A stretch of 64,000 nt of DNA from a virus (IMGVR_UViG_3300043399_000371:36285-100284), one strand, 5' to 3'; shown: positions 1 to 64,000, counted from the stretch's first letter. Notes: a model not told the origin generated them from the sequence alone. Made by a program: numbers and translations.

Positions 1-654
1 AATTGATACCCAATATTTCAGATTCTTGTTCTTGTTCTGAAATAGTGCAACTCCTTGTGAAGAGATTTGTACAGCATAACTTCCAGCAAGAATCTTTGTT
101 AGATTTTCTGTCTTGAAAATAAGCTTGAATGAAGAACCGTTGCCATCACAGATTTCAAGAGAGTCTGTGTGTGTAGAATCATCTTGCATATTAGTAGTTA
201 CGATATACACTTTACTACCATCAGATTCAACAGCAATATGTGGTGAGGAAAGAACAGATGCTGCCCTAAGAATCCAGTTAAAGTCATCAACAGTCAGATC
301 AAATTCTACCTCTGTGGTTGGCATATTGATTGCCTTGTCTGGAGGAAGAACAATCATGGTAGGCTCACAGAAACGATACTTGATCTTTGACCTATTGTTA
401 TTTCCAACAAGAATAACGTGTTTATCATCGAACTCAAATGATGGTGTATCCTTGTGAAGTGAAATTACAGATAGGAAATTATTTAGATCATAAACACCGA
501 AATCTGTAGGAATGTTCTCTTCGATCTCGACCTGTGCAAGAATTGTCTTGTGTGGGTTGACAGTCTTTAGAACATTCCCTGCCTTGAAAAGAATACCTTG
601 GTTGATATTACCAAAGTTTTTTAGAATTGAAATTGTGTCATCAGAAAATTGCAT
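1..654 (-). CDS. gp45: DNA polymerase sliding clamp (T4 gp45-like); 3' end runs off the window
   Basis: Not in ORF track; translated by hand from ATG at 654 (GGAG SD upstream): MQFSDDTISILKNFGNINQGILFKAGNVLKTVNPHKTILAQVEIEENIPTDFGVYDLNNFL...KYWVSI, open to position 1. The N-terminal LKNF.xINQ.I and FGVYDLNxFL motifs are typical of gp45. Confidence 0.92.
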   Translation of the reverse strand, partial: MQFSDDTISILKNFGNINQGILFKAGNVLKTVNPHKTILAQVEIEENIPTDFGVYDLNNFLSVISLHKDTPSFEFDDKHVILVGNNNRSKIKYRFCEPTMIVLPPDKAINMPTTEVEFDLTVDDFNWILRAASVLSSPHIAVESDGSKVYIVTTNMQDDSTHTDSLEICDGNGSSFKLIFKTENLTKILAGSYAVQISSQGVALFQNKNKNLKYWVSI

Positions 655-679
655 TATATAATTACTCCTGTAAAAACGT

Positions 680-708
680 AGTATATCACATCAAAATAGC
701 TTTTTCAA
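680..708 (-). promoter_or_regulatory. sigma70-type (early) promoter for the clamp gene
   Basis: TTGAAA (708-703), 17 nt, TATACT (685-680) with extended -10 TG, 26 nt upstream of the ATG. Confidence 0.7.
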
Positions 709-1302
709 CATCTCATCGACCTTTGCTTCTAGGTCATTGTATGTTCCATCGTTATAAATTATATGATCGAATGTTGAACCCACCCAATCCCATTCAGAAC
801 TGTGAATTGGAAACTGTGACATATATTCGTGGCGTTCATTTTTGTCATCAATTTCAGCAAGTTTTTGATACCAAATCGGTTCTTCTCCACGAATAATCCT
901 AACAATCTTCCCACCGTTTTTCTGAATATAATCAATTTCATTTCCGAATCGAACATCAGTAACAACAACTTTTCGTCCATTAGCCCTGTTCAGAAGTGAA
1001 ATGACCCAAATATCTGGGTGAAAAACATTCCTACCTGCTTCGGTGCCAAGTAGTTGTAATGCTTCCCTTGGTGTGAATTTGAAGCCAAATTTTTCTGACC
1101 AAAATGGATCTGGTAATTCTCTCCATTTTCTTGAAACTTCTGTATCGCCTTCAAGTAGTGAGCGGGGCCACCCAAAAATAAATGAACAAGCATCCTTTAA
1201 AGGTTTTGCGAAAGAATCTTTTTCGAAACCTTTTTGCTCAAGGATATCCCCAACAGTCCCCTTACCAGATCCAATAAACCCAACTAGACCGATCAAAGCC
1301 AT
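691..1302 (-). CDS. gp1: deoxynucleoside monophosphate kinase (T4 gp1-like)
   Basis: P-loop GFIGSGKGT, FAKPLKD, TPREALQLLGTE, IWV, VVVTDVRFGNE. Confidence 0.92.
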   Translation of the reverse strand: MALIGLVGFIGSGKGTVGDILEQKGFEKDSFAKPLKDACSFIFGWPRSLLEGDTEVSRKWRELPDPFWSEKFGFKFTPREALQLLGTEAGRNVFHPDIWVISLLNRANGRKVVVTDVRFGNEIDYIQKNGGKIVRIIRGEEPIWYQKLAEIDDKNERHEYMSQFPIHSSEWDWVGSTFDHIIYNDGTYNDLEAKVDEMLKKLF

Positions 1303-1511
1303 TATATATTATTCCTTTCAATCCAAATTCTTTTTCCAGTTTCTTTATCAACAATCCAAGTTTTACCTTTTAACTTTTTAGCACCACTTTTGTCGCCAGA
1401 TAATTGTGGACACTTTTTCCCTTATTCCAAGCAACCTGTCCTTTAGAATTTTCAGACATTTTTTTAAAGTTTTTTGTCAAACCAGATGTAAACAAACCCA
1501 TACTTTTCCAC
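1302..1511 (-). pseudogene. internally deleted, frameshifted GIY-YIG/NUMOD3 homing endonuclease remnant
   Basis: GTG at 1511 gives MEKYGFVYIWFDKKL-stop (Seg-type N-terminus). An adjacent frame gives TLKKMSENSKGQVAWNKGK (NUMOD3-like). After a 1-nt shift in an A-run: CPQLSGDKSGAKKLKGKTWIVDKETGKRIWIERNNI-TAA, overlapping the gp1 ATG. Confidence 0.75.
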
Positions 1512-1512
1512 A

Positions 1513-1551
1513 AAATACTCCTATAAAATTTATTCTACAGGAGTATTTATA
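1513..1551 (-). promoter_or_regulatory. T4 late promoter TATAAATA overlapping an RBS-sequestering hairpin
   Basis: TATAAATA at 1551-1544. Perfect 10-bp inverted repeat (1513-1522/1539-1548) whose downstream arm contains the AGGAG SD of the GTG at 1511. Confidence 0.8.
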
Positions 1552-1562
1552 ATTTCATCGAT

Positions 1563-2378
1563 TTACAATTTTCCCGCGAACATTGCTACTGCTTGCATAT
1601 TGCCGGTAAATGCATATGAGCCGATATGCTGTGTCTTAACCCAAGGGCATAGGAAGATTGATCCACCTAGTTTACGCCACATTTGACAGAACATATAATC
1701 TTCACTTAGGTAACGATCACTACCACCACCTGTAATGCTGTTCTCGCTATCGATTACTGTATCAAAGTATGCGTGAATATAACGTGATCCATCAAAATTT
1801 GCTTGTCCAACATGATCTGGTTTGTAGTGAATCATTTGATAAGCTTCCTGCATCTTGTCAAAAACATGACGCTTGATCATCATGTAGCCTGTGCCGATTT
1901 CAAGAACTTCTAGTGGCTCAGTTACTGAGAATTGTGTGGTGCCTTTAACCACATTGAAAACATATTCGCCAACAAGGTTTTCTAGTTCGCGTGGTTCAAT
2001 GTTTGGATTCTTTAGAACTGCTTCTTTGATATTTCCCCAATTGATTGACTTTTTGGGATATGGTGCGCCAATGATATCTTTATCCAAAGCAAGCATTGCC
2101 ATAACGTCTTGTGGATTAAAATTGATATCGGAATCAATAAAGAGCAAATGTGTATAATCTGTACGTAGAAATTCATCAACAAGATAATTTCTAGCCCTAG
2201 TAATTAGGGATTCATTGAAGAGAAATGAAAACTTTACTTCAATACCATAACGCGAAAAGGTATTCTGAAGATCTAGACATGATTTAATGTAGAGACCATG
2301 TGCCATGCCGCCATACATTGGTGTGGCAATAAAAATTTTGTTTTTCTTCAATTCATCAACGGATACTTTAATTTCCAT
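1563..2378 (-). CDS. GT-A fold (GT2-like) glycosyltransferase-like protein
   Basis: IFIATPMYGG, ITRARN, THLLFIDSDINF (DxD), SEDYMFC...HIG. Start moved to ATG 2378 (GGAG SD). Confidence 0.65.
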   Translation of the reverse strand: MEIKVSVDELKKNKIFIATPMYGGMAHGLYIKSCLDLQNTFSRYGIEVKFSFLFNESLITRARNYLVDEFLRTDYTHLLFIDSDINFNPQDVMAMLALDKDIIGAPYPKKSINWGNIKEAVLKNPNIEPRELENLVGEYVFNVVKGTTQFSVTEPLEVLEIGTGYMMIKRHVFDKMQEAYQMIHYKPDHVGQANFDGSRYIHAYFDTVIDSENSITGGGSDRYLSEDYMFCQMWRKLGGSIFLCPWVKTQHIGSYAFTGNMQAVAMFAGKL

Positions 2379-2393
2379 AATAACTCCATAATT

Positions 2394-2429
2394 AAAAAAG
2401 GGAAAGCCATACAAGTATATAGCTTTCCC
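2394..2429 (-). terminator. intrinsic terminator after the HTH gene
   Basis: GGGAAAGC...GCTTTCCC stem followed by TTTTTT on the minus strand. Confidence 0.75.
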
Positions 2430-2451
2430 ACCTCTAGACTACATCAGGTTT

Positions 2452-2706
2452 TTAGAACTTTTTTGATGTGGCCTTTACTTGTTTTGATGTTGTTTTTGGG
2501 GTAGTGTTGAGAACGTAGAAGTATGTTTTTGTTCCATCTTTACGAACTTTGGTTTTTGATACAATATCATAACCGTCTTTGCGAAGTTCACTAACCCTTG
2601 CGCGGACATTACAGATACCAAAACGTGCCTGTGCTTGGGCAACAGTTAGAGTTGCGCCTTCTTTTTTGGATAGTGCGGTTAGGATTTGTTCTTTTGCTGT
2701 TTTCAT
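2452..2706 (-). CDS. small winged-HTH DNA-binding protein
   Basis: QILTAL..G.TLTVAQAQARFGICNVRARVSELRKDGYDI followed by a beta-wing (TYFYVL); basic C-tail; GGAG SD. Confidence 0.7.
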   Translation of the reverse strand: MKTAKEQILTALSKKEGATLTVAQAQARFGICNVRARVSELRKDGYDIVSKTKVRKDGTKTYFYVLNTTPKTTSKQVKATSKKF

Positions 2707-2753
2707 AAAAACTCCATAATGTTATTCGGCTAAGACCAATTCTTAGCCTACTG

Positions 2754-2782
2754 ATTGTAACACAGATTTGATTCTGTGTCAA
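2754..2782 (-). promoter_or_regulatory. sigma70 promoter with a palindrome in the spacer
   Basis: TTGACA (2782-2777), 17 nt, TACAAT (2759-2754). ACACAGA-N6-TCTGTGT inverted repeat at 2760-2779. 8-bp hairpin at 2728-2748 in the 5' UTR. Confidence 0.8.
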
Positions 2783-3943
2783 TTAAAATTCTTCAACCTT
2801 GTTCGGATCGGTTTCTGATTCTTTTTTGGATTCTTCTTCCTTATGAGATCCATCATCAACTTTTGTATATAGATCCAAGAATGATGCTTTTGTATCATCA
2901 TCAAAACGATTCAGACAAAGTGTGATTGCTTTAATTTTGTCCTTGAAGATCCCATATGTCTCGACAATATGCACTAGACGACGGGTAGAAATTACTTCAT
3001 CACAACCACCATCATCAAATGTTTTACGAATGACATCTGCCCATAGAACAAGCTTTTCGGCAAAGTTATCATCATCACAACCAACTGAAGAAAGTTCTTT
3101 TTTGATGATTTTCTTTTCTGTGTTTACTGGTGCCCAACCCTGTTCGATAGTATTGCGGAAACGCTCAAGGAAAGCTTCATTTAGAACATTGGTAAACATA
3201 TACCGACCATCATCAGAACCTTTACCTTTTGTATTTGCAGTAGCGAATACGGTAAACCCCTCTGATGGGGTAACAAGTTCACCTTTCTTTTTGAGCATGA
3301 AAGGTTTGCCTTCTAGAACACGTTGAAGGCTAGATAGGTTTTGTGCGCCATAATCAATCTCATCGATACATAGAACTGCACCTTGACGAGCGGCAGTAGT
3401 AACAGGACCATCTCGCCAAACCATTTGTCCATCGATTAGAACAAAGTTGCCTAGAAGATCCGACTCATCTGTATCGGGAGTCATAGACACACAAATGAAT
3501 TTGCGTTTTGCTTTGGCGCAAGCTTGTTCAATACTCATGGTTTTTCCGTTTCCAGAATGACCAGAGATGAAGACTGGAAAGAAACGATTTGACTTGACGA
3601 TTTCAAGAATATCGTTAAAGTTTCCAAATGGGACATAATTCTTGTACACTTTTGGTACAAGATCATCAAGTTCAATGTCTGTAGAGACTGAACTAATCCT
3701 GTTGTGTTCATGATCGTTTTTCAATGGGATTACCTGCGCTTGTTGTTTAGCCATATCCATAACTGATGCGGGAACTTTGTATAGTCCACGGGAGATTCGG
3801 TTTTCTGGATCATTGACGAACCATTGTGGTACTGCCATTTTGTTTTCACGGCAAACGTCAATAATTTCGGTTTTAGTGATTTCAGTCTTACCAAGACCGA
3901 TGATTAGAGAAATAAACTTTTCACGAGTTTCATTATAATTCAT
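2783..3943 (-). CDS. MoxR/CobS-like AAA+ ATPase (AAA_5 type)
   Basis: Walker A GHSGNGKT, Walker B VLCIDEID, FATANTKGKG, AFLERF, ISTRRL. Start moved to ATG 3943 (AAGGA SD). Confidence 0.88.
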   Translation of the reverse strand: MNYNETREKFISLIIGLGKTEITKTEIIDVCRENKMAVPQWFVNDPENRISRGLYKVPASVMDMAKQQAQVIPLKNDHEHNRISSVSTDIELDDLVPKVYKNYVPFGNFNDILEIVKSNRFFPVFISGHSGNGKTMSIEQACAKAKRKFICVSMTPDTDESDLLGNFVLIDGQMVWRDGPVTTAARQGAVLCIDEIDYGAQNLSSLQRVLEGKPFMLKKKGELVTPSEGFTVFATANTKGKGSDDGRYMFTNVLNEAFLERFRNTIEQGWAPVNTEKKIIKKELSSVGCDDDNFAEKLVLWADVIRKTFDDGGCDEVISTRRLVHIVETYGIFKDKIKAITLCLNRFDDDTKASFLDLYTKVDDGSHKEEESKKESETDPNKVEEF

Positions 3944-3962
3944 TTTATTTCCTTTTAAGCTA

Positions 3963-4001
3963 GGGTGGTATAAGATTATACCACCCAATTCAAGTTGTCA
4001 A
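3963..4001 (-). promoter_or_regulatory. sigma70 promoter overlapped by an 11-bp inverted repeat
   Basis: TTGACA (4001-3996); TGGTATAAT extended -10 (TATAAT 3980-3975; alternatively TAATCT at 17-nt spacing). IR GGGTGGTATAA-N2-TTATACCACCC at 3963-3986. Confidence 0.7.
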
Positions 4002-4005
4002 TAGA

Positions 4006-6180
4006 TCAGAAAGAAATGTCTTCAACAAATTTAGAAACCATGACCCGAGAGACATTACGCTTCTTATACATTTTCATGAAAGCATTCTTCAATTTGTTTG
4101 CAGTCATTGTACCATCAACTTCAATTTCAACATCATCAGACCTCAGATCTTGACCACCCAATACAAAGAAAAATTTAGAATATCCGGGATTGCTGGATAC
4201 AATAAAATTTTGTGCCTTTAGTGTTGCATAAATTTTATTGATGAGGTTGGTTGATGCAGCATGATCTTTAATCTCTTTTTCTTTAAAAGATACTCTATCA
4301 TCAAAAACAAATTTCTTTCTTAGATTGGATTTCAACTTCGATTGTGGTGCAACAAAAAACCCAATAACTTTTGATCCAGTCTTGTGTGTAAACCACTCAA
4401 GTAAAGCCTGAGTAACAAGTTGCCTTTGTTCATACACAAAAGAAAATTCCAATTTCTTTTGAAAATGTGTACTCTTATCCTGAATTACAACATTAGCGTT
4501 CCTATTATCAAAACTATTATAATTCAAATTATGATCGTAAAATGATTCTGTTCTATCAGAATCGCCATCCTGAACAATAACAAGATTGGTAATATCCAAA
4601 CCATGTTTTTTCTTGAATTCTACCATAACATCCGCAACAGCAATAATAGCTTCGTTTAGTGGAGTTGAAGAAAGTGTTTCGCTACGAGGTCTGCCGATAT
4701 AATTAAATGGCTCATAAGATTTCATGAGACACACCATATTCCACAAACAATCATTAAATTGTTTCTTGGACATATCAGAATTCAAATATTCCCTGAGTTT
4801 AACATAACCCAATGCGATATTATTTTTTTCAATTTGGAAAAATGTATTTTTTGTTTGGAAATATGAATCTTTTGGTATGGGTGGAATGTCATTATCAAGC
4901 CTAATGACACTAATATCATCATTGAAACACAATACCCTAAAAGGAATGTTCACCTTTCGACAGAACATAGATAGCACAAGGATCTGTTCGATAGAACCAC
5001 TCATGTTGTCTTCCATAGATCCACTACCATCAAGAAGAAGAATCAGACCATGCGATTTTCCTTTTGGAACAACCATAACTTTCTTGAAAATATTGTCATC
5101 GAATTTGTAGTTAGAAAGTTTGCTGATATCAATGTCGCCAGTATCGGAAACTTTGGTCTTTGAAAAAACTTTTGCAGCTTTCTTCATCTCAAATTCTTTA
5201 ACGAGAAGATCTACATATTTTTCATTTTTTTCTTTAAATTCTTTTAGATTTGTGTCAGCTACCTTTTGGGTAAGTCCATTATTATTATTAATTTTTTCCA
5301 TATAGAAATCACGAAGTTGTGATTGGACTTTTTGCCAAGGAGTGACGATCAAATCATTTTCTGGTTTAGGAATATTCACATAAACATATTTTTTACATTT
5401 GTCATCAACGAGAGATGCTTCATTTTCCCTGAATTTCTCATCTGTGTTACAAGTTGGGAAAAATTCTTCAAGAAGTTGTGCAATGTCTTCTGGAATAGTG
5501 ATTGATTCATCATTATCATTATCATTAATATATTCATCATCAAAGTAATCATCGTTATCAATTGCAGCCCTTTCAATCCCAAAGGAAAATGGGTCTGCAT
5601 TTTTCAGTTTGAATTGTTCTTTTTTGGAATACACCCAGATGTCATTTGTTAGAGAAATTACATCATCCCACGTTTCAAGGTTCTTTGTCCTTACAACAAA
5701 ACCCGATTCGATGTTATTGAATTTAATATTATATGTGTACTGTGATTTTGAATAGATGTTTAGACGGTCAATGAATGGCAGTTTGTTGACATCATCATTG
5801 CCGATACCAAAGAAATCCCGATCAAATAGAATCTTGTAAGCGGCAACGAATGATGCGCGAAGACCGGGGTAACGACGTTGGATTTTCTTTTCAATCCGAG
5901 CGTCTTCCACAACATTTAGAAAATGTTTGAAGCTTAGTGGTTTGTTGTCTTCAAGTACAGCATCATGCCATCCTTGAACTGGAGTGTACAGAGCATGGCC
6001 GACCTCATGACCCGTAAGCAGATCATAGATCTCACCAGTCATATCTTTCCAGATGGGAAGATAGAGAATTCGATTTTTTACATCGAACTTTGCGGTACTT
6101 AGTTTTTGATGCTCAACCGTAAGATTTTCGGTTGCCATCAATTTTGCAAGACGAGATTTTGATTGAGTTGTGTAGGTCAT
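4006..6180 (-). CDS. CobT-like protein: N-terminal HExxH metallopeptidase-like domain plus C-terminal VWA domain (MoxR partner)
   Basis: GHEVGHALYT and NVVEDARIE; MIDAS LLLDGSGSM, STPLNEA, VIVQDGD. Adjacent to the AAA+ gene. Confidence 0.82.
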   Translation of the reverse strand: MTYTTQSKSRLAKLMATENLTVEHQKLSTAKFDVKNRILYLPIWKDMTGEIYDLLTGHEVGHALYTPVQGWHDAVLEDNKPLSFKHFLNVVEDARIEKKIQRRYPGLRASFVAAYKILFDRDFFGIGNDDVNKLPFIDRLNIYSKSQYTYNIKFNNIESGFVVRTKNLETWDDVISLTNDIWVYSKKEQFKLKNADPFSFGIERAAIDNDDYFDDEYINDNDNDESITIPEDIAQLLEEFFPTCNTDEKFRENEASLVDDKCKKYVYVNIPKPENDLIVTPWQKVQSQLRDFYMEKINNNNGLTQKVADTNLKEFKEKNEKYVDLLVKEFEMKKAAKVFSKTKVSDTGDIDISKLSNYKFDDNIFKKVMVVPKGKSHGLILLLDGSGSMEDNMSGSIEQILVLSMFCRKVNIPFRVLCFNDDISVIRLDNDIPPIPKDSYFQTKNTFFQIEKNNIALGYVKLREYLNSDMSKKQFNDCLWNMVCLMKSYEPFNYIGRPRSETLSSTPLNEAIIAVADVMVEFKKKHGLDITNLVIVQDGDSDRTESFYDHNLNYNSFDNRNANVVIQDKSTHFQKKLEFSFVYEQRQLVTQALLEWFTHKTGSKVIGFFVAPQSKLKSNLRKKFVFDDRVSFKEKEIKDHAASTNLINKIYATLKAQNFIVSSNPGYSKFFFVLGGQDLRSDDVEIEVDGTMTANKLKNAFMKMYKKRNVSRVMVSKFVEDISF

Positions 6181-6238
6181 TTCCACCATCCTTTGTTGAA
6201 GATGGTGGAATCATAACTGATGCAGAATTGGTTGTCAA
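6181..6238 (-). promoter_or_regulatory. sigma70 promoter plus hairpin covering the RBS of the VWA gene
   Basis: TTGACA (6238-6233), 17 nt, TATGAT (6215-6210). Perfect 10-bp IR 6181-6190/6201-6210 ending at the ATG (6180). Confidence 0.78.
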
Positions 6239-6783
6239 GTCATTCGTTTGTATCTTTTTAGAATTTTTTGTTGCTTCTTTCTTGCCAACATCAATGTGGT
6301 GTTCCCTACCCTATCAACAAATCGAACACCATTCAGATGATCCAATTCGTGCAAGAAACATCTAGCGGTAATTCCTTCAAGCCTCATTTGTTTCTCATCA
6401 CCGAATTCATTTTGAAAACTAACTTCGATCCATGATGGTCTCGGAACAGTCATGAAAAGTGCTGGAAAAGATAAGCAACCTTCTTTGTCTTTAACAACAT
6501 CTTCAGACATTGTTAAAACTTTTGGATTGAAACAAACCAATTCAAAATCTTCTGTTCCAATAACAAAAGCCCTCATTGGAATACCACATTGATTTGCGGA
6601 TAAACCAATACCAGAATACAACCTACGTGTCAAATTCAATCGCCTTGCTAGAGTAATTGTATCGAAACCAAAACTTGATACCTCTGGCATACGTTTAGAC
6701 AACATAGAAAAATCTTCACCATATAAAGGTAAAGGTTCTACTGTCTGATTCTCTTCTGTGTTAAATGTAATAAATTCACTCAT
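6235..6783 (-). CDS. def: peptide deformylase
   Basis: All three PDF motifs: GIGLSANQCG, EGCLSFP, HELDHLNG. ATGA overlap with the upstream gene. Confidence 0.95.
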   Translation of the reverse strand: MSEFITFNTEENQTVEPLPLYGEDFSMLSKRMPEVSSFGFDTITLARRLNLTRRLYSGIGLSANQCGIPMRAFVIGTEDFELVCFNPKVLTMSEDVVKDKEGCLSFPALFMTVPRPSWIEVSFQNEFGDEKQMRLEGITARCFLHELDHLNGVRFVDRVGNTTLMLARKKQQKILKRYKRMT

Positions 6784-6965
6784 AATACCCAATCCTCTGC
6801 AAATATTTCAGCATCTTCTTCTCTTTCAAAAGTGTCTACAAGATACTCACTATCATCATTCAATATCTCATGTCTCTCAACAAAATATACCTTTTTAATC
6901 ATATCGAATGAAATTATAGAAGTTCTTTTCTTATCAGCACTTTCATACACGCTAATTGTTTTCAT
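6780..6965 (-). CDS. hypothetical protein (61 aa)
   Basis: Fills the gap between gp46 and def with 4-nt start/stop overlaps on both sides; ends EEDAEIFAEDWVL. Confidence 0.7.
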   Translation of the reverse strand: MKTISVYESADKKRTSIISFDMIKKVYFVERHEILNDDSEYLVDTFEREEDAEIFAEDWVL

Positions 6966-8674
6966 TTTACTATCCTTGAAAAATTTTTGACTTTCTCAAA
7001 CTTAATCACATCATCAAACTTTTCATAAAGTATATCACCTTTATGGGAGATAACAAATAGGTTGACATCTTCTAACATATGGAGAATGTTCATCAGATAT
7101 TCTGTTCCATTAGTATCTAGTGAGGAATCGAAGATCTCATCCAGAAACAATAGATTTGTATTTGTTGAATTTTTTAACTTTGCAATTGCTCTCCATGTCA
7201 ACATCAGAGACATATCAATTCTTTGTTTCTCGCCTTCAGAGAAATTATTATATGTGAACTCATCTCTGTGCCTAGACTTGATTGTTTCCTTAAAAGATTC
7301 ATCCAAATTAAAATTAACGAAAAATTCCAATGCAGATAAATACTTATTTACTAGTTTATTAATTACTGGTAAATACTGTTTAATGATTTTTGTCTTGATT
7401 CCATTATCCTTTAGAAGAGATGAAGCAACATCATAATATTCTTTTTCTTCTATAAGACTTTTCAAATGATTTTGTTTTTCTTTCAACTCTTTCTGGAGAT
7501 CGACTAATGTATTTTCATCCTCTACACGCAATGTTTTGGTTTCATTTAATTCTTCAATTTCCTTATTCAGTTTGGTAATATATTTGTTGGTTTCATTTAT
7601 AGCAGTATTATTCGAAGAGATCTTTACCTGTAATGCTTGAGCCTTTTTCAAAGCAACCAAAATGTCATCGAGTTTGTGCTGCTGTTCTTGAATCTTTTCT
7701 TCTATCTTTTTCAAGCCTTCTCTTGATTCTTTTATTTTTGAATCAAGTTTCTTTAACTCTTCTTTCTTAAAGTCATCATCAATTTTTTGACGGCAAGTCG
7801 GACAGTTATCGTTCTCGGTAAAAAATGCAGAATCGGTTTCTAGTCTTGACAAATTATTTTCGATCTTTGATTCGATCTTATTGATTTCTTTTATCTTAGT
7901 TTCGACTGAAGATTTGTCTGAAATCTTTTCTTGGTACTCCGACAATAGTGTAGTATTGGTTTCGTTGTCTTTCAAAAGTTTTTCAATACTTTCATTGTAT
8001 TTTTTAATTTCTTCCTTATACTTCTCGATCTTCTCATTATTGTTTTGCTTCAATGCTTCGATATGTTTTTTCTCTAATTCATATTTCTGCTTCAACAATT
8101 CAATTTCGTTCTTGACACTAGAAAGAAGATCCTTATTGTTTGATACTTTGTCTTTGATGATTGTATTCATCGTGGAGAAGATTTGGATGTCTAGTAAATC
8201 TTCAATGATTGCTCTTCTATCTCCAGCCGACAATTGCATGAATGGAACAAATGATGCGGAACCTAGAATCACGATCTGAGTAAAAGACTTGAAGTTAAAT
8301 TTAAGAATTGTCTTCTCCAAAACTTCCTGATAGTCTTTCATTGTGGATTCTTGGTTCAACAAATTGCCATCCTGAAAGATCTGAAATACATTAGGTTTGA
8401 TTCCACGAACAATCTTATATCGCTTTCCATTTGTCGAAAACTCAAGTTCAACCACACAATCTTTTTGATTGATGCTATTTACAAGTTGACCCTTATTCAC
8501 GCTACGGAATGGTTTGCCGAAAAGAGCGAAACACAATGCATCTAGAACGGTAGACTTTCCTGCACCATTCTCACCAATGATCAAAGAGTTCTTGTTGCTA
8601 TTTAGTTGAATCTCTGTCCAATAATTTCCAGAACTTAATAGATTCTTATACCTAATACATTCAAAAATAATCAT
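6962..8674 (-). CDS. gp46: recombination endonuclease subunit, Rad50/SbcC-like
   Basis: Walker A GENGAGKST, long coiled coil with CPTC zinc hook, FSEGEKQR signature, LFLDEIFDSSLD, FVISH. Confidence 0.96.
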   Translation of the reverse strand: MIIFECIRYKNLLSSGNYWTEIQLNSNKNSLIIGENGAGKSTVLDALCFALFGKPFRSVNKGQLVNSINQKDCVVELEFSTNGKRYKIVRGIKPNVFQIFQDGNLLNQESTMKDYQEVLEKTILKFNFKSFTQIVILGSASFVPFMQLSAGDRRAIIEDLLDIQIFSTMNTIIKDKVSNNKDLLSSVKNEIELLKQKYELEKKHIEALKQNNNEKIEKYKEEIKKYNESIEKLLKDNETNTTLLSEYQEKISDKSSVETKIKEINKIESKIENNLSRLETDSAFFTENDNCPTCRQKIDDDFKKEELKKLDSKIKESREGLKKIEEKIQEQQHKLDDILVALKKAQALQVKISSNNTAINETNKYITKLNKEIEELNETKTLRVEDENTLVDLQKELKEKQNHLKSLIEEKEYYDVASSLLKDNGIKTKIIKQYLPVINKLVNKYLSALEFFVNFNLDESFKETIKSRHRDEFTYNNFSEGEKQRIDMSLMLTWRAIAKLKNSTNTNLLFLDEIFDSSLDTNGTEYLMNILHMLEDVNLFVISHKGDILYEKFDDVIKFEKVKNFSRIVK

Positions 8675-9759
8675 TCTGTTTTTTCCATATTCAATGCTTC
8701 AATATAAATTTCTCTCATAATACTTTTCAACTTATCTGGATCGACATTAATGTTTTGTTGATCTATAAACTTTGTGATAATTGAAAGATTATCTTCTGCC
8801 TGATCAACATCAGTATCGTCCTCTGCTTGTTCTTCGTCCTTCTCGGTGAAATCTTCTACGATACCAATATCACAGACTCCTGCTTTATAAAAGTTATCAA
8901 CAACGAAATCGAAAAGGTATGGATCTTTCTTGTTCAAAGTTACGATCTTGATGTATGTGTCTTTCTTGGATTCATAGTCATAATTTTTCCAGAATGTCAT
9001 ATCATTAACAGTATCGTCATATGTAATTTTATGAAACATCTGATATGGATTTTTGATGAATTCAAGTTCACGTTTTTCTGGATCAAAAATGTGGAATCCT
9101 CGTTCATCATTCCAGTCGGACCATGTTAGTTCATAAGGTGTTCCAACATAGTACACATGACCGTCATCTGACTTGTGGTGAAAGTGACCAGACAACACCA
9201 TATCATATTTCATTAAGTCTTTCTTGCTTAGATGACCACCACGAAACACATTTCCACGATCCATCTCAAAACCATCAAGTTCGAAATGGCCGACACATAT
9301 TTGGGATCGACTATTCTTGATCTTGTCTAGAATTTCTTTTTCGTTCTCTTCACATATCCAAGGAATGACATCAATAGGAATTCCACTAGCAATACCAATT
9401 TTTTCAAAATCTCTGAAAATTTTGATGTTGTCATAACCATCTAATAGAAGGAGTGGTGAATTTACTTCTAATGTATTCTTAAATGAAACATCATGATTGC
9501 CCAAAAGAGCAAATAATCTGATTTCATATTTCTTCAGTTTATCGAAAAACATTTTCCGTGAATGATACAGAGAATTGAAATTCACAAACTTTCTTCTGTC
9601 AAACAAATCACCAAGCTGAATTACGGTGTCGATACCTCTTGAGATCAACTCTGGGAAAAATACGTTATCATAAAACTTCTCATAATAACGTAAAAAGTCT
9701 AGGGAATCTCCACGTACTCCAAAATGTGTATCACCAAGAATAGCTATTTTATTGCTCAT
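8671..9759 (-). CDS. gp47: recombination endonuclease subunit, Mre11/SbcD-like
   Basis: Metallophosphoesterase motifs GDTHFG, LGDLFD, GNHD, GHFE, SGHFH. Confidence 0.96.
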   Translation of the reverse strand: MSNKIAILGDTHFGVRGDSLDFLRYYEKFYDNVFFPELISRGIDTVIQLGDLFDRRKFVNFNSLYHSRKMFFDKLKKYEIRLFALLGNHDVSFKNTLEVNSPLLLLDGYDNIKIFRDFEKIGIASGIPIDVIPWICEENEKEILDKIKNSRSQICVGHFELDGFEMDRGNVFRGGHLSKKDLMKYDMVLSGHFHHKSDDGHVYYVGTPYELTWSDWNDERGFHIFDPEKRELEFIKNPYQMFHKITYDDTVNDMTFWKNYDYESKKDTYIKIVTLNKKDPYLFDFVVDNFYKAGVCDIGIVEDFTEKDEEQAEDDTDVDQAEDNLSIITKFIDQQNINVDPDKLKSIMREIYIEALNMEKTE

Positions 9760-10303
9760 CGTCTAATTCCAAATTAGTTTCTTCTTCAATAAATTTTTCA
9801 ATACCCTTTAAGGTTTTCTTCTTTTTGTTTTTCTTATTCTCTTCAAATGTTTGAATGAATTCTGAAATATTATCGTATAGTTGGAATTGACTCATATTAC
9901 CATCTTCATCTTCATACATTTCGCCTTCATCCAAAATACCAAACTGTTCTGTAGCTTTATACTTGATATATAATTGTTTCTTTTCTCTTGTGATTCGACG
10001 GAGAAACGCATAGTAGATTATTTGGGTGAAATATGCAAAAGGATTATCTGACTTATTTGGATCAAAGTTTCTGAAGTACATAATACAATTTTCGACACCA
10101 TCAGAAATCATTTCATCCCTAAACGAATATGATACAAAGTTTGGTTTACGGGAAAGGTGTTCAGCGATCTTCAAGAAACACGAACCAATGTAATTTGGAA
10201 TTGGTGGGTCTTGTAAATTATTATTCTGTGCTTCAACGCATTTGGTTTTATAGTCAATTAATGCATTTAAAAATTCTGTGTTGTCAATGTAATGATTGCT
10301 CAT
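9749..10303 (-). CDS. gp55: late-transcription sigma factor
   Basis: HYIDN.EFL, YIGSCFLKIAEHLSRKPNF, EMISDGVENC, NPFAYFTQIIYYAFLRRI. Confidence 0.96.
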   Translation of the reverse strand: MSNHYIDNTEFLNALIDYKTKCVEAQNNNLQDPPIPNYIGSCFLKIAEHLSRKPNFVSYSFRDEMISDGVENCIMYFRNFDPNKSDNPFAYFTQIIYYAFLRRITREKKQLYIKYKATEQFGILDEGEMYEDEDGNMSQFQLYDNISEFIQTFEENKKNKKKKTLKGIEKFIEEETNLELDDEQ

Positions 10304-10322
10304 AGTCTACTCTCCATTTTTT

Positions 10323-10345
10323 ATTATACTACCACAACTTTGTGG
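10323..10345 (-). promoter_or_regulatory. putative -10 box (TATAAT) of gene 55 with upstream palindrome
   Basis: TATAAT at 10328-10323; CCACAA-N2-TTGTGG IR at 10332-10345; no canonical -35. Confidence 0.45.
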
Positions 10346-10385
10346 AGAAATCACCAGATAGACCTCATGTTTGCCCAAATGTGCA

Positions 10386-10414
10386 TTGACTTCCCTCTTG
10401 ACAAAGTATAGAAT
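10386..10414 (+). promoter_or_regulatory. antisense-oriented sigma70-like promoter
   Basis: TTGACT (10386-10391), 17 nt, TAGAAT (10409-10414). Points into minus-strand genes; no plus-strand gene follows. Confidence 0.5.
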
Positions 10415-10440
10415 TCTGGGTGTCAGGGATGAAATGATAC

Positions 10441-10896
10441 TTAATGTAATAACTTATTACTAGTTTCTACATTAATTATCTGATCTTCCGTATCAAAAGA
10501 ATCATCGTTTTCTGATTCATCATATGACATAATTTTATTTTGATCCATTTCCATCTTCTCAAGTTTTTCTTTTAAGACTTGAATATTCTCGTCATAGTAT
10601 TTGATCAATTTATCTTTTGGTTCTATGATTGTCAAAACATTGTTTTTTGAAATTATAGCTTTATTCTCTTCAATGAACTCTACTGGTAGCCAAGGCAATA
10701 AAACCATAATACTACCAACTTCTGTTCTTTTGAAAATCATATGTAATGGTTCTGTGATGATGAATGAATCTTCATCTTCAAGGATTGATCCTATAAGATC
10801 CTCACCCGATAACAACCGTATAACTTTTACACCAAAAGGGTCATCTATTTTTGAGGTCGATTGGGTAGAATTTGTATTCGAATTTTTCTTCATCAT
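10441..10896 (-). CDS. conserved T4-like hypothetical, Sm-like fold suspected; start uncertain
   Basis: VKVIRLLSGEDLIG...IITEP...LLPWLP...VLTIIEP.DKLIKYY pattern downstream of uvsW; acidic tail. Confidence 0.65.
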   Translation of the reverse strand: MMKKNSNTNSTQSTSKIDDPFGVKVIRLLSGEDLIGSILEDEDSFIITEPLHMIFKRTEVGSIMVLLPWLPVEFIEENKAIISKNNVLTIIEPKDKLIKYYDENIQVLKEKLEKMEMDQNKIMSYDESENDDSFDTEDQIINVETSNKLLH

Positions 10897-12304
10897 ATAT
10901 TTTAACTCTTTCAATAAAATGTTTTAAGGTGTGGTTTGTATGTTTTCCAACTTTCAGATCATCAGCTATATCATAGAGTGTAGCCATTTCTTTGTTGTTG
11001 CCCAATCTTAAAGATCTTCCTATCGATTGTAGATTACGAATTCGTGACTTTGAAGGTGAGGCGAACACAATATTATGTAGGTTGTTGATATTAACGCCGC
11101 GAGAAAAAGTGCCATAAGAAGCAATGATAATCGAATCTGTTTCTTTTTCAACGATTGCTCTGATCTCTTCTCTGACCTCAACATCTGTATCACCATAGAC
11201 AAAAAATACATTTCTTTCTTTAGCCTTTTCTTTTATTAGTTCGTACAATTCTTTTCCGTGTTTCTCAACGAATTGGAAAAGAACCAGAGAATTTCCTTTA
11301 AGGGAAACTGTTAAATTCTTGATGAAATCGTTTCTTGCCTTATTCCTAACCAAAAAATCTATTTCTTTTTGATAGTCTTGTGATTTCATTTCCTTACAAA
11401 CTTCAGCAGGATATTTCAAAACCAAACATTTAATTTTGAACTTTGAAAGTTGTCCCTTCTGAATCAACTCTGTTGTTGTGGTTGATTTGTGTACCATACC
11501 AAACAATCCTTCAAGAACAAGCTTGTGTGTGTTTGTTCCATCGAGTGTTCCGGTTGTTCCTATTCTGTAGTCACAATTTACACAACTTGAAAGAATTGTG
11601 GTTAATGACTTTGCCTTGAATTCGTGTGCTTCGTCACCGATAATAAAATCAAATTGATGAAAGTATTTTTCTTTTAGTGTATACAGACTTTGCCATGTCG
11701 AGATATAGAGAAACTTGTCAGAATCTTTTTCTTGACCACCATATATTTTATGACAGTATTCATCAGAGTCATAACCATAATTTTTAAAGTCTTTATACAT
11801 CTGAGACACAAGAGAAATACTCGGAACCAAAAGCAATCCTTTTTGTTTGGTTTTCTGAAGGTATCGAATTATCAAGTATATGATTAATGATTTACCAGAA
11901 CCAGTTGGAGAAAGAATCAAAATGCGTTTGTGGTTTATGCTTGTCACAAACGCATTCAACTGATAATCTCTTACTTCAAATGGTATGTTCAAAGTGGATA
12001 TGAATTCTTTTGCTTCTTCTACTGTTAACCTCTGTTCTGGTTTTTCAGTATTGGTTTTTACTTTATATCCTCTTTCTAAACAAAAAGTTTCGATATAAGG
12101 AACCAACCCATAATAAATTGTATTGGTTCGTATATCGAATAGACGAATCTTTCCATCCCAGAGTTTATTCTTAAACGCTGGCATAAACTTGTATCCGGGA
12201 ACATAGAATTCGAAATACACGGAAAGTTCTTGTGCTATTCCACGATCACATTCTATTTTGACAAAAGCCTCATTCTTTTTGTTTATTACAATATCATATA
12301 CCAT
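10841..12304 (-). CDS. uvsW: UvsW SF2 DNA helicase
   Basis: VRDYQ, SPTGSGKS, DEAH, GTTGT, LQSIGRSLR; follows uvsY. Confidence 0.96.
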   Translation of the reverse strand: MVYDIVINKKNEAFVKIECDRGIAQELSVYFEFYVPGYKFMPAFKNKLWDGKIRLFDIRTNTIYYGLVPYIETFCLERGYKVKTNTEKPEQRLTVEEAKEFISTLNIPFEVRDYQLNAFVTSINHKRILILSPTGSGKSLIIYLIIRYLQKTKQKGLLLVPSISLVSQMYKDFKNYGYDSDEYCHKIYGGQEKDSDKFLYISTWQSLYTLKEKYFHQFDFIIGDEAHEFKAKSLTTILSSCVNCDYRIGTTGTLDGTNTHKLVLEGLFGMVHKSTTTTELIQKGQLSKFKIKCLVLKYPAEVCKEMKSQDYQKEIDFLVRNKARNDFIKNLTVSLKGNSLVLFQFVEKHGKELYELIKEKAKERNVFFVYGDTDVEVREEIRAIVEKETDSIIIASYGTFSRGVNINNLHNIVFASPSKSRIRNLQSIGRSLRLGNNKEMATLYDIADDLKVGKHTNHTLKHFIERVKIYDEEKFEYKFYPIDLKNR

Positions 12305-12731
12305 TTACAAATTTTTCCCAATCTATCATAGATCTTAATTGATAAGTTCTGCTGTTTAATTCTTTTAGTATTGATTGACACACATCAACGATTTCATCAT
12401 GTACTGCTTTCTGCGCGACATACTTATTGATGTCATCGTCGCTTTCAAGATATGTGCTTATTTCTGATTTGAGTACAAAAGGAAATGGTTCCCATCCCCT
12501 TTTCTTTAGAGTCTCATCATCTAATTTGCCTGTATAATATTCCCACTTCAACTTCTTCATCTTTGTGTATCTGAACTCAGATTCTTTTGAAAGCATTCTG
12601 TGTCTGGACAAAATCTGAAGATATTTTGCGTGTAGTTTTGGAATATCTAGTAAAGCTTTTCCGGGTTCTGTTCTATCAATTTCACAATCATTTTTCCACA
12701 TGGTCATTAATTCTTCAAGTTGTTCCATCAT
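12294..12731 (-). CDS. uvsY: recombination mediator UvsY
   Basis: W..D..ID......LDIPKLHAKYL, WEYYTGK, YLESDDDI, RTYQLRSMIDW; synteny with uvsW. Confidence 0.92.
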   Translation of the reverse strand: MMEQLEELMTMWKNDCEIDRTEPGKALLDIPKLHAKYLQILSRHRMLSKESEFRYTKMKKLKWEYYTGKLDDETLKKRGWEPFPFVLKSEISTYLESDDDINKYVAQKAVHDEIVDVCQSILKELNSRTYQLRSMIDWEKFVNGI

Positions 12732-12743
12732 ATAAACTCCATA

Positions 12744-13277
12744 TTAATTTATTCGTTCAATATCGTACCAAGAATATCTAAAGGTTGCATCTGCTGTGAT
12801 AATAACTTCTGGCGATTCTGTCATGCTCAATGGGAATGAAGAAACGGAAGTTGGGAAAATATCAACGAACTTAATATTATATAGTGGTTGATTTGCAGAA
12901 GAAAGAATAGTAAGTGTTGCAAATGAAAATTGTTCTTGTACAGGATTAAAATATGGTCTTCCTATATTTGTTAAGTTTCGATATTCAGCAAAGTCGGTTG
13001 GGAAACCCATACCACGAATCCAATCATGGACTTCGATCCATGCTTTCAATTCTTCATCAACAATAAATGTAACGTTCAAAATATCATATGATATCTTTTC
13101 TCCGGGAGAATATAGATCAACGAATGGGTTTGTTTTACCAACTTCCCCAATTGATACTCCGGGAAAAATTACAGATTGACAAAAATATTGAATGTTTGGT
13201 AATCTTGAAAAATGTAATTGAAACTTATTAGGATGCAATACATTTGGATTGCTTGGTATTCTTGTTAAAAATGACAT
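12744..13277 (-). CDS. gp3: tail completion / tube terminator protein
   Basis: NPNVLHPNKFQL, YFCQSV.FPG, PGEKISY..L.VTFIVDEEL.AW.EVHDWI, ATFRY. Start at MSFLTR with GGAG SD. Confidence 0.85.
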   Translation of the reverse strand: MSFLTRIPSNPNVLHPNKFQLHFSRLPNIQYFCQSVIFPGVSIGEVGKTNPFVDLYSPGEKISYDILNVTFIVDEELKAWIEVHDWIRGMGFPTDFAEYRNLTNIGRPYFNPVQEQFSFATLTILSSANQPLYNIKFVDIFPTSVSSFPLSMTESPEVIITADATFRYSWYDIERIN

Positions 13278-13294
13278 TAAATAACTCCTTTCCA

Positions 13295-13951
13295 CTATTT
13301 ATCAATTTTAATACAAGTCCATCCTTTATGTTTGCCCCTAGACATATTACCTTGATCTAAATTATTTTCTTTACAGAATTTTCTAAGATTGTGTATAATA
13401 TAGATTTGTCCGTTTGGGGTAGTGATTTGCCAAATTTTTGATAATGCTTTTGATACTTTTTCTTTTTGGGATTCTGGTTGTGGTATTCCTGTACGCCTTG
13501 ACTTGTCTATATGCTCTTGTGTCAATTTTTTTCCTTTTTTAGCATCACTCATTTTTTGTTTCGACTCTTCGCTGTATTTGAAACTTTTTCTAAATGCGCT
13601 TACAAGTTCACCATGACCTTCTGGTTTGGGAATACCTTTAAGTTTGTCGCTAATTTTTCTTTTAGTTTCTTCAGATGTAATATAACCAATTGTCGTATCT
13701 CCACCATCTGTTCTATTTAATAATATTCCAGTACCAGTATCTTTACGTCCATACCACCTAATATAAAAACGCTCCAATGACAAAGCACCTAATTCGGTTA
13801 AATCAGATTCCATTATAACAATTTTAGATTTGTCTTTTGGTACAGACACATTATGGTCTTTACTCCATGCTCTTTTGTTCTTGCCTTTACCAATATAGTA
13901 TGGTGTGTTATCGGACTTTCTCAAATAAGCGTAGATATAATAAATTAACAT
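13295..13951 (-). mobile_element. free-standing GIY-YIG homing endonuclease with NUMOD3 repeats
   Basis: [37 protein letters not shown]; two NUMOD3-like repeats ([20 protein letters not shown]). Inserted between genes 23 and 3. Confidence 0.9.
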
Positions 13952-13989
13952 ATAATTACCTTTAAGTTTCATAACTATATGTATTTATA
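13949..13989 (-). promoter_or_regulatory. late promoter TATAAATA plus start-codon-sequestering hairpin
   Basis: TATAAATA at 13989-13982 directly followed by stem CATATAGTTA/TAATTATATG (13981-13972/13958-13949), which contains the ATG. Confidence 0.72.
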
Positions 13990-13991
13990 AT

Positions 13992-14022
13992 AAAAAAAGA
14001 GAGTAAACCGAAATTTACTCTC
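13992..14022 (-). terminator. intrinsic terminator after gene 23
   Basis: GAGAGTAAA-TTTCGG-TTTACTCTC followed by a T7 run (UUCG-containing loop). Confidence 0.88.
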
Positions 14023-14079
14023 CGAAAAATAAAGGATTTGTTATTATTATTATAAAATCCCTTATGAATCAACTACTTA

Positions 14080-15402
14080 TCACATGAGATTGCTGATTTT
14101 GAACGCTCTGTAATAGAAGTTGCTTTGTGCAGTCAATGCACCTGATCCCTGACTTGTACCACCAGCAAATGGATTAGCAACTAGACCATAACGGGTCTTG
14201 AAGCCAATCTTTGGTTGGAAGTTACCAGTATCAACGGCACGAACCATCTGTAATGGAACGTATGGGCAATAGAACATACCTGAATCGTATGCATTTGCAC
14301 CTTTGTAACCGATTACAGCAAATTCACGGGCAGAAGAAACTGGAGCGTATGGATCGATGTAGACCTTGATACGACCGAATAGAGTACCAGCAAAAGTATT
14401 ACCAGTATCATCAACAGTTAGGTTAACTTGACCTTGTAGTGCTGATTGATAGTCTAGAATACCTGCCATAGCTAGGGCTGAAGCAACATCAGATGATACG
14501 ATCATGATGTTACCTTTTCCTCTACGAGTTGTCTTTGCGATAGTGTTAGCTTCGCGCTCGATTTGGAATGCTAGACCCTTAACTTTTTCAACCATCCAAC
14601 GACCATTTGAGTCGGTGTCTAGGTCGAATGTACCGGCAGTTGTAGTACCAACTTGGCAACCTGTCTTAGCAATACCGTAAATTGTACGAACAACTTCACG
14701 GTTGATTTCAGCTAGAATCTCTGAACTTAGAATGTTGCTTAGTTCAGTTTCAGCATCTAGACCATGAACTGCTTTTAGGTCTTGTGCTAGTTCTAGTGAG
14801 TATTCGGCTTTTAGGGCGCGAGTCTTAGCAGTAACAGTAACCTTCTCGATTGAGAATCCCATTTCTTGGAATGTTAGGTCTTCTGCTGTTGCTGTTGGCA
14901 TACCAGTACCAGTTGTTAGTGCGGCAAATGTAGCTGCTGTGTTTGCTGCAACGTCAACTGCTAGTGCGCTATGAGTATTGGCACCTGCGAACTGAGTATT
15001 TGCTTCATTGAAGAATGCTTCTACACCAGTTGAAGGAACGCGATCAGTACCATACATAGTACGCATTGCGAAGATTAGACCAGTAGGACCAGTCATTGGC
15101 TGAACGCCGCAAACATCATATGCGATTAGGTTTGGTAGTGAACGACGAACCAAGCTGATTAGGATTGGGTCGAAACCAGCAACTGGACCTGTTGAAGTTG
15201 CACCACCACTAAAACCACCAGTACCAGCAGAGTTAGTTGGGGTTGCTTCATTTAGAATTGATGAAGCTTTTGACATTTCCTGTGCTTGGTTTTCTAGAAT
15301 TACGGCAGTAACTGCTTTACGATATGGGTCTGCAATTGCTGGTAGTTCTGGATGGTCGAGAACTGCTGACCATTTGCTTTGTAGTTGTTCGGACAAATAC
15401 AT
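14080..15402 (-). CDS. gp23: major capsid protein
   Basis: KWSAVLDH, ILENQ, FDPILISLVRR, GVQPMTGPTGLIFAMR, AKTRALKAEYSLELAQDLKAVHGLDAE, YCPYVPL, QPKIGFKTRYG. Confidence 0.98.
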   Translation of the reverse strand: MYLSEQLQSKWSAVLDHPELPAIADPYRKAVTAVILENQAQEMSKASSILNEATPTNSAGTGGFSGGATSTGPVAGFDPILISLVRRSLPNLIAYDVCGVQPMTGPTGLIFAMRTMYGTDRVPSTGVEAFFNEANTQFAGANTHSALAVDVAANTAATFAALTTGTGMPTATAEDLTFQEMGFSIEKVTVTAKTRALKAEYSLELAQDLKAVHGLDAETELSNILSSEILAEINREVVRTIYGIAKTGCQVGTTTAGTFDLDTDSNGRWMVEKVKGLAFQIEREANTIAKTTRRGKGNIMIVSSDVASALAMAGILDYQSALQGQVNLTVDDTGNTFAGTLFGRIKVYIDPYAPVSSAREFAVIGYKGANAYDSGMFYCPYVPLQMVRAVDTGNFQPKIGFKTRYGLVANPFAGGTSQGSGALTAQSNFYYRAFKISNLM

Positions 15403-15428
15403 TTATATCTCCTTAGATTATTTTTTAC

Positions 15429-16427
15429 TTAAAATGGTTTTGTTTTAGAAATTGCTTTTGAAACTGCTGCAACGAATGGATCGGCAGGAGCAACTGCTTT
15501 CACATCGTCTTCAACGGTTTCATGTAATTGTGAAACATCAGCTTTCTTTACATTCGATGGGAAATAGTTCTCACGAATTGTCTCAAGCTTTTCTTTGTAT
15601 TCGTCCTCTGTGGAGAATTCTACACTCTCTGCGAGTGCTTTAATTTTTTCTGCTTGAGTTGCTGTTAAACCTTCACAAATATCGCGTGTGATTTCTGTCT
15701 TGCGTGATTCGATTAGTGCTTTACGATATTCGATACCACGTTCGATTTCTTCATCCAACTTGCTTTCAAGCTGAACGACTTTTTCTGATAGTTCATCAAC
15801 TAGATTTACTTTATCTTCTGGAACATCGATATAATGTTCAGCAAATAGATTTCTCAATCCAGAAATAAACTCTTCAGAAAGTTCTGTACGAAGACCGTTA
15901 TCGATTGCTAGTTGATTCTCATCCATCCATTGTTCAACAACATATGAAAGGTAATCATCAATCTTCTGTGATAGATCTTCTTGAATTTGTGTAACTGCTT
16001 CTTCTAACATTGAAGCATATTTTGATTCCATTTCTTCTTGAATTTGCATAACCTTATCGTTTAAGCGAGCCTCAAAAATTGTTGCTGCTTTCTGTTTAAA
16101 GTCTTCAGAAATGTATTCGTTATCTTCAAAAATAGCATCAATATCTTCTGTGCTTGTTTCTTCTTTCTTCAAATGATCAACAACTTTAGCTGATGCTGCT
16201 GATGCCTTTGTTGAGATTGAAGATTTGTTTTGACCAGAAGTATCCTTTGAACCTTTTTCTGTATGGATTTTTTCTGAGTCATCTGTTGGTTTACCATTAA
16301 ATGGTGTTGGCCCGCCCAAATCTACAGCATCTGCACCGGGAAGTTTTTCTGCTGGCATTGCTGTTGCTTTGCTTTTGCTTCCAGATAGGATATCTGCTGC
16401 GGCTTCCATTAATTTATTTGTTGACAT
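15429..16427 (-). CDS. gp22: prohead core scaffold protein
   Basis: Acidic coiled coil, FKQKAATIFEA, IDDYLSYVVEQW, GLRNLFAEHYIDVP; lies between 21 and 23. Confidence 0.93.
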   Translation of the reverse strand: MSTNKLMEAAADILSGSKSKATAMPAEKLPGADAVDLGGPTPFNGKPTDDSEKIHTEKGSKDTSGQNKSSISTKASAASAKVVDHLKKEETSTEDIDAIFEDNEYISEDFKQKAATIFEARLNDKVMQIQEEMESKYASMLEEAVTQIQEDLSQKIDDYLSYVVEQWMDENQLAIDNGLRTELSEEFISGLRNLFAEHYIDVPEDKVNLVDELSEKVVQLESKLDEEIERGIEYRKALIESRKTEITRDICEGLTATQAEKIKALAESVEFSTEDEYKEKLETIRENYFPSNVKKADVSQLHETVEDDVKAVAPADPFVAAVSKAISKTKPF

Positions 16428-16451
16428 TTAGGAATCTCCTTGTGATATCTT

Positions 16452-16459
16452 TATTTATA
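16452..16459 (-). promoter_or_regulatory. T4 late promoter
   Basis: Exact TATAAATA about 25 nt upstream of the gene 22 ATG. Confidence 0.8.
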
Positions 16460-16462
16460 AAA

Positions 16463-17113
16463 TTAAAGTTTTCGTAAATATTGTTCAAAAAGCTTTAGCG
16501 CAATAGTTTCAACTTGGGCACTAGATGCTTCTTTAATCATTCTTTTTGCATTATCGAAGTCTTTTTCGGTATACTTACCATCAACGATAACCCATTCTTT
16601 ATTTTCCATGATGCCATTAACAAAAGCACCGGGGGCGGATGGATCTGCAACAACATCTGCTGCTGTAGCCAACCTTAAATCGTCTTGGACTAAGTTATAA
16701 CCTTCTTTGGTCATAGTTAAAGAACCCAAGGCGCGTGATGAAACTCCTAGGTTTACACCACTCTCAATTAGGTTTTTCACTATTTGACCATAAGGTGTTT
16801 CTAATACTAAAGCTTTGCCTCTGAATGTATTACCTTCTTCTTTTAGAGAAACGATTTTAATACAGGCTCGCTCTAGGTTTAATGATGGTGTATCTGGATG
16901 ACCTAGTTCACCCAAAGCACGATTTGTTTTGATATATTCTTCATTATATCTACCAACTTCGCGTCTTAGTGTGTCCATTTTATACATTCTATTATTTCTA
17001 TTAACAGCATCACCAACTAAGAATGTTCCTTCGATGAAAAGCTTTTTCTTTCCGTTTTCTGATGCTTCTGTTAAATATTGAATGTCATCAATAGTTTCTG
17101 TTATTAGTTTCAT
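16463..17113 (-). CDS. gp21: prohead protease
   Basis: FIEGTFL, NRNNRMY, RALGELGHP, GVSSRALGS, ADVVADPSAPGAFV. Confidence 0.96.
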   Translation of the reverse strand: MKLITETIDDIQYLTEASENGKKKLFIEGTFLVGDAVNRNNRMYKMDTLRREVGRYNEEYIKTNRALGELGHPDTPSLNLERACIKIVSLKEEGNTFRGKALVLETPYGQIVKNLIESGVNLGVSSRALGSLTMTKEGYNLVQDDLRLATAADVVADPSAPGAFVNGIMENKEWVIVDGKYTEKDFDNAKRMIKEASSAQVETIALKLFEQYLRKL

Positions 17114-17114
17114 T

Positions 17115-17468
17115 TTAGATACCTACTAATGGTGTGTTATATGTTGTGTCTTTTGTTACTTCCATTACAACTGTTCCACCAGAAGTAACAGTAATAACGA
17201 TTGCTGATGTTTGGTTTTTACTTACTACATGACCAATTTCAGAGAAACGCATATCGCCGCCACCAAATAGTTCCAATAAAACTTCTCCATTTCTTGCGAT
17301 TGTTATGCTGCCATTTGTAGTCCACATAACTCTCTTAATAGATGCAGAATTAACAGTTTCTACTGATACGTTTGATGATAGATTAGCTAATTGTATTGTT
17401 GATGTTCCTGCACCTGTATATCTGATAATAGAGGCGGAACGTAATGAATTTGTAATTTCTTGTGCCAT
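17115..17468 (-). CDS. hypothetical beta-rich protein in the prohead operon
   Basis: Tightly packed between 68 and 21 (1-nt gaps). Confidence 0.7.
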   Translation of the reverse strand: MAQEITNSLRSASIIRYTGAGTSTIQLANLSSNVSVETVNSASIKRVMWTTNGSITIARNGEVLLELFGGGDMRFSEIGHVVSKNQTSAIVITVTSGGTVVMEVTKDTTYNTPLVGI

Positions 17469-17469
17469 T

Positions 17470-17886
17470 TTATCTTAGTCCTAAAGAATATCTTCTACGC
17501 ATTGACATTTTACGTTTTAATAATGTTCTCGACAGTCTAGCCCTTCTTGACGATTTCCATTGTCTTTTAAGAGCCTGTGATCTACGCATTCTGTCATATG
17601 CGGAAATTCGTTTTATAGATCTACCAGAAACCATATATCCTTTTATGGCCGATCTAGTTCTATTTGTTTGAACTATAATTCTACCTTTGGCGTCTCTTCT
17701 GACACGTTTTCTTATTTTATGAATCCTACCCATCCTTACGATGTTATGATTCTCTTCAAGTTGTTCAAGAGCAATATATTGTTTAGCCTCATCAAGATAA
17801 TTCATAGACTTTTCTGTTAGTCTTTTGTATATGAGATCTTTCGCCTCTTGTAATTTATTTTCTATTAATAGATTTATAATATTCAT
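17470..17886 (-). CDS. gp68: prohead core protein gp68-like
   Basis: Acidic N-terminus, very Arg/Lys-rich C-half ending KRKMSMRRRYSLGLR; position before 21. Confidence 0.75.
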   Translation of the reverse strand: MNIINLLIENKLQEAKDLIYKRLTEKSMNYLDEAKQYIALEQLEENHNIVRMGRIHKIRKRVRRDAKGRIIVQTNRTRSAIKGYMVSGRSIKRISAYDRMRRSQALKRQWKSSRRARLSRTLLKRKMSMRRRYSLGLR

Positions 17887-18512
17887 TATTGATTATCTGA
17901 TAAAAATTGCTTTAGCTTATTATATGTATTTTCATTATTATTAATCATTTCAATCATCATTTGCTTATTCTCTTCATCTAACTTCAGATATAATTCGAAT
18001 AATGAAGACACAACATCTCTTTCATCTGTTATTGTCTCTTCTGCTTGAATGTTGATTTTTGCAACTTCGTCATCTATAATGGGAACAGTAAAATATTTAT
18101 CTAATTTTTCATTGTGATAAACGGCAACTTTAATTTTTCCATTTATCATTCTTATGTTTTTTCTTTTTAATACGAGAACATAAGGTGCTTCTTCAACAGA
18201 TTCGTTTATCTCTGTTGTGTCTTCTTTTCGAAGATTTAAAGCTTGAATATATTTTTTATAATATTTTGTGAAAAGATCTATAGTTCTATCTTTATCTTGT
18301 TCAGCATCATTAGAACCAACATCCGGACCAGAAATACCTATTGGGGATGGGGCTTTCTTGCCCACCTGAATTCTTCTTGCTCGGACAGTTCGGTAGACAG
18401 GACGACCTTCTGAATCTATATCAGGAACTTGTTTAGAGTCACTTCCATAGACATATCTACCTTCACCTTGCACTTCATTAAGTTGTGTCTTTATTTGGTC
18501 TAATGTTTTCAT
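17886..18512 (-). CDS. hypothetical protein in the prohead operon
   Basis: 208-aa ORF with TAATG coupling to gp68; PYVLVLKRK...VAVYHNEKLDKYFTVP core. Confidence 0.75.
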   Translation of the reverse strand: MKTLDQIKTQLNEVQGEGRYVYGSDSKQVPDIDSEGRPVYRTVRARRIQVGKKAPSPIGISGPDVGSNDAEQDKDRTIDLFTKYYKKYIQALNLRKEDTTEINESVEEAPYVLVLKRKNIRMINGKIKVAVYHNEKLDKYFTVPIIDDEVAKINIQAEETITDERDVVSSLFELYLKLDEENKQMMIEMINNNENTYNKLKQFLSDNQ

Positions 18513-18515
18513 TGC

Positions 18516-18680
18516 TTATTCTGTTTCTGGAACTTCTTGTTTAAATAAGTTTTGTGCGACTTCTTTTTTTCTTGCATCTAAAGCATCTAAAGCAAAACTT
18601 GAAAGCAAATCATTTATCGCTTCCTTTGCTTGTGCTGCATCGCCTTGGGCAGCATATTTAATAATGTCTACTGAATTCAT
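18516..18680 (-). CDS. gp67: prohead core protein gp67-like (54 aa)
   Basis: Not in ORF track; translated by hand: MNSVDIIKYAAQGDAAQAKEAINDLLSSFALDALDARKKEVAQNLFKQEVPETE. Directly downstream of portal, GGGTG SD. Confidence 0.75.
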   Translation of the reverse strand: MNSVDIIKYAAQGDAAQAKEAINDLLSSFALDALDARKKEVAQNLFKQEVPETE

Positions 18681-18691
18681 AAAATCACCCT

Positions 18692-20356
18692 TTATCTTTT
18701 ATTTAGTAATGTAGAATATTTATTAACTTGAGAATCTAGCATAGGAGTTCTGGATTCCGTTTCCTGATTATCTTCAGAATTGTCTTCTGGAGGATACTCA
18801 TTTGGGTCAACTTGTTCCGGTTGTTGTTCTGCTGCTGCTTGATCCTGAGTTAATGATGTCACACCATTAGCTTCATCTTCTTGCATTTCTGCTTCTAGTT
18901 CTTCTATCTCTTGTTCATTTTGCTGAAGAACATATTTCTTGACCCATTTCATTGAATAGTATTTTCCGATGTATGGATCAATCATTCCTAATGAAGTCAA
19001 TCTTTCTCTCAACAATTCTGCATCACGAAGTTCTGTGAAGTTGTTATCTTTCTTATAATCGTAGTAGATCGATTCTTTGAAATCTTCCCACTCTTCTCTT
19101 GTGCAAACACCCTTAAGCGCAAGTTGAATACCTAGTGCTTGGTCGAATATTTGGGAGAATTTGATTCTCAATCTTTGAATAAACTTTGAGAACTTAACTT
19201 CGTCTCTAGTTACTTCTGTTGATCTACCAACACCAATCATTCCACCATCAGTTGGTTCTAGTCTTGAGATTGGAACGTTTAGTGAATTCAATAGTTTCTT
19301 TCTGAAATAAACAACGTCTTCGATTTCACCAAGATTCTGTCCTGCTGGTAATGTTGTGATTTCTGTGCCCTTACCACCTTCTCTTCGTGGTAGCCAGAAA
19401 TCTTCTAGCATTGAGAGGTGTTTACGATCATCTCTTAGTTCACCTGTTGATGCGTCATATACCATTTTGTTACGATACTTAATCATAACGTCACGTAGAT
19501 ATTGTTCGGCTTTACCTTTTGGAAGATTACCAACGTCGATGTAGAATATTCTTCTTTCTGGTGCGCGAGAAAGCCTATAGATAACGACTGCATCCTCAAT
19601 CATTCTAAGTTGATTGAGAGGTTTAATTGCTTTGTGTAGGTAAGAGATAACGAATGTGTTCTTAGCATCCATCAAACCAGAGTTGACATTGATGATGGAA
19701 TCTGGTGAAATACGTACACCTTGATTCACGCTTGCTGTGTATGTCTGTGTGGTTGTACCTCTTTCGGTATACACATAATACTCAGCAATAGATTTGATAA
19801 TCATTGCTCCAGTTTTTGCGTCTTTTTCTCTATTGATCTCACGAACTTTTCTAATCTTTCGTGGATCAATATATCTTAATTCTTTGATACCTTCTTTTGG
19901 ATTAGCTTCGTCAACAACTATTTGATAAAAAATTCTACCATCGATATACCATCTTTTGAAAAGGTCATCTGCTAGAGTTTTGAAGTTCAACATTTTCTGA
20001 ACATTTTCGAACTCTTCAATGATTTTCTTTTTGATTGTTTCTGGTTGTTTTAGTTTATCAAGATTAATGTCTACAATTTTACCAAACTCATCTCTAGTAA
20101 TTGCTTCATTGACAATCTCATCGATAGCCATTTCCAATTCTGGATGGTTTGCCATTTCACGATAACGTGTTATCAGTTCTAGTTCATTTCGAACAGAACC
20201 TTCTAGATCGACGTATGTGCCATAATACGCATTAGATGTGATAGTAACTGCACCATCATCCAATGCTTCTGTTGGTAAAGTGAATACTGGTTGAGATGGT
20301 TTTTGGGTATCAACAATACCTTCTCTACCAATAGTAAAACCGAATAGTTTAATCAT
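18692..20356 (-). CDS. gp20: portal protein
   Basis: LITRYREMANHPE, RWYIDGRIFY, IDPRKIRK, LRMIEDAVVIYRLSRAPERRIFYIDVGNLPK, EDFWLPRREGGKGTEITTLP. Confidence 0.98.
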   Translation of the reverse strand: MIKLFGFTIGREGIVDTQKPSQPVFTLPTEALDDGAVTITSNAYYGTYVDLEGSVRNELELITRYREMANHPELEMAIDEIVNEAITRDEFGKIVDINLDKLKQPETIKKKIIEEFENVQKMLNFKTLADDLFKRWYIDGRIFYQIVVDEANPKEGIKELRYIDPRKIRKVREINREKDAKTGAMIIKSIAEYYVYTERGTTTQTYTASVNQGVRISPDSIINVNSGLMDAKNTFVISYLHKAIKPLNQLRMIEDAVVIYRLSRAPERRIFYIDVGNLPKGKAEQYLRDVMIKYRNKMVYDASTGELRDDRKHLSMLEDFWLPRREGGKGTEITTLPAGQNLGEIEDVVYFRKKLLNSLNVPISRLEPTDGGMIGVGRSTEVTRDEVKFSKFIQRLRIKFSQIFDQALGIQLALKGVCTREEWEDFKESIYYDYKKDNNFTELRDAELLRERLTSLGMIDPYIGKYYSMKWVKKYVLQQNEQEIEELEAEMQEDEANGVTSLTQDQAAAEQQPEQVDPNEYPPEDNSEDNQETESRTPMLDSQVNKYSTLLNKR

Positions 20357-20998
20357 TTATAAATATCTCCACTCACCATTTTGTTGTAGCCTATCCCATA
20401 TCATTTTATAAGTATATCCTTCTATTTGTTTTGCAGCATCTTTTATACTTCCATACACACCAAAAGGAGTTATGATACTTTTTGAATTGTTGTTTTTGCT
20501 CCCGGTTTGATTAACATGACCACGCTTTCCTCGCATATTATTTTTATGTTCTTCTGTTTTGGGAACACCTTTCAATTTTTCTTTTGCTGCTCTTGCTGCT
20601 AATGATTGTATTATTTTTATATATTTTTCTATATGATCAAGATGTTTTTTTCTACTTATTGGATTTCTCTGGCCCAATTTTGTTTTTTCGCCATGAAGCT
20701 TTTTATCGATAACTGTATTGCCGCCTTGTCCCTCTTCATTACACAAATTAGCCCATTCTTTTGAATTAATAACATCATACTTTAAAGAGTATTCTAAAGC
20801 AACTTTTTTAAATTCATTCTTATCTTCTGTCATAAAAACACATTCTGTTTTGATATGTTTTCCATGTTTTTTTAAATGCAATTTCCAATATGTACCAGAT
20901 CCAGAATATCGTTCACAGTCTGAAAATGATTGTGCTTCGTGTTTACACAGATATTTTAAACCTGTTTTTTCGTGAGTTTTTATTAAAAGATATACCAT
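20357..20998 (-). mobile_element. free-standing Seg-like GIY-YIG homing endonuclease
   Basis: VYLLIKTHEKTGLKYLCK...YSGSGTYW..HLKKHG, WANL..EEGQGG; NUMOD3-like (KGVPKTEEHK) and NUMOD1-like (TPFGVYGSIKDAAK) tail. Between genes 19 and 20. Confidence 0.85.
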
Positions 20999-21010
20999 AT
21001 ATAAAAATAT

Positions 21011-21044
21011 TAAAAGAGGGAAAAACTTCCCTCTTTTATTTATT
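21011..21044 (-). terminator. hairpin terminator after gene 19 with overlapping late-promoter-like AATAAATA
   Basis: Perfect 12-bp stem 21011-21022/21027-21038 ending in a T-rich tract; AATAAATA at 21044-21037. Confidence 0.75.
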
Positions 21045-21585
21045 GTACTCCGTCCTCGACGGCTTCCCACCATTGATATGCTAAAGTAACGCTAAATTCT
21101 TCGATTTGATCATTTGCGCCCCAATCAACATCTATTGCACTAACATCTACAGGGAACATACCTATGAATTTATATTTCTTTAGAATATTTCCTGTTTTAC
21201 CATATTGATAAACATCGCTGTCTACTGTATAGTTTAGTGGTGATAGTGCTGCTGGATTACGTAAGTTTGTTACGTGAGTATTGATACCGACCAACCATCT
21301 TTCGAATGCGTTTCTGATTAAGAAGTCTTCGTCATTCATAATGGTGATTGTCCAGTTATCAAATGTACGATTACCAGCAAACTTTAGTTCACGACCAAAA
21401 TAATTTGCAGTAGCTATACCGATAGATGAACCGGGTAATTGTGCTGTCTTGCATAGGAATGTAGTTTTTACCTGTGCGTTTCCGGGTGCGGAAAACGATG
21501 GGAACGGTAAAGAAACTTCAAACAAATTAGGACGGGCACCATCACCAACCATCTGTGATCGAAACTCGTTTACATTAAAAGCCAT
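21040..21585 (-). CDS. gp19: tail tube protein
   Basis: GDGARPNLFEV, FLCKTAQLPGS, GRELKFAGNRTFDNWTITIMNDEDF, FSVTLAYQWW. Confidence 0.96.
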   Translation of the reverse strand: MAFNVNEFRSQMVGDGARPNLFEVSLPFPSFSAPGNAQVKTTFLCKTAQLPGSSIGIATANYFGRELKFAGNRTFDNWTITIMNDEDFLIRNAFERWLVGINTHVTNLRNPAALSPLNYTVDSDVYQYGKTGNILKKYKFIGMFPVDVSAIDVDWGANDQIEEFSVTLAYQWWEAVEDGVQ

Positions 21586-21611
21586 TTAATTTCTCCTGTT
21601 ATTCTTTTATT

Positions 21612-21643
21612 TATGCGTCCACCAGTTATTTGATGGACGCATA
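21612..21643 (-). other. stem-loop between genes 18 and 19 (no U-tract)
   Basis: TATGCGTCCA...TGGACGCATA perfect 10-bp IR; its downstream end overlaps CATAAATA. Confidence 0.65.
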
Positions 21644-21652
21644 TTATTTTAA

Positions 21653-23587
21653 TTAGAATCTACCAACAACTTCTTCAAATGCAACACCAGTTCTAACGGC
21701 AACAAAATTCAACTGAATGAAGTTGATAGAACGTGCTGGTTTGATGTAGATATCCCCAACGAACTCATTTCGATCAATAACTTCTGGAGTGTTATTTGTT
21801 TCATCACAAACCACACGGAAGTCATAGATACCACGACGACCTTGTACATCACGTAGATATGGCTCAACTAACGCAACAAATTGGGCGCGTGTAAATTGAT
21901 CATTGAATTCGAATAAGGTAGAACGTGCTGCTCTTGCAATTGTTTTCTCAAGAACGATAAACAATCTACGAACATTGATTCTATCAAATGCTGATGGACG
22001 AGATAGAAGAGTCTTATCGCCATACAACATTGTTCCTTCTCCGGGGAAGGTTACAACAGGATTTATCCCTTTTAAGTATAGGTCATCTCGTTCAGCTTTA
22101 CTTGCGTTCCATGCAAGTTTGATGACATTCTTAATGATTCCTCTGTTTAGACCAGCAGGAGAGAACCAAGGGTCACGATCATTATCTGTTCTTGCAGCTA
22201 GACCAGCAATGTCACCGTTTAATGGAACCCATCTGTAAGTGTCATTGTACTTGTCATACTGATATTTCCAAGTTGAATCCATTACTGCATATGAAGTGCT
22301 TGTCAATGAATTTCTTGTTGTTAGTACATCATTCAATTCTTGTCCATAGTTATCAACAACATCGTTCTTTGCTGGTGAAACGAAAACGATACAATCTTTT
22401 CGTGATTCGACCATTGCGATAATTGATGTGCAAACTGTTGCATTTGCTGGACCTGACATTACTAGTGAGATATCAACACTTTCTGGATTTGCAAACTTAT
22501 CGTATGCTTGGATTAGTTCGCCATTAGTTACGGAACTTGCTGAGGTTCCACCTGATAGTGTGTAGTAAAGGTTGTAAGAACCATCTTCTGCAAATGTTCT
22601 GTTGGCACCCTCTTGACCCCAATTTGTTTCAATTGATGGGTGTACTAGATGCCATAGGTAGCTTGATCTGTTATTAATTACTTCTTTGTAGTAATTTGTA
22701 GATCCATCAGAATTCTTAGCATCAGAGGCTTTTGATACGAAACCAAACTTCTCGATGATTGTCTCTTTTGTTCCTGTGATTAGACCTAAACGATCATATA
22801 CAACAATATGCATTTCATCGCTTGAACCATTTCTTGAAGAAACGTAATCTGAAGTTGCTGGAACATCTGAGAAATCGTTGTAATATTTCCAACGTCTTAC
22901 GATTGATGAGTTTGCTGGTACTGTTGCGCTAAATCCTTCTGCGACAGTAATGACGTTACCAGATCCATTAACTGCTGTAACAGAAACGAAATCTGTTCCA
23001 ACTTCACCTGAAGCTGAATTTGCTAGAGCGATTAGATCGCCAACTTTAATGTAGCTTGAGACATTTCCAGCAGCAGTTATTGAAGTATTACCTTCTGCTG
23101 TTGATGTTGCTACAATAGCGTTTGCAGTTGCAGTTGCTACGTTCATCGACCAAGCATTTGCATTTGGGCAGATTGAGATACCAAGTGTGTTACCAAATGA
23201 ACCAGCATATTTAGCAGCAAATTCACCATAAACTTCTAGTGATGAACTGTTGTTTGAGAAATACTGTTCGTATTGATCTGTGTTCTTAATAAGAACTGCT
23301 GTGTTTGTTGTTGCATTTTTAAGTGCGTTGTTTGCTGCACGAACAACTCTTACATTGTTTGAGTAAGCCAAGAAGTTTGCTACAGTAAACCAATTCTCAT
23401 ATGTGTTTGCTGTTGGCTCACCGAAAACTTCTACTAGCTTATTCTCGTTCGAAATAGTAACGATTTCATCGACTGGACCCCAATCAAAATTTCCAGCAAA
23501 AGCACCGATAGAAGTTGAAAGCGAAGGAATAATAGTTGTCAGATCTGTTTCTGAAACATTTATCCCCGGTGATAGTTGAAATGCCAT
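21653..23587 (-). CDS. gp18: tail sheath protein
   Basis: MAFQLSPGINVSETD, WGPVDEI, DPWFSPAGLNRG, GDKTLLSRPSAFDRINVRRLF, IKPARSINFIQLNF. Confidence 0.98.
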   Translation of the reverse strand: MAFQLSPGINVSETDLTTIIPSLSTSIGAFAGNFDWGPVDEIVTISNENKLVEVFGEPTANTYENWFTVANFLAYSNNVRVVRAANNALKNATTNTAVLIKNTDQYEQYFSNNSSSLEVYGEFAAKYAGSFGNTLGISICPNANAWSMNVATATANAIVATSTAEGNTSITAAGNVSSYIKVGDLIALANSASGEVGTDFVSVTAVNGSGNVITVAEGFSATVPANSSIVRRWKYYNDFSDVPATSDYVSSRNGSSDEMHIVVYDRLGLITGTKETIIEKFGFVSKASDAKNSDGSTNYYKEVINNRSSYLWHLVHPSIETNWGQEGANRTFAEDGSYNLYYTLSGGTSASSVTNGELIQAYDKFANPESVDISLVMSGPANATVCTSIIAMVESRKDCIVFVSPAKNDVVDNYGQELNDVLTTRNSLTSTSYAVMDSTWKYQYDKYNDTYRWVPLNGDIAGLAARTDNDRDPWFSPAGLNRGIIKNVIKLAWNASKAERDDLYLKGINPVVTFPGEGTMLYGDKTLLSRPSAFDRINVRRLFIVLEKTIARAARSTLFEFNDQFTRAQFVALVEPYLRDVQGRRGIYDFRVVCDETNNTPEVIDRNEFVGDIYIKPARSINFIQLNFVAVRTGVAFEEVVGRF

Positions 23588-23648
23588 GATTTCTCCTTAT
23601 TATTAGGTATATTCTTATTTTATATTTAGTATTTTGGGTTTTTGTGAA

Positions 23649-25250
23649 TTACTTCCAATAATCGAAACCATCAAAATGTATTTCTTCTTGCATTCCGTCA
23701 TCAATGAAACCAACAGGAGAAATGTTTTCTTCAATCAATAAATTTTGCTCTTCCAACATAACTTTTCTGATGTCTATGTTAGTGGAGTCTTTGAAATAAG
23801 ACTGTGCTGTCAACCAAGAAAAAAGAACCAGACCCATCACAAGGTCATCATTATTACCTTCTTCTGCTGCATAAGAATCCCTGATCCTAACAAAAGTGTT
23901 CAACTCTGCAATAGTATCAAAATCTTTTATCAACAATTTATCGTTCTCAATTAATGTTTTCAAGTTTGCACAACCAATCTTTTTTACAGATTTTGTTGTT
24001 TTTACACCAATACTGATATTTCGTTTGAAACCAGATGAAATGGTTTGACCTTTAATATGGTGTTGTTCTAATTTATAGATGTTGTCATACTCTAGATCAT
24101 AGTGTAAAATATCAACAACTTGCTGCCCAATATTATTTGTCTCAACAAGAACAAATGCCTCATTGTATTTCATGGCAACATTGAATATTATGGTTGGGAA
24201 AAATAGAAGTGGGAGATTGTTACTTCTATATTTTGCAACCTGTTTATATGGTATCTGTGTGACATCAATAACATTAATTGTTGAGTAGTCTGCCCCAACA
24301 CCCTCTGAACAGTCTACAGTACAGATATACAAATGCCCCTTGATTGGTTGTTCGTATATGTCGAGATTATCCGCAGAATATTCTGGGTTATTAAATGCCA
24401 ATGACCTAAGTTTTGCACCAGACACAAGAGTTGCAGATGAACCAATGAATTCGCCTTCAATCTCCTGTCTCCAAGATTCTTCTCCGTTATTTCGAATGAA
24501 TTCTTGTTTCCACTTTTCATCTCTACCGGGAACCATATCCCAACGAATTTCATATGGCACATAAGTAGATCTTTTCTCAATAGCATCCATCCACATTTTG
24601 TAAAATAGATTCAATCCATTTGGTGTGGAAATGATTACTACTTTGGAGGTTTGACCTGATGAAATTACTGGATATGTTGACTGGAAGAATTCGTATGCTA
24701 TACTGTTTTGAACGAATGCGAACTCGTCAAGGATTACACAGTTGAATGTTCCGCCTCGGACACCTGATGCTGATGTGGCATAAGCATAAATCTTGGATTT
24801 GTTTTCAAGTTCTATGTTACCACGGTTCCATTGAATGATACCTTGTTGTAACCACTTTGGAAGACCTTCATAAGAATATTTTATACGATCAAGAATCTCT
24901 CTTGCTAGTGAACCTTTGTTTGCAAGAATAGCTATCGAATAGTTTTCTTGAAATAGTACGCACCAAAGAGCATATGCTGCTGTGGTAGTTGTTTTACCAA
25001 CCTGTCTTGAAAGTTTAGCAATAGAGAATCTATTGTTGTGAATTACATCAATCAATTCTTCCTGAAAAGGCCACATCTCAAAAGGAACAAGACCTTTATC
25101 TACGTTTACGATCTTGATGTAATTCTTGATGAAGTAGATAGGATCATTCATGCACTTTATCAGTTCATGTGTCTGTTCCTCGGTGTAGACTACTTCTTCT
25201 CCGACCCTTTTTAAATTTTGATTACCTAAGTATCCTTTATCGTCACTCAT
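23649..25250 (-). CDS. gp17: terminase large subunit
   Basis: YLGNQNLK, LSRQVGKTT, ILDEFAF, VIISTPNG, DCSEGVGADYS, NDDLVM. Confidence 0.97.
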   Translation of the reverse strand: MSDDKGYLGNQNLKRVGEEVVYTEEQTHELIKCMNDPIYFIKNYIKIVNVDKGLVPFEMWPFQEELIDVIHNNRFSIAKLSRQVGKTTTTAAYALWCVLFQENYSIAILANKGSLAREILDRIKYSYEGLPKWLQQGIIQWNRGNIELENKSKIYAYATSASGVRGGTFNCVILDEFAFVQNSIAYEFFQSTYPVISSGQTSKVVIISTPNGLNLFYKMWMDAIEKRSTYVPYEIRWDMVPGRDEKWKQEFIRNNGEESWRQEIEGEFIGSSATLVSGAKLRSLAFNNPEYSADNLDIYEQPIKGHLYICTVDCSEGVGADYSTINVIDVTQIPYKQVAKYRSNNLPLLFFPTIIFNVAMKYNEAFVLVETNNIGQQVVDILHYDLEYDNIYKLEQHHIKGQTISSGFKRNISIGVKTTKSVKKIGCANLKTLIENDKLLIKDFDTIAELNTFVRIRDSYAAEEGNNDDLVMGLVLFSWLTAQSYFKDSTNIDIRKVMLEEQNLLIEENISPVGFIDDGMQEEIHFDGFDYWK

Positions 25251-25687
25251 TATTTCTTACTAAAGCTTCTCAACATCCAACCATGTTTTTCGTGGGCATC
25301 AATTCTTCCTGTTAGAAAATCTTGTAGACCAAACTTTTCATATTTCTCTGCTAACTTTGATGCAAGAATTAGTGTTTCTAATACTTTTTTATTATCTTCG
25401 GTCAATCTTTTAATCATAGACATTGCATCTGGAACATTTGTTTCATCTTCAATGTCTGTAAGTTCACCGAAACGCTTAAATGATCCGGGTGCATATGTAT
25501 CTAGTGTTCTAATTTCTTCGGCAATAAGATCAACTGAAGCATGAAGTTCTTCATACAATCCTTTAAAGAATGCATGATATTCTGTGAAATTTGGTCCTTC
25601 AACATTCCAATGATAGTTATGTGATTTTAGATAAAGAGCAAACGTATCTGCCAGTACCTTTTTCATTAATTCTTGTAAGGTTTCCAT
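25250..25687 (-). CDS. dps: Dps/ferritin-like DNA-protection protein
   Basis: LYLKSHNYHWNVEGPNF..YHAFF..LYEE...DLIAEEIRTL, HEKHGWML; 145 aa; 1-nt stop/start overlaps with genes 16 and 17. Confidence 0.88.
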   Translation of the reverse strand: METLQELMKKVLADTFALYLKSHNYHWNVEGPNFTEYHAFFKGLYEELHASVDLIAEEIRTLDTYAPGSFKRFGELTDIEDETNVPDAMSMIKRLTEDNKKVLETLILASKLAEKYEKFGLQDFLTGRIDAHEKHGWMLRSFSKK

Positions 25688-26124
25688 TATACATCTTCCT
25701 TATTTTGTTGTTTTATTAATTTAATTAATTCTGCTGTAGATCCTGTAAATACAACTGCTTTATCAACATTTATATTTTGCTGCTTTCCATAATCTTTAGG
25801 TGATAGTTCTTTCTTTCTTTTTTGTATCTCCAAAAGATCTTTATTCATTTCAGCGACACTCTTCATCAAACCAGCAATAACCTCATATGCTCTTGCTGTT
25901 TCCGCTTCTTTTGCCAAAATCAATAATTGGTCCAAGGCAGTATTACCCTTTTCTATAAGAGATTTTAAGTTTGTTCTAGCATATTCAGTATCTGCATCAA
26001 CAACAGTATTGTGTTGTGGTTCCTCATCAACTTCTTGGTTGGTGGCGACTATGTTGGTTTGTGGAGTCTCATTTATTGGTTGGATGTCCAATATTGTAGA
26101 AAGGTTTTCATTAATATTTTTCAT
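25687..26124 (-). CDS. gp16: terminase small subunit
   Basis: DTEYARTNL, ARAYEV.AGLMK, VFTGSTAEL. Confidence 0.9.
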   Translation of the reverse strand: MKNINENLSTILDIQPINETPQTNIVATNQEVDEEPQHNTVVDADTEYARTNLKSLIEKGNTALDQLLILAKEAETARAYEVIAGLMKSVAEMNKDLLEIQKRKKELSPKDYGKQQNINVDKAVVFTGSTAELIKLIKQQNKEDV

Positions 26125-26127
26125 ATT

Positions 26128-26907
26128 TTATGTGAAATGATATGTTATGGTTTCAGTAAATCCAAAGTCATCATCCGGATTCGCATCTATTGGATCAGGT
26201 GTTGTTGTTATGGTTACAACTGGTTGATCTGTCTGAACATTCATAGTTTCTATATTTGAAGTATGAATGTTTGTATTTGCTTTTCGAATAATATTGTTCG
26301 AACCATTCTTAGTTGGGGGCCAGATATATCCTTTGGCAGTAAATGAAAGATCCCAGACTATTAATCGCGTTCCTTCTGCTGTTGCACCTTCATAGTCAGT
26401 TGTTGTTTCTACCGAATTTAGTATGATCGGTATATCATACTTATGATCCATCTCTGGTATAAAATCAACAGTTGGTGTAAAATCTGGAGTGAAGAATGGT
26501 AATATTTGTTCTAATATTTGTGCGCCATCTTCGGTGTTTCTAACAAACACCGAAAGACCAAATTCAAAGTTATATGGAATTGGAACGTACTGAATATTTG
26601 TTATGCCACTATTAGTTGCATAATTCATCAAAGTTGTTATTTGTTTTCTTGTGGCATCATATGCCATACTCTTCAATTGAAAAGATATTCTTGGTACATA
26701 AATGGAAATAGATTTAGTCAAATTCGGATCTGACTGAATCCTATTAATGTACTTTTCCTTAGGACCATATATTAATGGAACTTTTACTCTTTCTTTTTCT
26801 GTACCATCTTTTGTGAATCGTATTAACTGAATATCATTAAACAATGTTCCAAATGTTACAACAACCTTTCTGATCGATCTGTGATAAAAATGAGGATTTC
26901 CTAACAT
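26128..26907 (-). CDS. gp15: tail sheath stabiliser / tail terminator
   Basis: FYHRSIRK.VVTFGTLFNDI, VPLIYGPKEK, PRISF, QILEQILPFFTP, IVWDLSFTAKGYIW. Confidence 0.95.
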   Translation of the reverse strand: MLGNPHFYHRSIRKVVVTFGTLFNDIQLIRFTKDGTEKERVKVPLIYGPKEKYINRIQSDPNLTKSISIYVPRISFQLKSMAYDATRKQITTLMNYATNSGITNIQYVPIPYNFEFGLSVFVRNTEDGAQILEQILPFFTPDFTPTVDFIPEMDHKYDIPIILNSVETTTDYEGATAEGTRLIVWDLSFTAKGYIWPPTKNGSNNIIRKANTNIHTSNIETMNVQTDQPVVTITTTPDPIDANPDDDFGFTETITYHFT

Positions 26908-27788
26908 TATGCTTCTCCAAATGGATTCTTCTCAGTCCAATCTAAAATCAAATCAGATTCTGTTTCTATTCTATTGTTGTCGATAATATCTTCGAATGCG
27001 TTATCCATTATTACAGTATCGGAAGAGAATGTCACATTAGCAACAGCGCCGGAATTTCTGCCGATTATGGTTCCTGTTTGGAATTCCCCGATAGTTCTAT
27101 ACACATCAACATGGGAACTTGGTGAGAAGTCATAAACAACTGCTTCTGCTGTTCTTGTTTCATAGGTGTTTCCTTGATAAACAGTTTCGTCATTCAAGAA
27201 TCTACCTGAAACATTGTCTAATGATATCCTTGTTCTTGGATATTCGTCTCTTATTTGCTCGTCTATTTCTAGTATCCCTGTCTGTATAATTTCGTTTGAG
27301 AATACGAATTGTTTAAGTTTCAATGCATAAACATAAACATTCCCGCCTCTACCTCTACCTAAGGTGTAGAACATCGCTTGATTGTTTTCATGCTCAACGA
27401 ATGTTATTTCGAAAAAGTTTTGTACTAGGGGAACATATATTAGATCCCCTTCGTTTGGTCTAATTTGTGGAATGGTGAAAGCAAATCTTCTTCGTGATAC
27501 TAATAAAGTTATTTCGTCACGAATTTCAAGACCAAATTTAGAAATGAAGTCGCCCTCACCTTCCATACCAGTAACATCTTCCAAATACATCTCTATTGGA
27601 TATGCATTTACATATTGTTTTAATGGATCTTCACCATAAAGCAGATCAACAGAATCTCTTGTTGATCGTGGCATATAAAACACATCCATCCCGTGTATCT
27701 TAAGGGATTCTATCACCAGATCTTCTACTAGAAGTTGTTCTGGTGTTATGTGTTTCGGAAAGTTGTTCCAGTATAAATTGGTTGGCAT
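26907..27788 (-). CDS. gp14: neck protein
   Basis: EDLVIESLKIHGMDVFYMPR, YPIEMY, SKFGLEIRDE, RPNEGDLIY, NPFG. Confidence 0.95.
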   Translation of the reverse strand: MPTNLYWNNFPKHITPEQLLVEDLVIESLKIHGMDVFYMPRSTRDSVDLLYGEDPLKQYVNAYPIEMYLEDVTGMEGEGDFISKFGLEIRDEITLLVSRRRFAFTIPQIRPNEGDLIYVPLVQNFFEITFVEHENNQAMFYTLGRGRGGNVYVYALKLKQFVFSNEIIQTGILEIDEQIRDEYPRTRISLDNVSGRFLNDETVYQGNTYETRTAEAVVYDFSPSSHVDVYRTIGEFQTGTIIGRNSGAVANVTFSSDTVIMDNAFEDIIDNNRIETESDLILDWTEKNPFGEA

Positions 27789-27795
27789 TTATAAA

Positions 27796-28752
27796 TTATC
27801 CCATAAAGATTTCATTAGGCATAACATTATAAATTTGCATTTCTTCTTCTATCTTGTCGATCTCAATTTGTGCTTCTTGCATAATTCTTGGACCGTCAAG
27901 AGTAACACCACCGGGAAGTTGAACACCAGCAAATTTACTAAGGTTTGTTCCCCATTGATATTTAATTTTTGCTGTGGCATACTGCTTCAAGAAACGATCA
28001 TTCCATATATCAGAAAGACCTTCTTTAACATAACCAAGACCAGTTATATCAGAAGTTAATTCTTTTGTAAGTTCTGCTGTTGTTGGACTATTGATCTTTT
28101 GGAATTGAATTTCCCTTCCATCAGACAATTTAACGATATCCCCTTCAATCAATTCCTGATCGAAAATTGTGTTTGTTCCAGTAATAATCTTTGATCCTGT
28201 TGTTCCAGATAATGTTCCTGTTAGCGAAACAGAATTTGGGTTCATCACTCTATAACACTCAACAATAACATATCGACCAAGATCAGCATCCCTTGCCCAA
28301 TCGATATCTAGATATAATTTATTGTGGTGTCGATTAAATCTGAATTGTGGTGTGCCAGAGAACAATAGATTTAGTGTTCTCAAATGTTGCATTGTGATTT
28401 CGTATGACACATAAGAAACTGATGTGAAGTCATAGAGATCATGCAATCTTAATTGATACCTTAGGTCAAACATATTCACAGAAGAATTTGAATCGTCCCA
28501 AGGAAATACACCTGTGACGAAATTGATAGCCTCTGGACAATATATCCATTTACGATCAATGTCTTCTTGTGTGAATTGATGCTTCATGTAAATTTTTTCC
28601 GTACCATCAAAATGATAGTCTTGGAAGAATTGTAGAGCATCATCGATTCTGTCTTCTATTTGATCATCATCCACGTTAATTTCAATAACGGGCCAGCCTA
28701 ATCTTCTTAGACAGTATTCTTTAAATTGTTTTCTTGTTGATGGATTTGCCAT
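27796..28752 (-). CDS. gp13: neck protein with an inserted beta module
   Basis: LRRLGWPVIEINVDDDQIEDRIDDALQ, KYQWGTNLSKF.GVQLPGGVTLDG. Confidence 0.95.
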   Translation of the reverse strand: MANPSTRKQFKEYCLRRLGWPVIEINVDDDQIEDRIDDALQFFQDYHFDGTEKIYMKHQFTQEDIDRKWIYCPEAINFVTGVFPWDDSNSSVNMFDLRYQLRLHDLYDFTSVSYVSYEITMQHLRTLNLLFSGTPQFRFNRHHNKLYLDIDWARDADLGRYVIVECYRVMNPNSVSLTGTLSGTTGSKIITGTNTIFDQELIEGDIVKLSDGREIQFQKINSPTTAELTKELTSDITGLGYVKEGLSDIWNDRFLKQYATAKIKYQWGTNLSKFAGVQLPGGVTLDGPRIMQEAQIEIDKIEEEMQIYNVMPNEIFMG

Positions 28753-28757
28753 TTAAT

Positions 28758-29135
28758 TTATTCCGTAGGCATAGTGGGCCAAATGACATCTGTAGGATAT
28801 CCAGTTTGTCCTGTGAGATCCCTTAGTTGTTGTCTATAGTCAGCCCATTCTTGTCTTTTTTGTTCAGTAATTGGATAATCTAATAACATATATTTATCAG
28901 ATAATTGAAGATACTTGTCTCTTCTACTTCTAACTCTCCAACACAATTCACCATATGTTAATTCTGGTTCGTTAGTTTGCCACTCTCCATTTTGAAGAAG
29001 TGTCCAACCAACTTCACCATCGTTTCTCGGTGACTTAATGAAATATGCATGATCTTTCCATTCGGATTCATCTTCCAAAAAAAGAATATTGATACATTGA
29101 TTATTCCTTGAATCTAATATACATAAACGATTCAT
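28758..29135 (-). CDS. tail fibre assembly chaperone-like protein
   Basis: C-terminal R.RRD..L..SD.....DYP....EWADYRQQLRDL..Q.GYP..V.WP motif. Confidence 0.8.
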   Translation of the reverse strand: MNRLCILDSRNNQCINILFLEDESEWKDHAYFIKSPRNDGEVGWTLLQNGEWQTNEPELTYGELCWRVRSRRDKYLQLSDKYMLLDYPITEQKRQEWADYRQQLRDLTGQTGYPTDVIWPTMPTE

Positions 29136-29144
29136 ATTTTTTCC

Positions 29145-30116
29145 TTAGATAGACAAATACTCTATAACTCTTATATAACCAGCAGCACCATTTCCTCCAA
29201 CAACACCACCAGTTGCGTTTGTGTTTACTCCACCAGATCCACCTCCACCATAAACTGTTGCATTTACACCAGCAGTTGAACCAGCAGCATTTAATCCCGG
29301 CCCTTGAGCACCAGATCCCCAAAAGGAATGACCGCCGTTTCCACCGCGAACAATTGGTCCAGCCGCGCCGACACCATCACCACCATCTTGCCCTTCAAGA
29401 TTTAAAGTTCCACCAGTAGGAAGTCCACCTGCGCCACCACCAAATGTTCCCCAAGTGTTACCATAAGCAGATCCTGTTCCTGTACCGGCAGCGCCACCTG
29501 TACCTGTAATAACCCCGGCAGTACCAGTTGGTGTGAATGTCGAATTACCACCACCAGTACCATTACCACCAGCAACTGAACCACCGCCCCCGGCAGTACC
29601 TATCGAATAGGTCGCATTAGCACCCAACTGTTGTGGAAAAAGTATTGCAATCGCCGTTCCTCCAGCCCCACCACCTCCAGATGCACTAGAAGAAGTTCCA
29701 TCAGAGTCACAACCACCCCCACCACCCCCGGCACCAGTAACATATACTTCGGTGTATAATGTCGATGCGTTTGCGGTAAATGTTCCAGTTCCTGTTGTGT
29801 ATTCTGTTATTAGTATACTTTTTGCATAAGCAGTCCCAGAGTATCCAGAGATACCAGAGTATCCAGATGTTCCTATACCAGAATATCCGGAGTATCCAGA
29901 AATACCCGAATAGCCTGATATACCCGAATAGCCTGATATACCCGAATAGCCTGATATACCAGAGTATCCAGAAAAACCTGAGTATCCAGATGTTCCAGAA
30001 TATCCAGAGATGCCTGAAAATGAAACAGAACCGGGTTGTCCTGAGTATCCAGAATATCCTGAAATACCAGATTGTCCGGTAAAGTTTGTATTGAGAAGTG
30101 AACTTAAAATAGCCAT
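29145..30116 (-). CDS. Ser-Gly-X repeat (collagen-like) fibre protein with Gly-rich C-terminal domain
   Basis: aa 15-95 are (SG-I/Y/T/F)n triplets; C-half TEVYVTGAGGGGGG...GAAGYIRVIEY; exact late promoter upstream; chaperone gene downstream. Confidence 0.7.
   Translation of the reverse strand: MAILSSLLNTNFTGQSGISGYSGYSGQPGSVSFSGISGYSGTSGYSGFSGYSGISGYSGISGYSGISGYSGISGYSGYSGIGTSGYSGISGYSGTAYAKSILITEYTTGTGTFTANASTLYTEVYVTGAGGGGGGCDSDGTSSSASGGGGAGGTAIAILFPQQLGANATYSIGTAGGGGSVAGGNGTGGGNSTFTPTGTAGVITGTGGAAGTGTGSAYGNTWGTFGGGAGGLPTGGTLNLEGQDGGDGVGAAGPIVRGGNGGHSFWGSGAQGPGLNAAGSTAGVNATVYGGGGSGGVNTNATGGVVGGNGAAGYIRVIEYLSI
29832..30074 (-). repeat. coding SG-X tandem repeat containing a perfect 18-bp unit in 3.3 copies
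   Basis: Plus-strand ATACCCGAATAGCCTGAT at 29902-29919, 29920-29937 and 29938-29955, inside degenerate 9/18-bp repeats. Confidence 0.9.
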
Positions 30117-30123
30117 ATTGTTT

Positions 30124-30131
30124 TATTTATA
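30124..30131 (-). promoter_or_regulatory. T4 late promoter
   Basis: Exact TATAAATA 8 nt upstream of the SG-repeat gene ATG. Confidence 0.75.
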
Positions 30132-30555
30132 AGTATTTAATTATTTCTTTCGGTTCTAAAAAACAGTCATTACGATATGAAACCATCTCCCACATAAAGA
30201 ATTGTTTTTCCAGAAGATAGTTTCTGCCTTTCAACAAATTTATGTTTTCTGGATGACCGAATATATTTGGATCTGATTGTCCCCAAATAACAATTCCGTA
30301 TTTACCAACATCCCAACAAAAGTGTTGAAAGAAACTGTCAACAGAAATCCAAGTTCTACATTGTAAAACAAGTTCTTTTAGTTCTGGTAAAGACAAATTT
30401 TTTCTAAAGTCTTCAACCAATTGTTCTTCACCATCGACACCAACTTGTACAATCGGTTCTTTGATCAATGAAATCAGTTCTTTCCAATAGGGATAATCTT
30501 TTGGGTTTGGTTTTCCGTTAAGTAGTTTTTTAGCAAATGGAGATACAATAATCAT
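30127..30555 (-). CDS. GT9-like (heptosyltransferase-type, GT-B) C-terminal half
   Basis: K.YPYW, IVQVG, LSLPELKELV..CRTWISVDSFFQH, GIVIWGQSDP..FG. Confidence 0.72.
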   Translation of the reverse strand: MIIVSPFAKKLLNGKPNPKDYPYWKELISLIKEPIVQVGVDGEEQLVEDFRKNLSLPELKELVLQCRTWISVDSFFQHFCWDVGKYGIVIWGQSDPNIFGHPENINLLKGRNYLLEKQFFMWEMVSYRNDCFLEPKEIIKYL

Positions 30556-31526
30556 TTTTCAACCATATACAATTTTCTATAAGCATTTTCAATGGAACCT
30601 TTCCATCCCCATTCATCCATTTTCTTATAAATGTTAAATTGTTCGATATCACCAAAAAGACATTTTGCTTCTTCTATAGATCTCCCCGGTATTATTTGTG
30701 GGTAAGAACTGAAAACAACTGGATCTTTTATATCTTTAAGAACACGTTTAAAAACAATGTGATCTCCCATCCCATTATTTATAACAACAATTGTTTTATT
30801 TTTTAGTTGAACTATGTTGCGAAAAATGTTCTCATCATGCTCATATAATTCTTGTCGTTTTTCTGAACGTATTCCACCATTTGGATTTTTACTGTGCCAA
30901 GTTATAGTATTCGGAATAGCCAATATTCGATATCCCTTTTTCTTTATTTCGTATGTGAAAAGAGTTTCTTCCCGGTGTGCAACTCTGGACAGTCCGAGAT
31001 TATAGTTTGCAATCCGCGTTCTATACAAAAACGAACAATGAAGATGATCAACCTCTTTGACTTCACGAATTAAATTCCATTGAATATTGCTTTCTGTGTC
31101 GATGTTTTCTATTTTACCTGTTGACCTTGTTGTATCAAAATTTGTATTTGGAATAATTATAGAACCGCCGATTGCCCCAACATCATCTGAAATGTAAGAG
31201 CATAAGTTTTCCAAGACATTGTTCTCAGCAATATTGTCATCGTCAATTCTCCACACCCAATCAAATTTAGTATTGTTTGCCAATTCGTGATTATAATGCT
31301 GACCTTTTTTCTGACCAAAAATAACTTCCCAACTGATTTGTTTTTGTGTCAGTATCTCAAATACAAATCGAATATGAGGAAGATTTCTCATATCAATTGG
31401 ATTATCGTTGTCATCAAATATTATTAGATGGTCAACCTTTCTTGTTTGATTGACTATTGACATCAAGGCCAAAGAAAGGGTAGAATCATATCTACCCCTA
31501 GTTGAGATAGAACACAGAACTCTCAT
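30552..31526 (-). CDS. GT2-like glycosyltransferase with C-terminal GT9-like N-half
   Basis: SIVNQT, IIFDDND, VWRIDDD, HREET; tail IVVINNGMGDHIVF resembles the GxGD start of GT9. Confidence 0.72.
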   Translation of the reverse strand: MRVLCSISTRGRYDSTLSLALMSIVNQTRKVDHLIIFDDNDNPIDMRNLPHIRFVFEILTQKQISWEVIFGQKKGQHYNHELANNTKFDWVWRIDDDNIAENNVLENLCSYISDDVGAIGGSIIIPNTNFDTTRSTGKIENIDTESNIQWNLIREVKEVDHLHCSFLYRTRIANYNLGLSRVAHREETLFTYEIKKKGYRILAIPNTITWHSKNPNGGIRSEKRQELYEHDENIFRNIVQLKNKTIVVINNGMGDHIVFKRVLKDIKDPVVFSSYPQIIPGRSIEEAKCLFGDIEQFNIYKKMDEWGWKGSIENAYRKLYMVEK

Positions 31527-33388
31527 TTGAAAGCCTCAACGGTTAGAAACAAATGAGCAGTTTCTGGCATCACATAATTAGATGCTGGTGGTAGTCTTCT
31601 TACAAATTTAAAACCAGACCAAGACAAATTTGTTCTAAGTTGTGTTTCTGTGAATAGAAATTTGTGAGTCTGACCGGGAACCCAAGGTTGAGCAAACATA
31701 TGTCCATACAACCTTATCCTCCATTGTTCTATATCACAAGTTGGACTGCCTTCAACAAAAGAACGACAAGTCTCCAACAGATCAGGAGTTTCTAAATAAA
31801 GTCTACCATTAGGCTTTAGAACCCTATACCATTCATCCAATATATTTTTAATTTCCAAAAAATCGAAATGCTCTATTATGTGAAATGCTTTTATTTCATC
31901 TACTGAGTTATCTGGATATGGAAGCTTTTTGACATCAAATCTTGCGTCACACTTAGCATCTTCTGGGGAATATAAATCGATATTAATATATTCTTCATTA
32001 TAATCGTAACCACAAGCAAGATGTAATTTCAATTGATTCAAAAGCTTATACTTGTTTTTGAATTTTTCAGATGGAATATTCTCTTCAGGGAGAACTAAAA
32101 AGGAAACATTCTCCTGACACGAATAAAAAGTATAATTGCTTTCGTGAAGTCTTATACACAAGTCCCAAAACTCATCACTATCCAAAGATTCGTCAAATCT
32201 ATGATTCTTAAAACATTCTCTTTGTATCAGCACACTTGAACTATCTATGAAATTGTTGTGATATAATTGTCTACCCAAAAAGACATTCGGAGATATTACC
32301 TGTGGATTTGGGTTTGTAGAATATATTATATTGGCGTGTTCTTTTTGTGTAAGAAGAGTTTGTAAAAAAATACTTGACCAAAAACGATTGGAGTCCAAAA
32401 AACATATGTAATCACAAAAACCAAAAAGTGCTTCTTTTATTAATATATTTTTTGCTTCACTCGGAGAATTGTTTTTTCCTGTAATCAATACCACACTATG
32501 ATCTCTTGGAAACATACTCTTTATGAGTTCTTTGCCACCAAACTTTTCATCGATGTATATGTAATGAATAACATTATCTACGTTCTGTCTTTTAACGGAA
32601 TCGACAGTTTGAAACAGATCCTCGATTCTATCTGTTATAGTAGTCAATACTGCTATTTTTTTATCGTTGGTTTGTTTTGATAATTTCCAATAAAAGTTTT
32701 TTTCGTATGCAAGAGATAATTTGTTTTTTGTGAATGTAACATCCCAAAGACTTACAAGGTTTTTGTCTAGCATTGTTCCCTCTGCGACATGATATATCGG
32801 AAAAGCCCCTGTATAGAATTCGGTTGTTAATGATTTATCTGTGATTTCGTAAATCTCAAATCCAGCATCTTCCACCTTCATGGAAAATTCTATATCTTCA
32901 CAAGAACCAATTCCATATTTTTCGTTGAGTAGTCCTATCTTATCGAACACTTTTCGGTCTATCATCACACAGAAAAATATGGCATAATGTCTACAGGTTA
33001 CTGGTGTGAATTCTTTTACTACACAAGATATACCACAATCTGGATTTTGGAATGGTTTTTCCAAAGTTTCCAACCAAAAATTTTTAGGTTGATTTAGAAG
33101 TCTTGTATCATTGTTTAAAAGAATAATTTTATCACACGTTGCTTCTTTGATGCCATTGTTTGTTGCTTTTGGATAACCCAAAGGAACATCATTCCACACA
33201 AGCTTTATGTGATTGCCGTAAATGTATTTGAGTTCGTTGACGTATTCGCGTGTATTGTCTGTACAACCATTTGCGGAGATAATTATTTCGATGTCTTCTA
33301 TATTGGAATATAGAAGAATCGATTCGACACAATTGACCAAAAAATCATTACAATGATTGTATGTTGGGATGACTATGCTATATTTCAT
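31523..33388 (-). CDS. tandem GT2-GT2 plus class I SAM methyltransferase fusion
   Basis: SIVIPTYN, GCTDNT, GYPKATNNG, ILLNND; second degenerate GT2 (YICFLDSN, FDESL); LHLACG...PYPDNSVDEI...HIIEH...WYRVLKPNG. Confidence 0.8.
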   Translation of the reverse strand: MKYSIVIPTYNHCNDFLVNCVESILLYSNIEDIEIIISANGCTDNTREYVNELKYIYGNHIKLVWNDVPLGYPKATNNGIKEATCDKIILLNNDTRLLNQPKNFWLETLEKPFQNPDCGISCVVKEFTPVTCRHYAIFFCVMIDRKVFDKIGLLNEKYGIGSCEDIEFSMKVEDAGFEIYEITDKSLTTEFYTGAFPIYHVAEGTMLDKNLVSLWDVTFTKNKLSLAYEKNFYWKLSKQTNDKKIAVLTTITDRIEDLFQTVDSVKRQNVDNVIHYIYIDEKFGGKELIKSMFPRDHSVVLITGKNNSPSEAKNILIKEALFGFCDYICFLDSNRFWSSIFLQTLLTQKEHANIIYSTNPNPQVISPNVFLGRQLYHNNFIDSSSVLIQRECFKNHRFDESLDSDEFWDLCIRLHESNYTFYSCQENVSFLVLPEENIPSEKFKNKYKLLNQLKLHLACGYDYNEEYINIDLYSPEDAKCDARFDVKKLPYPDNSVDEIKAFHIIEHFDFLEIKNILDEWYRVLKPNGRLYLETPDLLETCRSFVEGSPTCDIEQWRIRLYGHMFAQPWVPGQTHKFLFTETQLRTNLSWSGFKFVRRLPPASNYVMPETAHLFLTVEAFK

Positions 33389-33410
33389 GATATAAATTCC
33401 AATTCAAAAA

Positions 33411-34574
33411 TTATTTTTTATCTATTTCTTTTTTCAGTTCTTTTATAGCCTCTATTAGAAGTCCTATGATATTTCCATACGAAACTGTTTTCTCACCGTT
33501 CTCATTTGTCTGAACAACTTCAGGAATTATCTTTTCAATCTCTTGAGCGATAACACCAATAGATTCCTGTCCGGTATCTTTTAGCGTATATGAAACACCA
33601 CGTAATGACAAAACTTTTTCAAGAGAATTTGTTATAGTCTCTATGTTTTCTTTCTTTCTTGCGTCAGAAAGTGTATTGAAATTTGTTGTAGTTAATGATC
33701 CTGTTGTTGCATCAAATTCAAGTTTATTGGTTGTCGTTGTAACTTTTGCAGCTTGACCACCGGCAGCAGAAACCATTACTGGATACAAAGCAGATGTTGT
33801 TGTGTCATTTGTTGCTTTGATAACTTCTGTTGATGGTGATGTGATGGATGGAAATATCTCCCATGTTGACCCATCATATACAAACTCCATTCTTAGAGTT
33901 CCAATATCAACAGTTAAATTTTCTGCGAGACCTTCAATAGTTGAACCATTTCTACCAATAATTAAATTGTTTGTTCCCCAATTAGCACCATCAACAATAA
34001 CAACAGAATGACCAGTTGTTGGTGTTGCTGGTAGATTAATCGTGAAGGAACCACCAGACGTATCCGCTACAATTTTATCACCATTGACTGCCGTGTATGC
34101 GCTTGTTTTTATTAGGTAAGAGGTTGCTCCACTTGTACTAGATGCTGCTTTGCTGACCCATGTACCACCTTCTGATGTCAAAACATTACCAGCAGTTCCG
34201 GGTGCTACAGTAAGAACGTTTCCAGTACCATTTCCTAATATTACAGCATTAGCACTAATTGTACTTAATCCTGTACCACCACTCGATACAACTAACGGAT
34301 TTGAAAGTGTTAGGCGACCTGCGGATAGAGTTCCTGTTGCTTTGTCAAATGTTAGAGATGCATTTGCCCCAAGAACCCCACCGTCATTAAATTGTATTTC
34401 CTTATTTAATCCAGATGGTCCAGTAAAACTTTGTAAATATTTTATGGCACCAGTTGTGTTGGAATAGAATAGCCGACCGTCAGTTGTGTTAATGGCTAGT
34501 TCACCATTAGCAAGTGATGTCGGCGTATTTCCTGTTACCGTAGAATATTTTATCTGAATTACTGTGTTTGCCAT
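33411..34574 (-). CDS. tail fibre-like protein: Mtd_N-like N-terminus and C-terminal S74 intramolecular chaperone
   Basis: MANTVIQIKYS...SLANGELAINTTDGRLFY; SDARKKENIETI..SLEKVLSLRGVSY, GVIAQEIE, AIKELK. Confidence 0.85.
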   Translation of the reverse strand: MANTVIQIKYSTVTGNTPTSLANGELAINTTDGRLFYSNTTGAIKYLQSFTGPSGLNKEIQFNDGGVLGANASLTFDKATGTLSAGRLTLSNPLVVSSGGTGLSTISANAVILGNGTGNVLTVAPGTAGNVLTSEGGTWVSKAASSTSGATSYLIKTSAYTAVNGDKIVADTSGGSFTINLPATPTTGHSVVIVDGANWGTNNLIIGRNGSTIEGLAENLTVDIGTLRMEFVYDGSTWEIFPSITSPSTEVIKATNDTTTSALYPVMVSAAGGQAAKVTTTTNKLEFDATTGSLTTTNFNTLSDARKKENIETITNSLEKVLSLRGVSYTLKDTGQESIGVIAQEIEKIIPEVVQTNENGEKTVSYGNIIGLLIEAIKELKKEIDKK

Positions 34575-35234
34575 TTAGAATGTACCACCAGATTGAACTT
34601 TAGTATTATTTAGTTCAGGTGGTTCGGGAAGTTTTTTCTGTTTTGTTGTTGGGACTGCCTCAAGAATTTGAGTAGCATATGTTTTCAATTCATTATAGCT
34701 AGCAACAAATTTCTTTTGGTTTTCTTTTATTTCATTTTTAAGTTGCTCAATTTCTTGATCTTTTTGTGAAACTAATTCATTAACTTGTTGAAGTTTTGTT
34801 TTAAAATATCCAACTTTATTGTCAGACTCTTGTTTCTGTGCAACAAGTTCATTTTTAGTATGTAGATCTTGCCTCAATGAATCGATCTCATTCTGCTTTC
34901 TCTGCAATTCTTGTTCCAAACCAACAACCCTCTGCGTTGTCTCATTCAAAGCTTGTTGAACTCTATTTTTTTCTAATAGAATGGCATCACCATCAACAAC
35001 TCTTTGCTTTAAAGATTCGGCAGAGGATAGTTCAATTTGTTGTTGAGAGATTGTCAAATTCAATCTCTCAAGTTCGGTTAGTAGTTCTTGAATCTTTTGA
35101 TCAGCTTCTGCTTTTTCGTTTTTAATGTTTGACACAATCTTTAGTTGTGTCTGAAAAATTAAGTTTTGTTTCAGAACTGCATCAAAATTTTCAAGAACTA
35201 CATCCTTGTAATTGTTTAGAAATTCCACATCCAT
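34575..35234 (-). CDS. long coiled-coil protein ending in GGTF
   Basis: Q/E/K heptad-rich over about 190 aa; GGAG SD. Confidence 0.75.
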   Translation of the reverse strand: MDVEFLNNYKDVVLENFDAVLKQNLIFQTQLKIVSNIKNEKAEADQKIQELLTELERLNLTISQQQIELSSAESLKQRVVDGDAILLEKNRVQQALNETTQRVVGLEQELQRKQNEIDSLRQDLHTKNELVAQKQESDNKVGYFKTKLQQVNELVSQKDQEIEQLKNEIKENQKKFVASYNELKTYATQILEAVPTTKQKKLPEPPELNNTKVQSGGTF

Positions 35235-35279
35235 ATTGTTTCTCCTTTTTCACAATAATTAAAAAGTTGTCTAAACTAT

Positions 35280-36674
35280 TTAGAAGGTTCCTCCAGATAG
35301 GTGTGAGAAGGTTGGAACACCAGAGGCATTGATTGTTAGTACGTGACCTTCTGTTGATGAAGAAGCAGCGGTAATCGCATTTGTTCCTTGACCCAATAGA
35401 ACACCATTGTTGGTTAATGTTGTTGCTCCTGTACCACCACGGGCAATTGGTAATGTGCCAGATGTAACTTGTGTTGCAGAGATTGCAATTGGTGTTGCTG
35501 TAACTGCTGTAATTCTACCATAACCATCTGTTGATACAGAAGTTAGTGTATTGCTTGTTGCTAGAGTTGTGCTTGTTACAGTTACGTTAGCAAGTTCGCC
35601 CAATGCTCCAGTACCAGCACCAACAAGGATTGCGCCAGTTGTAAATGTTCCGCGACCTGTACCACCATCTGCAACTGCGATATCTGCACTTAGACCAGAA
35701 ACTGTACCACCAGTAATATTTGCAACAAGAGTACCAGTTGAGAATGCAGCTACGTTTACTGTATTTCCTGATGGTAATTCAGTACCAGCAGTTAATAGCT
35801 TATATTGACCATCTGATGCATCTCGGATAAGACCAGTATATTTAGTACCAGTAGCGTTATATTGACCAAAGAAACCTATATCCAAGACATCTGTAGCATT
35901 GTTTGATGCCAGTTGGATTAATGGGTCTTCTGTTCTTACGTTTTCTACATCTTGTGTTACTGTGTTACCAGAAACAATAAGGTTTCCTGTAATAGCAAGA
36001 TCACCAGAAATTGTACCACCAGTTGTTCTAACAACAGTATTATCGACATCAAATGTTACGTTATTTGTTCCTACTGTTGATGTTATACCAGCACCACCAA
36101 CAAAAGTTAATGTATCTGTACCAACAACAATAGTATCTGTACCAGAATCGCCAGCAATTGCCAATGATGCAGATAGACCAATACCTGTTGTTGTGACGTT
36201 AGTAACCCTACCGTTTGCAGCAACAGTAATAACAGGAATAAGAGTTCCGCTACCATATGAACCAGCAGTAACACCTGTATTTGTAAGTGTTAGAGGTATG
36301 TTTGCGTTTGCTGAACCATCAACAGAGACAACACCAGTAGCTTCACCAGTTAGACCAATATTTCTTGCTGTTTGCCATTTTGTTGCTGTTGATGCGTTGC
36401 CAGTTAGTGGACCAACAAAAGAAGTTGCTGTTATTACATTTGCTGCAAAACTTCCATTTGTATCTCGTTTAACAAGCGTACTTACTGCATTCAGATCAGT
36501 TGCTGCATCAACAATATCGGTATAATACTTACCACCAATTGTTATTACACCATTAGTATTGTTACCAATGAATAACTTATTTGATTGAAACGAGTATGCT
36601 GCTTCCGCTACGTTTAAGCTTGCTGGCGCTGCTGTAGCCAGAGAGTATTTAAGTTGAATTACGGTATTTGCCAT
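35280..36674 (-). CDS. tail fibre-like protein with Mtd_N-like N-terminus
   Basis: MANTVIQLKYS...SLNVAEAAY; Thr/Gly/Ala-rich fibre modules (STLVKRDTNGSF, GGTG repeats); ends GGTF. Confidence 0.82.
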   Translation of the reverse strand: MANTVIQLKYSLATAAPASLNVAEAAYSFQSNKLFIGNNTNGVITIGGKYYTDIVDAATDLNAVSTLVKRDTNGSFAANVITATSFVGPLTGNASTATKWQTARNIGLTGEATGVVSVDGSANANIPLTLTNTGVTAGSYGSGTLIPVITVAANGRVTNVTTTGIGLSASLAIAGDSGTDTIVVGTDTLTFVGGAGITSTVGTNNVTFDVDNTVVRTTGGTISGDLAITGNLIVSGNTVTQDVENVRTEDPLIQLASNNATDVLDIGFFGQYNATGTKYTGLIRDASDGQYKLLTAGTELPSGNTVNVAAFSTGTLVANITGGTVSGLSADIAVADGGTGRGTFTTGAILVGAGTGALGELANVTVTSTTLATSNTLTSVSTDGYGRITAVTATPIAISATQVTSGTLPIARGGTGATTLTNNGVLLGQGTNAITAASSSTEGHVLTINASGVPTFSHLSGGTF

Positions 36675-36718
36675 TTTTATAACCTTTTAAAATAATGAAC
36701 TATTTTATTATTTATTCA

Positions 36719-36976
36719 TTAGAAAAATCCGCCGGCAATCCGATCCAGATTTTCTAATGAAATTGCTTTTGCTTCGTATTTTTGTGTTATTGAATTATAA
36801 ATTAATGTGAAACCATCTTGGACGTTGTTGGTATTAACGTCATTCAACTCACCTATAGATAAATCCAAAACTGGAGAAAAATTTGGATTTGCAATTGTTG
36901 TTTGAACACTTTCCCGTATTCTAATTCTTCTATTAGAACTATTATTTGAAATAGTAACCTTGCCTATATTTGGCAT
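36719..36976 (-). CDS. small fibre-associated protein
   Basis: Contains L.ELNDVN.....DG.TLIYN....KYEA, a fibre-shaft-type repeat; ends GGFF. Confidence 0.7.
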   Translation of the reverse strand: MPNIGKVTISNNSSNRRIRIRESVQTTIANPNFSPVLDLSIGELNDVNTNNVQDGFTLIYNSITQKYEAKAISLENLDRIAGGFF

Positions 36977-36977
36977 T

Positions 36978-37310
36978 TTATCTAGTTACTCCCGGTAAAA
37001 CGACAGCGATCCCTTCAACTACCCTTGTAACTTCTCCGGTATCCGATGTAATTGTCACATCATAAAAATATCTTCCGGGATCTAAGTTTGCGGTATTTGC
37101 TGAAGACATTGATATGGTAATTTCTCCATTCGAACTGTCTGTAATGGTTGCTACGAAATCTTTTGCTGTTGACGAGTAGAAAGACTTCCTCATCTGTGAA
37201 GCAGCAGAATAAGACGATAGATTTAAAGAATCGCCTTGTATATCTTCCACGTTTAAAGAAGTAGAAAATGTCGTATACTGCTCAATTGTTATTTCTGAAT
37301 ATGCGGCCAC
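36978..37310 (-). CDS. Ig-like/BppU-type virion adaptor protein
   Basis: GTG start with GGAG SD; LNLSSY.A.SQMRK, G.ITIS.....T.NL..GRY.YDV, RVVEG...V.PGVT. Confidence 0.7.
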   Translation of the reverse strand: MAAYSEITIEQYTTFSTSLNVEDIQGDSLNLSSYSAASQMRKSFYSSTAKDFVATITDSSNGEITISMSSANTANLDPGRYFYDVTITSDTGEVTRVVEGIAVVLPGVTR

Positions 37311-37335
37311 GAATGTCTCCGTATGTTATTTATTA

Positions 37336-37343
37336 TATTTATA
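37336..37343 (-). promoter_or_regulatory. T4 late promoter heading the fibre-GT operon
   Basis: Exact TATAAATA about 26 nt upstream of the GTG at 37310. Confidence 0.75.
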
Positions 37344-37368
37344 CATAACTAGTATTGAGGTGAGAAAA

Positions 37369-38070
37369 ATGCAAAGAAAAATAACAATAGGCACGACGTA
37401 TTATAACAATCCCGACAATCTAAAGGGGTTCTTGAAAAACCATTTAGAATACTGTGATGAGTTTTTGATTGTTGATGATGGGTCCGAAATACCTATGGAC
37501 AAACATCTTCCCAAAGACGAAAGAATAAAAGCCTTCAAAGTTAAAAAGGACTATGGCTTTAATTCACATGGATGTAGAAATCTGATAATGAAACAGACAA
37601 GCAATGAATGGAACATTCTTTTGGATATAGATCGGTATTTTGTTGATGCTCAGTATTCATTCAATACACTAAAACAAAGACCACTAAAAAACAATGTTCT
37701 TTATAAATTCATGGCATTTACAGAATGGGCATCAAAATCAGACTCCGCACATGAATCTGTTAATGATTTTCTTATTCACAAAGACTACTTTTTTAGTGCT
37801 GGTGGGTATGATGAAGAACTAATGGGGTATAGAACTGGTGATAGAGAATATTTTTATCAGCTAGAACATTTCGGGCACAAAAGAGTTCTTTATGATATTG
37901 AAATCATGCTATGTCGAAAACCTTCCACCACATTACACTCAAATGAAAAATCTAAATTTGACAAGAAACAAAAACTTGATTGGGCAACACAAAAACTAAT
38001 TTATGATAGAATAAAGTCCCCACAGAAGGTAAAACCAATTCTTACCTTCGAATGGGAACGTATTGTTTAA
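37369..38070 (+). CDS. GT2-like glycosyltransferase on the opposite strand
   Basis: ITIGTTYYN, FLIVDDGS, CRNLIM, ILLDIDR, GGYDEEL.GY..GD; GAGG SD before ATG 37369. Confidence 0.75.
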   Translation: MQRKITIGTTYYNNPDNLKGFLKNHLEYCDEFLIVDDGSEIPMDKHLPKDERIKAFKVKKDYGFNSHGCRNLIMKQTSNEWNILLDIDRYFVDAQYSFNTLKQRPLKNNVLYKFMAFTEWASKSDSAHESVNDFLIHKDYFFSAGGYDEELMGYRTGDREYFYQLEHFGHKRVLYDIEIMLCRKPSTTLHSNEKSKFDKKQKLDWATQKLIYDRIKSPQKVKPILTFEWERIV

Positions 38071-39056
38071 ATGTTTTGATATGTCTTTAGGTCAAACTTT
38101 GTTCCTTTCATTTTATTGATAGAAACTAGATCGTTGTTCTTCCAGACAAGAACTTCGTTGTCATCATAAAGAAAATCACAATCCTTACAGAAAGAAACTT
38201 CATCAAATCTTTTTTCGTGGTGCATCTGTCTCAACCATTGATATTTTTCGCCATTCCAGACTTCGGCAACAGACTTCCCATCAAGACTTCCAAGATCTGC
38301 TTCAGCGTCTCTTCCTAGAGTTTGGCAACATGGAGCAACAGTTAATTTGCCACCATTGTTTCCTCCAGCCCTAACGGTCAAGTCTGGAGAGAATGGTCTA
38401 CCACAACTTCTCTTTTCTCCGCGACGTTTATAATCAGAATCGTAAACACCAGACCAATTATGCATTTTCCAAATTTCTGCAAATGATCCAACTGGTTCAA
38501 TGAAATTTTTACGATATTGCTCGATCTCAAAGTCAACTTTATCATTATCAAGTATTAAGTGGTATGATGCGACAATACAGTCAGATCCAGTTTCACCAAT
38601 ATATTTTTTCATGTTGATTGCATTGGATTTGATGACATTGAATGCGTCACGGTTCATCCATTTCATATACTGCAATTGACTGTATCCGATCACCGAGAAA
38701 CGTGCTAACGAGAGACCAGCATCCACACATCGTTTCATATAATCATCTTTTAAATTAAATCCGTTTGTGTAGATGAATACCTTTGCACCATATTTTCTAA
38801 CTATCTTGATGTAATCTGGGAGGTTTCTATTTAGTGTTGGCTCACCAGAACCCTCAAGGTTTACAACATTGAGTCCTGCCTCTGCACATTCAGCTACGAT
38901 CCTCTCAAAGTCTTTAAGAGACATCTTTTTGAGCCAGTCCTTGCCTCGTCCTGTTGTTTGTGGACACATACCACAGGAATAGTTACATCCCCCATTGATT
39001 TCAATTACAGCACGGTCAATAGATAAAGGAATTATAAAGTTCGTGTTTTGTTGCAT
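38067..39056 (-). CDS. radical SAM protein with C-terminal SPASM/twitch domain
   Basis: CNYSCGMC (CxxxCxxC), GSGEPTLN, YTNG; RSCGRPF...VAPCC...FCKDC. Start uncertain (39056 or 39068). Confidence 0.9.
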   Translation of the reverse strand: MQQNTNFIIPLSIDRAVIEINGGCNYSCGMCPQTTGRGKDWLKKMSLKDFERIVAECAEAGLNVVNLEGSGEPTLNRNLPDYIKIVRKYGAKVFIYTNGFNLKDDYMKRCVDAGLSLARFSVIGYSQLQYMKWMNRDAFNVIKSNAINMKKYIGETGSDCIVASYHLILDNDKVDFEIEQYRKNFIEPVGSFAEIWKMHNWSGVYDSDYKRRGEKRSCGRPFSPDLTVRAGGNNGGKLTVAPCCQTLGRDAEADLGSLDGKSVAEVWNGEKYQWLRQMHHEKRFDEVSFCKDCDFLYDDNEVLVWKNNDLVSINKMKGTKFDLKTYQNI

Positions 39057-39795
39057 CTTTTTTCTCACTAATGTAATTTTGATGGAGTTGTTTCACTTCC
39101 TCGACTCTTTTCTGACTTGCTCTGACATAATTCTTAATGTTAGAATCGAGAAATCTTTTTGGGTTATCTTCTAGAACTGCTTGTGGTATGAGAACACTAT
39201 TTAATGGTTTTCTTTTACAGAAAACGATCAAAGGTTTCCACATAAATTTAAATAATTGGTGTGCTAAACCATCATAACCAATACCGAATTCACATTCATT
39301 TATGTGTCTAATTACTTGTTTGATTGGTGTTCTATATGTCACTTCATAAATATCATACCCAGACATATGTAGCTTTGCACGAATATCAAGCCAATGTTTA
39401 TGTGCTGGATCTTTATTTATTCCGGGAAATTCTATATTGAAATCTGTTGTCCAGAGAACAACTTTTTTCTTGGTTTCTTGTGGTTCAAGATTAGTGTACC
39501 ACAAACCATGTAGAGGATTAAATTCGTCTAGTTGGTTATAGAATCTAAATTTCGGATTACTATTGAATTTGTGATGGATAGTTATTCCATCAGTTTGTTT
39601 GAAAATAGATTCTATGTATTGAAATCTATCAAATAGAGTTTCAGTATCAAGTGGTGAGTATAGGTGATTTTTGTCATCCTTCCAATGAAACGTTATGTCT
39701 ATTGGTCTTTCATATTTTAGTCTTGATGTGTGTGCATAGCCAAGACCAGTTACAAAATCACCATACCCAATTCCAGTTCGCCATTCTATATTCAT
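39016..39795 (-). CDS. GT-B/GT9-like putative glycosyltransferase
   Basis: N-terminal GIGYGDF; C-terminal INECEFGIGYDGLAHQL...KPLIVF resembles the GT9 IG.DSG..H motif. Confidence 0.5.
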   Translation of the reverse strand: MNIEWRTGIGYGDFVTGLGYAHTSRLKYERPIDITFHWKDDKNHLYSPLDTETLFDRFQYIESIFKQTDGITIHHKFNSNPKFRFYNQLDEFNPLHGLWYTNLEPQETKKKVVLWTTDFNIEFPGINKDPAHKHWLDIRAKLHMSGYDIYEVTYRTPIKQVIRHINECEFGIGYDGLAHQLFKFMWKPLIVFCKRKPLNSVLIPQAVLEDNPKRFLDSNIKNYVRASQKRVEEVKQLHQNYISEKKDATKHELYNSFIY

Positions 39796-39797
39796 AA

Positions 39798-40466
39798 TTA
39801 CTGATTGAAGATTTCTGGATCACAATCTCCTTTTGTAATTTCTTTGATCATATTAATCCACATATCTTTATTGTGCATTACCCAAGCTAGAGTTACCCTT
39901 TGTTTTTTGGTTTCTGCCATATGCCAGAAAACCCTATTTGGTTCTTTTCTTTCATTTGGGTAATATCCTACACGAACATTCCATCCGGGTTGATCTTGTA
40001 GTCTCACGATTGATTTTGTGTTATAGTCCCAATAGCTGAAGTTACCATCACCATCTTGACTGTATGTTAGAAGTACATTGTAACCGGGAGCATTTCCATT
40101 ATGGTGCCATCCGATATATCCATTATCTGGGTATGACATGATTAGAGCATTTACCGGAGTTCCCAAAAAGTTTCCGATTCTTGCTGCTTTCTTTCGAACA
40201 GATTCAACTTTATCCCAAATTTGTTGGCTAGCATTATTCATTCCTAATCCAAGAACTGCCCTTGGGAATCCATATTCAGATACGGGATGCTTAAATGCTT
40301 CAAACAAATACTCGTCGGAGCATGGGTGAAAATTTGGATTTAATTTATCTTTTTGCTCTGGAAGACTGAAAACTAAGTCCTTAACAACTCCCGAATAAAA
40401 CTCATCAGTTATACTCGATAATAGGGTCGTTAGTCGCTCGCTTTTTAACTTTACGGGTTTCATCAT
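39798..40466 (-). CDS. cupin / 2OG-Fe(II) oxygenase-like protein
   Basis: YPDNGYIGWHHNGN...VFWHMAE...RVTL (H-x-N...H with a downstream Arg). Confidence 0.5.
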   Translation of the reverse strand: MMKPVKLKSERLTTLLSSITDEFYSGVVKDLVFSLPEQKDKLNPNFHPCSDEYLFEAFKHPVSEYGFPRAVLGLGMNNASQQIWDKVESVRKKAARIGNFLGTPVNALIMSYPDNGYIGWHHNGNAPGYNVLLTYSQDGDGNFSYWDYNTKSIVRLQDQPGWNVRVGYYPNERKEPNRVFWHMAETKKQRVTLAWVMHNKDMWINMIKEITKGDCDPEIFNQ

Positions 40467-41232
40467 TTATCCTTTTCTGTATTTCTTGCCAAACAAATGG
40501 CATTTTACTCCAAGACTGCTTATCAATTTGTGTGATAACTGCTGGACCATCATTGTCTTCTGGTAAGTCCTGTCCTGAGTTGTTCCACCTTCTCGGCAAA
40601 GTTATTATGTTTAAATCATCAAATCTGCTAAATTCAGGAAACCTTTTGCTGGTCATTCTCCACAAAGTAAACATATCAAAATTCTGCCATTCCTGATAAT
40701 GGTCTTTGTATGTCCAAGGAGTGGTTACTTGTTTGATATATTCTTCATACCATGTTGTCATGAAGTCTATACTTTTTTCGTTTTTGTGATAACCGAAACA
40801 AGAACCATGCAACTTAGCAAAGTGCTTTCTCTGTTTATCTATGTAAGCCCATTTGAGATTTCCAACAGTATACACCATATTGCTGCCAAAGAACATATCA
40901 CAATTATCAAGAAAATCGTGCATATTCCTGATGTCTCTATGTCTTACAATAGAGTCACAATCATTAAAAATAGTTCTCTGGTATGGTGTTCTAGCACAAC
41001 ACCACATTCTTGCTCTGGCGTGGATTGGAATATTTGTTATAACCCTATCGAAAACCTTACATCTTTCGTCTGTAAATTTTTCGTGGGTGAATAGGGTTAT
41101 ATGTGAGTTTGGATAATAGTCTTTTAGAGACTGTGCTGAAATTAAAGCCAACTCATAATATAAAACGTCTTTAGAAGCGGTGTACACGAATCCATCTTGT
41201 GCGCTTCTTCCATTATCATAATGTATATTCAT
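40405..41232 (-). CDS. GT-A (GT8-like) nucleotide-sugar transferase
   Basis: ISAQSLK, ITLFT, TIFNDCDSIV (DxD), LPRRWN. Confidence 0.6.
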   Translation of the reverse strand: MNIHYDNGRSAQDGFVYTASKDVLYYELALISAQSLKDYYPNSHITLFTHEKFTDERCKVFDRVITNIPIHARARMWCCARTPYQRTIFNDCDSIVRHRDIRNMHDFLDNCDMFFGSNMVYTVGNLKWAYIDKQRKHFAKLHGSCFGYHKNEKSIDFMTTWYEEYIKQVTTPWTYKDHYQEWQNFDMFTLWRMTSKRFPEFSRFDDLNIITLPRRWNNSGQDLPEDNDGPAVITQIDKQSWSKMPFVWQEIQKRINDETRKVKKRATNDPIIEYN

Positions 41233-41235
41233 AAA

Positions 41236-41721
41236 TTATTTATTAAATTGCAAATCATCGATCATATCAAATAGATCTATAAATGACATTCCTTTTTCTG
41301 TTATGTATTTCTGTGCAAGATGCATGATGATGATATTTAGCATCAATGGGTCTGGGGCGCGACGAACAGCAGCTTTGTCTTCATCAGATGCCTCAGACAC
41401 AAATGGTAAGCTGAAACATCTCATTTTCATGTCGAACAACATTTTCAGTTTGTCGTTTTCTATTGCTGCTTTTCGCTTTTTATCTGCAAATTCTTGATTC
41501 TGTTTAGCACGTTCCTCAATGCGATTTCTTTGATCACGCATTTGTTTCTCATCGAACTCGTCAAGAATTCGATCCCAATATTCGTTCACTCCACGTTCCC
41601 TATTTGCTGGAACTGTGAATTCTGCCAAGGACTCAATACCATTTTCACGAACAAGAGTCATTCGAATTCTTGTTTTTTTGGCATCAACGTAAACTGGATT
41701 TTTTATGATAGGATATTTCAT
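41236..41721 (-). CDS. hypothetical helical protein (possible chaperone)
   Basis: 161 aa, GAGG SD, charged helical C-half. Confidence 0.7.
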   Translation of the reverse strand: MKYPIIKNPVYVDAKKTRIRMTLVRENGIESLAEFTVPANRERGVNEYWDRILDEFDEKQMRDQRNRIEERAKQNQEFADKKRKAAIENDKLKMLFDMKMRCFSLPFVSEASDEDKAAVRRAPDPLMLNIIIMHLAQKYITEKGMSFIDLFDMIDDLQFNK

Positions 41722-41744
41722 TTGTATACCTCTTTAAACATTAT

Positions 41745-42497
41745 TTATTTAGCTTTCTGTATCACCACAATATATTCGTTGTGGTTGTCTTCTGCTTTGT
41801 CACCTATATTATATCTTTTTCTGAGTTGTTTGTTGTTCAGAATATGTCTTAGTCCCAAATTCTCATGGCTATAGATTTTTATTTTGTTACCTTCTTTTCG
41901 TTTCTGCTCAAGTACCGAAGATAAACTTTCTAATTCTTCTCTACCGTATCTATGTGATATATCTTCGATGAAATAGAAACCGCCTTTTTTCAAATAATCC
42001 CAAGAAGATTCTAGAGTCTTTATTTGTGAATATGGGTGGTGGTCTCCATCGTCGATAATAATATCAAACTCTTTACCATATAATTCCAACCAATCATCTT
42101 TCTTTGTGCTATCAAAATACAATGTCTTGACTTTATTGAATGATTGAAATTTCTTTCTGAGTTCTTGAATGTTCATCACTCTGTCTTGGTTTATCACAAT
42201 ATCCACACCATAAACAGTTGACTTTGTAAAATATTTTTGCCAAGCTAATAAACCAAAACCATAATGTGTTCCAACTTCAATAATACTCAGATTCTTGTCT
42301 TTTAATTTAGAAATGTATTTTGAGTAAACAGCATAGTATCCCCTCCATCCACCTCGATCCGTTTCATTAGGATCTCTGTCTGGAAAGTTTTGCTTCATTG
42401 TATATCTGTTGTGGTTTGGATTATAATTCAAAAGTTTCTTCAATTCTTCATCGTAACTTTTGATTGTCTTATAACTTTTGGCTTCTGTGAATATCAT
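41745..42497 (-). CDS. class I SAM O-methyltransferase (Methyltransf_24 / sugar O-methyltransferase-like)
   Basis: IIEVGTHYG, VYGVDI, FDIIIDDGDH, LKKGGFYFIED. Confidence 0.8.
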   Translation of the reverse strand: MIFTEAKSYKTIKSYDEELKKLLNYNPNHNRYTMKQNFPDRDPNETDRGGWRGYYAVYSKYISKLKDKNLSIIEVGTHYGFGLLAWQKYFTKSTVYGVDIVINQDRVMNIQELRKKFQSFNKVKTLYFDSTKKDDWLELYGKEFDIIIDDGDHHPYSQIKTLESSWDYLKKGGFYFIEDISHRYGREELESLSSVLEQKRKEGNKIKIYSHENLGLRHILNNKQLRKRYNIGDKAEDNHNEYIVVIQKAK

Positions 42498-43147
42498 ATT
42501 TCTATAAATTTGTGAAATTTATCCTGTGACCAATGTTCTGGGTGAATGTTACAATAATGCTCAACGGTATTACCATATTTAGATGACATGACTTGGTTGC
42601 TACATGGAACATATTTTTTATGGGAGGAGTTTACAACTTTGTCAACAATTTTTTCATGCAAGGCAAATCCATGTATGAATGAATATGGTCCTGCTGTTAT
42701 TTCTGTATCCATAGAAACTTCGACCAATTTTTTTGCAAACCAAGGTTTTATTGCATAACTTCCCATTGCAGCTTTATCATAGAAAATAATACCATAATTG
42801 TCATTTTTCCATAATTTTTCTGGGTGTTCAAGAAACGAATCATGTTCCATAATCAAAATTTCTTGATTCAAAAAACAACATTCTTGCCAAAGCTTGAAAT
42901 GACTGTACCAAACTGCTTTTTCCGTATCTGTTATCTCTGCTTTTAAATTTAGATTTAAATATTTTCTGGCATGAGAATATTTGGTGAATCTAAGTTCCTT
43001 TTGCTTAACAAGTGTCTTTGGTGTTATAGCAGGAAACTTTTTTACTTTTAGGCCAGCTTTTTCCCATGATGGTATACAGTAGCTGGCATAATAGTTGGAT
43101 GCTTCACTATCTTCAACAACAATCATAAAACAATTTTCAAATAACAT
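42494..43147 (-). CDS. GT25-like (Lex2/LgtB-type) glycosyltransferase
   Basis: FPAITP, TEKAVWYSHFKLWQEC, ILIMEHD, GSYAI.P..AKKL. Start coupled (TAATG) to the upstream gene. Confidence 0.65.
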   Translation of the reverse strand: MLFENCFMIVVEDSEASNYYASYCIPSWEKAGLKVKKFPAITPKTLVKQKELRFTKYSHARKYLNLNLKAEITDTEKAVWYSHFKLWQECCFLNQEILIMEHDSFLEHPEKLWKNDNYGIIFYDKAAMGSYAIKPWFAKKLVEVSMDTEITAGPYSFIHGFALHEKIVDKVVNSSHKKYVPCSNQVMSSKYGNTVEHYCNIHPEHWSQDKFHKFIEI

Positions 43148-44805
43148 TATGCAACTCGTTTCCAAAGAGTAATTTCTGTGATAATTTCTGTTGTTACCTG
43201 TACTCTTTCGCCTTCATATGTTAGAATGTATGCTGTTGGGTTTCCAAGATAGTCTGTGCCACCGGGGTCTAATGATGTATATGATACCTGTCCAGTAAAT
43301 CCTACAGCACCAACGTAATCAGATCCGCCGAATGATGCACCATCATATGCAACTGCGGCATCATATAGTCCAACACCATAAAGGTCGCCGGTATATGATG
43401 TAATGAATCCACCAATAAATCCAGCATATGTCCCCCAGAATGTAATACCTGCCAAATATTCATTACCAACAGAACCTTGATATAAACCACCCCAATAAGT
43501 TTCCACACCAGTATATGTTGCGGTATAGGATGAAGCAACCCCTGCTGTATATGTAACACTACCTGTATATGTTGCACCGGGAGAATTGTAATTTGTAGAT
43601 GTTGCTGAATTAAATGCTTCCTCGGACGAATATGATGCTGAGAGACCAGTATATGGTGTTATATCTGCTGGACCAGTATAGTTAGTAAATAAGCTTGCAT
43701 AATCTGTTTCACCACCAAGATAATCTGTAAAATTGATTGCATATTCTGGGTTAAGATATACAGGACCATATGAACCAGCGTCAGGATCTTCGCCTATAAA
43801 ATCTGTTGGAGAGTTATATGAACCACCAGCATAAGATACTGCACCATCAACACCAGTATAATTTGATACCCCCTGATAAACAGCAGTTACATAGTTCGTG
43901 TCAGTACCAACATAACCAACTTGACTTGTGTATATACCCTGAACAGATCCAAGATATTCATTTTGACCACCACCAATATATGAACCAGTATCAACAAGAC
44001 CAAGATATTCTGGATTCATATAATCGACACCATAGGATATGGTATCTGCATTAAATGATATGTCTGCTGTTATTCTACGAATATCTTGTACACTTCCACA
44101 GTCGGCCCAAACCCCGGTTACTGGTGGAGAACTCTGTAGAGCATAGAAACCAATGCCCGTAGAAATCATTGAACTTTCAACAGTTTTAATCAAAAGTCTC
44201 AAATCCATTTCCGAGAATTGAGTTAACTGTGAACCAGAAAGTTTTAGTGGTGCCAAAAATGATTCTTGATAACCATTATCAATTTTATGCCACAAATAAT
44301 ATGTGTTGTTTACTATTGTAAAATTTTCTAATGTGTCTTTTAATTCACCGATACTAACCCAAGTTCCACCATCTGCCGGTGCTGTTGGTCCAAGATAATA
44401 ACTGTTGATGCTGTTTTCGCCAGCAATCATATCCAAAATATAATTTGCTACGTTTTGGATTGGTGTGATACCTTCTTTTAATACAATAGTTGGAGAAGTT
44501 GATGTATCCAATCCAACATATTTTGGGGCATCTGGTTGTGCGCCATATGTTGATGTCTGTTGTTGAGAAAGTGTGTATGTGTTTGAATATACAGTAACGT
44601 TTGCGGAATCTACCCCTCCACCACGAACAGTATCTACGAACGTACCAATTGGATTTGTTGTGCCAAGAGTTATGGTTCCTGCAAAAGTCCCATTTGCCAT
44701 CTCTTGAAGAATCCAATTTGATATTCTCTGAATATCAGTATCATTTGCTTGAGTTAACTCTGATAACCCTTCATTTTGTTTTAGATATACTAGATTGATA
44801 CTCAT
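43147..44805 (-). CDS. virion-type protein with a long Tyr-x-Gly low-complexity region
   Basis: 552 aa; about 289-aa stretch (43207-44073) with about 38 Tyr and no K/R/H/C. Confidence 0.75.
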   Translation of the reverse strand: MSINLVYLKQNEGLSELTQANDTDIQRISNWILQEMANGTFAGTITLGTTNPIGTFVDTVRGGGVDSANVTVYSNTYTLSQQQTSTYGAQPDAPKYVGLDTSTSPTIVLKEGITPIQNVANYILDMIAGENSINSYYLGPTAPADGGTWVSIGELKDTLENFTIVNNTYYLWHKIDNGYQESFLAPLKLSGSQLTQFSEMDLRLLIKTVESSMISTGIGFYALQSSPPVTGVWADCGSVQDIRRITADISFNADTISYGVDYMNPEYLGLVDTGSYIGGGQNEYLGSVQGIYTSQVGYVGTDTNYVTAVYQGVSNYTGVDGAVSYAGGSYNSPTDFIGEDPDAGSYGPVYLNPEYAINFTDYLGGETDYASLFTNYTGPADITPYTGLSASYSSEEAFNSATSTNYNSPGATYTGSVTYTAGVASSYTATYTGVETYWGGLYQGSVGNEYLAGITFWGTYAGFIGGFITSYTGDLYGVGLYDAAVAYDGASFGGSDYVGAVGFTGQVSYTSLDPGGTDYLGNPTAYILTYEGERVQVTTEIITEITLWKRVA

Positions 44806-44972
44806 TAATTACCCCAGACAATAGTACCTGTAGAATCTTTTATAACAAGAGTCCTACTTGAACTATCCAAAAAACCAGATGATTGTACAGAACTTGAGAA
44901 TATTGCAGAATTTGCGTTTGTTACATTTCTATTGTCATCAACTACAATAATACCAGAAACTTTTATTGCCAT
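44805..44972 (-). CDS. 55-aa fibre-associated protein
   Basis: Not in ORF track; translated by hand: MAIKVSGIIVVDDNRNVTNANSAIFSSSVQSSGFLDSSSRTLVIKDSTGTIVWGN. AAGGA SD; TAATG overlap with the next gene. Confidence 0.8.
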   Translation of the reverse strand: MAIKVSGIIVVDDNRNVTNANSAIFSSSVQSSGFLDSSSRTLVIKDSTGTIVWGN

Positions 44973-45009
44973 CTTCGTAATCCTTACTCGGCAGTTGTTT
45001 TACTATTTA

Positions 45010-45660
45010 TCACTCACCCCAAACCACATTACCATTAGAATCCTTTACAACTAATGTTCTGCTTGAACTGTCTAGGAAACCAGATGATTGAACTTTTTTG
45101 GAATATAGAGTTCCTGTATCTGGGTAAAAATAAATTTGTGTGTTTGAAACTTTTACATCAGAAACTGCACCAGTATCAGTATCGATGAATAACATATACT
45201 GAATGCTACTTGATACGGTATCATTGATAATCTGTAATGAAATGTTGTTTGCTTTATCAAATGCTGCTTGTGCTGTGATAACTGCACCATCATATTGATC
45301 AAGAGTAACTTTGTCTAATTGTTGACCAGAAAAATTAATAACACTTGCACTTATATTTGATATGTTTGCATTAGCAGCAAGAATACTTGTTGCGTTTAAA
45401 ATGGAAGTGTTAGAAACATTCGAATAACTAGTATTGCTACTAATAGAGACAACATTAATCGTATTAGCATATAGTTGATTTATATTTGCCGAATTATCGA
45501 CAATCAGTTTTGATCCAGTTCCAGATATTTTTAATATTGTGTTCGATGTGAATGTTGCACCATTACCATCAGTTAATGTGTTTGCAAACTGAATTAATGA
45601 CTGTGTTGCTGTTAGCCATTGTTGAAAAGTATTATTGGATGTTATTTGATTGATGGGCAT
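45010..45660 (-). CDS. fibre/baseplate-associated structural protein
   Basis: MPINQITSNNTFQQW..ATQ N-terminus, Asn/Ser-rich shaft, AFDKAN, NDT...YMLF...TGTL module. Confidence 0.7.
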   Translation of the reverse strand: MPINQITSNNTFQQWLTATQSLIQFANTLTDGNGATFTSNTILKISGTGSKLIVDNSANINQLYANTINVVSISSNTSYSNVSNTSILNATSILAANANISNISASVINFSGQQLDKVTLDQYDGAVITAQAAFDKANNISLQIINDTVSSSIQYMLFIDTDTGAVSDVKVSNTQIYFYPDTGTLYSKKVQSSGFLDSSSRTLVVKDSNGNVVWGE

Positions 45661-45666
45661 TTTTCA

Positions 45667-45876
45667 TTAAACCTTAGTCTGTTGTATAAGCTGATATAAC
45701 ATCGCTTTTATTTCATTCATGTCATTGGTCATTTCATCGACCTTTTTTTCAAGAGTTTCCATTTTTCTTGATTGTTCTTTTTTTCTTTTGTAAGATAGCA
45801 GCGCATCGTTATTTTTATTTATCAATGCGCCACTATCGGTTCTAAAGATTCCGTTTACTGTTGTTGGTTTGTCCAT
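45667..45876 (-). CDS. small hypothetical protein with coiled-coil C-half
   Basis: RTDSGALIN.N...L.SYK..K, then LEKKVDEM..DMNEIKAML. Confidence 0.7.
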   Translation of the reverse strand: MDKPTTVNGIFRTDSGALINKNNDALLSYKRKKEQSRKMETLEKKVDEMTNDMNEIKAMLYQLIQQTKV

Positions 45877-45879
45877 TTT

Positions 45880-48800
45880 TTATTTCTGTAATGCTATTGC
45901 CCTCAAATCACCGACTCTTGGAACAATTGCGCTATCATCACCTAGAATACCAATCTTGATAGAGAATTGTTTGAATCCTGTTAACAAGCTACCAGAAGAT
46001 GTTGTATATTGAACTTCTTGGTTCGGTCCTGTTAACATAGAAGTTGGAATCGAATATGTAAACTCTTTGAAATCACCTTTATTAACTAATGATGAGTAAA
46101 CAGTTTCGTTTCTTGTCATCTCAACCCAAGGTCTTTGATTAAATTCTTGACCATCTTCAACATTCTTAATCTTCATCCAAACTTTGATATCACTATTTGT
46201 TGATGGTGGTAGATATGCGGTAAGCTTAACAAGTAAGTCTTCGGCATCTTGACCATCAGCTAGTGTAACAACTTTTGATATGTATTTATTGATCAAGCTA
46301 CCACCAGAAGATGCTGTTTCTCCTGTTGTATTGCTGTTGATCAAGTTTTGTACGAATACGCAATGTGTAGCAGAAACGTCAACAACTGGTGAAACATAAG
46401 CTGAAGCACTTTGTAATGTTGCCTTAATCAATGAAGAATTGCTTGAAGAGAAATCTTGCAATTCGATTGTTCTTGATTTTAGAGTCTTTTCTTCTGAGAA
46501 CTCAAAGCTAGTATCAGGTGTAAACTGCTGATATGTGCTATATGTGTTTGAAGACAACAAGATGCTACTCATCGAGAATGTGCAAGTTGTTTTTGGCAAC
46601 TGTAATACTCTTGGCTTAAAGTTAACAGTAGAGTGAACGTATTCTTGTATTTCACTTATTGTTGTTATATTTCCAGATGTTGAACCAGCAATAGTTGCAT
46701 TGGCAAAGAAACTTCCATTTGATGATGAAAGGATCATTGTATCATCGCTAGAGTTGTATTTGACAATATTACCTGAACCAGAACTGATTGCAGATATATT
46801 TGCAGTTGCTCCAGATGATGCTGCAATGCTTCCAACATTGAATGAGAAACCATCTGTGTAATAAACACTACCAGAAATTGACAATACGTTTGCGGTATTG
46901 GTTCCCTGAGTAATTGTATTACCCACACTAATTGTTCCACCAGCAATGTTTGTCAATGTTAGTGCTTGACTTGAAACAATAGTCTCACCGAAAACATCGA
47001 ATGAATTTTGTGGTGTGGCTAACTTCAAGAACTCATAAGGTTTATTACCAAATACTGCCTGACCAGTTACTGCTGTATTGAAGTTTGCTCTGTTAAACTT
47101 AACTTTCAAATCAACATCAGGAACAATGCTCCAGTTCAAGTTGTTGTTTGTTGTGAATAAGCTTCCTGTTAGCTGTCTTCCTGTTACTGGTGTGTTTGTA
47201 ATAACATCAGTCTCGCCCAAACGTGATACCCAGAAATATGTGTCTGGATTCAAACCTTCTGTGTGAATAACGAATGCATACTGTGTGTTATTTTGTAAGA
47301 ACACAGGAGATTGGAATTTAACATTATGTGGTGTTGTTCCGTCTGATGTTGTTGTTACTTCGCTAGATCTGTACCAAACTTCACTATAAGGAACTTGTGT
47401 TCTTGTGATTCCGCCATCAGAACTCATCTCACGAATTTCAAACCAAACACCTAATGTTGGATGAACTTGTTGGATGAATACGTCAACAGAGGTTAAGAAT
47501 ACTCCAGCCTCAGTTTCTGGCACTTCAACCTTGAATGAGTATGCCATGCAAGATGGTCCGAAAATTTGGACTTCCTGCTTACCAGAAACAGTTTGTGATT
47601 CGTTAATTGGTCTTGTGATATACTTTGTTTCTCTGGTTGAAAGAATTGTGTTTTGCTTCTGTGCGTAGATACCACTTGCATAGAAATAGTTCTTAGCGTA
47701 TGATGTAGCATCGATTGCATTTGTTGGACTATCTGTAATTATTACTTCTTTGCTTCCAACTCTAAATCTCTTACCTTCTGCTGGCAATCTCAATAGACCA
47801 GCAAGAATTCCGTATGAGTTTGTTTTCCATGCAGCACCTTCAGCTAGGTATGAGACTGTGCCTGAACTGATATCATCACTATCTGCCAATACTCTTGGTG
47901 TGATATAATCAGACATATCTTCACCATCGAAGAATGTGTAATATGTTGTGTTGGCTTTTAGACCACGAACAACAACATTGATTACCTGAGGTCTGATATA
48001 TGGAATTACAGAAACGTCTGTAACATATGTACCAATTTGTTGCTGAATCTTTTCAGTTGTTGCTATTGTCTGAATACCTGTTCGTACTCTTTCTGATGGT
48101 GGAGTAACGATTTCGATATATCCACGATCTGTAGTGTCTGCTGTGTTTAATGTACCAACAGAAGCAGATGCGGCAACAGCATCAGCATAGCTTGTGAAAG
48201 AACCAACTAATTGTGCCCTTGACAAATCTCCGGATCTATCACCATAGTTTCTGGCGTAAACGTTATAGACAGTTTTACCTGTTTGATATGTTTCCCATGA
48301 ACCCCACTCTGTTGTCATTATCTTGTCTGGTGGAATACTATTACCAAACTCGACAACTCTATCTACTGTTGTGGAATCAGTCCAAACGTCAATATCTGGA
48401 CTTAGTGTTATATTACCAACAAATCGGAAAACACTCTGTTCGATATTTCTTATTGTTGTTACTCTTGACTGTTCCAACAATGTGGTTTCTGTATATGGTA
48501 ATGTTACCAAGTTTCCTGTCTTAACAACATTTGTACTCTCGGCACTTGCATATTCGTATGCAAATGATTCCATATCAAAAACTGGTCTGATTACATTTTC
48601 TGCTTTATCAACAGCAATATTGTAATCTGAACTGTATGTTGCGCCTAATGAATGGTCCAAGAAACCATCAACGAAGAAACCATTCTTGAACCTGTCATTA
48701 CCTGATGAGTCTAGAACCATAAGGTCAACAGCACTCTTTTCTAATAGTGAAAGAGCATTGTAGTATTCAAGGTTTTCGATTCTTTGCTTTAGAACACCAA

Positions 48801-51699
48801 TGTCTCTCATTGTGTGTCTAGAATTTGTTATTCTTTTAATAGACACACCTTCAGGTTGTCTGTTGAGAATTCTAGCGTATGTTGTAGCTAATGATGGATA
48901 TGGTGGGATATACAAATTAGCGATGCCCATTACATCATCAGGAACTTGTGGTGTGACAGGGAAGATGTCTGGAACACCACGAATTATTGAGTAGTTTCCT
49001 TGTATGTCAGTTATAACAACATCTCGTCTAGCAAGGTAGTAAGAATAATCGCAAGAAATTTGACTTGCTGGTTTTGGTATTCTCAAACCTTCTGCTGGTG
49101 TGTTGAATGAATTTGTTGTTGCTGGGTTAACACTAGCACCAGAAGGAGTAAATGCGTCACTTGCTGTATTTGTTTTTACTGGTCTGAAATCCAAATACTT
49201 TCTAAGATTAAATGTTTGTCCAGTAACAGGTGATTTATATACTGGAACCTGATATGTGAAAATTGTTGATGTTGATTCTGTGTCATCATCTATTGGGTAC
49301 GAATCAATAGAGAAATAACCGAAACCATTTGTAAAGTCTGGTTTGAAGTAATCCAACTCAACAAGAATTCTATCATTTGTTGTCAGAGCAACTACAGGTA
49401 TTAATTTTGCATGGTCATAAAGATCATCTCTTTGACCATTATCAAAAACGAAGTCATTTGTTACTAATGTGCCTTCAGTATTTGATGTGAAGTTTGTTCC
49501 TGTTTTCTTTCTGATTTGTTTGATTCGGAAAACATCAGAGATACCAAGGTTGATTGGGTCTGTCAATGATGATAAAGTTGCACAGTTTGCTTGTACATAA
49601 ACGCTAGAAATCAAATCTTTCTTGATTTCTTTTGCTGAACTTCTTGTAACATCATATGCTATTGTTGCTGGTACTGTTGTTGGGTAAGTTTCTTTTAGGT
49701 CGAAGCTTAGTATTTTGTTTGATATTGCTGTTACATCTCGTTCAGTACCGGCAACATATCCCTTACCAGTTAGATCAATAATATCTCCGGTTGTGTAAAC
49801 TTTTGATACTGTTTGTGCTGTAAATGATGATGGGAAAGTTGTTGTTATTGTTAGGTTCACATTATTTGCAATTGATGCAATTTTGAATCTTCCAGTAACG
49901 TTGTTGATAGAGATTAGGTCTCCAACGTTTAGATTCAAGAATTGTGTTCCATTTCCAACCAAAACATTTCCACTTATTGTACCATTTGCAGTACCAACTA
50001 GAACATTTGAGAAAGGATTTGCGTTTCTCAAAGTTAGAATCATTGTTCGTTTTTCGATATCGGACAATGATCCAGAAGAACCGTATGAATGTGTTTCGTT
50101 TGATGGTGTAACTTCCAATGAGAATGTACCATCTTGGTTAATTGTAATGTCTGTGCTTCTCTTAAATGTGAATGATGTATCCGAATCAGTATCGTTGTCT
50201 GAACGAACACTTCTGATATAATCAGAACCTAGTGGATACAATAAGGTGCTTTGTAGTGTATCTTGAAGAACTGCATCTCCAGAAGTTAGCACAACGTCAG
50301 CAAAGAATCCATTGTTGTCTGAACTATAGACAGAACGAACATTTGAGAATGTGTTTGATCCTGTCATATTAATATCAAACAAATACAAATCGTATTGGTC
50401 ATTTGTTGAGTATTCTAGGAATTTTACTTTTGCGGTTCCTATTGCCTGACCAATTGGAGTTGTAGAACTGAAAGAGTTTACGTTTGAAACTCTCTGTTCT
50501 GCTTGATTGTATAGGGTTACTGTTTGTGCGGTATCTAGATCCAATGAACCAACAGCTTGAGTTATTGTTATATAATTACCATTTCTTGCACTCAATACTT
50601 CAGAGTTGATTCGTGTGAAGTCTAAACTTTTTTCTGTTTCGATGTATTTTGTAACAAGACTGTCAACCTCATAACCTTTAACATAAGCTAGTCCGGGTTC
50701 TACACCAACTGCCAACAAACTCACATTTCCGCCATTTGATTCTGACAAATATCCTTCATTTGAACCTGTATCAAGATGTTCCCTGACTCTTACACCAAAA
50801 CCTCTTACAACATAATCACCAGATTCGTCATAAGTTCTTTTTGCGAATTCGTCATATATTCTTGAGTATTCAGATCTTTCATATAATTCTGTAACAACAC
50901 CATCTTTGATAATGAATAGTGTTGTGAAATCTGGTGTTGTTGTGTCATCGTTAATATCAAGTTTAGTTAACAATAATGACACTTTTAGACGATCTGCTCC
51001 GGGTGCAGAATAGTTGTATGATCCTAATGCTGGATCTAATAGTGATGTGTCCTGACCAGAAACAATTATTTCTTCTAATGAATCAAATCCAACTTTTGCT
51101 GTTGGTGTTTGACTTGTTGGGCTTAGGATTATTTTCTGTTTTACGAAGCTTACAAAATATCCTTTTGAGAAAACAGTACCATCCTCGATTGTAAATAGAG
51201 AACCTTTTCCTGTTGCTCCTGTTGCTTTTACAGTATATGTTATGGGTTCGACACCTGTTTCTAAACGTAATTGTTCACCACCAACAAAAGTAGATGATGA
51301 TGTGCCAGAAGAAAGATAGCGAATAAGAAGAATGTCTTCTGCTTCGCCCCAAACTGTTTTCGAAGCAAAAGCATGGACATAAGCACGAATTCCAGTTGTA
51401 TTGCCAACAATTATTTTTCCAACGAGACTGTTTAGGTCTGTATTTGTAACTCCACTTGTTTGTGTCAGTCTTATTGTATCAACATCAGTTTCGATATTGA
51501 ATTGACCACCCAATACAATAGCACCTTCTTTGAAAATGTGCTTACCAAAACGTTCTATCTGTTTTTGTAGTGCTGTTTGAAGTTGTGTTAATTCTCTTGC
51601 CTGTACCGCATATCCGGGTTTGAAAAGAACTCTATAAAAGTTCTTTGTCTCATCGAAATCATCGTAGTAAGGATTTAAATTAAAATTTATTGATGACAT
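45880..51699 (-). CDS. giant baseplate/virion structural protein (DUF4815/VrlC-like)
   Basis: NPYYDDFD..KNFYRVLFKPGYAVQARELTQLQ, RTYDESGDY, YTMRDIG.L..RIENLEYY-type motif, DRFKNGFFVD, VPRVGDLRAIAL; 1939 aa after gp8. Confidence 0.85.
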   Translation of the reverse strand: MSSINFNLNPYYDDFDETKNFYRVLFKPGYAVQARELTQLQTALQKQIERFGKHIFKEGAIVLGGQFNIETDVDTIRLTQTSGVTNTDLNSLVGKIIVGNTTGIRAYVHAFASKTVWGEAEDILLIRYLSSGTSSSTFVGGEQLRLETGVEPITYTVKATGATGKGSLFTIEDGTVFSKGYFVSFVKQKIILSPTSQTPTAKVGFDSLEEIIVSGQDTSLLDPALGSYNYSAPGADRLKVSLLLTKLDINDDTTTPDFTTLFIIKDGVVTELYERSEYSRIYDEFAKRTYDESGDYVVRGFGVRVREHLDTGSNEGYLSESNGGNVSLLAVGVEPGLAYVKGYEVDSLVTKYIETEKSLDFTRINSEVLSARNGNYITITQAVGSLDLDTAQTVTLYNQAEQRVSNVNSFSSTTPIGQAIGTAKVKFLEYSTNDQYDLYLFDINMTGSNTFSNVRSVYSSDNNGFFADVVLTSGDAVLQDTLQSTLLYPLGSDYIRSVRSDNDTDSDTSFTFKRSTDITINQDGTFSLEVTPSNETHSYGSSGSLSDIEKRTMILTLRNANPFSNVLVGTANGTISGNVLVGNGTQFLNLNVGDLISINNVTGRFKIASIANNVNLTITTTFPSSFTAQTVSKVYTTGDIIDLTGKGYVAGTERDVTAISNKILSFDLKETYPTTVPATIAYDVTRSSAKEIKKDLISSVYVQANCATLSSLTDPINLGISDVFRIKQIRKKTGTNFTSNTEGTLVTNDFVFDNGQRDDLYDHAKLIPVVALTTNDRILVELDYFKPDFTNGFGYFSIDSYPIDDDTESTSTIFTYQVPVYKSPVTGQTFNLRKYLDFRPVKTNTASDAFTPSGASVNPATTNSFNTPAEGLRIPKPASQISCDYSYYLARRDVVITDIQGNYSIIRGVPDIFPVTPQVPDDVMGIANLYIPPYPSLATTYARILNRQPEGVSIKRITNSRHTMRDIGVLKQRIENLEYYNALSLLEKSAVDLMVLDSSGNDRFKNGFFVDGFLDHSLGATYSSDYNIAVDKAENVIRPVFDMESFAYEYASAESTNVVKTGNLVTLPYTETTLLEQSRVTTIRNIEQSVFRFVGNITLSPDIDVWTDSTTVDRVVEFGNSIPPDKIMTTEWGSWETYQTGKTVYNVYARNYGDRSGDLSRAQLVGSFTSYADAVAASASVGTLNTADTTDRGYIEIVTPPSERVRTGIQTIATTEKIQQQIGTYVTDVSVIPYIRPQVINVVVRGLKANTTYYTFFDGEDMSDYITPRVLADSDDISSGTVSYLAEGAAWKTNSYGILAGLLRLPAEGKRFRVGSKEVIITDSPTNAIDATSYAKNYFYASGIYAQKQNTILSTRETKYITRPINESQTVSGKQEVQIFGPSCMAYSFKVEVPETEAGVFLTSVDVFIQQVHPTLGVWFEIREMSSDGGITRTQVPYSEVWYRSSEVTTTSDGTTPHNVKFQSPVFLQNNTQYAFVIHTEGLNPDTYFWVSRLGETDVITNTPVTGRQLTGSLFTTNNNLNWSIVPDVDLKVKFNRANFNTAVTGQAVFGNKPYEFLKLATPQNSFDVFGETIVSSQALTLTNIAGGTISVGNTITQGTNTANVLSISGSVYYTDGFSFNVGSIAASSGATANISAISSGSGNIVKYNSSDDTMILSSSNGSFFANATIAGSTSGNITTISEIQEYVHSTVNFKPRVLQLPKTTCTFSMSSILLSSNTYSTYQQFTPDTSFEFSEEKTLKSRTIELQDFSSSNSSLIKATLQSASAYVSPVVDVSATHCVFVQNLINSNTTGETASSGGSLINKYISKVVTLADGQDAEDLLVKLTAYLPPSTNSDIKVWMKIKNVEDGQEFNQRPWVEMTRNETVYSSLVNKGDFKEFTYSIPTSMLTGPNQEVQYTTSSGSLLTGFKQFSIKIGILGDDSAIVPRVGDLRAIALQK

Positions 51700-51708
51700 T
51701 TATTGCCC

Positions 51709-53250
51709 TTAACATTTAATAATTATTTTTATTTCTTCTGACTGTCCTTCGGTTCTTTCTATAGCCGAGACATTATTAACATAAATTATGTGACCAGAAT
51801 ATGGTTCAAATCTAGGTAATGTATATGAAACTACTGGTCTTGAAACAGTATTACCTTTCAATAGTGTTCCAATATCTGGTGTGCCTTTAACGTTTGTCAA
51901 TTTCAATATAGTGTCTGTCTGTGAAATTACCAATCCGCTAAAGTTGGAATCTTGTAGTGATACACCTTGGTAAACAAATTCGTTTTGTTCATAAGGCAAA
52001 CCGTCTGCAACAACGACATCAGTAGTCTGTGAAACTATGTTGTTTGTCACATTATATGAAACTTGTATCTCACTATTATATAGGTGTGGAGACATCAACA
52101 TACCATATTGTCTAAATGATATATCTGTTGGAACGACACCACTATCTGTAGAATCTATATCACCGATTCTTTTTACAACAATGACTGCTTTACAAAACAG
52201 TTCCAAGGCTGGAGCAAAACCATGACCGTGCTTTGGTGGTAAAACTGCTCTAACAACAGCATCATTGGAAGTTCCATATAGAATTACATTTGCTCGACTA
52301 TAATCGGAACCAGAAGATAGAATATTTATCTTTTTAATAGTATCATTTTCCAATACTACAGATGCTGTGGCGTCTGTTCCATCACCTTCAATAACAACTC
52401 TGGTTAATGTTGTGAATGTGTTTCCGCTACCTATTGTTGGGTATGATAAAAATACTCTGTTTGTATCTGTATCAATAGATGACACATAAGTTACACCATC
52501 AAGAATTCCATTTCCTGTAACAGACATACCAACAGAAACGTTTGCAATATCTGATGTGACAAGGTAACTTTGACCATTGCTGTAGTTGTATGTGTGTGTC
52601 TTGTGATAGTATCCAGAACCACCATCGTCCACAACGATTAAGTTTATAGCACCATCTATCAAACTTGAAAAGTCCATGTCATAATCAGGAGTATATGTCA
52701 ATGGAATGTTGAATGGTACTGGCATCCAAGTGTTGGTCAAGAACCTATTGCTTGCTTCGATGTTATACATATATTTCCAAACGTAATCGTCTGGGGTTGT
52801 TATGTAACCATTTGATGAAGTATAGTTTCCTGTTGGTTCGATTGTCGAATTTGCTGATGCGTTATTTGATAGACACTTGTATACATTTCCTTCAGAGTTG
52901 ATGACATAAAAAGCCCTAATGTCATTTTCTAAATCTGGTTCTGCCATATCTGATGTATATGACATATCATCAAATTGCTTGTAGGTGACATTATCTTCCC
53001 AATTGTATCTTGGTATGACTAATTCAACATCTCCGGGTTCGATTTGTTTTGCTACAATCATATTGTCCCAGATTGTCTTTTCATCTTTTACAGTATCTGT
53101 TATACTGTCGATGGATTGGACATTTGCATACTCTAAACTTCTACCAATGAATATAAAGCCAACTTCAGTATTACTTCTGTTGGCAAAAATGTCCCTAAAT
53201 CGCTTTGATGCGAAGGTCTTTAATCGTGTTGAAACGTAATTTGTGCTCAT
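51709..53250 (-). CDS. gp8: baseplate wedge subunit
   Basis: FIGRS, IPRYNW, FYVINSEGNVYKCLSN, DDYVWKYMY, FRQYG, IIYVNN...I.R...QSEEIKII. Confidence 0.9.
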   Translation of the reverse strand: MSTNYVSTRLKTFASKRFRDIFANRSNTEVGFIFIGRSLEYANVQSIDSITDTVKDEKTIWDNMIVAKQIEPGDVELVIPRYNWEDNVTYKQFDDMSYTSDMAEPDLENDIRAFYVINSEGNVYKCLSNNASANSTIEPTGNYTSSNGYITTPDDYVWKYMYNIEASNRFLTNTWMPVPFNIPLTYTPDYDMDFSSLIDGAINLIVVDDGGSGYYHKTHTYNYSNGQSYLVTSDIANVSVGMSVTGNGILDGVTYVSSIDTDTNRVFLSYPTIGSGNTFTTLTRVVIEGDGTDATASVVLENDTIKKINILSSGSDYSRANVILYGTSNDAVVRAVLPPKHGHGFAPALELFCKAVIVVKRIGDIDSTDSGVVPTDISFRQYGMLMSPHLYNSEIQVSYNVTNNIVSQTTDVVVADGLPYEQNEFVYQGVSLQDSNFSGLVISQTDTILKLTNVKGTPDIGTLLKGNTVSRPVVSYTLPRFEPYSGHIIYVNNVSAIERTEGQSEEIKIIIKC

Positions 53251-53259
53251 AATTTATAT

Positions 53260-55509
53260 TTATGTGATTATTTTAATTAATTGGTTGTTTGCGTCAGAAG
53301 TAAATGCAACATCGACATTCATGCTTGTTGAAGAATCGACAGTTATAACATTTCTTGTTTCATTATTGATTACTATAACATTTGAACTTACATTGTCAAA
53401 ACCAGTATTAGATCCTGTGATTACAACAGATCCATTTGTCACAGAAACCCTACCAGAGTAACCCAAGGTTATTTCTGTATCCACAATATTGGTCAACTGT
53501 ACATTTGCTTGAGATATCAATGAGTATCTAGCATATGGTTTCAACCCTGCTGGATGTAGCAAATTCTTCAATATTTCTTTATATTTCTTGAATTCTACCT
53601 GTGAAGTTATGACATAAGAGAAGTCTATGAAATAATCTCTTCCCTGTAGGTTGATGTCTCTATTTGACAATTTACCATCTGATGTTGTCCACCTTCCGGG
53701 TATTGTGGTATAGCTTTCACTTAATTGTGCTTCAGCAGTAGCTTGTCCGTTTCCAAAACCACTTAAATGAATAGTTGGGGTGTTTGAGTAATTCAAGCCG
53801 GGATATATGATTTTGATTTTTCTTATTCTACCAGCAACACCATCGGACAATAATGCTAACAATGATTCTCCGTCGCCCATAATTCCTGAAACAGCAAGAG
53901 ATGCTCCTGAACCAGTACCAGAACTTACGGTCAATGTTGGAGGATATTGCATACTGTAACCAATACCACCATCTACAATATGTACCTGTGTGATAGCGCC
54001 ATTATCATCGACCACTCTAACGAAAGCATTAGCACCTTGACCAGAATATGATAGCGTGTTGTTAAAATATATCTGATCCCCGACAGTATAGTTTTGACCA
54101 CCATCCAAAATTGTTATTTCACCAATAATACCCAAATCTTTTAATGTTATGTCACCAGTTACTGTGACTGGTGTTATTTCAAAAGATGGGTTTAATGTTG
54201 ATGTGATTGTGGAAACTGCAACATTAACTGATGTGATTGGACCAAGATCAGTTATGGTTACAGTTTGCAATGTCTCAGATATTATTGCTGTATTTGTGGC
54301 ATTAACGTTTGCTGGAAACCCATATGGATTGTCAATGGCAATATTCAGATATGGGAATATGATATCTGGACTGAAAGATACTGTATTTGATGAATATGTT
54401 CCAGATGAGTCTACTGTCTGAACTGTTGCGGAAAAAGAATTTGTCGCATATCCAACTGCTGTTATATTATTGTTGACTTTAAAACCAACACCACCGTCTG
54501 CAATAATCAGATCTTCGATAAGTCCGCTTGTGACATCATCAATTACAGCAATAGCATCTTCCAATGCATTGCCATAGATTATAATTGGATCTCCGATATT
54601 ATAGCTTGCACCACCATTCAATATAACAATATCTTTAAGGTCAGAATATGGCACACAATTAATGGTTATTAGATTATCACCAGAAACAACAGTAAACTCT
54701 AATACCTCATTCCTTAAGAAATTTCCTACTTTTGTTTTTTCGTTTATGAAAAGTTCGAAGAAAGGAAAATCTCCAAGTTTGCTCTCTGTTATTTTCTCAA
54801 TAATAGAAACTGCATTGGATGTCTTGCCTATTAATCTTCTGCTAACCAATAAAGATGTGTTGAACTTTAAATATGATATTCTTACAACATCACCATTGGT
54901 TAAAGATTCTTGTAGAACTAATTTTTTGGTTTCGACATAATGTAGAAAATTTGTTGTCTCTATTCCATTAATTGTTACTGCTATATCGCTCGTAGCATAT
55001 ACTTCTGGTAAAAAATATGTGGTAGTTGTGCCATCATAGACATACTCAGAATAGAAAATATCTGATACTCTAAGAATATTCTCTATAACCCATCTTCCAT
55101 CTGATGCTCTTAGAATGTTGTCCTTAGGATAATTCAAAGTGACATCAGCATCAAAGAGCATTCGGAACAATAGCTTGAATGACTTTTCAGACCCCTTCTC
55201 AAGATAAAGGGGCATTATATTTTTTATTATTAGATCTTTATTTGCTGCTGTCTCTTTTGGTAGGTATGGAAGAAACGAATTGAAAAAGTGTTCCTCAAAA
55301 GTGTCCAAAGAAACATCAATATCAGAGAGATTTCTTAGAAAATCAATCTTATTTTGAATATCATTTTTTTGACTTACAGAACCAGTAAACTGTTCATTCT
55401 CTAGGAATTCATAATACGCTTCCAAAAACGAAATGAATTTTGGATACTCATCTCGTATGAATCCGGGAACCTGCTTATTTACTAGAAGTGATATCTTTTT
55501 GTCTAACAT
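53260..55509 (-). CDS. gp7: baseplate wedge initiator (gp7-like)
   Basis: QVPGFIRDEYPKFISFLEAYYEFLE, YLEKGSEKSF..LFR.LF, PKDNILRASDGRW, QGRDYF..FSYVI, LLHPAG. Confidence 0.82.
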   Translation of the reverse strand: MLDKKISLLVNKQVPGFIRDEYPKFISFLEAYYEFLENEQFTGSVSQKNDIQNKIDFLRNLSDIDVSLDTFEEHFFNSFLPYLPKETAANKDLIIKNIMPLYLEKGSEKSFKLLFRMLFDADVTLNYPKDNILRASDGRWVIENILRVSDIFYSEYVYDGTTTTYFLPEVYATSDIAVTINGIETTNFLHYVETKKLVLQESLTNGDVVRISYLKFNTSLLVSRRLIGKTSNAVSIIEKITESKLGDFPFFELFINEKTKVGNFLRNEVLEFTVVSGDNLITINCVPYSDLKDIVILNGGASYNIGDPIIIYGNALEDAIAVIDDVTSGLIEDLIIADGGVGFKVNNNITAVGYATNSFSATVQTVDSSGTYSSNTVSFSPDIIFPYLNIAIDNPYGFPANVNATNTAIISETLQTVTITDLGPITSVNVAVSTITSTLNPSFEITPVTVTGDITLKDLGIIGEITILDGGQNYTVGDQIYFNNTLSYSGQGANAFVRVVDDNGAITQVHIVDGGIGYSMQYPPTLTVSSGTGSGASLAVSGIMGDGESLLALLSDGVAGRIRKIKIIYPGLNYSNTPTIHLSGFGNGQATAEAQLSESYTTIPGRWTTSDGKLSNRDINLQGRDYFIDFSYVITSQVEFKKYKEILKNLLHPAGLKPYARYSLISQANVQLTNIVDTEITLGYSGRVSVTNGSVVITGSNTGFDNVSSNVIVINNETRNVITVDSSTSMNVDVAFTSDANNQLIKIIT

Positions 55510-57557
55510 TATGCAACATTCTCTAAGTTAACTACAATTGCTGCTGGATCGTTTTCGTCTATAGTAAGAATAGTATTTCTAACTGATTGAATTATTCCAT
55601 TTTGGACACCACAATTCAATCTAATATATCCATCAACATATGGGACAGATAATATATTTAAATCATTTAGTGTGAGTATACCATTTTCATAATCGATAGT
55701 ACCGGCATTATTATTTACGATGACTCTCTCAGAATTGATGTTATAATATACTGTTCTCAATGTTCCTATTTTTGTGTTGACGATAGGAACAGCAACAGCA
55801 CCAGAACCGCCACCACCAGTTATTGTAACGATTGCTGTTGTGTAATCGATACCGGGATTAGTTACAGTTATACTTTCAATTCTTCCAAATCTTATGGTTG
55901 CAGTTGCAGTTGCTCCAGAACCGTCTCCAGTAATAGTTACTGTTGGTGTTGTTGAATAGTTTACACCGGGATCTGTTATTCGTATCTCACTAATACCAGT
56001 AAATGATTTTGGTACTTCTTCTAATACAACAGTTCTTTGAATTCCATTAGAATCAAAAACAACGAATTCTGTTGATGAGAATTTGTTACTTGTTGTTCCC
56101 TGTAATAATGGTATATTGAAATTTATTGTATAATTTGTTTGTGTGTTTAATGTCGGTGTGAATCTTTTTTGAACTCTAGAAGTAGTGTCACAACCTATTA
56201 TGGAATTCAAATCTGTATTATTTATTGCTTCTTCCAACTTTGATGTAACAAATGTCGAAGAGAACTTGTTTAGATAAAGATCCTTAAAATCAATTATAGT
56301 CTGTCTTATTTGTTGTGCTAATGCTGTCTGAGTTAAAGTTGTTTTTGTTTTTCTATATTGTACTTTTGTATTAGTCATTAAAAACAAATATTCGGGATCT
56401 CTGATTTCTGTTTTTATTGTTGGCATTGATTTTGGTAGAATGATGTCGTTTATAATGCTTTGCTTTTCTGCTTCTGATATGAAGTAATTTTCTTTTGGTT
56501 TTAGTGAAACAAAAACCTTACCGAAAACAGGAGGAATCTCGTCCTCACCACCCCAAACAGAAATGGATTCTAGTGCAGCATATTCTCTCTTCAAATATGA
56601 AACGTAGTCATTAGATGTCACTAACCTGTTCTGTGAAACGAATTGTGTTGGCGCTAAAAACTTGATCTCATCAATTGTTTCTGCATCAGCACCACCAGAA
56701 GATTTTGATATCACATCAACAAAGAACGTGTTATACCCATCAACAGAATTTGCTACGGAGAAACCATCAATTCCATTTGCAGCTTTTCCGCTTGTTACCA
56801 AATATTCAACATTTACGACAGAACCATCTTTCAGTTTCTTACCTAAAACACCATCACCGAAATAGATGTCATATTTCTGATCTCTGCCTTCCTGTAAGAA
56901 GAAAACTAAGCTTGTCCCATCAATATCTGATATGTCTGTAACTTGATTGTATGTTTGTATTTCAGAATTGCTAATAGAATCTCTTACTGTAATTTTTATT
57001 GTTGAGGTGTCTATATTTTTTTCTGGAAGGGTGAATATTGATTTTGGGTTGCTTGATTCGACATAAACATAATCATAGTTAACCAAATTACCTTCATATA
57101 TCTCAAGGTCTTCAAATACAAAATCTGTTCCAACTTTTGTGACTGTTGTGTCATTTAGTAAAACAAAGTTGTAGGAAACAAAATCCAAAACACTAGACTT
57201 GAAGGTCAATCCTTTAGGTAATGTAAGAAGACCATATGTTGTATTTGATGTGGGTACTGTAATGTTTATTATTGCTCTTGAAGCTTTTGTTGAATAAGGG
57301 ACATAACCCAATGTTTTTGCGTGTGATACTACTGAATCCCTCAATATAGCAGAATCCAAGAAAGATTCGTTTGCTATCATGTTCAGATAGTATGCATTGT
57401 AGTGTGTGTTATATGCTAAGATATCCAATAAAATATTAAGACCAGAACCTTCAAAATCATAGTCTTGAAATTCTGATTGTGTTCTTAGAAAGTTTTTTAG
57501 ATTTCTTTTTATTGTATCGAAATCTAATTCTGCTATTTGCAATTTATTTGTTGACAT
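55509..57557 (-). CDS. gp6: baseplate wedge subunit
   Basis: ELDFDTIKRNLK, DYDFEGSGL..LLDILAYNTHYN, SVVSHAKTLGY, YFGDG..GK, QNRLVT..DY, SVWGGE. Confidence 0.95.
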   Translation of the reverse strand: MSTNKLQIAELDFDTIKRNLKNFLRTQSEFQDYDFEGSGLNILLDILAYNTHYNAYYLNMIANESFLDSAILRDSVVSHAKTLGYVPYSTKASRAIINITVPTSNTTYGLLTLPKGLTFKSSVLDFVSYNFVLLNDTTVTKVGTDFVFEDLEIYEGNLVNYDYVYVESSNPKSIFTLPEKNIDTSTIKITVRDSISNSEIQTYNQVTDISDIDGTSLVFFLQEGRDQKYDIYFGDGVLGKKLKDGSVVNVEYLVTSGKAANGIDGFSVANSVDGYNTFFVDVISKSSGGADAETIDEIKFLAPTQFVSQNRLVTSNDYVSYLKREYAALESISVWGGEDEIPPVFGKVFVSLKPKENYFISEAEKQSIINDIILPKSMPTIKTEIRDPEYLFLMTNTKVQYRKTKTTLTQTALAQQIRQTIIDFKDLYLNKFSSTFVTSKLEEAINNTDLNSIIGCDTTSRVQKRFTPTLNTQTNYTINFNIPLLQGTTSNKFSSTEFVVFDSNGIQRTVVLEEVPKSFTGISEIRITDPGVNYSTTPTVTITGDGSGATATATIRFGRIESITVTNPGIDYTTAIVTITGGGGSGAVAVPIVNTKIGTLRTVYYNINSERVIVNNNAGTIDYENGILTLNDLNILSVPYVDGYIRLNCGVQNGIIQSVRNTILTIDENDPAAIVVNLENVA

Positions 57558-57558
57558 T

Positions 57559-57963
57559 TTATCTTAATCTTTGTAATAAAAATTTAATTCTTACTGGATT
57601 GTTGGTGTTAATAACAGTAAATCCGACCTCTACATTAAATGCATTCTTTTCATATTCTGGTTTTACATTAACGTATTTTAGTAATGCTCTTGGTTCAAAA
57701 TTTGTTATGACGAGTTCTATTTCTCTTTTTAATGCAGAAGCAGTAATAATGTCCATATTTTCAAATAGTAGTTTCCTAATATTTGATCCAATTTCAGGAC
57801 GAAACGGCTTTTCATAAGACGAAATCAAAACAAGATTTTTTATTGAGTTTGTTACTGCAATCTCGTTTTTGTGTTTATTGATATCTTTCTTTACCGGATG
57901 AATAGTAAAATTCAAATCCAGATCTAGATATTGTTTTGCTGTCGGTATTGTTATCTGTGCCAT
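57559..57963 (-). CDS. gp25: baseplate wedge / sheath initiator
   Basis: YLDLDLNF..HPV, SIKNLVL, EKPFRPEIGSNI..LLFE, ITNFEPR. Confidence 0.92.
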   Translation of the reverse strand: MAQITIPTAKQYLDLDLNFTIHPVKKDINKHKNEIAVTNSIKNLVLISSYEKPFRPEIGSNIRKLLFENMDIITASALKREIELVITNFEPRALLKYVNVKPEYEKNAFNVEVGFTVINTNNPVRIKFLLQRLR

Positions 57964-57971
57964 AATTATAT

Positions 57972-58739
57972 TTATGTTGTTTGGATATAACTATTAACCA
58001 TATTTGCCTGTGCTTGTGCAATACTATTAATGAAATTTGCTGATGCCGTTCTTATCTGTATGGTTGAATTTACAAATGCCTGTTCGTCTGCCTCTCTCTT
58101 TTCATCAACAAAAATAGTCAACTGAGAAAAAGATGATGTCATTTCATTAATTCTTTGTGTTGTCAGAGTTGTTGTGTTTGATGACTCACCAACGACAATA
58201 CTATTTGTTATTTCTTGTGGATATCCGCCAACTTCTGCCAAGAAAGATGTTAAATTGGAATATGTGTATGCACTTGCAAAATTGTCTTTCAGATATGTGT
58301 CATCAACAATATTGTTTTGAACATAATTGATGTATGCCAAAGATCTTCCAATATTAGCGACCACAATGAGATATGGAACTGGTCTTGTGACTTCATCTGT
58401 TCCGGGTTGTGTTTTTCCGCATAGTCTGTTAGTATGCATGAAGAATTCTGTGGTTTGTTCGAATGCTGTTTGTGCTGTTTGTTTTAGGTTCTCAAGAGCA
58501 ACAACATCACTACAAGCATCTCTTGAGTCACTTGATGCTGTCATGAGGCTTATAGTTACATTCGAAACAGGATTTACCCAATCGTTAGTATCGGTAAAAT
58601 CCACATTATCTGCTAGTGGGTCTGCCATGATGATTTCTGGATAGCATCTTATATTACTTGCTCCCGGATTTGACATCCTTTGAACTATAGGTGGAACATT
58701 TGTATTTGCAGATTTTGGATTATTATAAGCATAGAACAT
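57972..58739 (-). CDS. hypothetical helical protein between genes 5 and 25
   Basis: 255-aa ORF, AAGGA SD, in operon. Confidence 0.7.
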   Translation of the reverse strand: MFYAYNNPKSANTNVPPIVQRMSNPGASNIRCYPEIIMADPLADNVDFTDTNDWVNPVSNVTISLMTASSDSRDACSDVVALENLKQTAQTAFEQTTEFFMHTNRLCGKTQPGTDEVTRPVPYLIVVANIGRSLAYINYVQNNIVDDTYLKDNFASAYTYSNLTSFLAEVGGYPQEITNSIVVGESSNTTTLTTQRINEMTSSFSQLTIFVDEKREADEQAFVNSTIQIRTASANFINSIAQAQANMVNSYIQTT

Positions 58740-58751
58740 AATATATTTCCT

Positions 58752-59681
58752 TTAAACCATTGGTGGAACAGGAATACCAGTCCATCCTCTAGGGGCTGGA
58801 TGTGTGTGGCAATCATACATTGAGGTGTTTACTAAGTCTGTCATTAATATTGCGCCCATAGTACCAAAGGTTCCTAATGGCGCATTAACAACACCAGAAG
58901 AAGAAACAGCAGCAAGAGCATATACAACACCGGGAACAGCAAAAGGTATGCCAACAGAAAGACCACCAAATTGAGAAACGAAACCAAGAGGTCCAGCACT
59001 CATACCAGTACCAGCATCTACTCTGGTTGCTGAAGTCATTTTATCTGCAACGATTTCTCCAGATGTGAATAGATCTCCAAATAGATGTAGATAACCACCT
59101 GTGTTTATATTTAATGTTCCTGTTACAGATGTTGGATTTACAGTAACACGCATATCATCGTTTGATATTATGTTAGTTTCTTTTTCTACAGTTTGTGTAA
59201 AATTACCCTCAACAACTAGATCGTAATCACCCTTAACTCTTTGTGTTAGATTTCCTTCGATGTTGATATTGACATCACCAGTAATTGTCATGTTACATTT
59301 ACCACCAACAATTATGTGTTTGTCTTTTACTGTAATATCGTATCCATCACCTTGTATTTTATGAACAACAGTACCATCTGGATGCATCTCAATAAATGAT
59401 TCGATTCTGTGTTGAATCCTCACCCTTTCTCTTCCGGGTGTATCATCCATTTCAAATGTATGTCCAGATTCGGATTGTGTTATCTTGTTGTATGGGTATT
59501 TTGGTTTTGTGTCTTCGTTTGCTTTTGATTCTGGCTCGATACCAAAACTTCCAAGTTCTTTTGTTATATCAGATGTAGCAGTACCAGATGAAACATCATC
59601 TTGTAATGTCTGAACTTCGGAATCGAGTTCTACTGAAACCTGTGGTTCCAGATCAGCTATTTGTGTAAATGTTTCTGCCAT
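58752..59681 (-). CDS. gp5: baseplate hub spike, C-terminal part (gp5C-like beta-helix) with HTH metal-binding tip
   Basis: KYPYNKITQSESGHTFEMDDTPGRERVRIQH, V.G....TV.G repeats, terminal CHTHP. Confidence 0.8.
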   Translation of the reverse strand: MAETFTQIADLEPQVSVELDSEVQTLQDDVSSGTATSDITKELGSFGIEPESKANEDTKPKYPYNKITQSESGHTFEMDDTPGRERVRIQHRIESFIEMHPDGTVVHKIQGDGYDITVKDKHIIVGGKCNMTITGDVNINIEGNLTQRVKGDYDLVVEGNFTQTVEKETNIISNDDMRVTVNPTSVTGTLNINTGGYLHLFGDLFTSGEIVADKMTSATRVDAGTGMSAGPLGFVSQFGGLSVGIPFAVPGVVYALAAVSSSGVVNAPLGTFGTMGAILMTDLVNTSMYDCHTHPAPRGWTGIPVPPMV

Positions 59682-59682
59682 A

Positions 59683-60855
59683 TTAAAGTTCCGGTGTAGG
59701 TTCTACTGGTGTGTTTGGATCGGTATTCATGTTAAATTGAGAAGATGTGAATTGTGTTGCTGCTGCACTCACTTCTGATGATATGTATTTTCCAATATCA
59801 CTAGTCACAGTATTCAAATCTTCTATACTGGATATGTCACTCAATCCGTTCACAATATTTTCGGCAGCAGGAGTTAATGCTGAATTTGCATTCAATAGAT
59901 TAGATGCTGCATTAAATGTGTCGTTTATTACTTGACCAGTTGTTTGTATCTCTTGTTTTAGTTCTGTTAATGAAGGCAATCCATCTATACCAACAGCAGA
60001 AGAAATTAATTGTTTAATATCATTAAATACTTTTTTAATACAATTCAAAACAAATTTAATTAGTCTTGCTGGTAATGAAAGAATGAAAGATAAAATTGCT
60101 CTTAATAAATTGATTATATTAAATATTCTCTTTATCATGTCGGCAATAACTTTTATGTAATCTCTTATTCTTTTTAGTTCTGCTTGTATCCCCTGAAGAA
60201 TACTTATTGCTTGCGAAACTAGACCTGTTGGGTCAAAACCTAATGCTTTAATTAATGCTCTTATTGCTTGTCTTATCTTTTCAATTGCTTTTGCTAAAAA
60301 TGTATCCTTTGCGATTTTTGCATTTGCGATTGCTTTCACATCACAGGCATGGGATAGTGAACTATTTGTGTTATAAACACCAGTTCTTTCGACAATACCT
60401 CTTGAAAGGTTTGGATATGTTGCAGGTTTACCAGAAACCCTAGTATCAACATTTTCTTTTGGTTTTGGTCCTGCCTCAACCTGTGCTGCTGATAACCCAT
60501 CACCAACGAAGCCTTCATTCTTCTGCTGAACAAATGTTTTTCCCGCAACATTTACTGCCTGATCGATACCAGAAAAGACACCAACCACAACTGGAATTTG
60601 TGCAGCTTCACCGTCTTGGAAGAATCCCCAAACCCAATCTCCTTCACGCGGACCTGATGAAGTTTGGGCGCCTGTGGTTGGGTGCAATTGTTGTGCCCAA
60701 GGTAAAGCACTTGTTGGTACTAGTTCTTTTTCTTTTGGGTGGAGTCCTATGATACGAACACGAAGACAACCCATCTTCAATGGATCTATTCTATCTTCGA
60801 CGCATCCTACCCACCAGACAAAAGGTTTCTTGCCGTAAAAATCTTCACTTAACAT
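59683..60855 (-). CDS. gp5: baseplate hub spike, N-terminal OB-fold part (gp5N-like)
   Basis: FVWWVGCVEDRIDPL..G..RVRIIGLH, LPWA, GDWVWGFFQDGE.AQIPVVVG; helical C-half; no lysozyme motif seen. Confidence 0.82.
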   Translation of the reverse strand: MLSEDFYGKKPFVWWVGCVEDRIDPLKMGCLRVRIIGLHPKEKELVPTSALPWAQQLHPTTGAQTSSGPREGDWVWGFFQDGEAAQIPVVVGVFSGIDQAVNVAGKTFVQQKNEGFVGDGLSAAQVEAGPKPKENVDTRVSGKPATYPNLSRGIVERTGVYNTNSSLSHACDVKAIANAKIAKDTFLAKAIEKIRQAIRALIKALGFDPTGLVSQAISILQGIQAELKRIRDYIKVIADMIKRIFNIINLLRAILSFILSLPARLIKFVLNCIKKVFNDIKQLISSAVGIDGLPSLTELKQEIQTTGQVINDTFNAASNLLNANSALTPAAENIVNGLSDISSIEDLNTVTSDIGKYISSEVSAAATQFTSSQFNMNTDPNTPVEPTPEL

Positions 60856-60856
60856 T

Positions 60857-62209
60857 TTATTTTTGCTTTATTGAGGAATCTGATGCTACTTCTATTAGAG
60901 TTTCGTGTCTGTCATATTTAATTGTATGACGAACACCTGTAATGATGTATCTTCCACTAAATTCAATATCTCTGCTATCTACGGAGACATCATTTTCATA
61001 ATTTGCACCAGTATATTTAGGGACATCAAGTTCAACCATAATGCCTGTATATAATGCAAAATTACCGGGCATTGTTAGCTGAAGTCTTTTCATAGCCAAA
61101 TTTCCAAAAAAGTGTTTTCTTTGGAAAACGTATTCATGTGTGTTATCATCCATCAATGCTAATTCTGGATTAAACTCTTTTACATATTCGCCTTCTTGTG
61201 TTGTTCTTGGATATGAAAACGGATATGTTGTTACTCTAGACTTTTTGAATTCTTCTGTTGGTAACATATCATTTTTTATTTCTGGTAATTTTTTGGTCAA
61301 TGGAATATTTGGGTATGGGTTCGCATGATGCTCTTTTCCAAGTTGATACAAGTTTGAAAACGTGAAAACATTTTCTTTGTATGTTCTTGTTAGTGTATCA
61401 AAACCAACAAATGTCCCACCATAAACACCACTCATTAGACTTTCTAGAACAGTAAATTGTGATACTATTTTCAGATCTCTTGCGCCAAAAAGTTCAGTAC
61501 CAAGCTTATTACCCTTCATATCTTTCCAGAAAAAGTTAATTTTATATGAGGTTGGGTAATCGAATAAACGTGATAATGATGCAAAACAATAACCATGTTT
61601 TATTTCAAAAAACACAAAATCTGGTTTTTTGTTTTGCCATATTGCTCGTCTTGCTATCCAGTCTATTCCTTGAAATGGTGTAAGATTTGGAATAACAATA
61701 TGGTGTATTCCAAGAGATTCGACCCAATATGGTTTGTATATTTTTGGACCATTCAGAGTATTCAATATTTTTTCAGCAATACTTGAATATGTCCCCTTGT
61801 AATACTTCTGTTCCTTTGTATTCTCGGAAAGCAAATGTTCTTCTGATGTGAAATGTAATGTGTATATCTGTGCAGTAGCAGATACGTTTGTTCTATTTTG
61901 TACTTTGTGTATTCTGAATCTCTTATCGAAACTTAGTTCTTCGATTTCTTCCTCTGCATTGACTTTTTTGATTTTTATGTGTATAAACTCATTACCATCA
62001 AGAGAAAGAGAATCTATCATTCCGAGACCGTCTCTTATCACTATATTACCAGACATACACGAAACGAACATATTATCGAATATGCTCAACTCTTCAAATA
62101 TAGAACTCACATCGTAAGAAAAGTCAGAACCATTTGGATATTTACCAATTATCTCTAACTTCTCAATAAAAAAATCTGTTGGGTTGACTGCTTGTTGTGA
62201 ATTACTCAT
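60857..62209 (-). CDS. baseplate hub protein (gp27-like)
   Basis: EELSIFDN...MSG.I.I.DG, YTLHFTSEE, FVFFE...GY.F.SL, PGNFAL..G..V, SGRYIITGVRH. Start set at MSNSQ. Confidence 0.72.
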   Translation of the reverse strand: MSNSQQAVNPTDFFIEKLEIIGKYPNGSDFSYDVSSIFEELSIFDNMFVSCMSGNIVIRDGLGMIDSLSLDGNEFIHIKIKKVNAEEEIEELSFDKRFRIHKVQNRTNVSATAQIYTLHFTSEEHLLSENTKEQKYYKGTYSSIAEKILNTLNGPKIYKPYWVESLGIHHIVIPNLTPFQGIDWIARRAIWQNKKPDFVFFEIKHGYCFASLSRLFDYPTSYKINFFWKDMKGNKLGTELFGARDLKIVSQFTVLESLMSGVYGGTFVGFDTLTRTYKENVFTFSNLYQLGKEHHANPYPNIPLTKKLPEIKNDMLPTEEFKKSRVTTYPFSYPRTTQEGEYVKEFNPELALMDDNTHEYVFQRKHFFGNLAMKRLQLTMPGNFALYTGIMVELDVPKYTGANYENDVSVDSRDIEFSGRYIITGVRHTIKYDRHETLIEVASDSSIKQK

Positions 62210-62834
62210 TAAAAATACTTTCAAATTGTGATTGTGCTATATCGAGAAATTGTAGTTTCAATACCTTAATATTTCTCCTACTCTCATTTATATCTCTTTC
62301 ATACTCAAAATAACTTTTAACTTTTTTGGTTGTTGTTTCTGTTATTGTGTTGCCATCTGGAAGTGTTATACTGTTTGTGTCATTTGTTAAAGCGTTGTAT
62401 GTTGCCTCATCTATCTGCAATTCTGTAACGATAGTTTTTGTTTGTATTTTTTGAGATATGACTTTATAATAGGAGTGTGTATTTGTTCTTGCCCACTCCA
62501 GACCATTTTTGTTTTCTAATAGACCTTCAGCAGAATATTTGTTTTTAACATATTCGTTAAATGTCCTTTCATCCAAAACCCAATCAAACAAAGGGTTCAC
62601 TATGTCATTCATTAACAGAATGATCCAATGCTTTTCAGATGATCCATAGAAACGATGTGCTAGCATTTCTGGAGTTTCGCCATCTTTTACGATATACTCA
62701 TAATAGGCAATAGAATTTTCTTTCAATTTTTCATCGAAAGAAAATCTAGAGGTTATTTTTGTTGCTATAACATTCGATTCCTTTTCCGAAAATCTATATT
62801 CGGTTAGGGGGAAGAAATTAAAATATTTTGCCAT
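62202..62834 (-). CDS. gp53: baseplate wedge subunit (LysM-like)
   Basis: YFNFFP, YIVKDGETPEMLA..FYG..EKHWIILLMN.I.NP..DW, YE...NESRRNIK.L. Confidence 0.92.
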   Translation of the reverse strand: MAKYFNFFPLTEYRFSEKESNVIATKITSRFSFDEKLKENSIAYYEYIVKDGETPEMLAHRFYGSSEKHWIILLMNDIVNPLFDWVLDERTFNEYVKNKYSAEGLLENKNGLEWARTNTHSYYKVISQKIQTKTIVTELQIDEATYNALTNDTNSITLPDGNTITETTTKKVKSYFEYERDINESRRNIKVLKLQFLDIAQSQFESIFNE

Positions 62835-62836
62835 TT

Positions 62837-63913
62837 TTAAACGTCTGTCGATGATTCAAAAGGATTTCCAGAATCCTCTTGTATTTGTTGTGTTTCTGGT
62901 GTAGATGTTGTTTGTTCTCCATAACCAGCAGATGCAGCATAGTTTTCTTTTGTCATGTATTCCATCTCTAGGAAAGAAAGTGTCATACCAATAACAACAG
63001 GCATACCAGTTTTTCCGTTTGATGGTGTTGGTTCCCCGAAAACTTCATATGCCGCCCAACCATTTGGAGCATAGTCCAGATCAATACTTTCTAGAACACA
63101 AGTTGATATGCTTTCTATATTCGGATTCTTTTGCCCATTATAGAAGAATTCAATATCAAACGTTGAAGGTGGAACTAGGAAGAAACCCTTAGATCCTTTA
63201 AGTATTTCTGGTGCTTGATGGAATTTCAGTTTAGATATAATACTATTCAATTCTTGCGCTTCCTTCACATTCCTTGGATACATTTTAAACTCAAATGAAA
63301 ACTTCCTCATTGATGGGGATTGGTAAATGATTTCCATCATAGGGTTCATGACCATACCAGTTAATTGTCTAAATGCGCCGTTCCAGAATGGGTCTTTTTG
63401 TGTAAGTATTCCTGCTGCCGCCCCGAGAACAGCAATCGAAGCGTTTCTAGCAGAACCCGAAATCTGATCTTTACTTCCAGCCCTAGCCTTCATATTTTCT
63501 TGGAATGAACCCATACCAGTCAATGCTGCGGCTTTCCAGTTCTTACCGAAATTTGGTGCATCAAACTCTTGTCTGTTACTGAATGCCAAGGTGTCTGGAA
63601 TATATAATGCTATTGCTTCTTTAGTTCGTTGTACATTATTATAAGAACTTAGAATGCTTTCAATACCACCAAGATTTTTCAAATTGGTCATATTGTATTC
63701 CATGTTTGTCGGTGTGTTACCATCAACTTCAAAATCGTACTTCGATCTTTTTTGTGTGTTGATATATAACAACATATAGTGACCTTTATCCGTCGATCCT
63801 AAATCAACTGGATACCTAAGTACATTATAACCCTGTGCTGGATTGTCTAATGCATTTGAGTATGTGCGTTCTTCGTCACTAACAGAAATATCTGTAAAAG
63901 TAAATAACCCCAT
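62837..63913 (-). CDS. gp48: baseplate tail-tube cap
   Basis: LRYP.D, IALYIP, NPMME.IY..P.MRKFSFEFKM.PRN..EA, P..F.I, CVL..I.LDYAP, L.F.E.E..TK. Confidence 0.9.
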   Translation of the reverse strand: MGLFTFTDISVSDEERTYSNALDNPAQGYNVLRYPVDLGSTDKGHYMLLYINTQKRSKYDFEVDGNTPTNMEYNMTNLKNLGGIESILSSYNNVQRTKEAIALYIPDTLAFSNRQEFDAPNFGKNWKAAALTGMGSFQENMKARAGSKDQISGSARNASIAVLGAAAGILTQKDPFWNGAFRQLTGMVMNPMMEIIYQSPSMRKFSFEFKMYPRNVKEAQELNSIISKLKFHQAPEILKGSKGFFLVPPSTFDIEFFYNGQKNPNIESISTCVLESIDLDYAPNGWAAYEVFGEPTPSNGKTGMPVVIGMTLSFLEMEYMTKENYAASAGYGEQTTSTPETQQIQEDSGNPFESSTDV

Positions 63914-63949
63914 ATATTTTCCTATTGTTTTATAAAGTATTTATGCGTT

Positions 63950-64000
63950 ATGCTAAAAGGAATACCGAAACCAAAAATATTTAAACCAAAAAATCCCCAA
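63950..64000 (+). CDS. gp4: head completion nuclease, N-terminus only
   Basis: Translated by hand: MLKGIPKPKIFKPKNPQ (FKPKNP motif of gp4); divergent from the baseplate operon as in other T4-like phages. Confidence 0.7.
   Translation, partial: MLKGIPKPKIFKPKNPQ

Follow-up and report, generated by a model that had tools for sequence, protein, structure and literature searches.

Why does the tail-fibre region of a phage carry two separate groups of enzymes for adding and tailoring sugars? The phage in question is an uncultured freshwater T4-like myovirus, and the window analyzed here is a 64,000-nucleotide stretch of its genome. Between neck gene 13 at one end and a VrlC-like baseplate giant at the other, fibre genes are interspersed with 7 or 8 glycosyltransferase (GT) genes or half-genes, two methyltransferase domains, a radical SAM/SPASM enzyme, and a protein with a 2OG-oxygenase fold. 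The original prediction read the block as one pathway for the glycosylation of virion proteins. Our ORF map agreed with its gene content and positions, and the framework of the region is as follows.

26907-27788, after gp13: gp14 (PF11649, E 3e-31)
27796..28752, minus strand: neck protein gp13, the downstream boundary (phrog_211 head-tail adaptor, E 2.7e-40)
28758..29135, minus strand: tail-fibre assembly chaperone (PF16778 Phage_tail_APC, E 6.4e-19; phrog_4912, E 3e-19)
33411..34574, minus strand: tail fibre with C-terminal S74 intramolecular chaperone (PF13884, E 1.3e-16; many tail-fibre PHROGs)
34575-35234, minus strand: coiled-coil protein of the fibre block (Pfam, coiled-coil noise matches only)
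35280-36674, minus strand: fibre protein of the fibre block (phrog_7389 tail fibre, E 2.9e-12)
36719..37310, minus strand: two small fibre-block proteins, one of them (36978-37310) matching phrog_3304 (E 3.9e-25)
44805..45876, minus strand: small proteins of 55, 216, and 69 aa, separating the giant from the YxG gene (translations)
45880..51699, minus strand: VrlC-like baseplate giant, the upstream boundary (PF16075 DUF4815, E 1.4e-63)

The tblastn matches of gp13 are neck proteins of T4-like phages, and beyond the VrlC-like giant lie gp8-like and baseplate-wedge genes. The S74 tail fibre belongs to a conserved block (p110-p85-fibre-coiled coil-fibre) that is found in many gp13 loci without GTs, and the 36978-37310 product is similar to L-shaped tail-fibre assembly proteins. 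A C-terminal motif common to the 55-aa and 216-aa proteins recurs just upstream of the genes for a Tyr-x-Gly (YxG) protein in relatives. Together these genes make up the host recognition cluster of the phage, in which two accessory modules are embedded. Such clusters are known from pelagimyophages and cyanomyophages, where the GTs were read as modifiers of the host O-chain or lipopolysaccharide (LPS) (Zaragoza-Solas et al. 2020, PMC7029224). There, too, a hypervariable island between VrlC and neck genes 13/14 holds tail fibres and several GTs, GT8 being the commonest, with collagen-repeat proteins in the same structural operon.

The first module, A, spans 30127-33388 and lies next to a repeat-rich fibre gene.

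29145..30116, minus strand: collagen-like fibre protein, proline-free (Gly-X-Ser)n with a Gly-rich C-terminal domain (phrog_863 and phrog_1806, tail fibre, collagen-like)
30127..30555, minus strand: stand-alone GT9 C-half, the sugar-nucleotide-binding half, heptosyltransferase type
30552..31526, minus strand: GT2-type GT-A domain with a conserved tail of ~90 aa (Pfam GT2, slightly below the cut-offs)
31523..33388, minus strand: three domains, GT2, GT2-like, and SAM methyltransferase (Pfam GT2, E 6e-22; Methyltransf_11, E 3.6e-9)

These three enzyme genes form a mobile cassette. The profile of the middle domain of 31523..33388 cross-matches GT2 N-domains. The GT2-plus-tail protein scores 26.7 bits (cut-off 27) and 23.1 bits (cut-off 23.3) with Pfam GT2 models and is 50-62% identical across 33 loci. 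Its tail had been taken for the N-half of a GT9 enzyme, but it gave no sequence match to GT9 or to any PDB sequence. The GT9 C-half is a separate ORF in all cassette loci. By itself it matches weakly (18.4 bits; cut-off 22), its family profile matches WaaC (2h1f residues 180-293, E 1.3e-4), and the heptosyltransferase I model TIGR02193 recognizes 17 of 19 members, the TibC model none. This resemblance to WaaC, and not to the protein-glycosylating TibC family, runs counter to glycosylation of the phage's own proteins. The GT2 tail is predicted to dock onto the separate C-half, with an ipSAE of 0.82 versus 0.00 for the best control, a mark attained by 51/78 solved pairs and 2/108 mismatches; the runs gave 100% contact agreement and a partner pLDDT of 93. 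Model memory of single-chain GT9 structures may be the cause of this result.

The fibre gene product, predicted to be a Ser-Gly-Tyr repeat protein, indeed contains runs of Gly-X-Ser triplets with Ser at 94% of the Y positions, and is a candidate acceptor for module A. Gly-X-Ser ORFs occur in 17/33 cassette-A loci versus 0/125 other loci (Fisher 4e-14, kinship ignored), and in 8/13 clusters after clustering at 70% identity; conversely, ~10% of Gly-X-Ser-anchored loci carry cassette A, against ~1% of controls. When records encoding Gly-X-Ser proteins were taken as the starting point, the cassette was present in 7/49 and missing from 42/49, and it was found in 0/4 near-complete genomes (90% or more) encoding such proteins. 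The association is a statistical enrichment and is non-obligate; the predicted tie between enzymes and repeat proteins stands here in this reduced form. O-glycosylated collagen-like spore proteins of the BclA/BclA3 type and the adhesin heptosyltransferases TibC and Aah are comparable systems, in that a proline-poor Gly-X-Ser/Thr collagen-like protein adjoins GT genes and a GT9-related enzyme could place heptose on serines. They differ from the present case, where the GT9 half matches the LPS heptosyltransferase I model, the split enzyme carries a GT2 fusion, and the association is statistical only. If the fibre is the acceptor, module A would most likely place a short, methylated, possibly heptose-containing glycan onto its serines.

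GT9, GT25, and GT8 are typical families of the LPS/LOS core, and families of this type would also fit a quite different role: at the host membrane, on its inner face, the soluble GT9, GT25, GT8, and GT2 enzymes would act on a lipid-linked glycan, be it LPS/LOS core or another. The surface of the infected cell would thereby change, which might for instance block superinfection or keep progeny off debris, and the position of the genes among the fibres would reflect no more than a hot spot for accessory genes in that region. We regard such remodelling of the host envelope as rather unlikely for the locus as a whole, but host LPS modification is possible, above all for cassette A. The cassette often occurs without Gly-X-Ser genes, and vice versa. 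Some copies adjoin ADP-heptose-type sugar genes or head genes, with no fibre close by, and at two loci (L004 and L005) the neighbors encode an RfaE-like kinase, an adenylyltransferase, and an epimerase. Host envelope modification is also the published reading of the pelagimyophage and cyanomyophage clusters, which likewise contain rfaE-type genes (PMC7029224).

The evidence from the second module, B (37360-44805), points away from the envelope. Its genes are as follows.

37360..38070, plus strand: GT2 glycosyltransferase, module B extension, convergent with the radical SAM gene
38067..39068, minus strand: radical SAM/SPASM enzyme, extension (PF04055, E 2.2e-15; PF13186, E 2.9e-9)
39016..39795, minus strand: GT9-like (GT-B-like) protein, extension
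39798..40466, minus strand: 2OG/Fe(II)-oxygenase-fold protein, core (AF2 model, pLDDT 93)
40405..41232, minus strand: GT8-like, glycogenin-like GT-A transferase, core (no Pfam match alone)
41236..41721, minus strand: small conserved protein, possibly a chaperone or adaptor, core (no family match)
41745..42497, minus strand: SAM methyltransferase Methyltransf_24 (PF13578, 28.1 bits, cut-off 26.3; phrog_21658, E 1.4e-16)
42494..43165, minus strand: GT25 glycosyltransferase, extension (PF01755, E 6.7e-11)
43147..44805, minus strand: YxG protein, core, candidate acceptor

The AF2 model of the YxG protein consists of a folded N-domain (residues 1-250) and a C-terminal strand around a stretch of ~280 residues, which is rich in Tyr, Gly, and Thr, lacks K, R, H, and C, and is predicted to be disordered. 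It contains 22 YxG motifs, compared with 6.2 +/- 2.2 in shuffled sequences. The composition holds throughout the family (638 representative clusters; lengths from 370 to over 2000 aa), with lysine at 0.5% in the YxG region. The protein has no match in PHROG or Pfam, and none to a tail-fibre or virion family.

Four genes form a conserved core tetrad: the YxG protein, the small protein, the GT8-like transferase, and the oxygenase-fold protein. Wherever a YxG-anchored locus had 2.5 kb or more of downstream sequence, the GT8-like and oxygenase-fold genes were both present (63/63); the small-protein profile matched 64/68 YxG-anchored loci. In the opposite direction, a YxG gene lay upstream in 32/35 oxygenase-anchored loci with enough upstream sequence, while the YxG domain was found in 0/193 other loci. 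For YxG, then, the predicted tie is borne out, being close to obligate in both directions. A close relative with a complete genome (gp13 75% identical) lacks YxG, GT8-like, and oxygenase genes alike; the window's own genome scored as the positive control in the YxG search. The synteny supports a functional link between the enzymes and the repeat proteins, as opposed to random scatter. It does not bear out a single pathway: the two modules are inherited independently. Envelope remodelling leaves this joint inheritance and joint loss of the YxG protein, small protein, GT8-like enzyme, and oxygenase unexplained.

Other genes accompany the tetrad. Methyltransf_24 is a frequent companion, in many YxG loci. 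The GT25 start codon shares nucleotides with the YxG stop codon, as predicted, and GT25 directly follows YxG at four further loci (L119, L125, L122, and L126). The reverse-strand GT2 (PF10111, 29.8 bits, cut-off 27.3; PF13704, 28.6 bits, cut-off 27.5) holds the same place and orientation in 14/15 loci. The GT9-like assignment of 39016..39795 comes from Atlas look-alikes (features 0.95 to viral GT9 clusters; structure TM 0.62), and no Pfam, NCBIfam, or PDB sequence match was found. The radical SAM enzyme retains CxxxCxxC, and its sequence identity between loci is 66-79%. Among its nearest PDB and NCBIfam matches are enzymes that modify sugars as well as enzymes that modify peptides.

Glycogenin attaches glucose to a protein tyrosine. 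Glycogenin-1 and -2 (PDB 1ll2, 3v8y, and others) are the only PDB entries that the GT8-like family profile matches significantly. At E 1.4e-4 over ~95 residues this match is weak; it takes in the nucleotide-binding region at the N-terminus and the DxD motif, and Pfam GT8 is not reached. The Atlas places the family with Nucleotid_trans/GT8 clusters, and all 33 distinct sequences carry D91xD93, H142, and D186. The tyrosine-linked glucose of glycogenin has its parallel in the extremely tyrosine-rich product of the neighboring gene, but glycogenin modifies itself, whereas the acceptor here would be a separate protein. The oxygenase model gave Foldseek probabilities of 1.0 to Pseudomonas putida P4H, PHD2, and AlkB, with PKHD-type hydroxylases also matched; in fold, as modelled, protein prolyl hydroxylases are nearest. 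Its H-x-N...H...R motif (H121, N123, H182, and R190) is invariant in 31 distinct sequences, with Asn at the place in the iron triad usually held by Asp or Glu. Hydroxylation and glycosylation are coupled in the hydroxyproline-linked cytoplasmic glycosylation of Skp1, in the hydroxylysine glycosylation of collagen by PLOD/LH3 and the GT25 enzyme COLGALT, and in mimivirus L230. These systems share with module B a 2OG-dependent protein hydroxylase and GT-A transferases acting in sequence, and GT25 in the case of collagen; they differ in that the YxG region is almost free of lysine, the motif is H-x-N and not H-x-D, and the likeness found lies in the fold.

What the data show are the families of the enzymes, their conserved catalytic residues, and the statistics of synteny; the acceptors, the modified residues, and the order of the steps we infer. 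The oxygenase would hydroxylate residues of the disordered Tyr/Gly/Thr-rich stretch of the YxG protein, on which the GT8-like enzyme would then start O-glycosylation. In this phage, extension of the glycan would fall to GT25, the GT9-like protein, and the reverse-strand GT2, and its tailoring to the methyltransferase and radical SAM enzyme. Neither a prolyl-hydroxylase-like enzyme nor a SPASM radical SAM enzyme is an LPS enzyme. Furthermore, a flippase, a ligase, a polymerase, and any membrane protein are all absent from the set, and no transmembrane segment was found in any enzyme of either module, all of which are soluble.

The tight coupling of YxG to its enzymes would also be expected if the YxG protein were their partner and not their substrate, either as a lectin-like protein or scaffold that uses its N-domain to bind or carry a product of the neighboring enzymes (a glycan or a small molecule), or as part of a module making cross-linked tyrosine-rich material, with glycosylation secondary. 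The sole fold match of the protein is to beta-prism/MABP-like domains (Z 6.7, 6.4, and 5.3), values below the level at which a fold match means more than a common arrangement. The radical SAM enzyme, the most conserved gene of the set, has relatives that include peptide cross-linking maturases; however, most YxG loci lack it, whereas every one has the GT8-like and oxygenase genes. We consider both of these readings improbable.

The enzyme genes have the same orientation as the fibre genes and are tightly packed among them, and because of this co-orientation and spacing we infer late expression; that they sit in a seemingly late structural operon counts against envelope remodelling. Late-promoter-like motifs had been reported throughout the block. 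The NATAAATA sites are present at those positions, 5-35 nt upstream of start codons, but their total number is at chance level (28 versus 28.5 expected). TATAAATA lies 8 nt upstream of the Gly-X-Ser fibre gene and, with GGAG, 26 nt upstream of the small-protein genes at 36719..37310; another late-type motif lies 35 nt upstream of the fibre gene start at 36674. The GT8-like gene is the only GT gene directly preceded by a NATAAATA-type site, 5 nt before it, and that site overlaps the stop codon of the upstream gene. Phage GTs frequently decorate modified DNA bases, according to work cited in PMC12619734 and PMC12801897; T4 is one example among the phages whose DNA is hypermodified. Such a role is very improbable here: the genes lie in the structural module, outside the nucleotide-metabolism module, their synteny partners are repeat proteins, and a Thymidylat_synt search of the complete 168-kb genome found no thymidylate synthase/dCMP hydroxymethylase homologue that could make a hydroxymethyl base.

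A precedent for phages that modify their own virions is offered by the capsid and tail-tube glycans of mycobacteriophages (Freeman et al. 2023, as cited in PMC12619734 and PMC12801897). As described in these citing papers, phage GTs encoded in the structural gene region act in the cytoplasm on the C-termini of capsid and tail-tube subunits, and the glycans were shown chemically, in actinobacteriophages. In the T4-like phage the candidate acceptors are repeat-rich proteins of the fibre region, the enzyme families differ from those described, and the evidence is that of sequence and predicted structure. GTs in a host recognition cluster have been published before (PMC7029224); what we add is the two-module split, the YxG tetrad, and the Gly-X-Ser link, of which the last two, like the radical SAM enzyme and the oxygenase, are undescribed there, and these families, that of YxG included, are absent from cultured phages. 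With confidence evenly balanced, we propose from these genes that the phage glycosylates its own repeat proteins in the cytoplasm, rather than the surface of its host, and that the products may be carried on the virion.

The window derives from a 168-kb record with direct terminal repeats, and its DNA is present in two runs of one freshwater metagenome sample. Its gp13 shares 43 to 51% identity with gp13 of Melnitz, HTVC008M, Cr30, and phiM-type T4-like phages. The region of interest is the stretch from gp13/gp14 to a VrlC-like giant protein, and all of the ORF positions in the original prediction were borne out by our ORF map.

Features of the region of interest in the window (nucleotide positions)
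Neck boundary: gp13 (phrog_211)
Neck boundary: gp14 (PF11649)
29145-30116: Gly-X-Ser fibre protein, candidate acceptor for module A
30127-33388: module A cassette, comprising a 621-aa GT2-GT2-methyltransferase, a 324-aa GT2 with a tail, and a 142-aa GT9 C-half (30127-30555)
37360-38070, plus strand: reverse GT2
38067-39068: radical SAM/SPASM protein
39016-39795: 259-aa GT9-like protein
39798-40466: 222-aa oxygenase-fold protein
40405-41232: 275-aa GT8-like protein
41236-41721: small protein
42494-43165: GT25 protein
43147-44805: YxG protein
45880-51699: 1939-aa VrlC-like giant (DUF4815, E 1.4e-63), followed by gp8-like and wedge genes

The host recognition cluster of pelagimyophages and cyanomyophages is a variable island, running from VrlC to the neck genes, in which fibres and glycosyltransferases (GTs) are mixed; its GTs were interpreted as modifiers of the host O-chain (Zaragoza-Solas et al., PMC7029224). 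The window region is this cluster, by its boundaries, the VrlC-like giant and gp13/gp14, and in its content of S74/PHROG tail-fibre genes together with seven or eight GT genes, so GTs among the fibre genes of an aquatic T4-like phage are already in the literature. A megablast search of GenBank phages with the region gave no match. One further GT2-like gene lies outside the window and away from the structural module, at 113470-114225 of the complete genome (G000:C1).

Matches above the Pfam cut-offs were obtained for the 621-aa protein (GT2 and Methyltransf_11), the plus-strand GT2, Methyltransf_24, the fibre chaperone, the S74 fibre, the GT25 protein (PF01755, 42.9 bits; gathering cut-off, 24), and the radical SAM/SPASM protein (PF04055, 57.7 bits, cut-off 29.5; PF13186, 37.5 bits, cut-off 21.5). 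A pattern scan with GT25 found no viral relatives. A profile of the middle domain of the 621-aa protein cross-matches GT2 N-domains, which makes this domain a second GT2-like one; none of the solved three-domain viral GTs resembles the whole protein in sequence, and it matches generic GT2 and methyltransferase entries only. The 324-aa GT2 falls slightly below the Pfam cut-offs, with 50 to 62% identity kept in 33 viral loci. The 259-aa protein gave no match to PF01075 and belongs to a family without a PDB sequence match; it is called GT9-like on Atlas look-alikes only. In the radical SAM/SPASM protein, C28, C32, and C35 of the CxxxCxxC motif are conserved. This protein is 66 to 79% identical across loci L118 to L135 from other viral records, where its neighbour genes reach only 40 to 60%, a pattern of unusually strong constraint for an accessory gene. 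Fibre regions from the records of five relatives yielded no copy of it.

Scanning with the 621-aa protein identified 33 viral loci with the module A cassette. In these, one or two GT2 genes are followed by a middle part that varies, then by the tailed 324-aa GT2, in some cases a methyltransferase, and the GT9 C-half, which is a separate, overlapping ORF in all loci. The 142-aa C-half scores 18.4 bits against PF01075, below the gathering cut-off of 22; its family profile matches residues 180 to 293 of WaaC (2h1f; E 1.3e-4), and weak matches to TIGR02193, the model for heptosyltransferase I, were obtained for 17 of 19 members. By these comparisons the 142-aa protein is a true GT9 C-terminal half. 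We rejected membership in the TibC family, as no member matches the TibC/Aah adhesin heptosyltransferase model (BAHT, TIGR04414) at E 0.1. GT9 enzymes, of the GT-B type, carry two Rossmann domains on a single chain, and the tail of the 324-aa GT2 had been read as the GT9 N-half. It has no GT9 or PDB sequence match; it is nonetheless predicted to bind the C-half, with an ipSAE of 0.82 compared with 0.00 for the best control. Of 78 solved pairs 51 attain this mark, as do 2 of 108 mismatches. Contacts agree at 100% between runs, and the partner pLDDT is 93; memory of single-chain GT9 structures may be the source of this pass.

The candidate acceptor of module A contains uninterrupted Gly-X-Y runs 8 or more triplets long (16 counted), with Ser at 94% of Y positions. 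Uninterrupted triplets are also found in collagen-like triple-helix proteins, but the fibre in the window is not Pro/Hyp-rich: X is Tyr, Ile, Thr, or Phe, Y is Ser, and the repeat region has a single Pro. A pattern scan with its nonrepeat peptides found no viral relatives. Using a generic detector (at least 8 triplets), Gly-X-Ser ORFs were found in 17 of the 33 cassette loci, compared with 0 of 125 loci lacking the cassette (Fisher, 4e-14, uncorrected); grouped at 70% identity, the cassettes form 13 clusters, 8 of which have such an ORF. Ser occupies Y in 81% of triplets at the cassette loci; the few collagen-like ORFs at control loci are of other types. For the reverse test, 80 loci were sampled via a Ser-Gly-X DNA pattern, and the cassette was present in 7 to 9 of them; among whole records it occurred in 7 of 49, and among near-complete genomes (90% or more) in none of 4; we therefore rejected the cassette as a requirement of Gly-X-Ser fibres. 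The cassette occurs in 1 of the 80 nearest gp13 loci, many of which carry this fibre block but no GT. The two genes adjoin when both are present, and we conclude that their association is a real enrichment in both directions but is not obligate.

The surroundings of the cassette vary. Giant Gly-X-Ser collagen-like ORFs of more than 3300 aa (∼780 triplets) stand directly 5' of it at L026:3-9950 and L174:2527-12351; in a 335-kb contig (L018) it lies between head genes and ribonucleotide reductase; and in a 173-kb contig (L035:9995-14878) it is a single 1627-aa fusion adjoining proteins with lipoprotein-like signal peptides. At L004:7105-9302 and L005:1760-3957, genes for an RfaE-like cytidylyl/adenylyltransferase, a sugar kinase, and an NAD-epimerase lie directly upstream of the cassette, neighbours that fit a heptose donor for the GT9 half; none of the three was found in the window's own genome.

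These observations bear on the alternative that the enzymes of modules A and B remodel the host envelope (LPS). The GT family types, the WaaC-like rather than TibC-like character of the GT9 half, the heptose-pathway genes beside the cassette in some phages, and its loose tie to the proposed acceptor all favour that alternative, which we consider rather unlikely overall. Modification of the phage's own proteins is suggested instead by the enzymes being embedded among fibre genes, by all of them being soluble, and by the lack of any membrane, flippase, or ligase gene.

Self-modification is more probable for module B, whose core is a tetrad of YxG protein, small protein, GT8-like protein, and oxygenase-fold protein. 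Pfam gave no match for the 275-aa GT8-like protein. Glycogenin is the only match to its family profile among solved structures (E 1.4e-4); PF01501 matches 0 of 27 members, and PF03407 matches 2 of 27 weakly. Across 33 distinct sequences there is no variation at D91 and D93 (the DxD), at H142 (the position of the downstream metal-binding His), or at D186. The AF2 model of the 222-aa protein is a 2OG-oxygenase double-stranded β-helix (pLDDT, 93), and Foldseek matched it with probability 1.0 to P4H, PHD2, AlkB, and PKHD hydroxylases, at a TM of only 0.3 to 0.43. The motif H121-x-N123...H182...R190 is invariant in 31 distinct sequences; unlike the H-x-D/E...H triad of 2OG/Fe(II) oxygenases, it has Asn at the acid position. 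R190, invariant and 8 residues beyond H182, is a putative 2OG-binding basic residue. An Atlas structure search with 39798-40466 also returned a viral cluster of ∼306 aa (TM, 0.70), 95% of whose members carry the chaperone domain PF16778, a hint that fusions of the oxygenase fold with a fibre chaperone occur in some cases. Among GenBank phages, matches to the oxygenase-fold and GT8-like proteins were confined to the metagenomic "Phage C48C1." In this Kyanoviridae record (OQ984149.1, 141011-153450; L351), a hypothetical protein of 3347 aa is followed by a small protein, a GT8-like protein, a 235-aa protein, and then an L-shaped tail-fibre assembly protein, an order that matches module B with the fibre block after it.

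The YxG protein is modelled as a folded N-domain (residues 1 to 250, with two "SAPxxGTW" unit repeats) closed by a C-terminal strand, and the ∼280 residues between the two are predicted to be disordered. This disordered region holds 20 YxG motifs, compared with 6.2 ± 2.2 in shuffles. Over 118 family representatives its composition is 13.6% Tyr, 13.1% Gly, 13.6% Thr, 6.3% Phe, and 0.5% Lys; hydroxylysine-type collagen glycosylation was rejected given so little Lys. The family comprises 638 representative clusters, all from uncultured sequence, and tblastn of GenBank phages with the N-domain gave no match. Searches of PHROGs and PDB profiles returned nothing useful and no tail-fibre family, a BFVD fold search returned nothing, and the β-prism matches from the VIA wide search (Z, 5 to 7) are too weak for naming a fold. 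A place on the virion is suggested only by the position of the gene in the structural module. A role other than that of substrate for the YxG protein seems improbable. The obligate coinheritance of a large low-complexity protein with a protein-type GT8 and a prolyl-hydroxylase-like enzyme argues for protein modification.

Homologues of the oxygenase-fold protein gave 169 matches in uncultured viral contigs, with gene order as in the window: large protein, (GT25, methyltransferase), small protein, GT8-like, oxygenase, (GT9-like, radical SAM, small methyltransferase-like gene, reverse GT2), and then gp13 or a fibre block. The YxG N-domain profile gave matches at 34 of the 45 loci anchored on the oxygenase and at none of 193 others; where at least 3 kb of upstream sequence was available, a same-strand upstream YxG gene was present in 32 of 35. 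Conversely, 68 loci were anchored on the YxG N-domain alone, at identities down to 25 to 30%: both the GT8-like and oxygenase genes were present in all 63 with at least 2.5 kb downstream, the small protein was found in 64 of the 68, and many carry two tandem YxG genes. A complete genome with a gp13 75% identical has no YxG protein, GT8-like enzyme, or oxygenase, the window's genome serving as positive control for the YxG search. From the synteny in both directions and this joint absence, we conclude that the tetrad is an accessory unit gained or lost whole. The extension (GT25, GT9-like, radical SAM, reverse GT2) accompanies about one-third of oxygenase-anchored loci and few YxG-anchored ones. 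We found no paper on the YxG tetrad, the H-x-N oxygenase, or such strict inheritance.

Several further features of these loci were noted. The tandem YxG paralogues (L328 to L342, L295 to L299, and others) reach 86 YxG motifs per protein. In relatives, a ∼190-aa methyltransferase-like gene lies between the radical SAM and reverse GT2 genes (L118:12394-12972, L119:12394-12963, and others); it is absent from the window, where these two genes meet end to end. A C-terminal motif common to the 216-aa and 55-aa proteins (44805-45660) recurs in several relatives (L118, L119, L125, and L130), at the end of the gene directly 5' of the YxG genes.

The region had been proposed to encode one late pathway with eight GTs. 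Modules A and B are inherited independently, and the single pathway is therefore rejected. The late-promoter-like NATAAATA motifs cited for it are present where predicted, 5 to 35 nt before start codons, and of the 12 sites on the coding strand of the block, 7 have a start codon within 40 nt; the whole-window total, however, equals chance (28 against 28.5 expected), and the strand bias is partly an effect of A-richness. They stand before genes of the fibre type, before the gene for the small conserved protein, and before the 55-aa ORF. Near the GT genes there is a single site; it lies 5 nt upstream of the GT8-like gene, where it overlaps the stop codon of the preceding gene. Given this distribution, gene spacing and orientation suggest that the enzymes would be transcribed by read-through from fibre-gene promoters. 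No terminator signals were found above chance.

Phage virion glycosylation is already known, in mycobacteriophages, and the precedent as cited in PMC12619734 lends support to protein modification; as there, the GT genes of this uncultured phage are embedded among virion structural genes. Glycosylation of the phage DNA is very improbable; the genome lacks a hydroxymethyl-base pathway for it, and that lack likewise favours a protein target. Overall, we judge the chance that the phage glycosylates its own proteins to be about even, and rate it higher for module B than for module A. More tentatively, and with considerable doubt, we propose that the YxG tetrad is an undescribed, widespread phage system in which the glycogenin-like GT8 and the unusual H-x-N oxygenase would hydroxylate and O-glycosylate the Tyr-rich disordered domain, possibly on Tyr, to give a sugar-coated, "fuzzy" virion appendage.

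The coinherited tetrad is a compact, clonable four-gene set, with which the question of host surface versus own virion is testable without phage culture, and it supplies, in the H-x-N enzyme, a new variant of oxygenase, along with a new candidate protein-directed GT8. If our proposal is correct, this would be the first system for virion glycosylation in T4-like phages and, among viruses, the first glycoprotein pathway that is tyrosine- or hydroxy-residue-linked. Should the modules glycosylate virion proteins, aquatic T4-like phages would make their own glycan coats on the host recognition apparatus, with consequences for host range, adsorption, and stickiness to particles and grazers, and for how one interprets the many "LPS genes" that are tallied among the auxiliary metabolic genes of viromes from the sea and fresh water.
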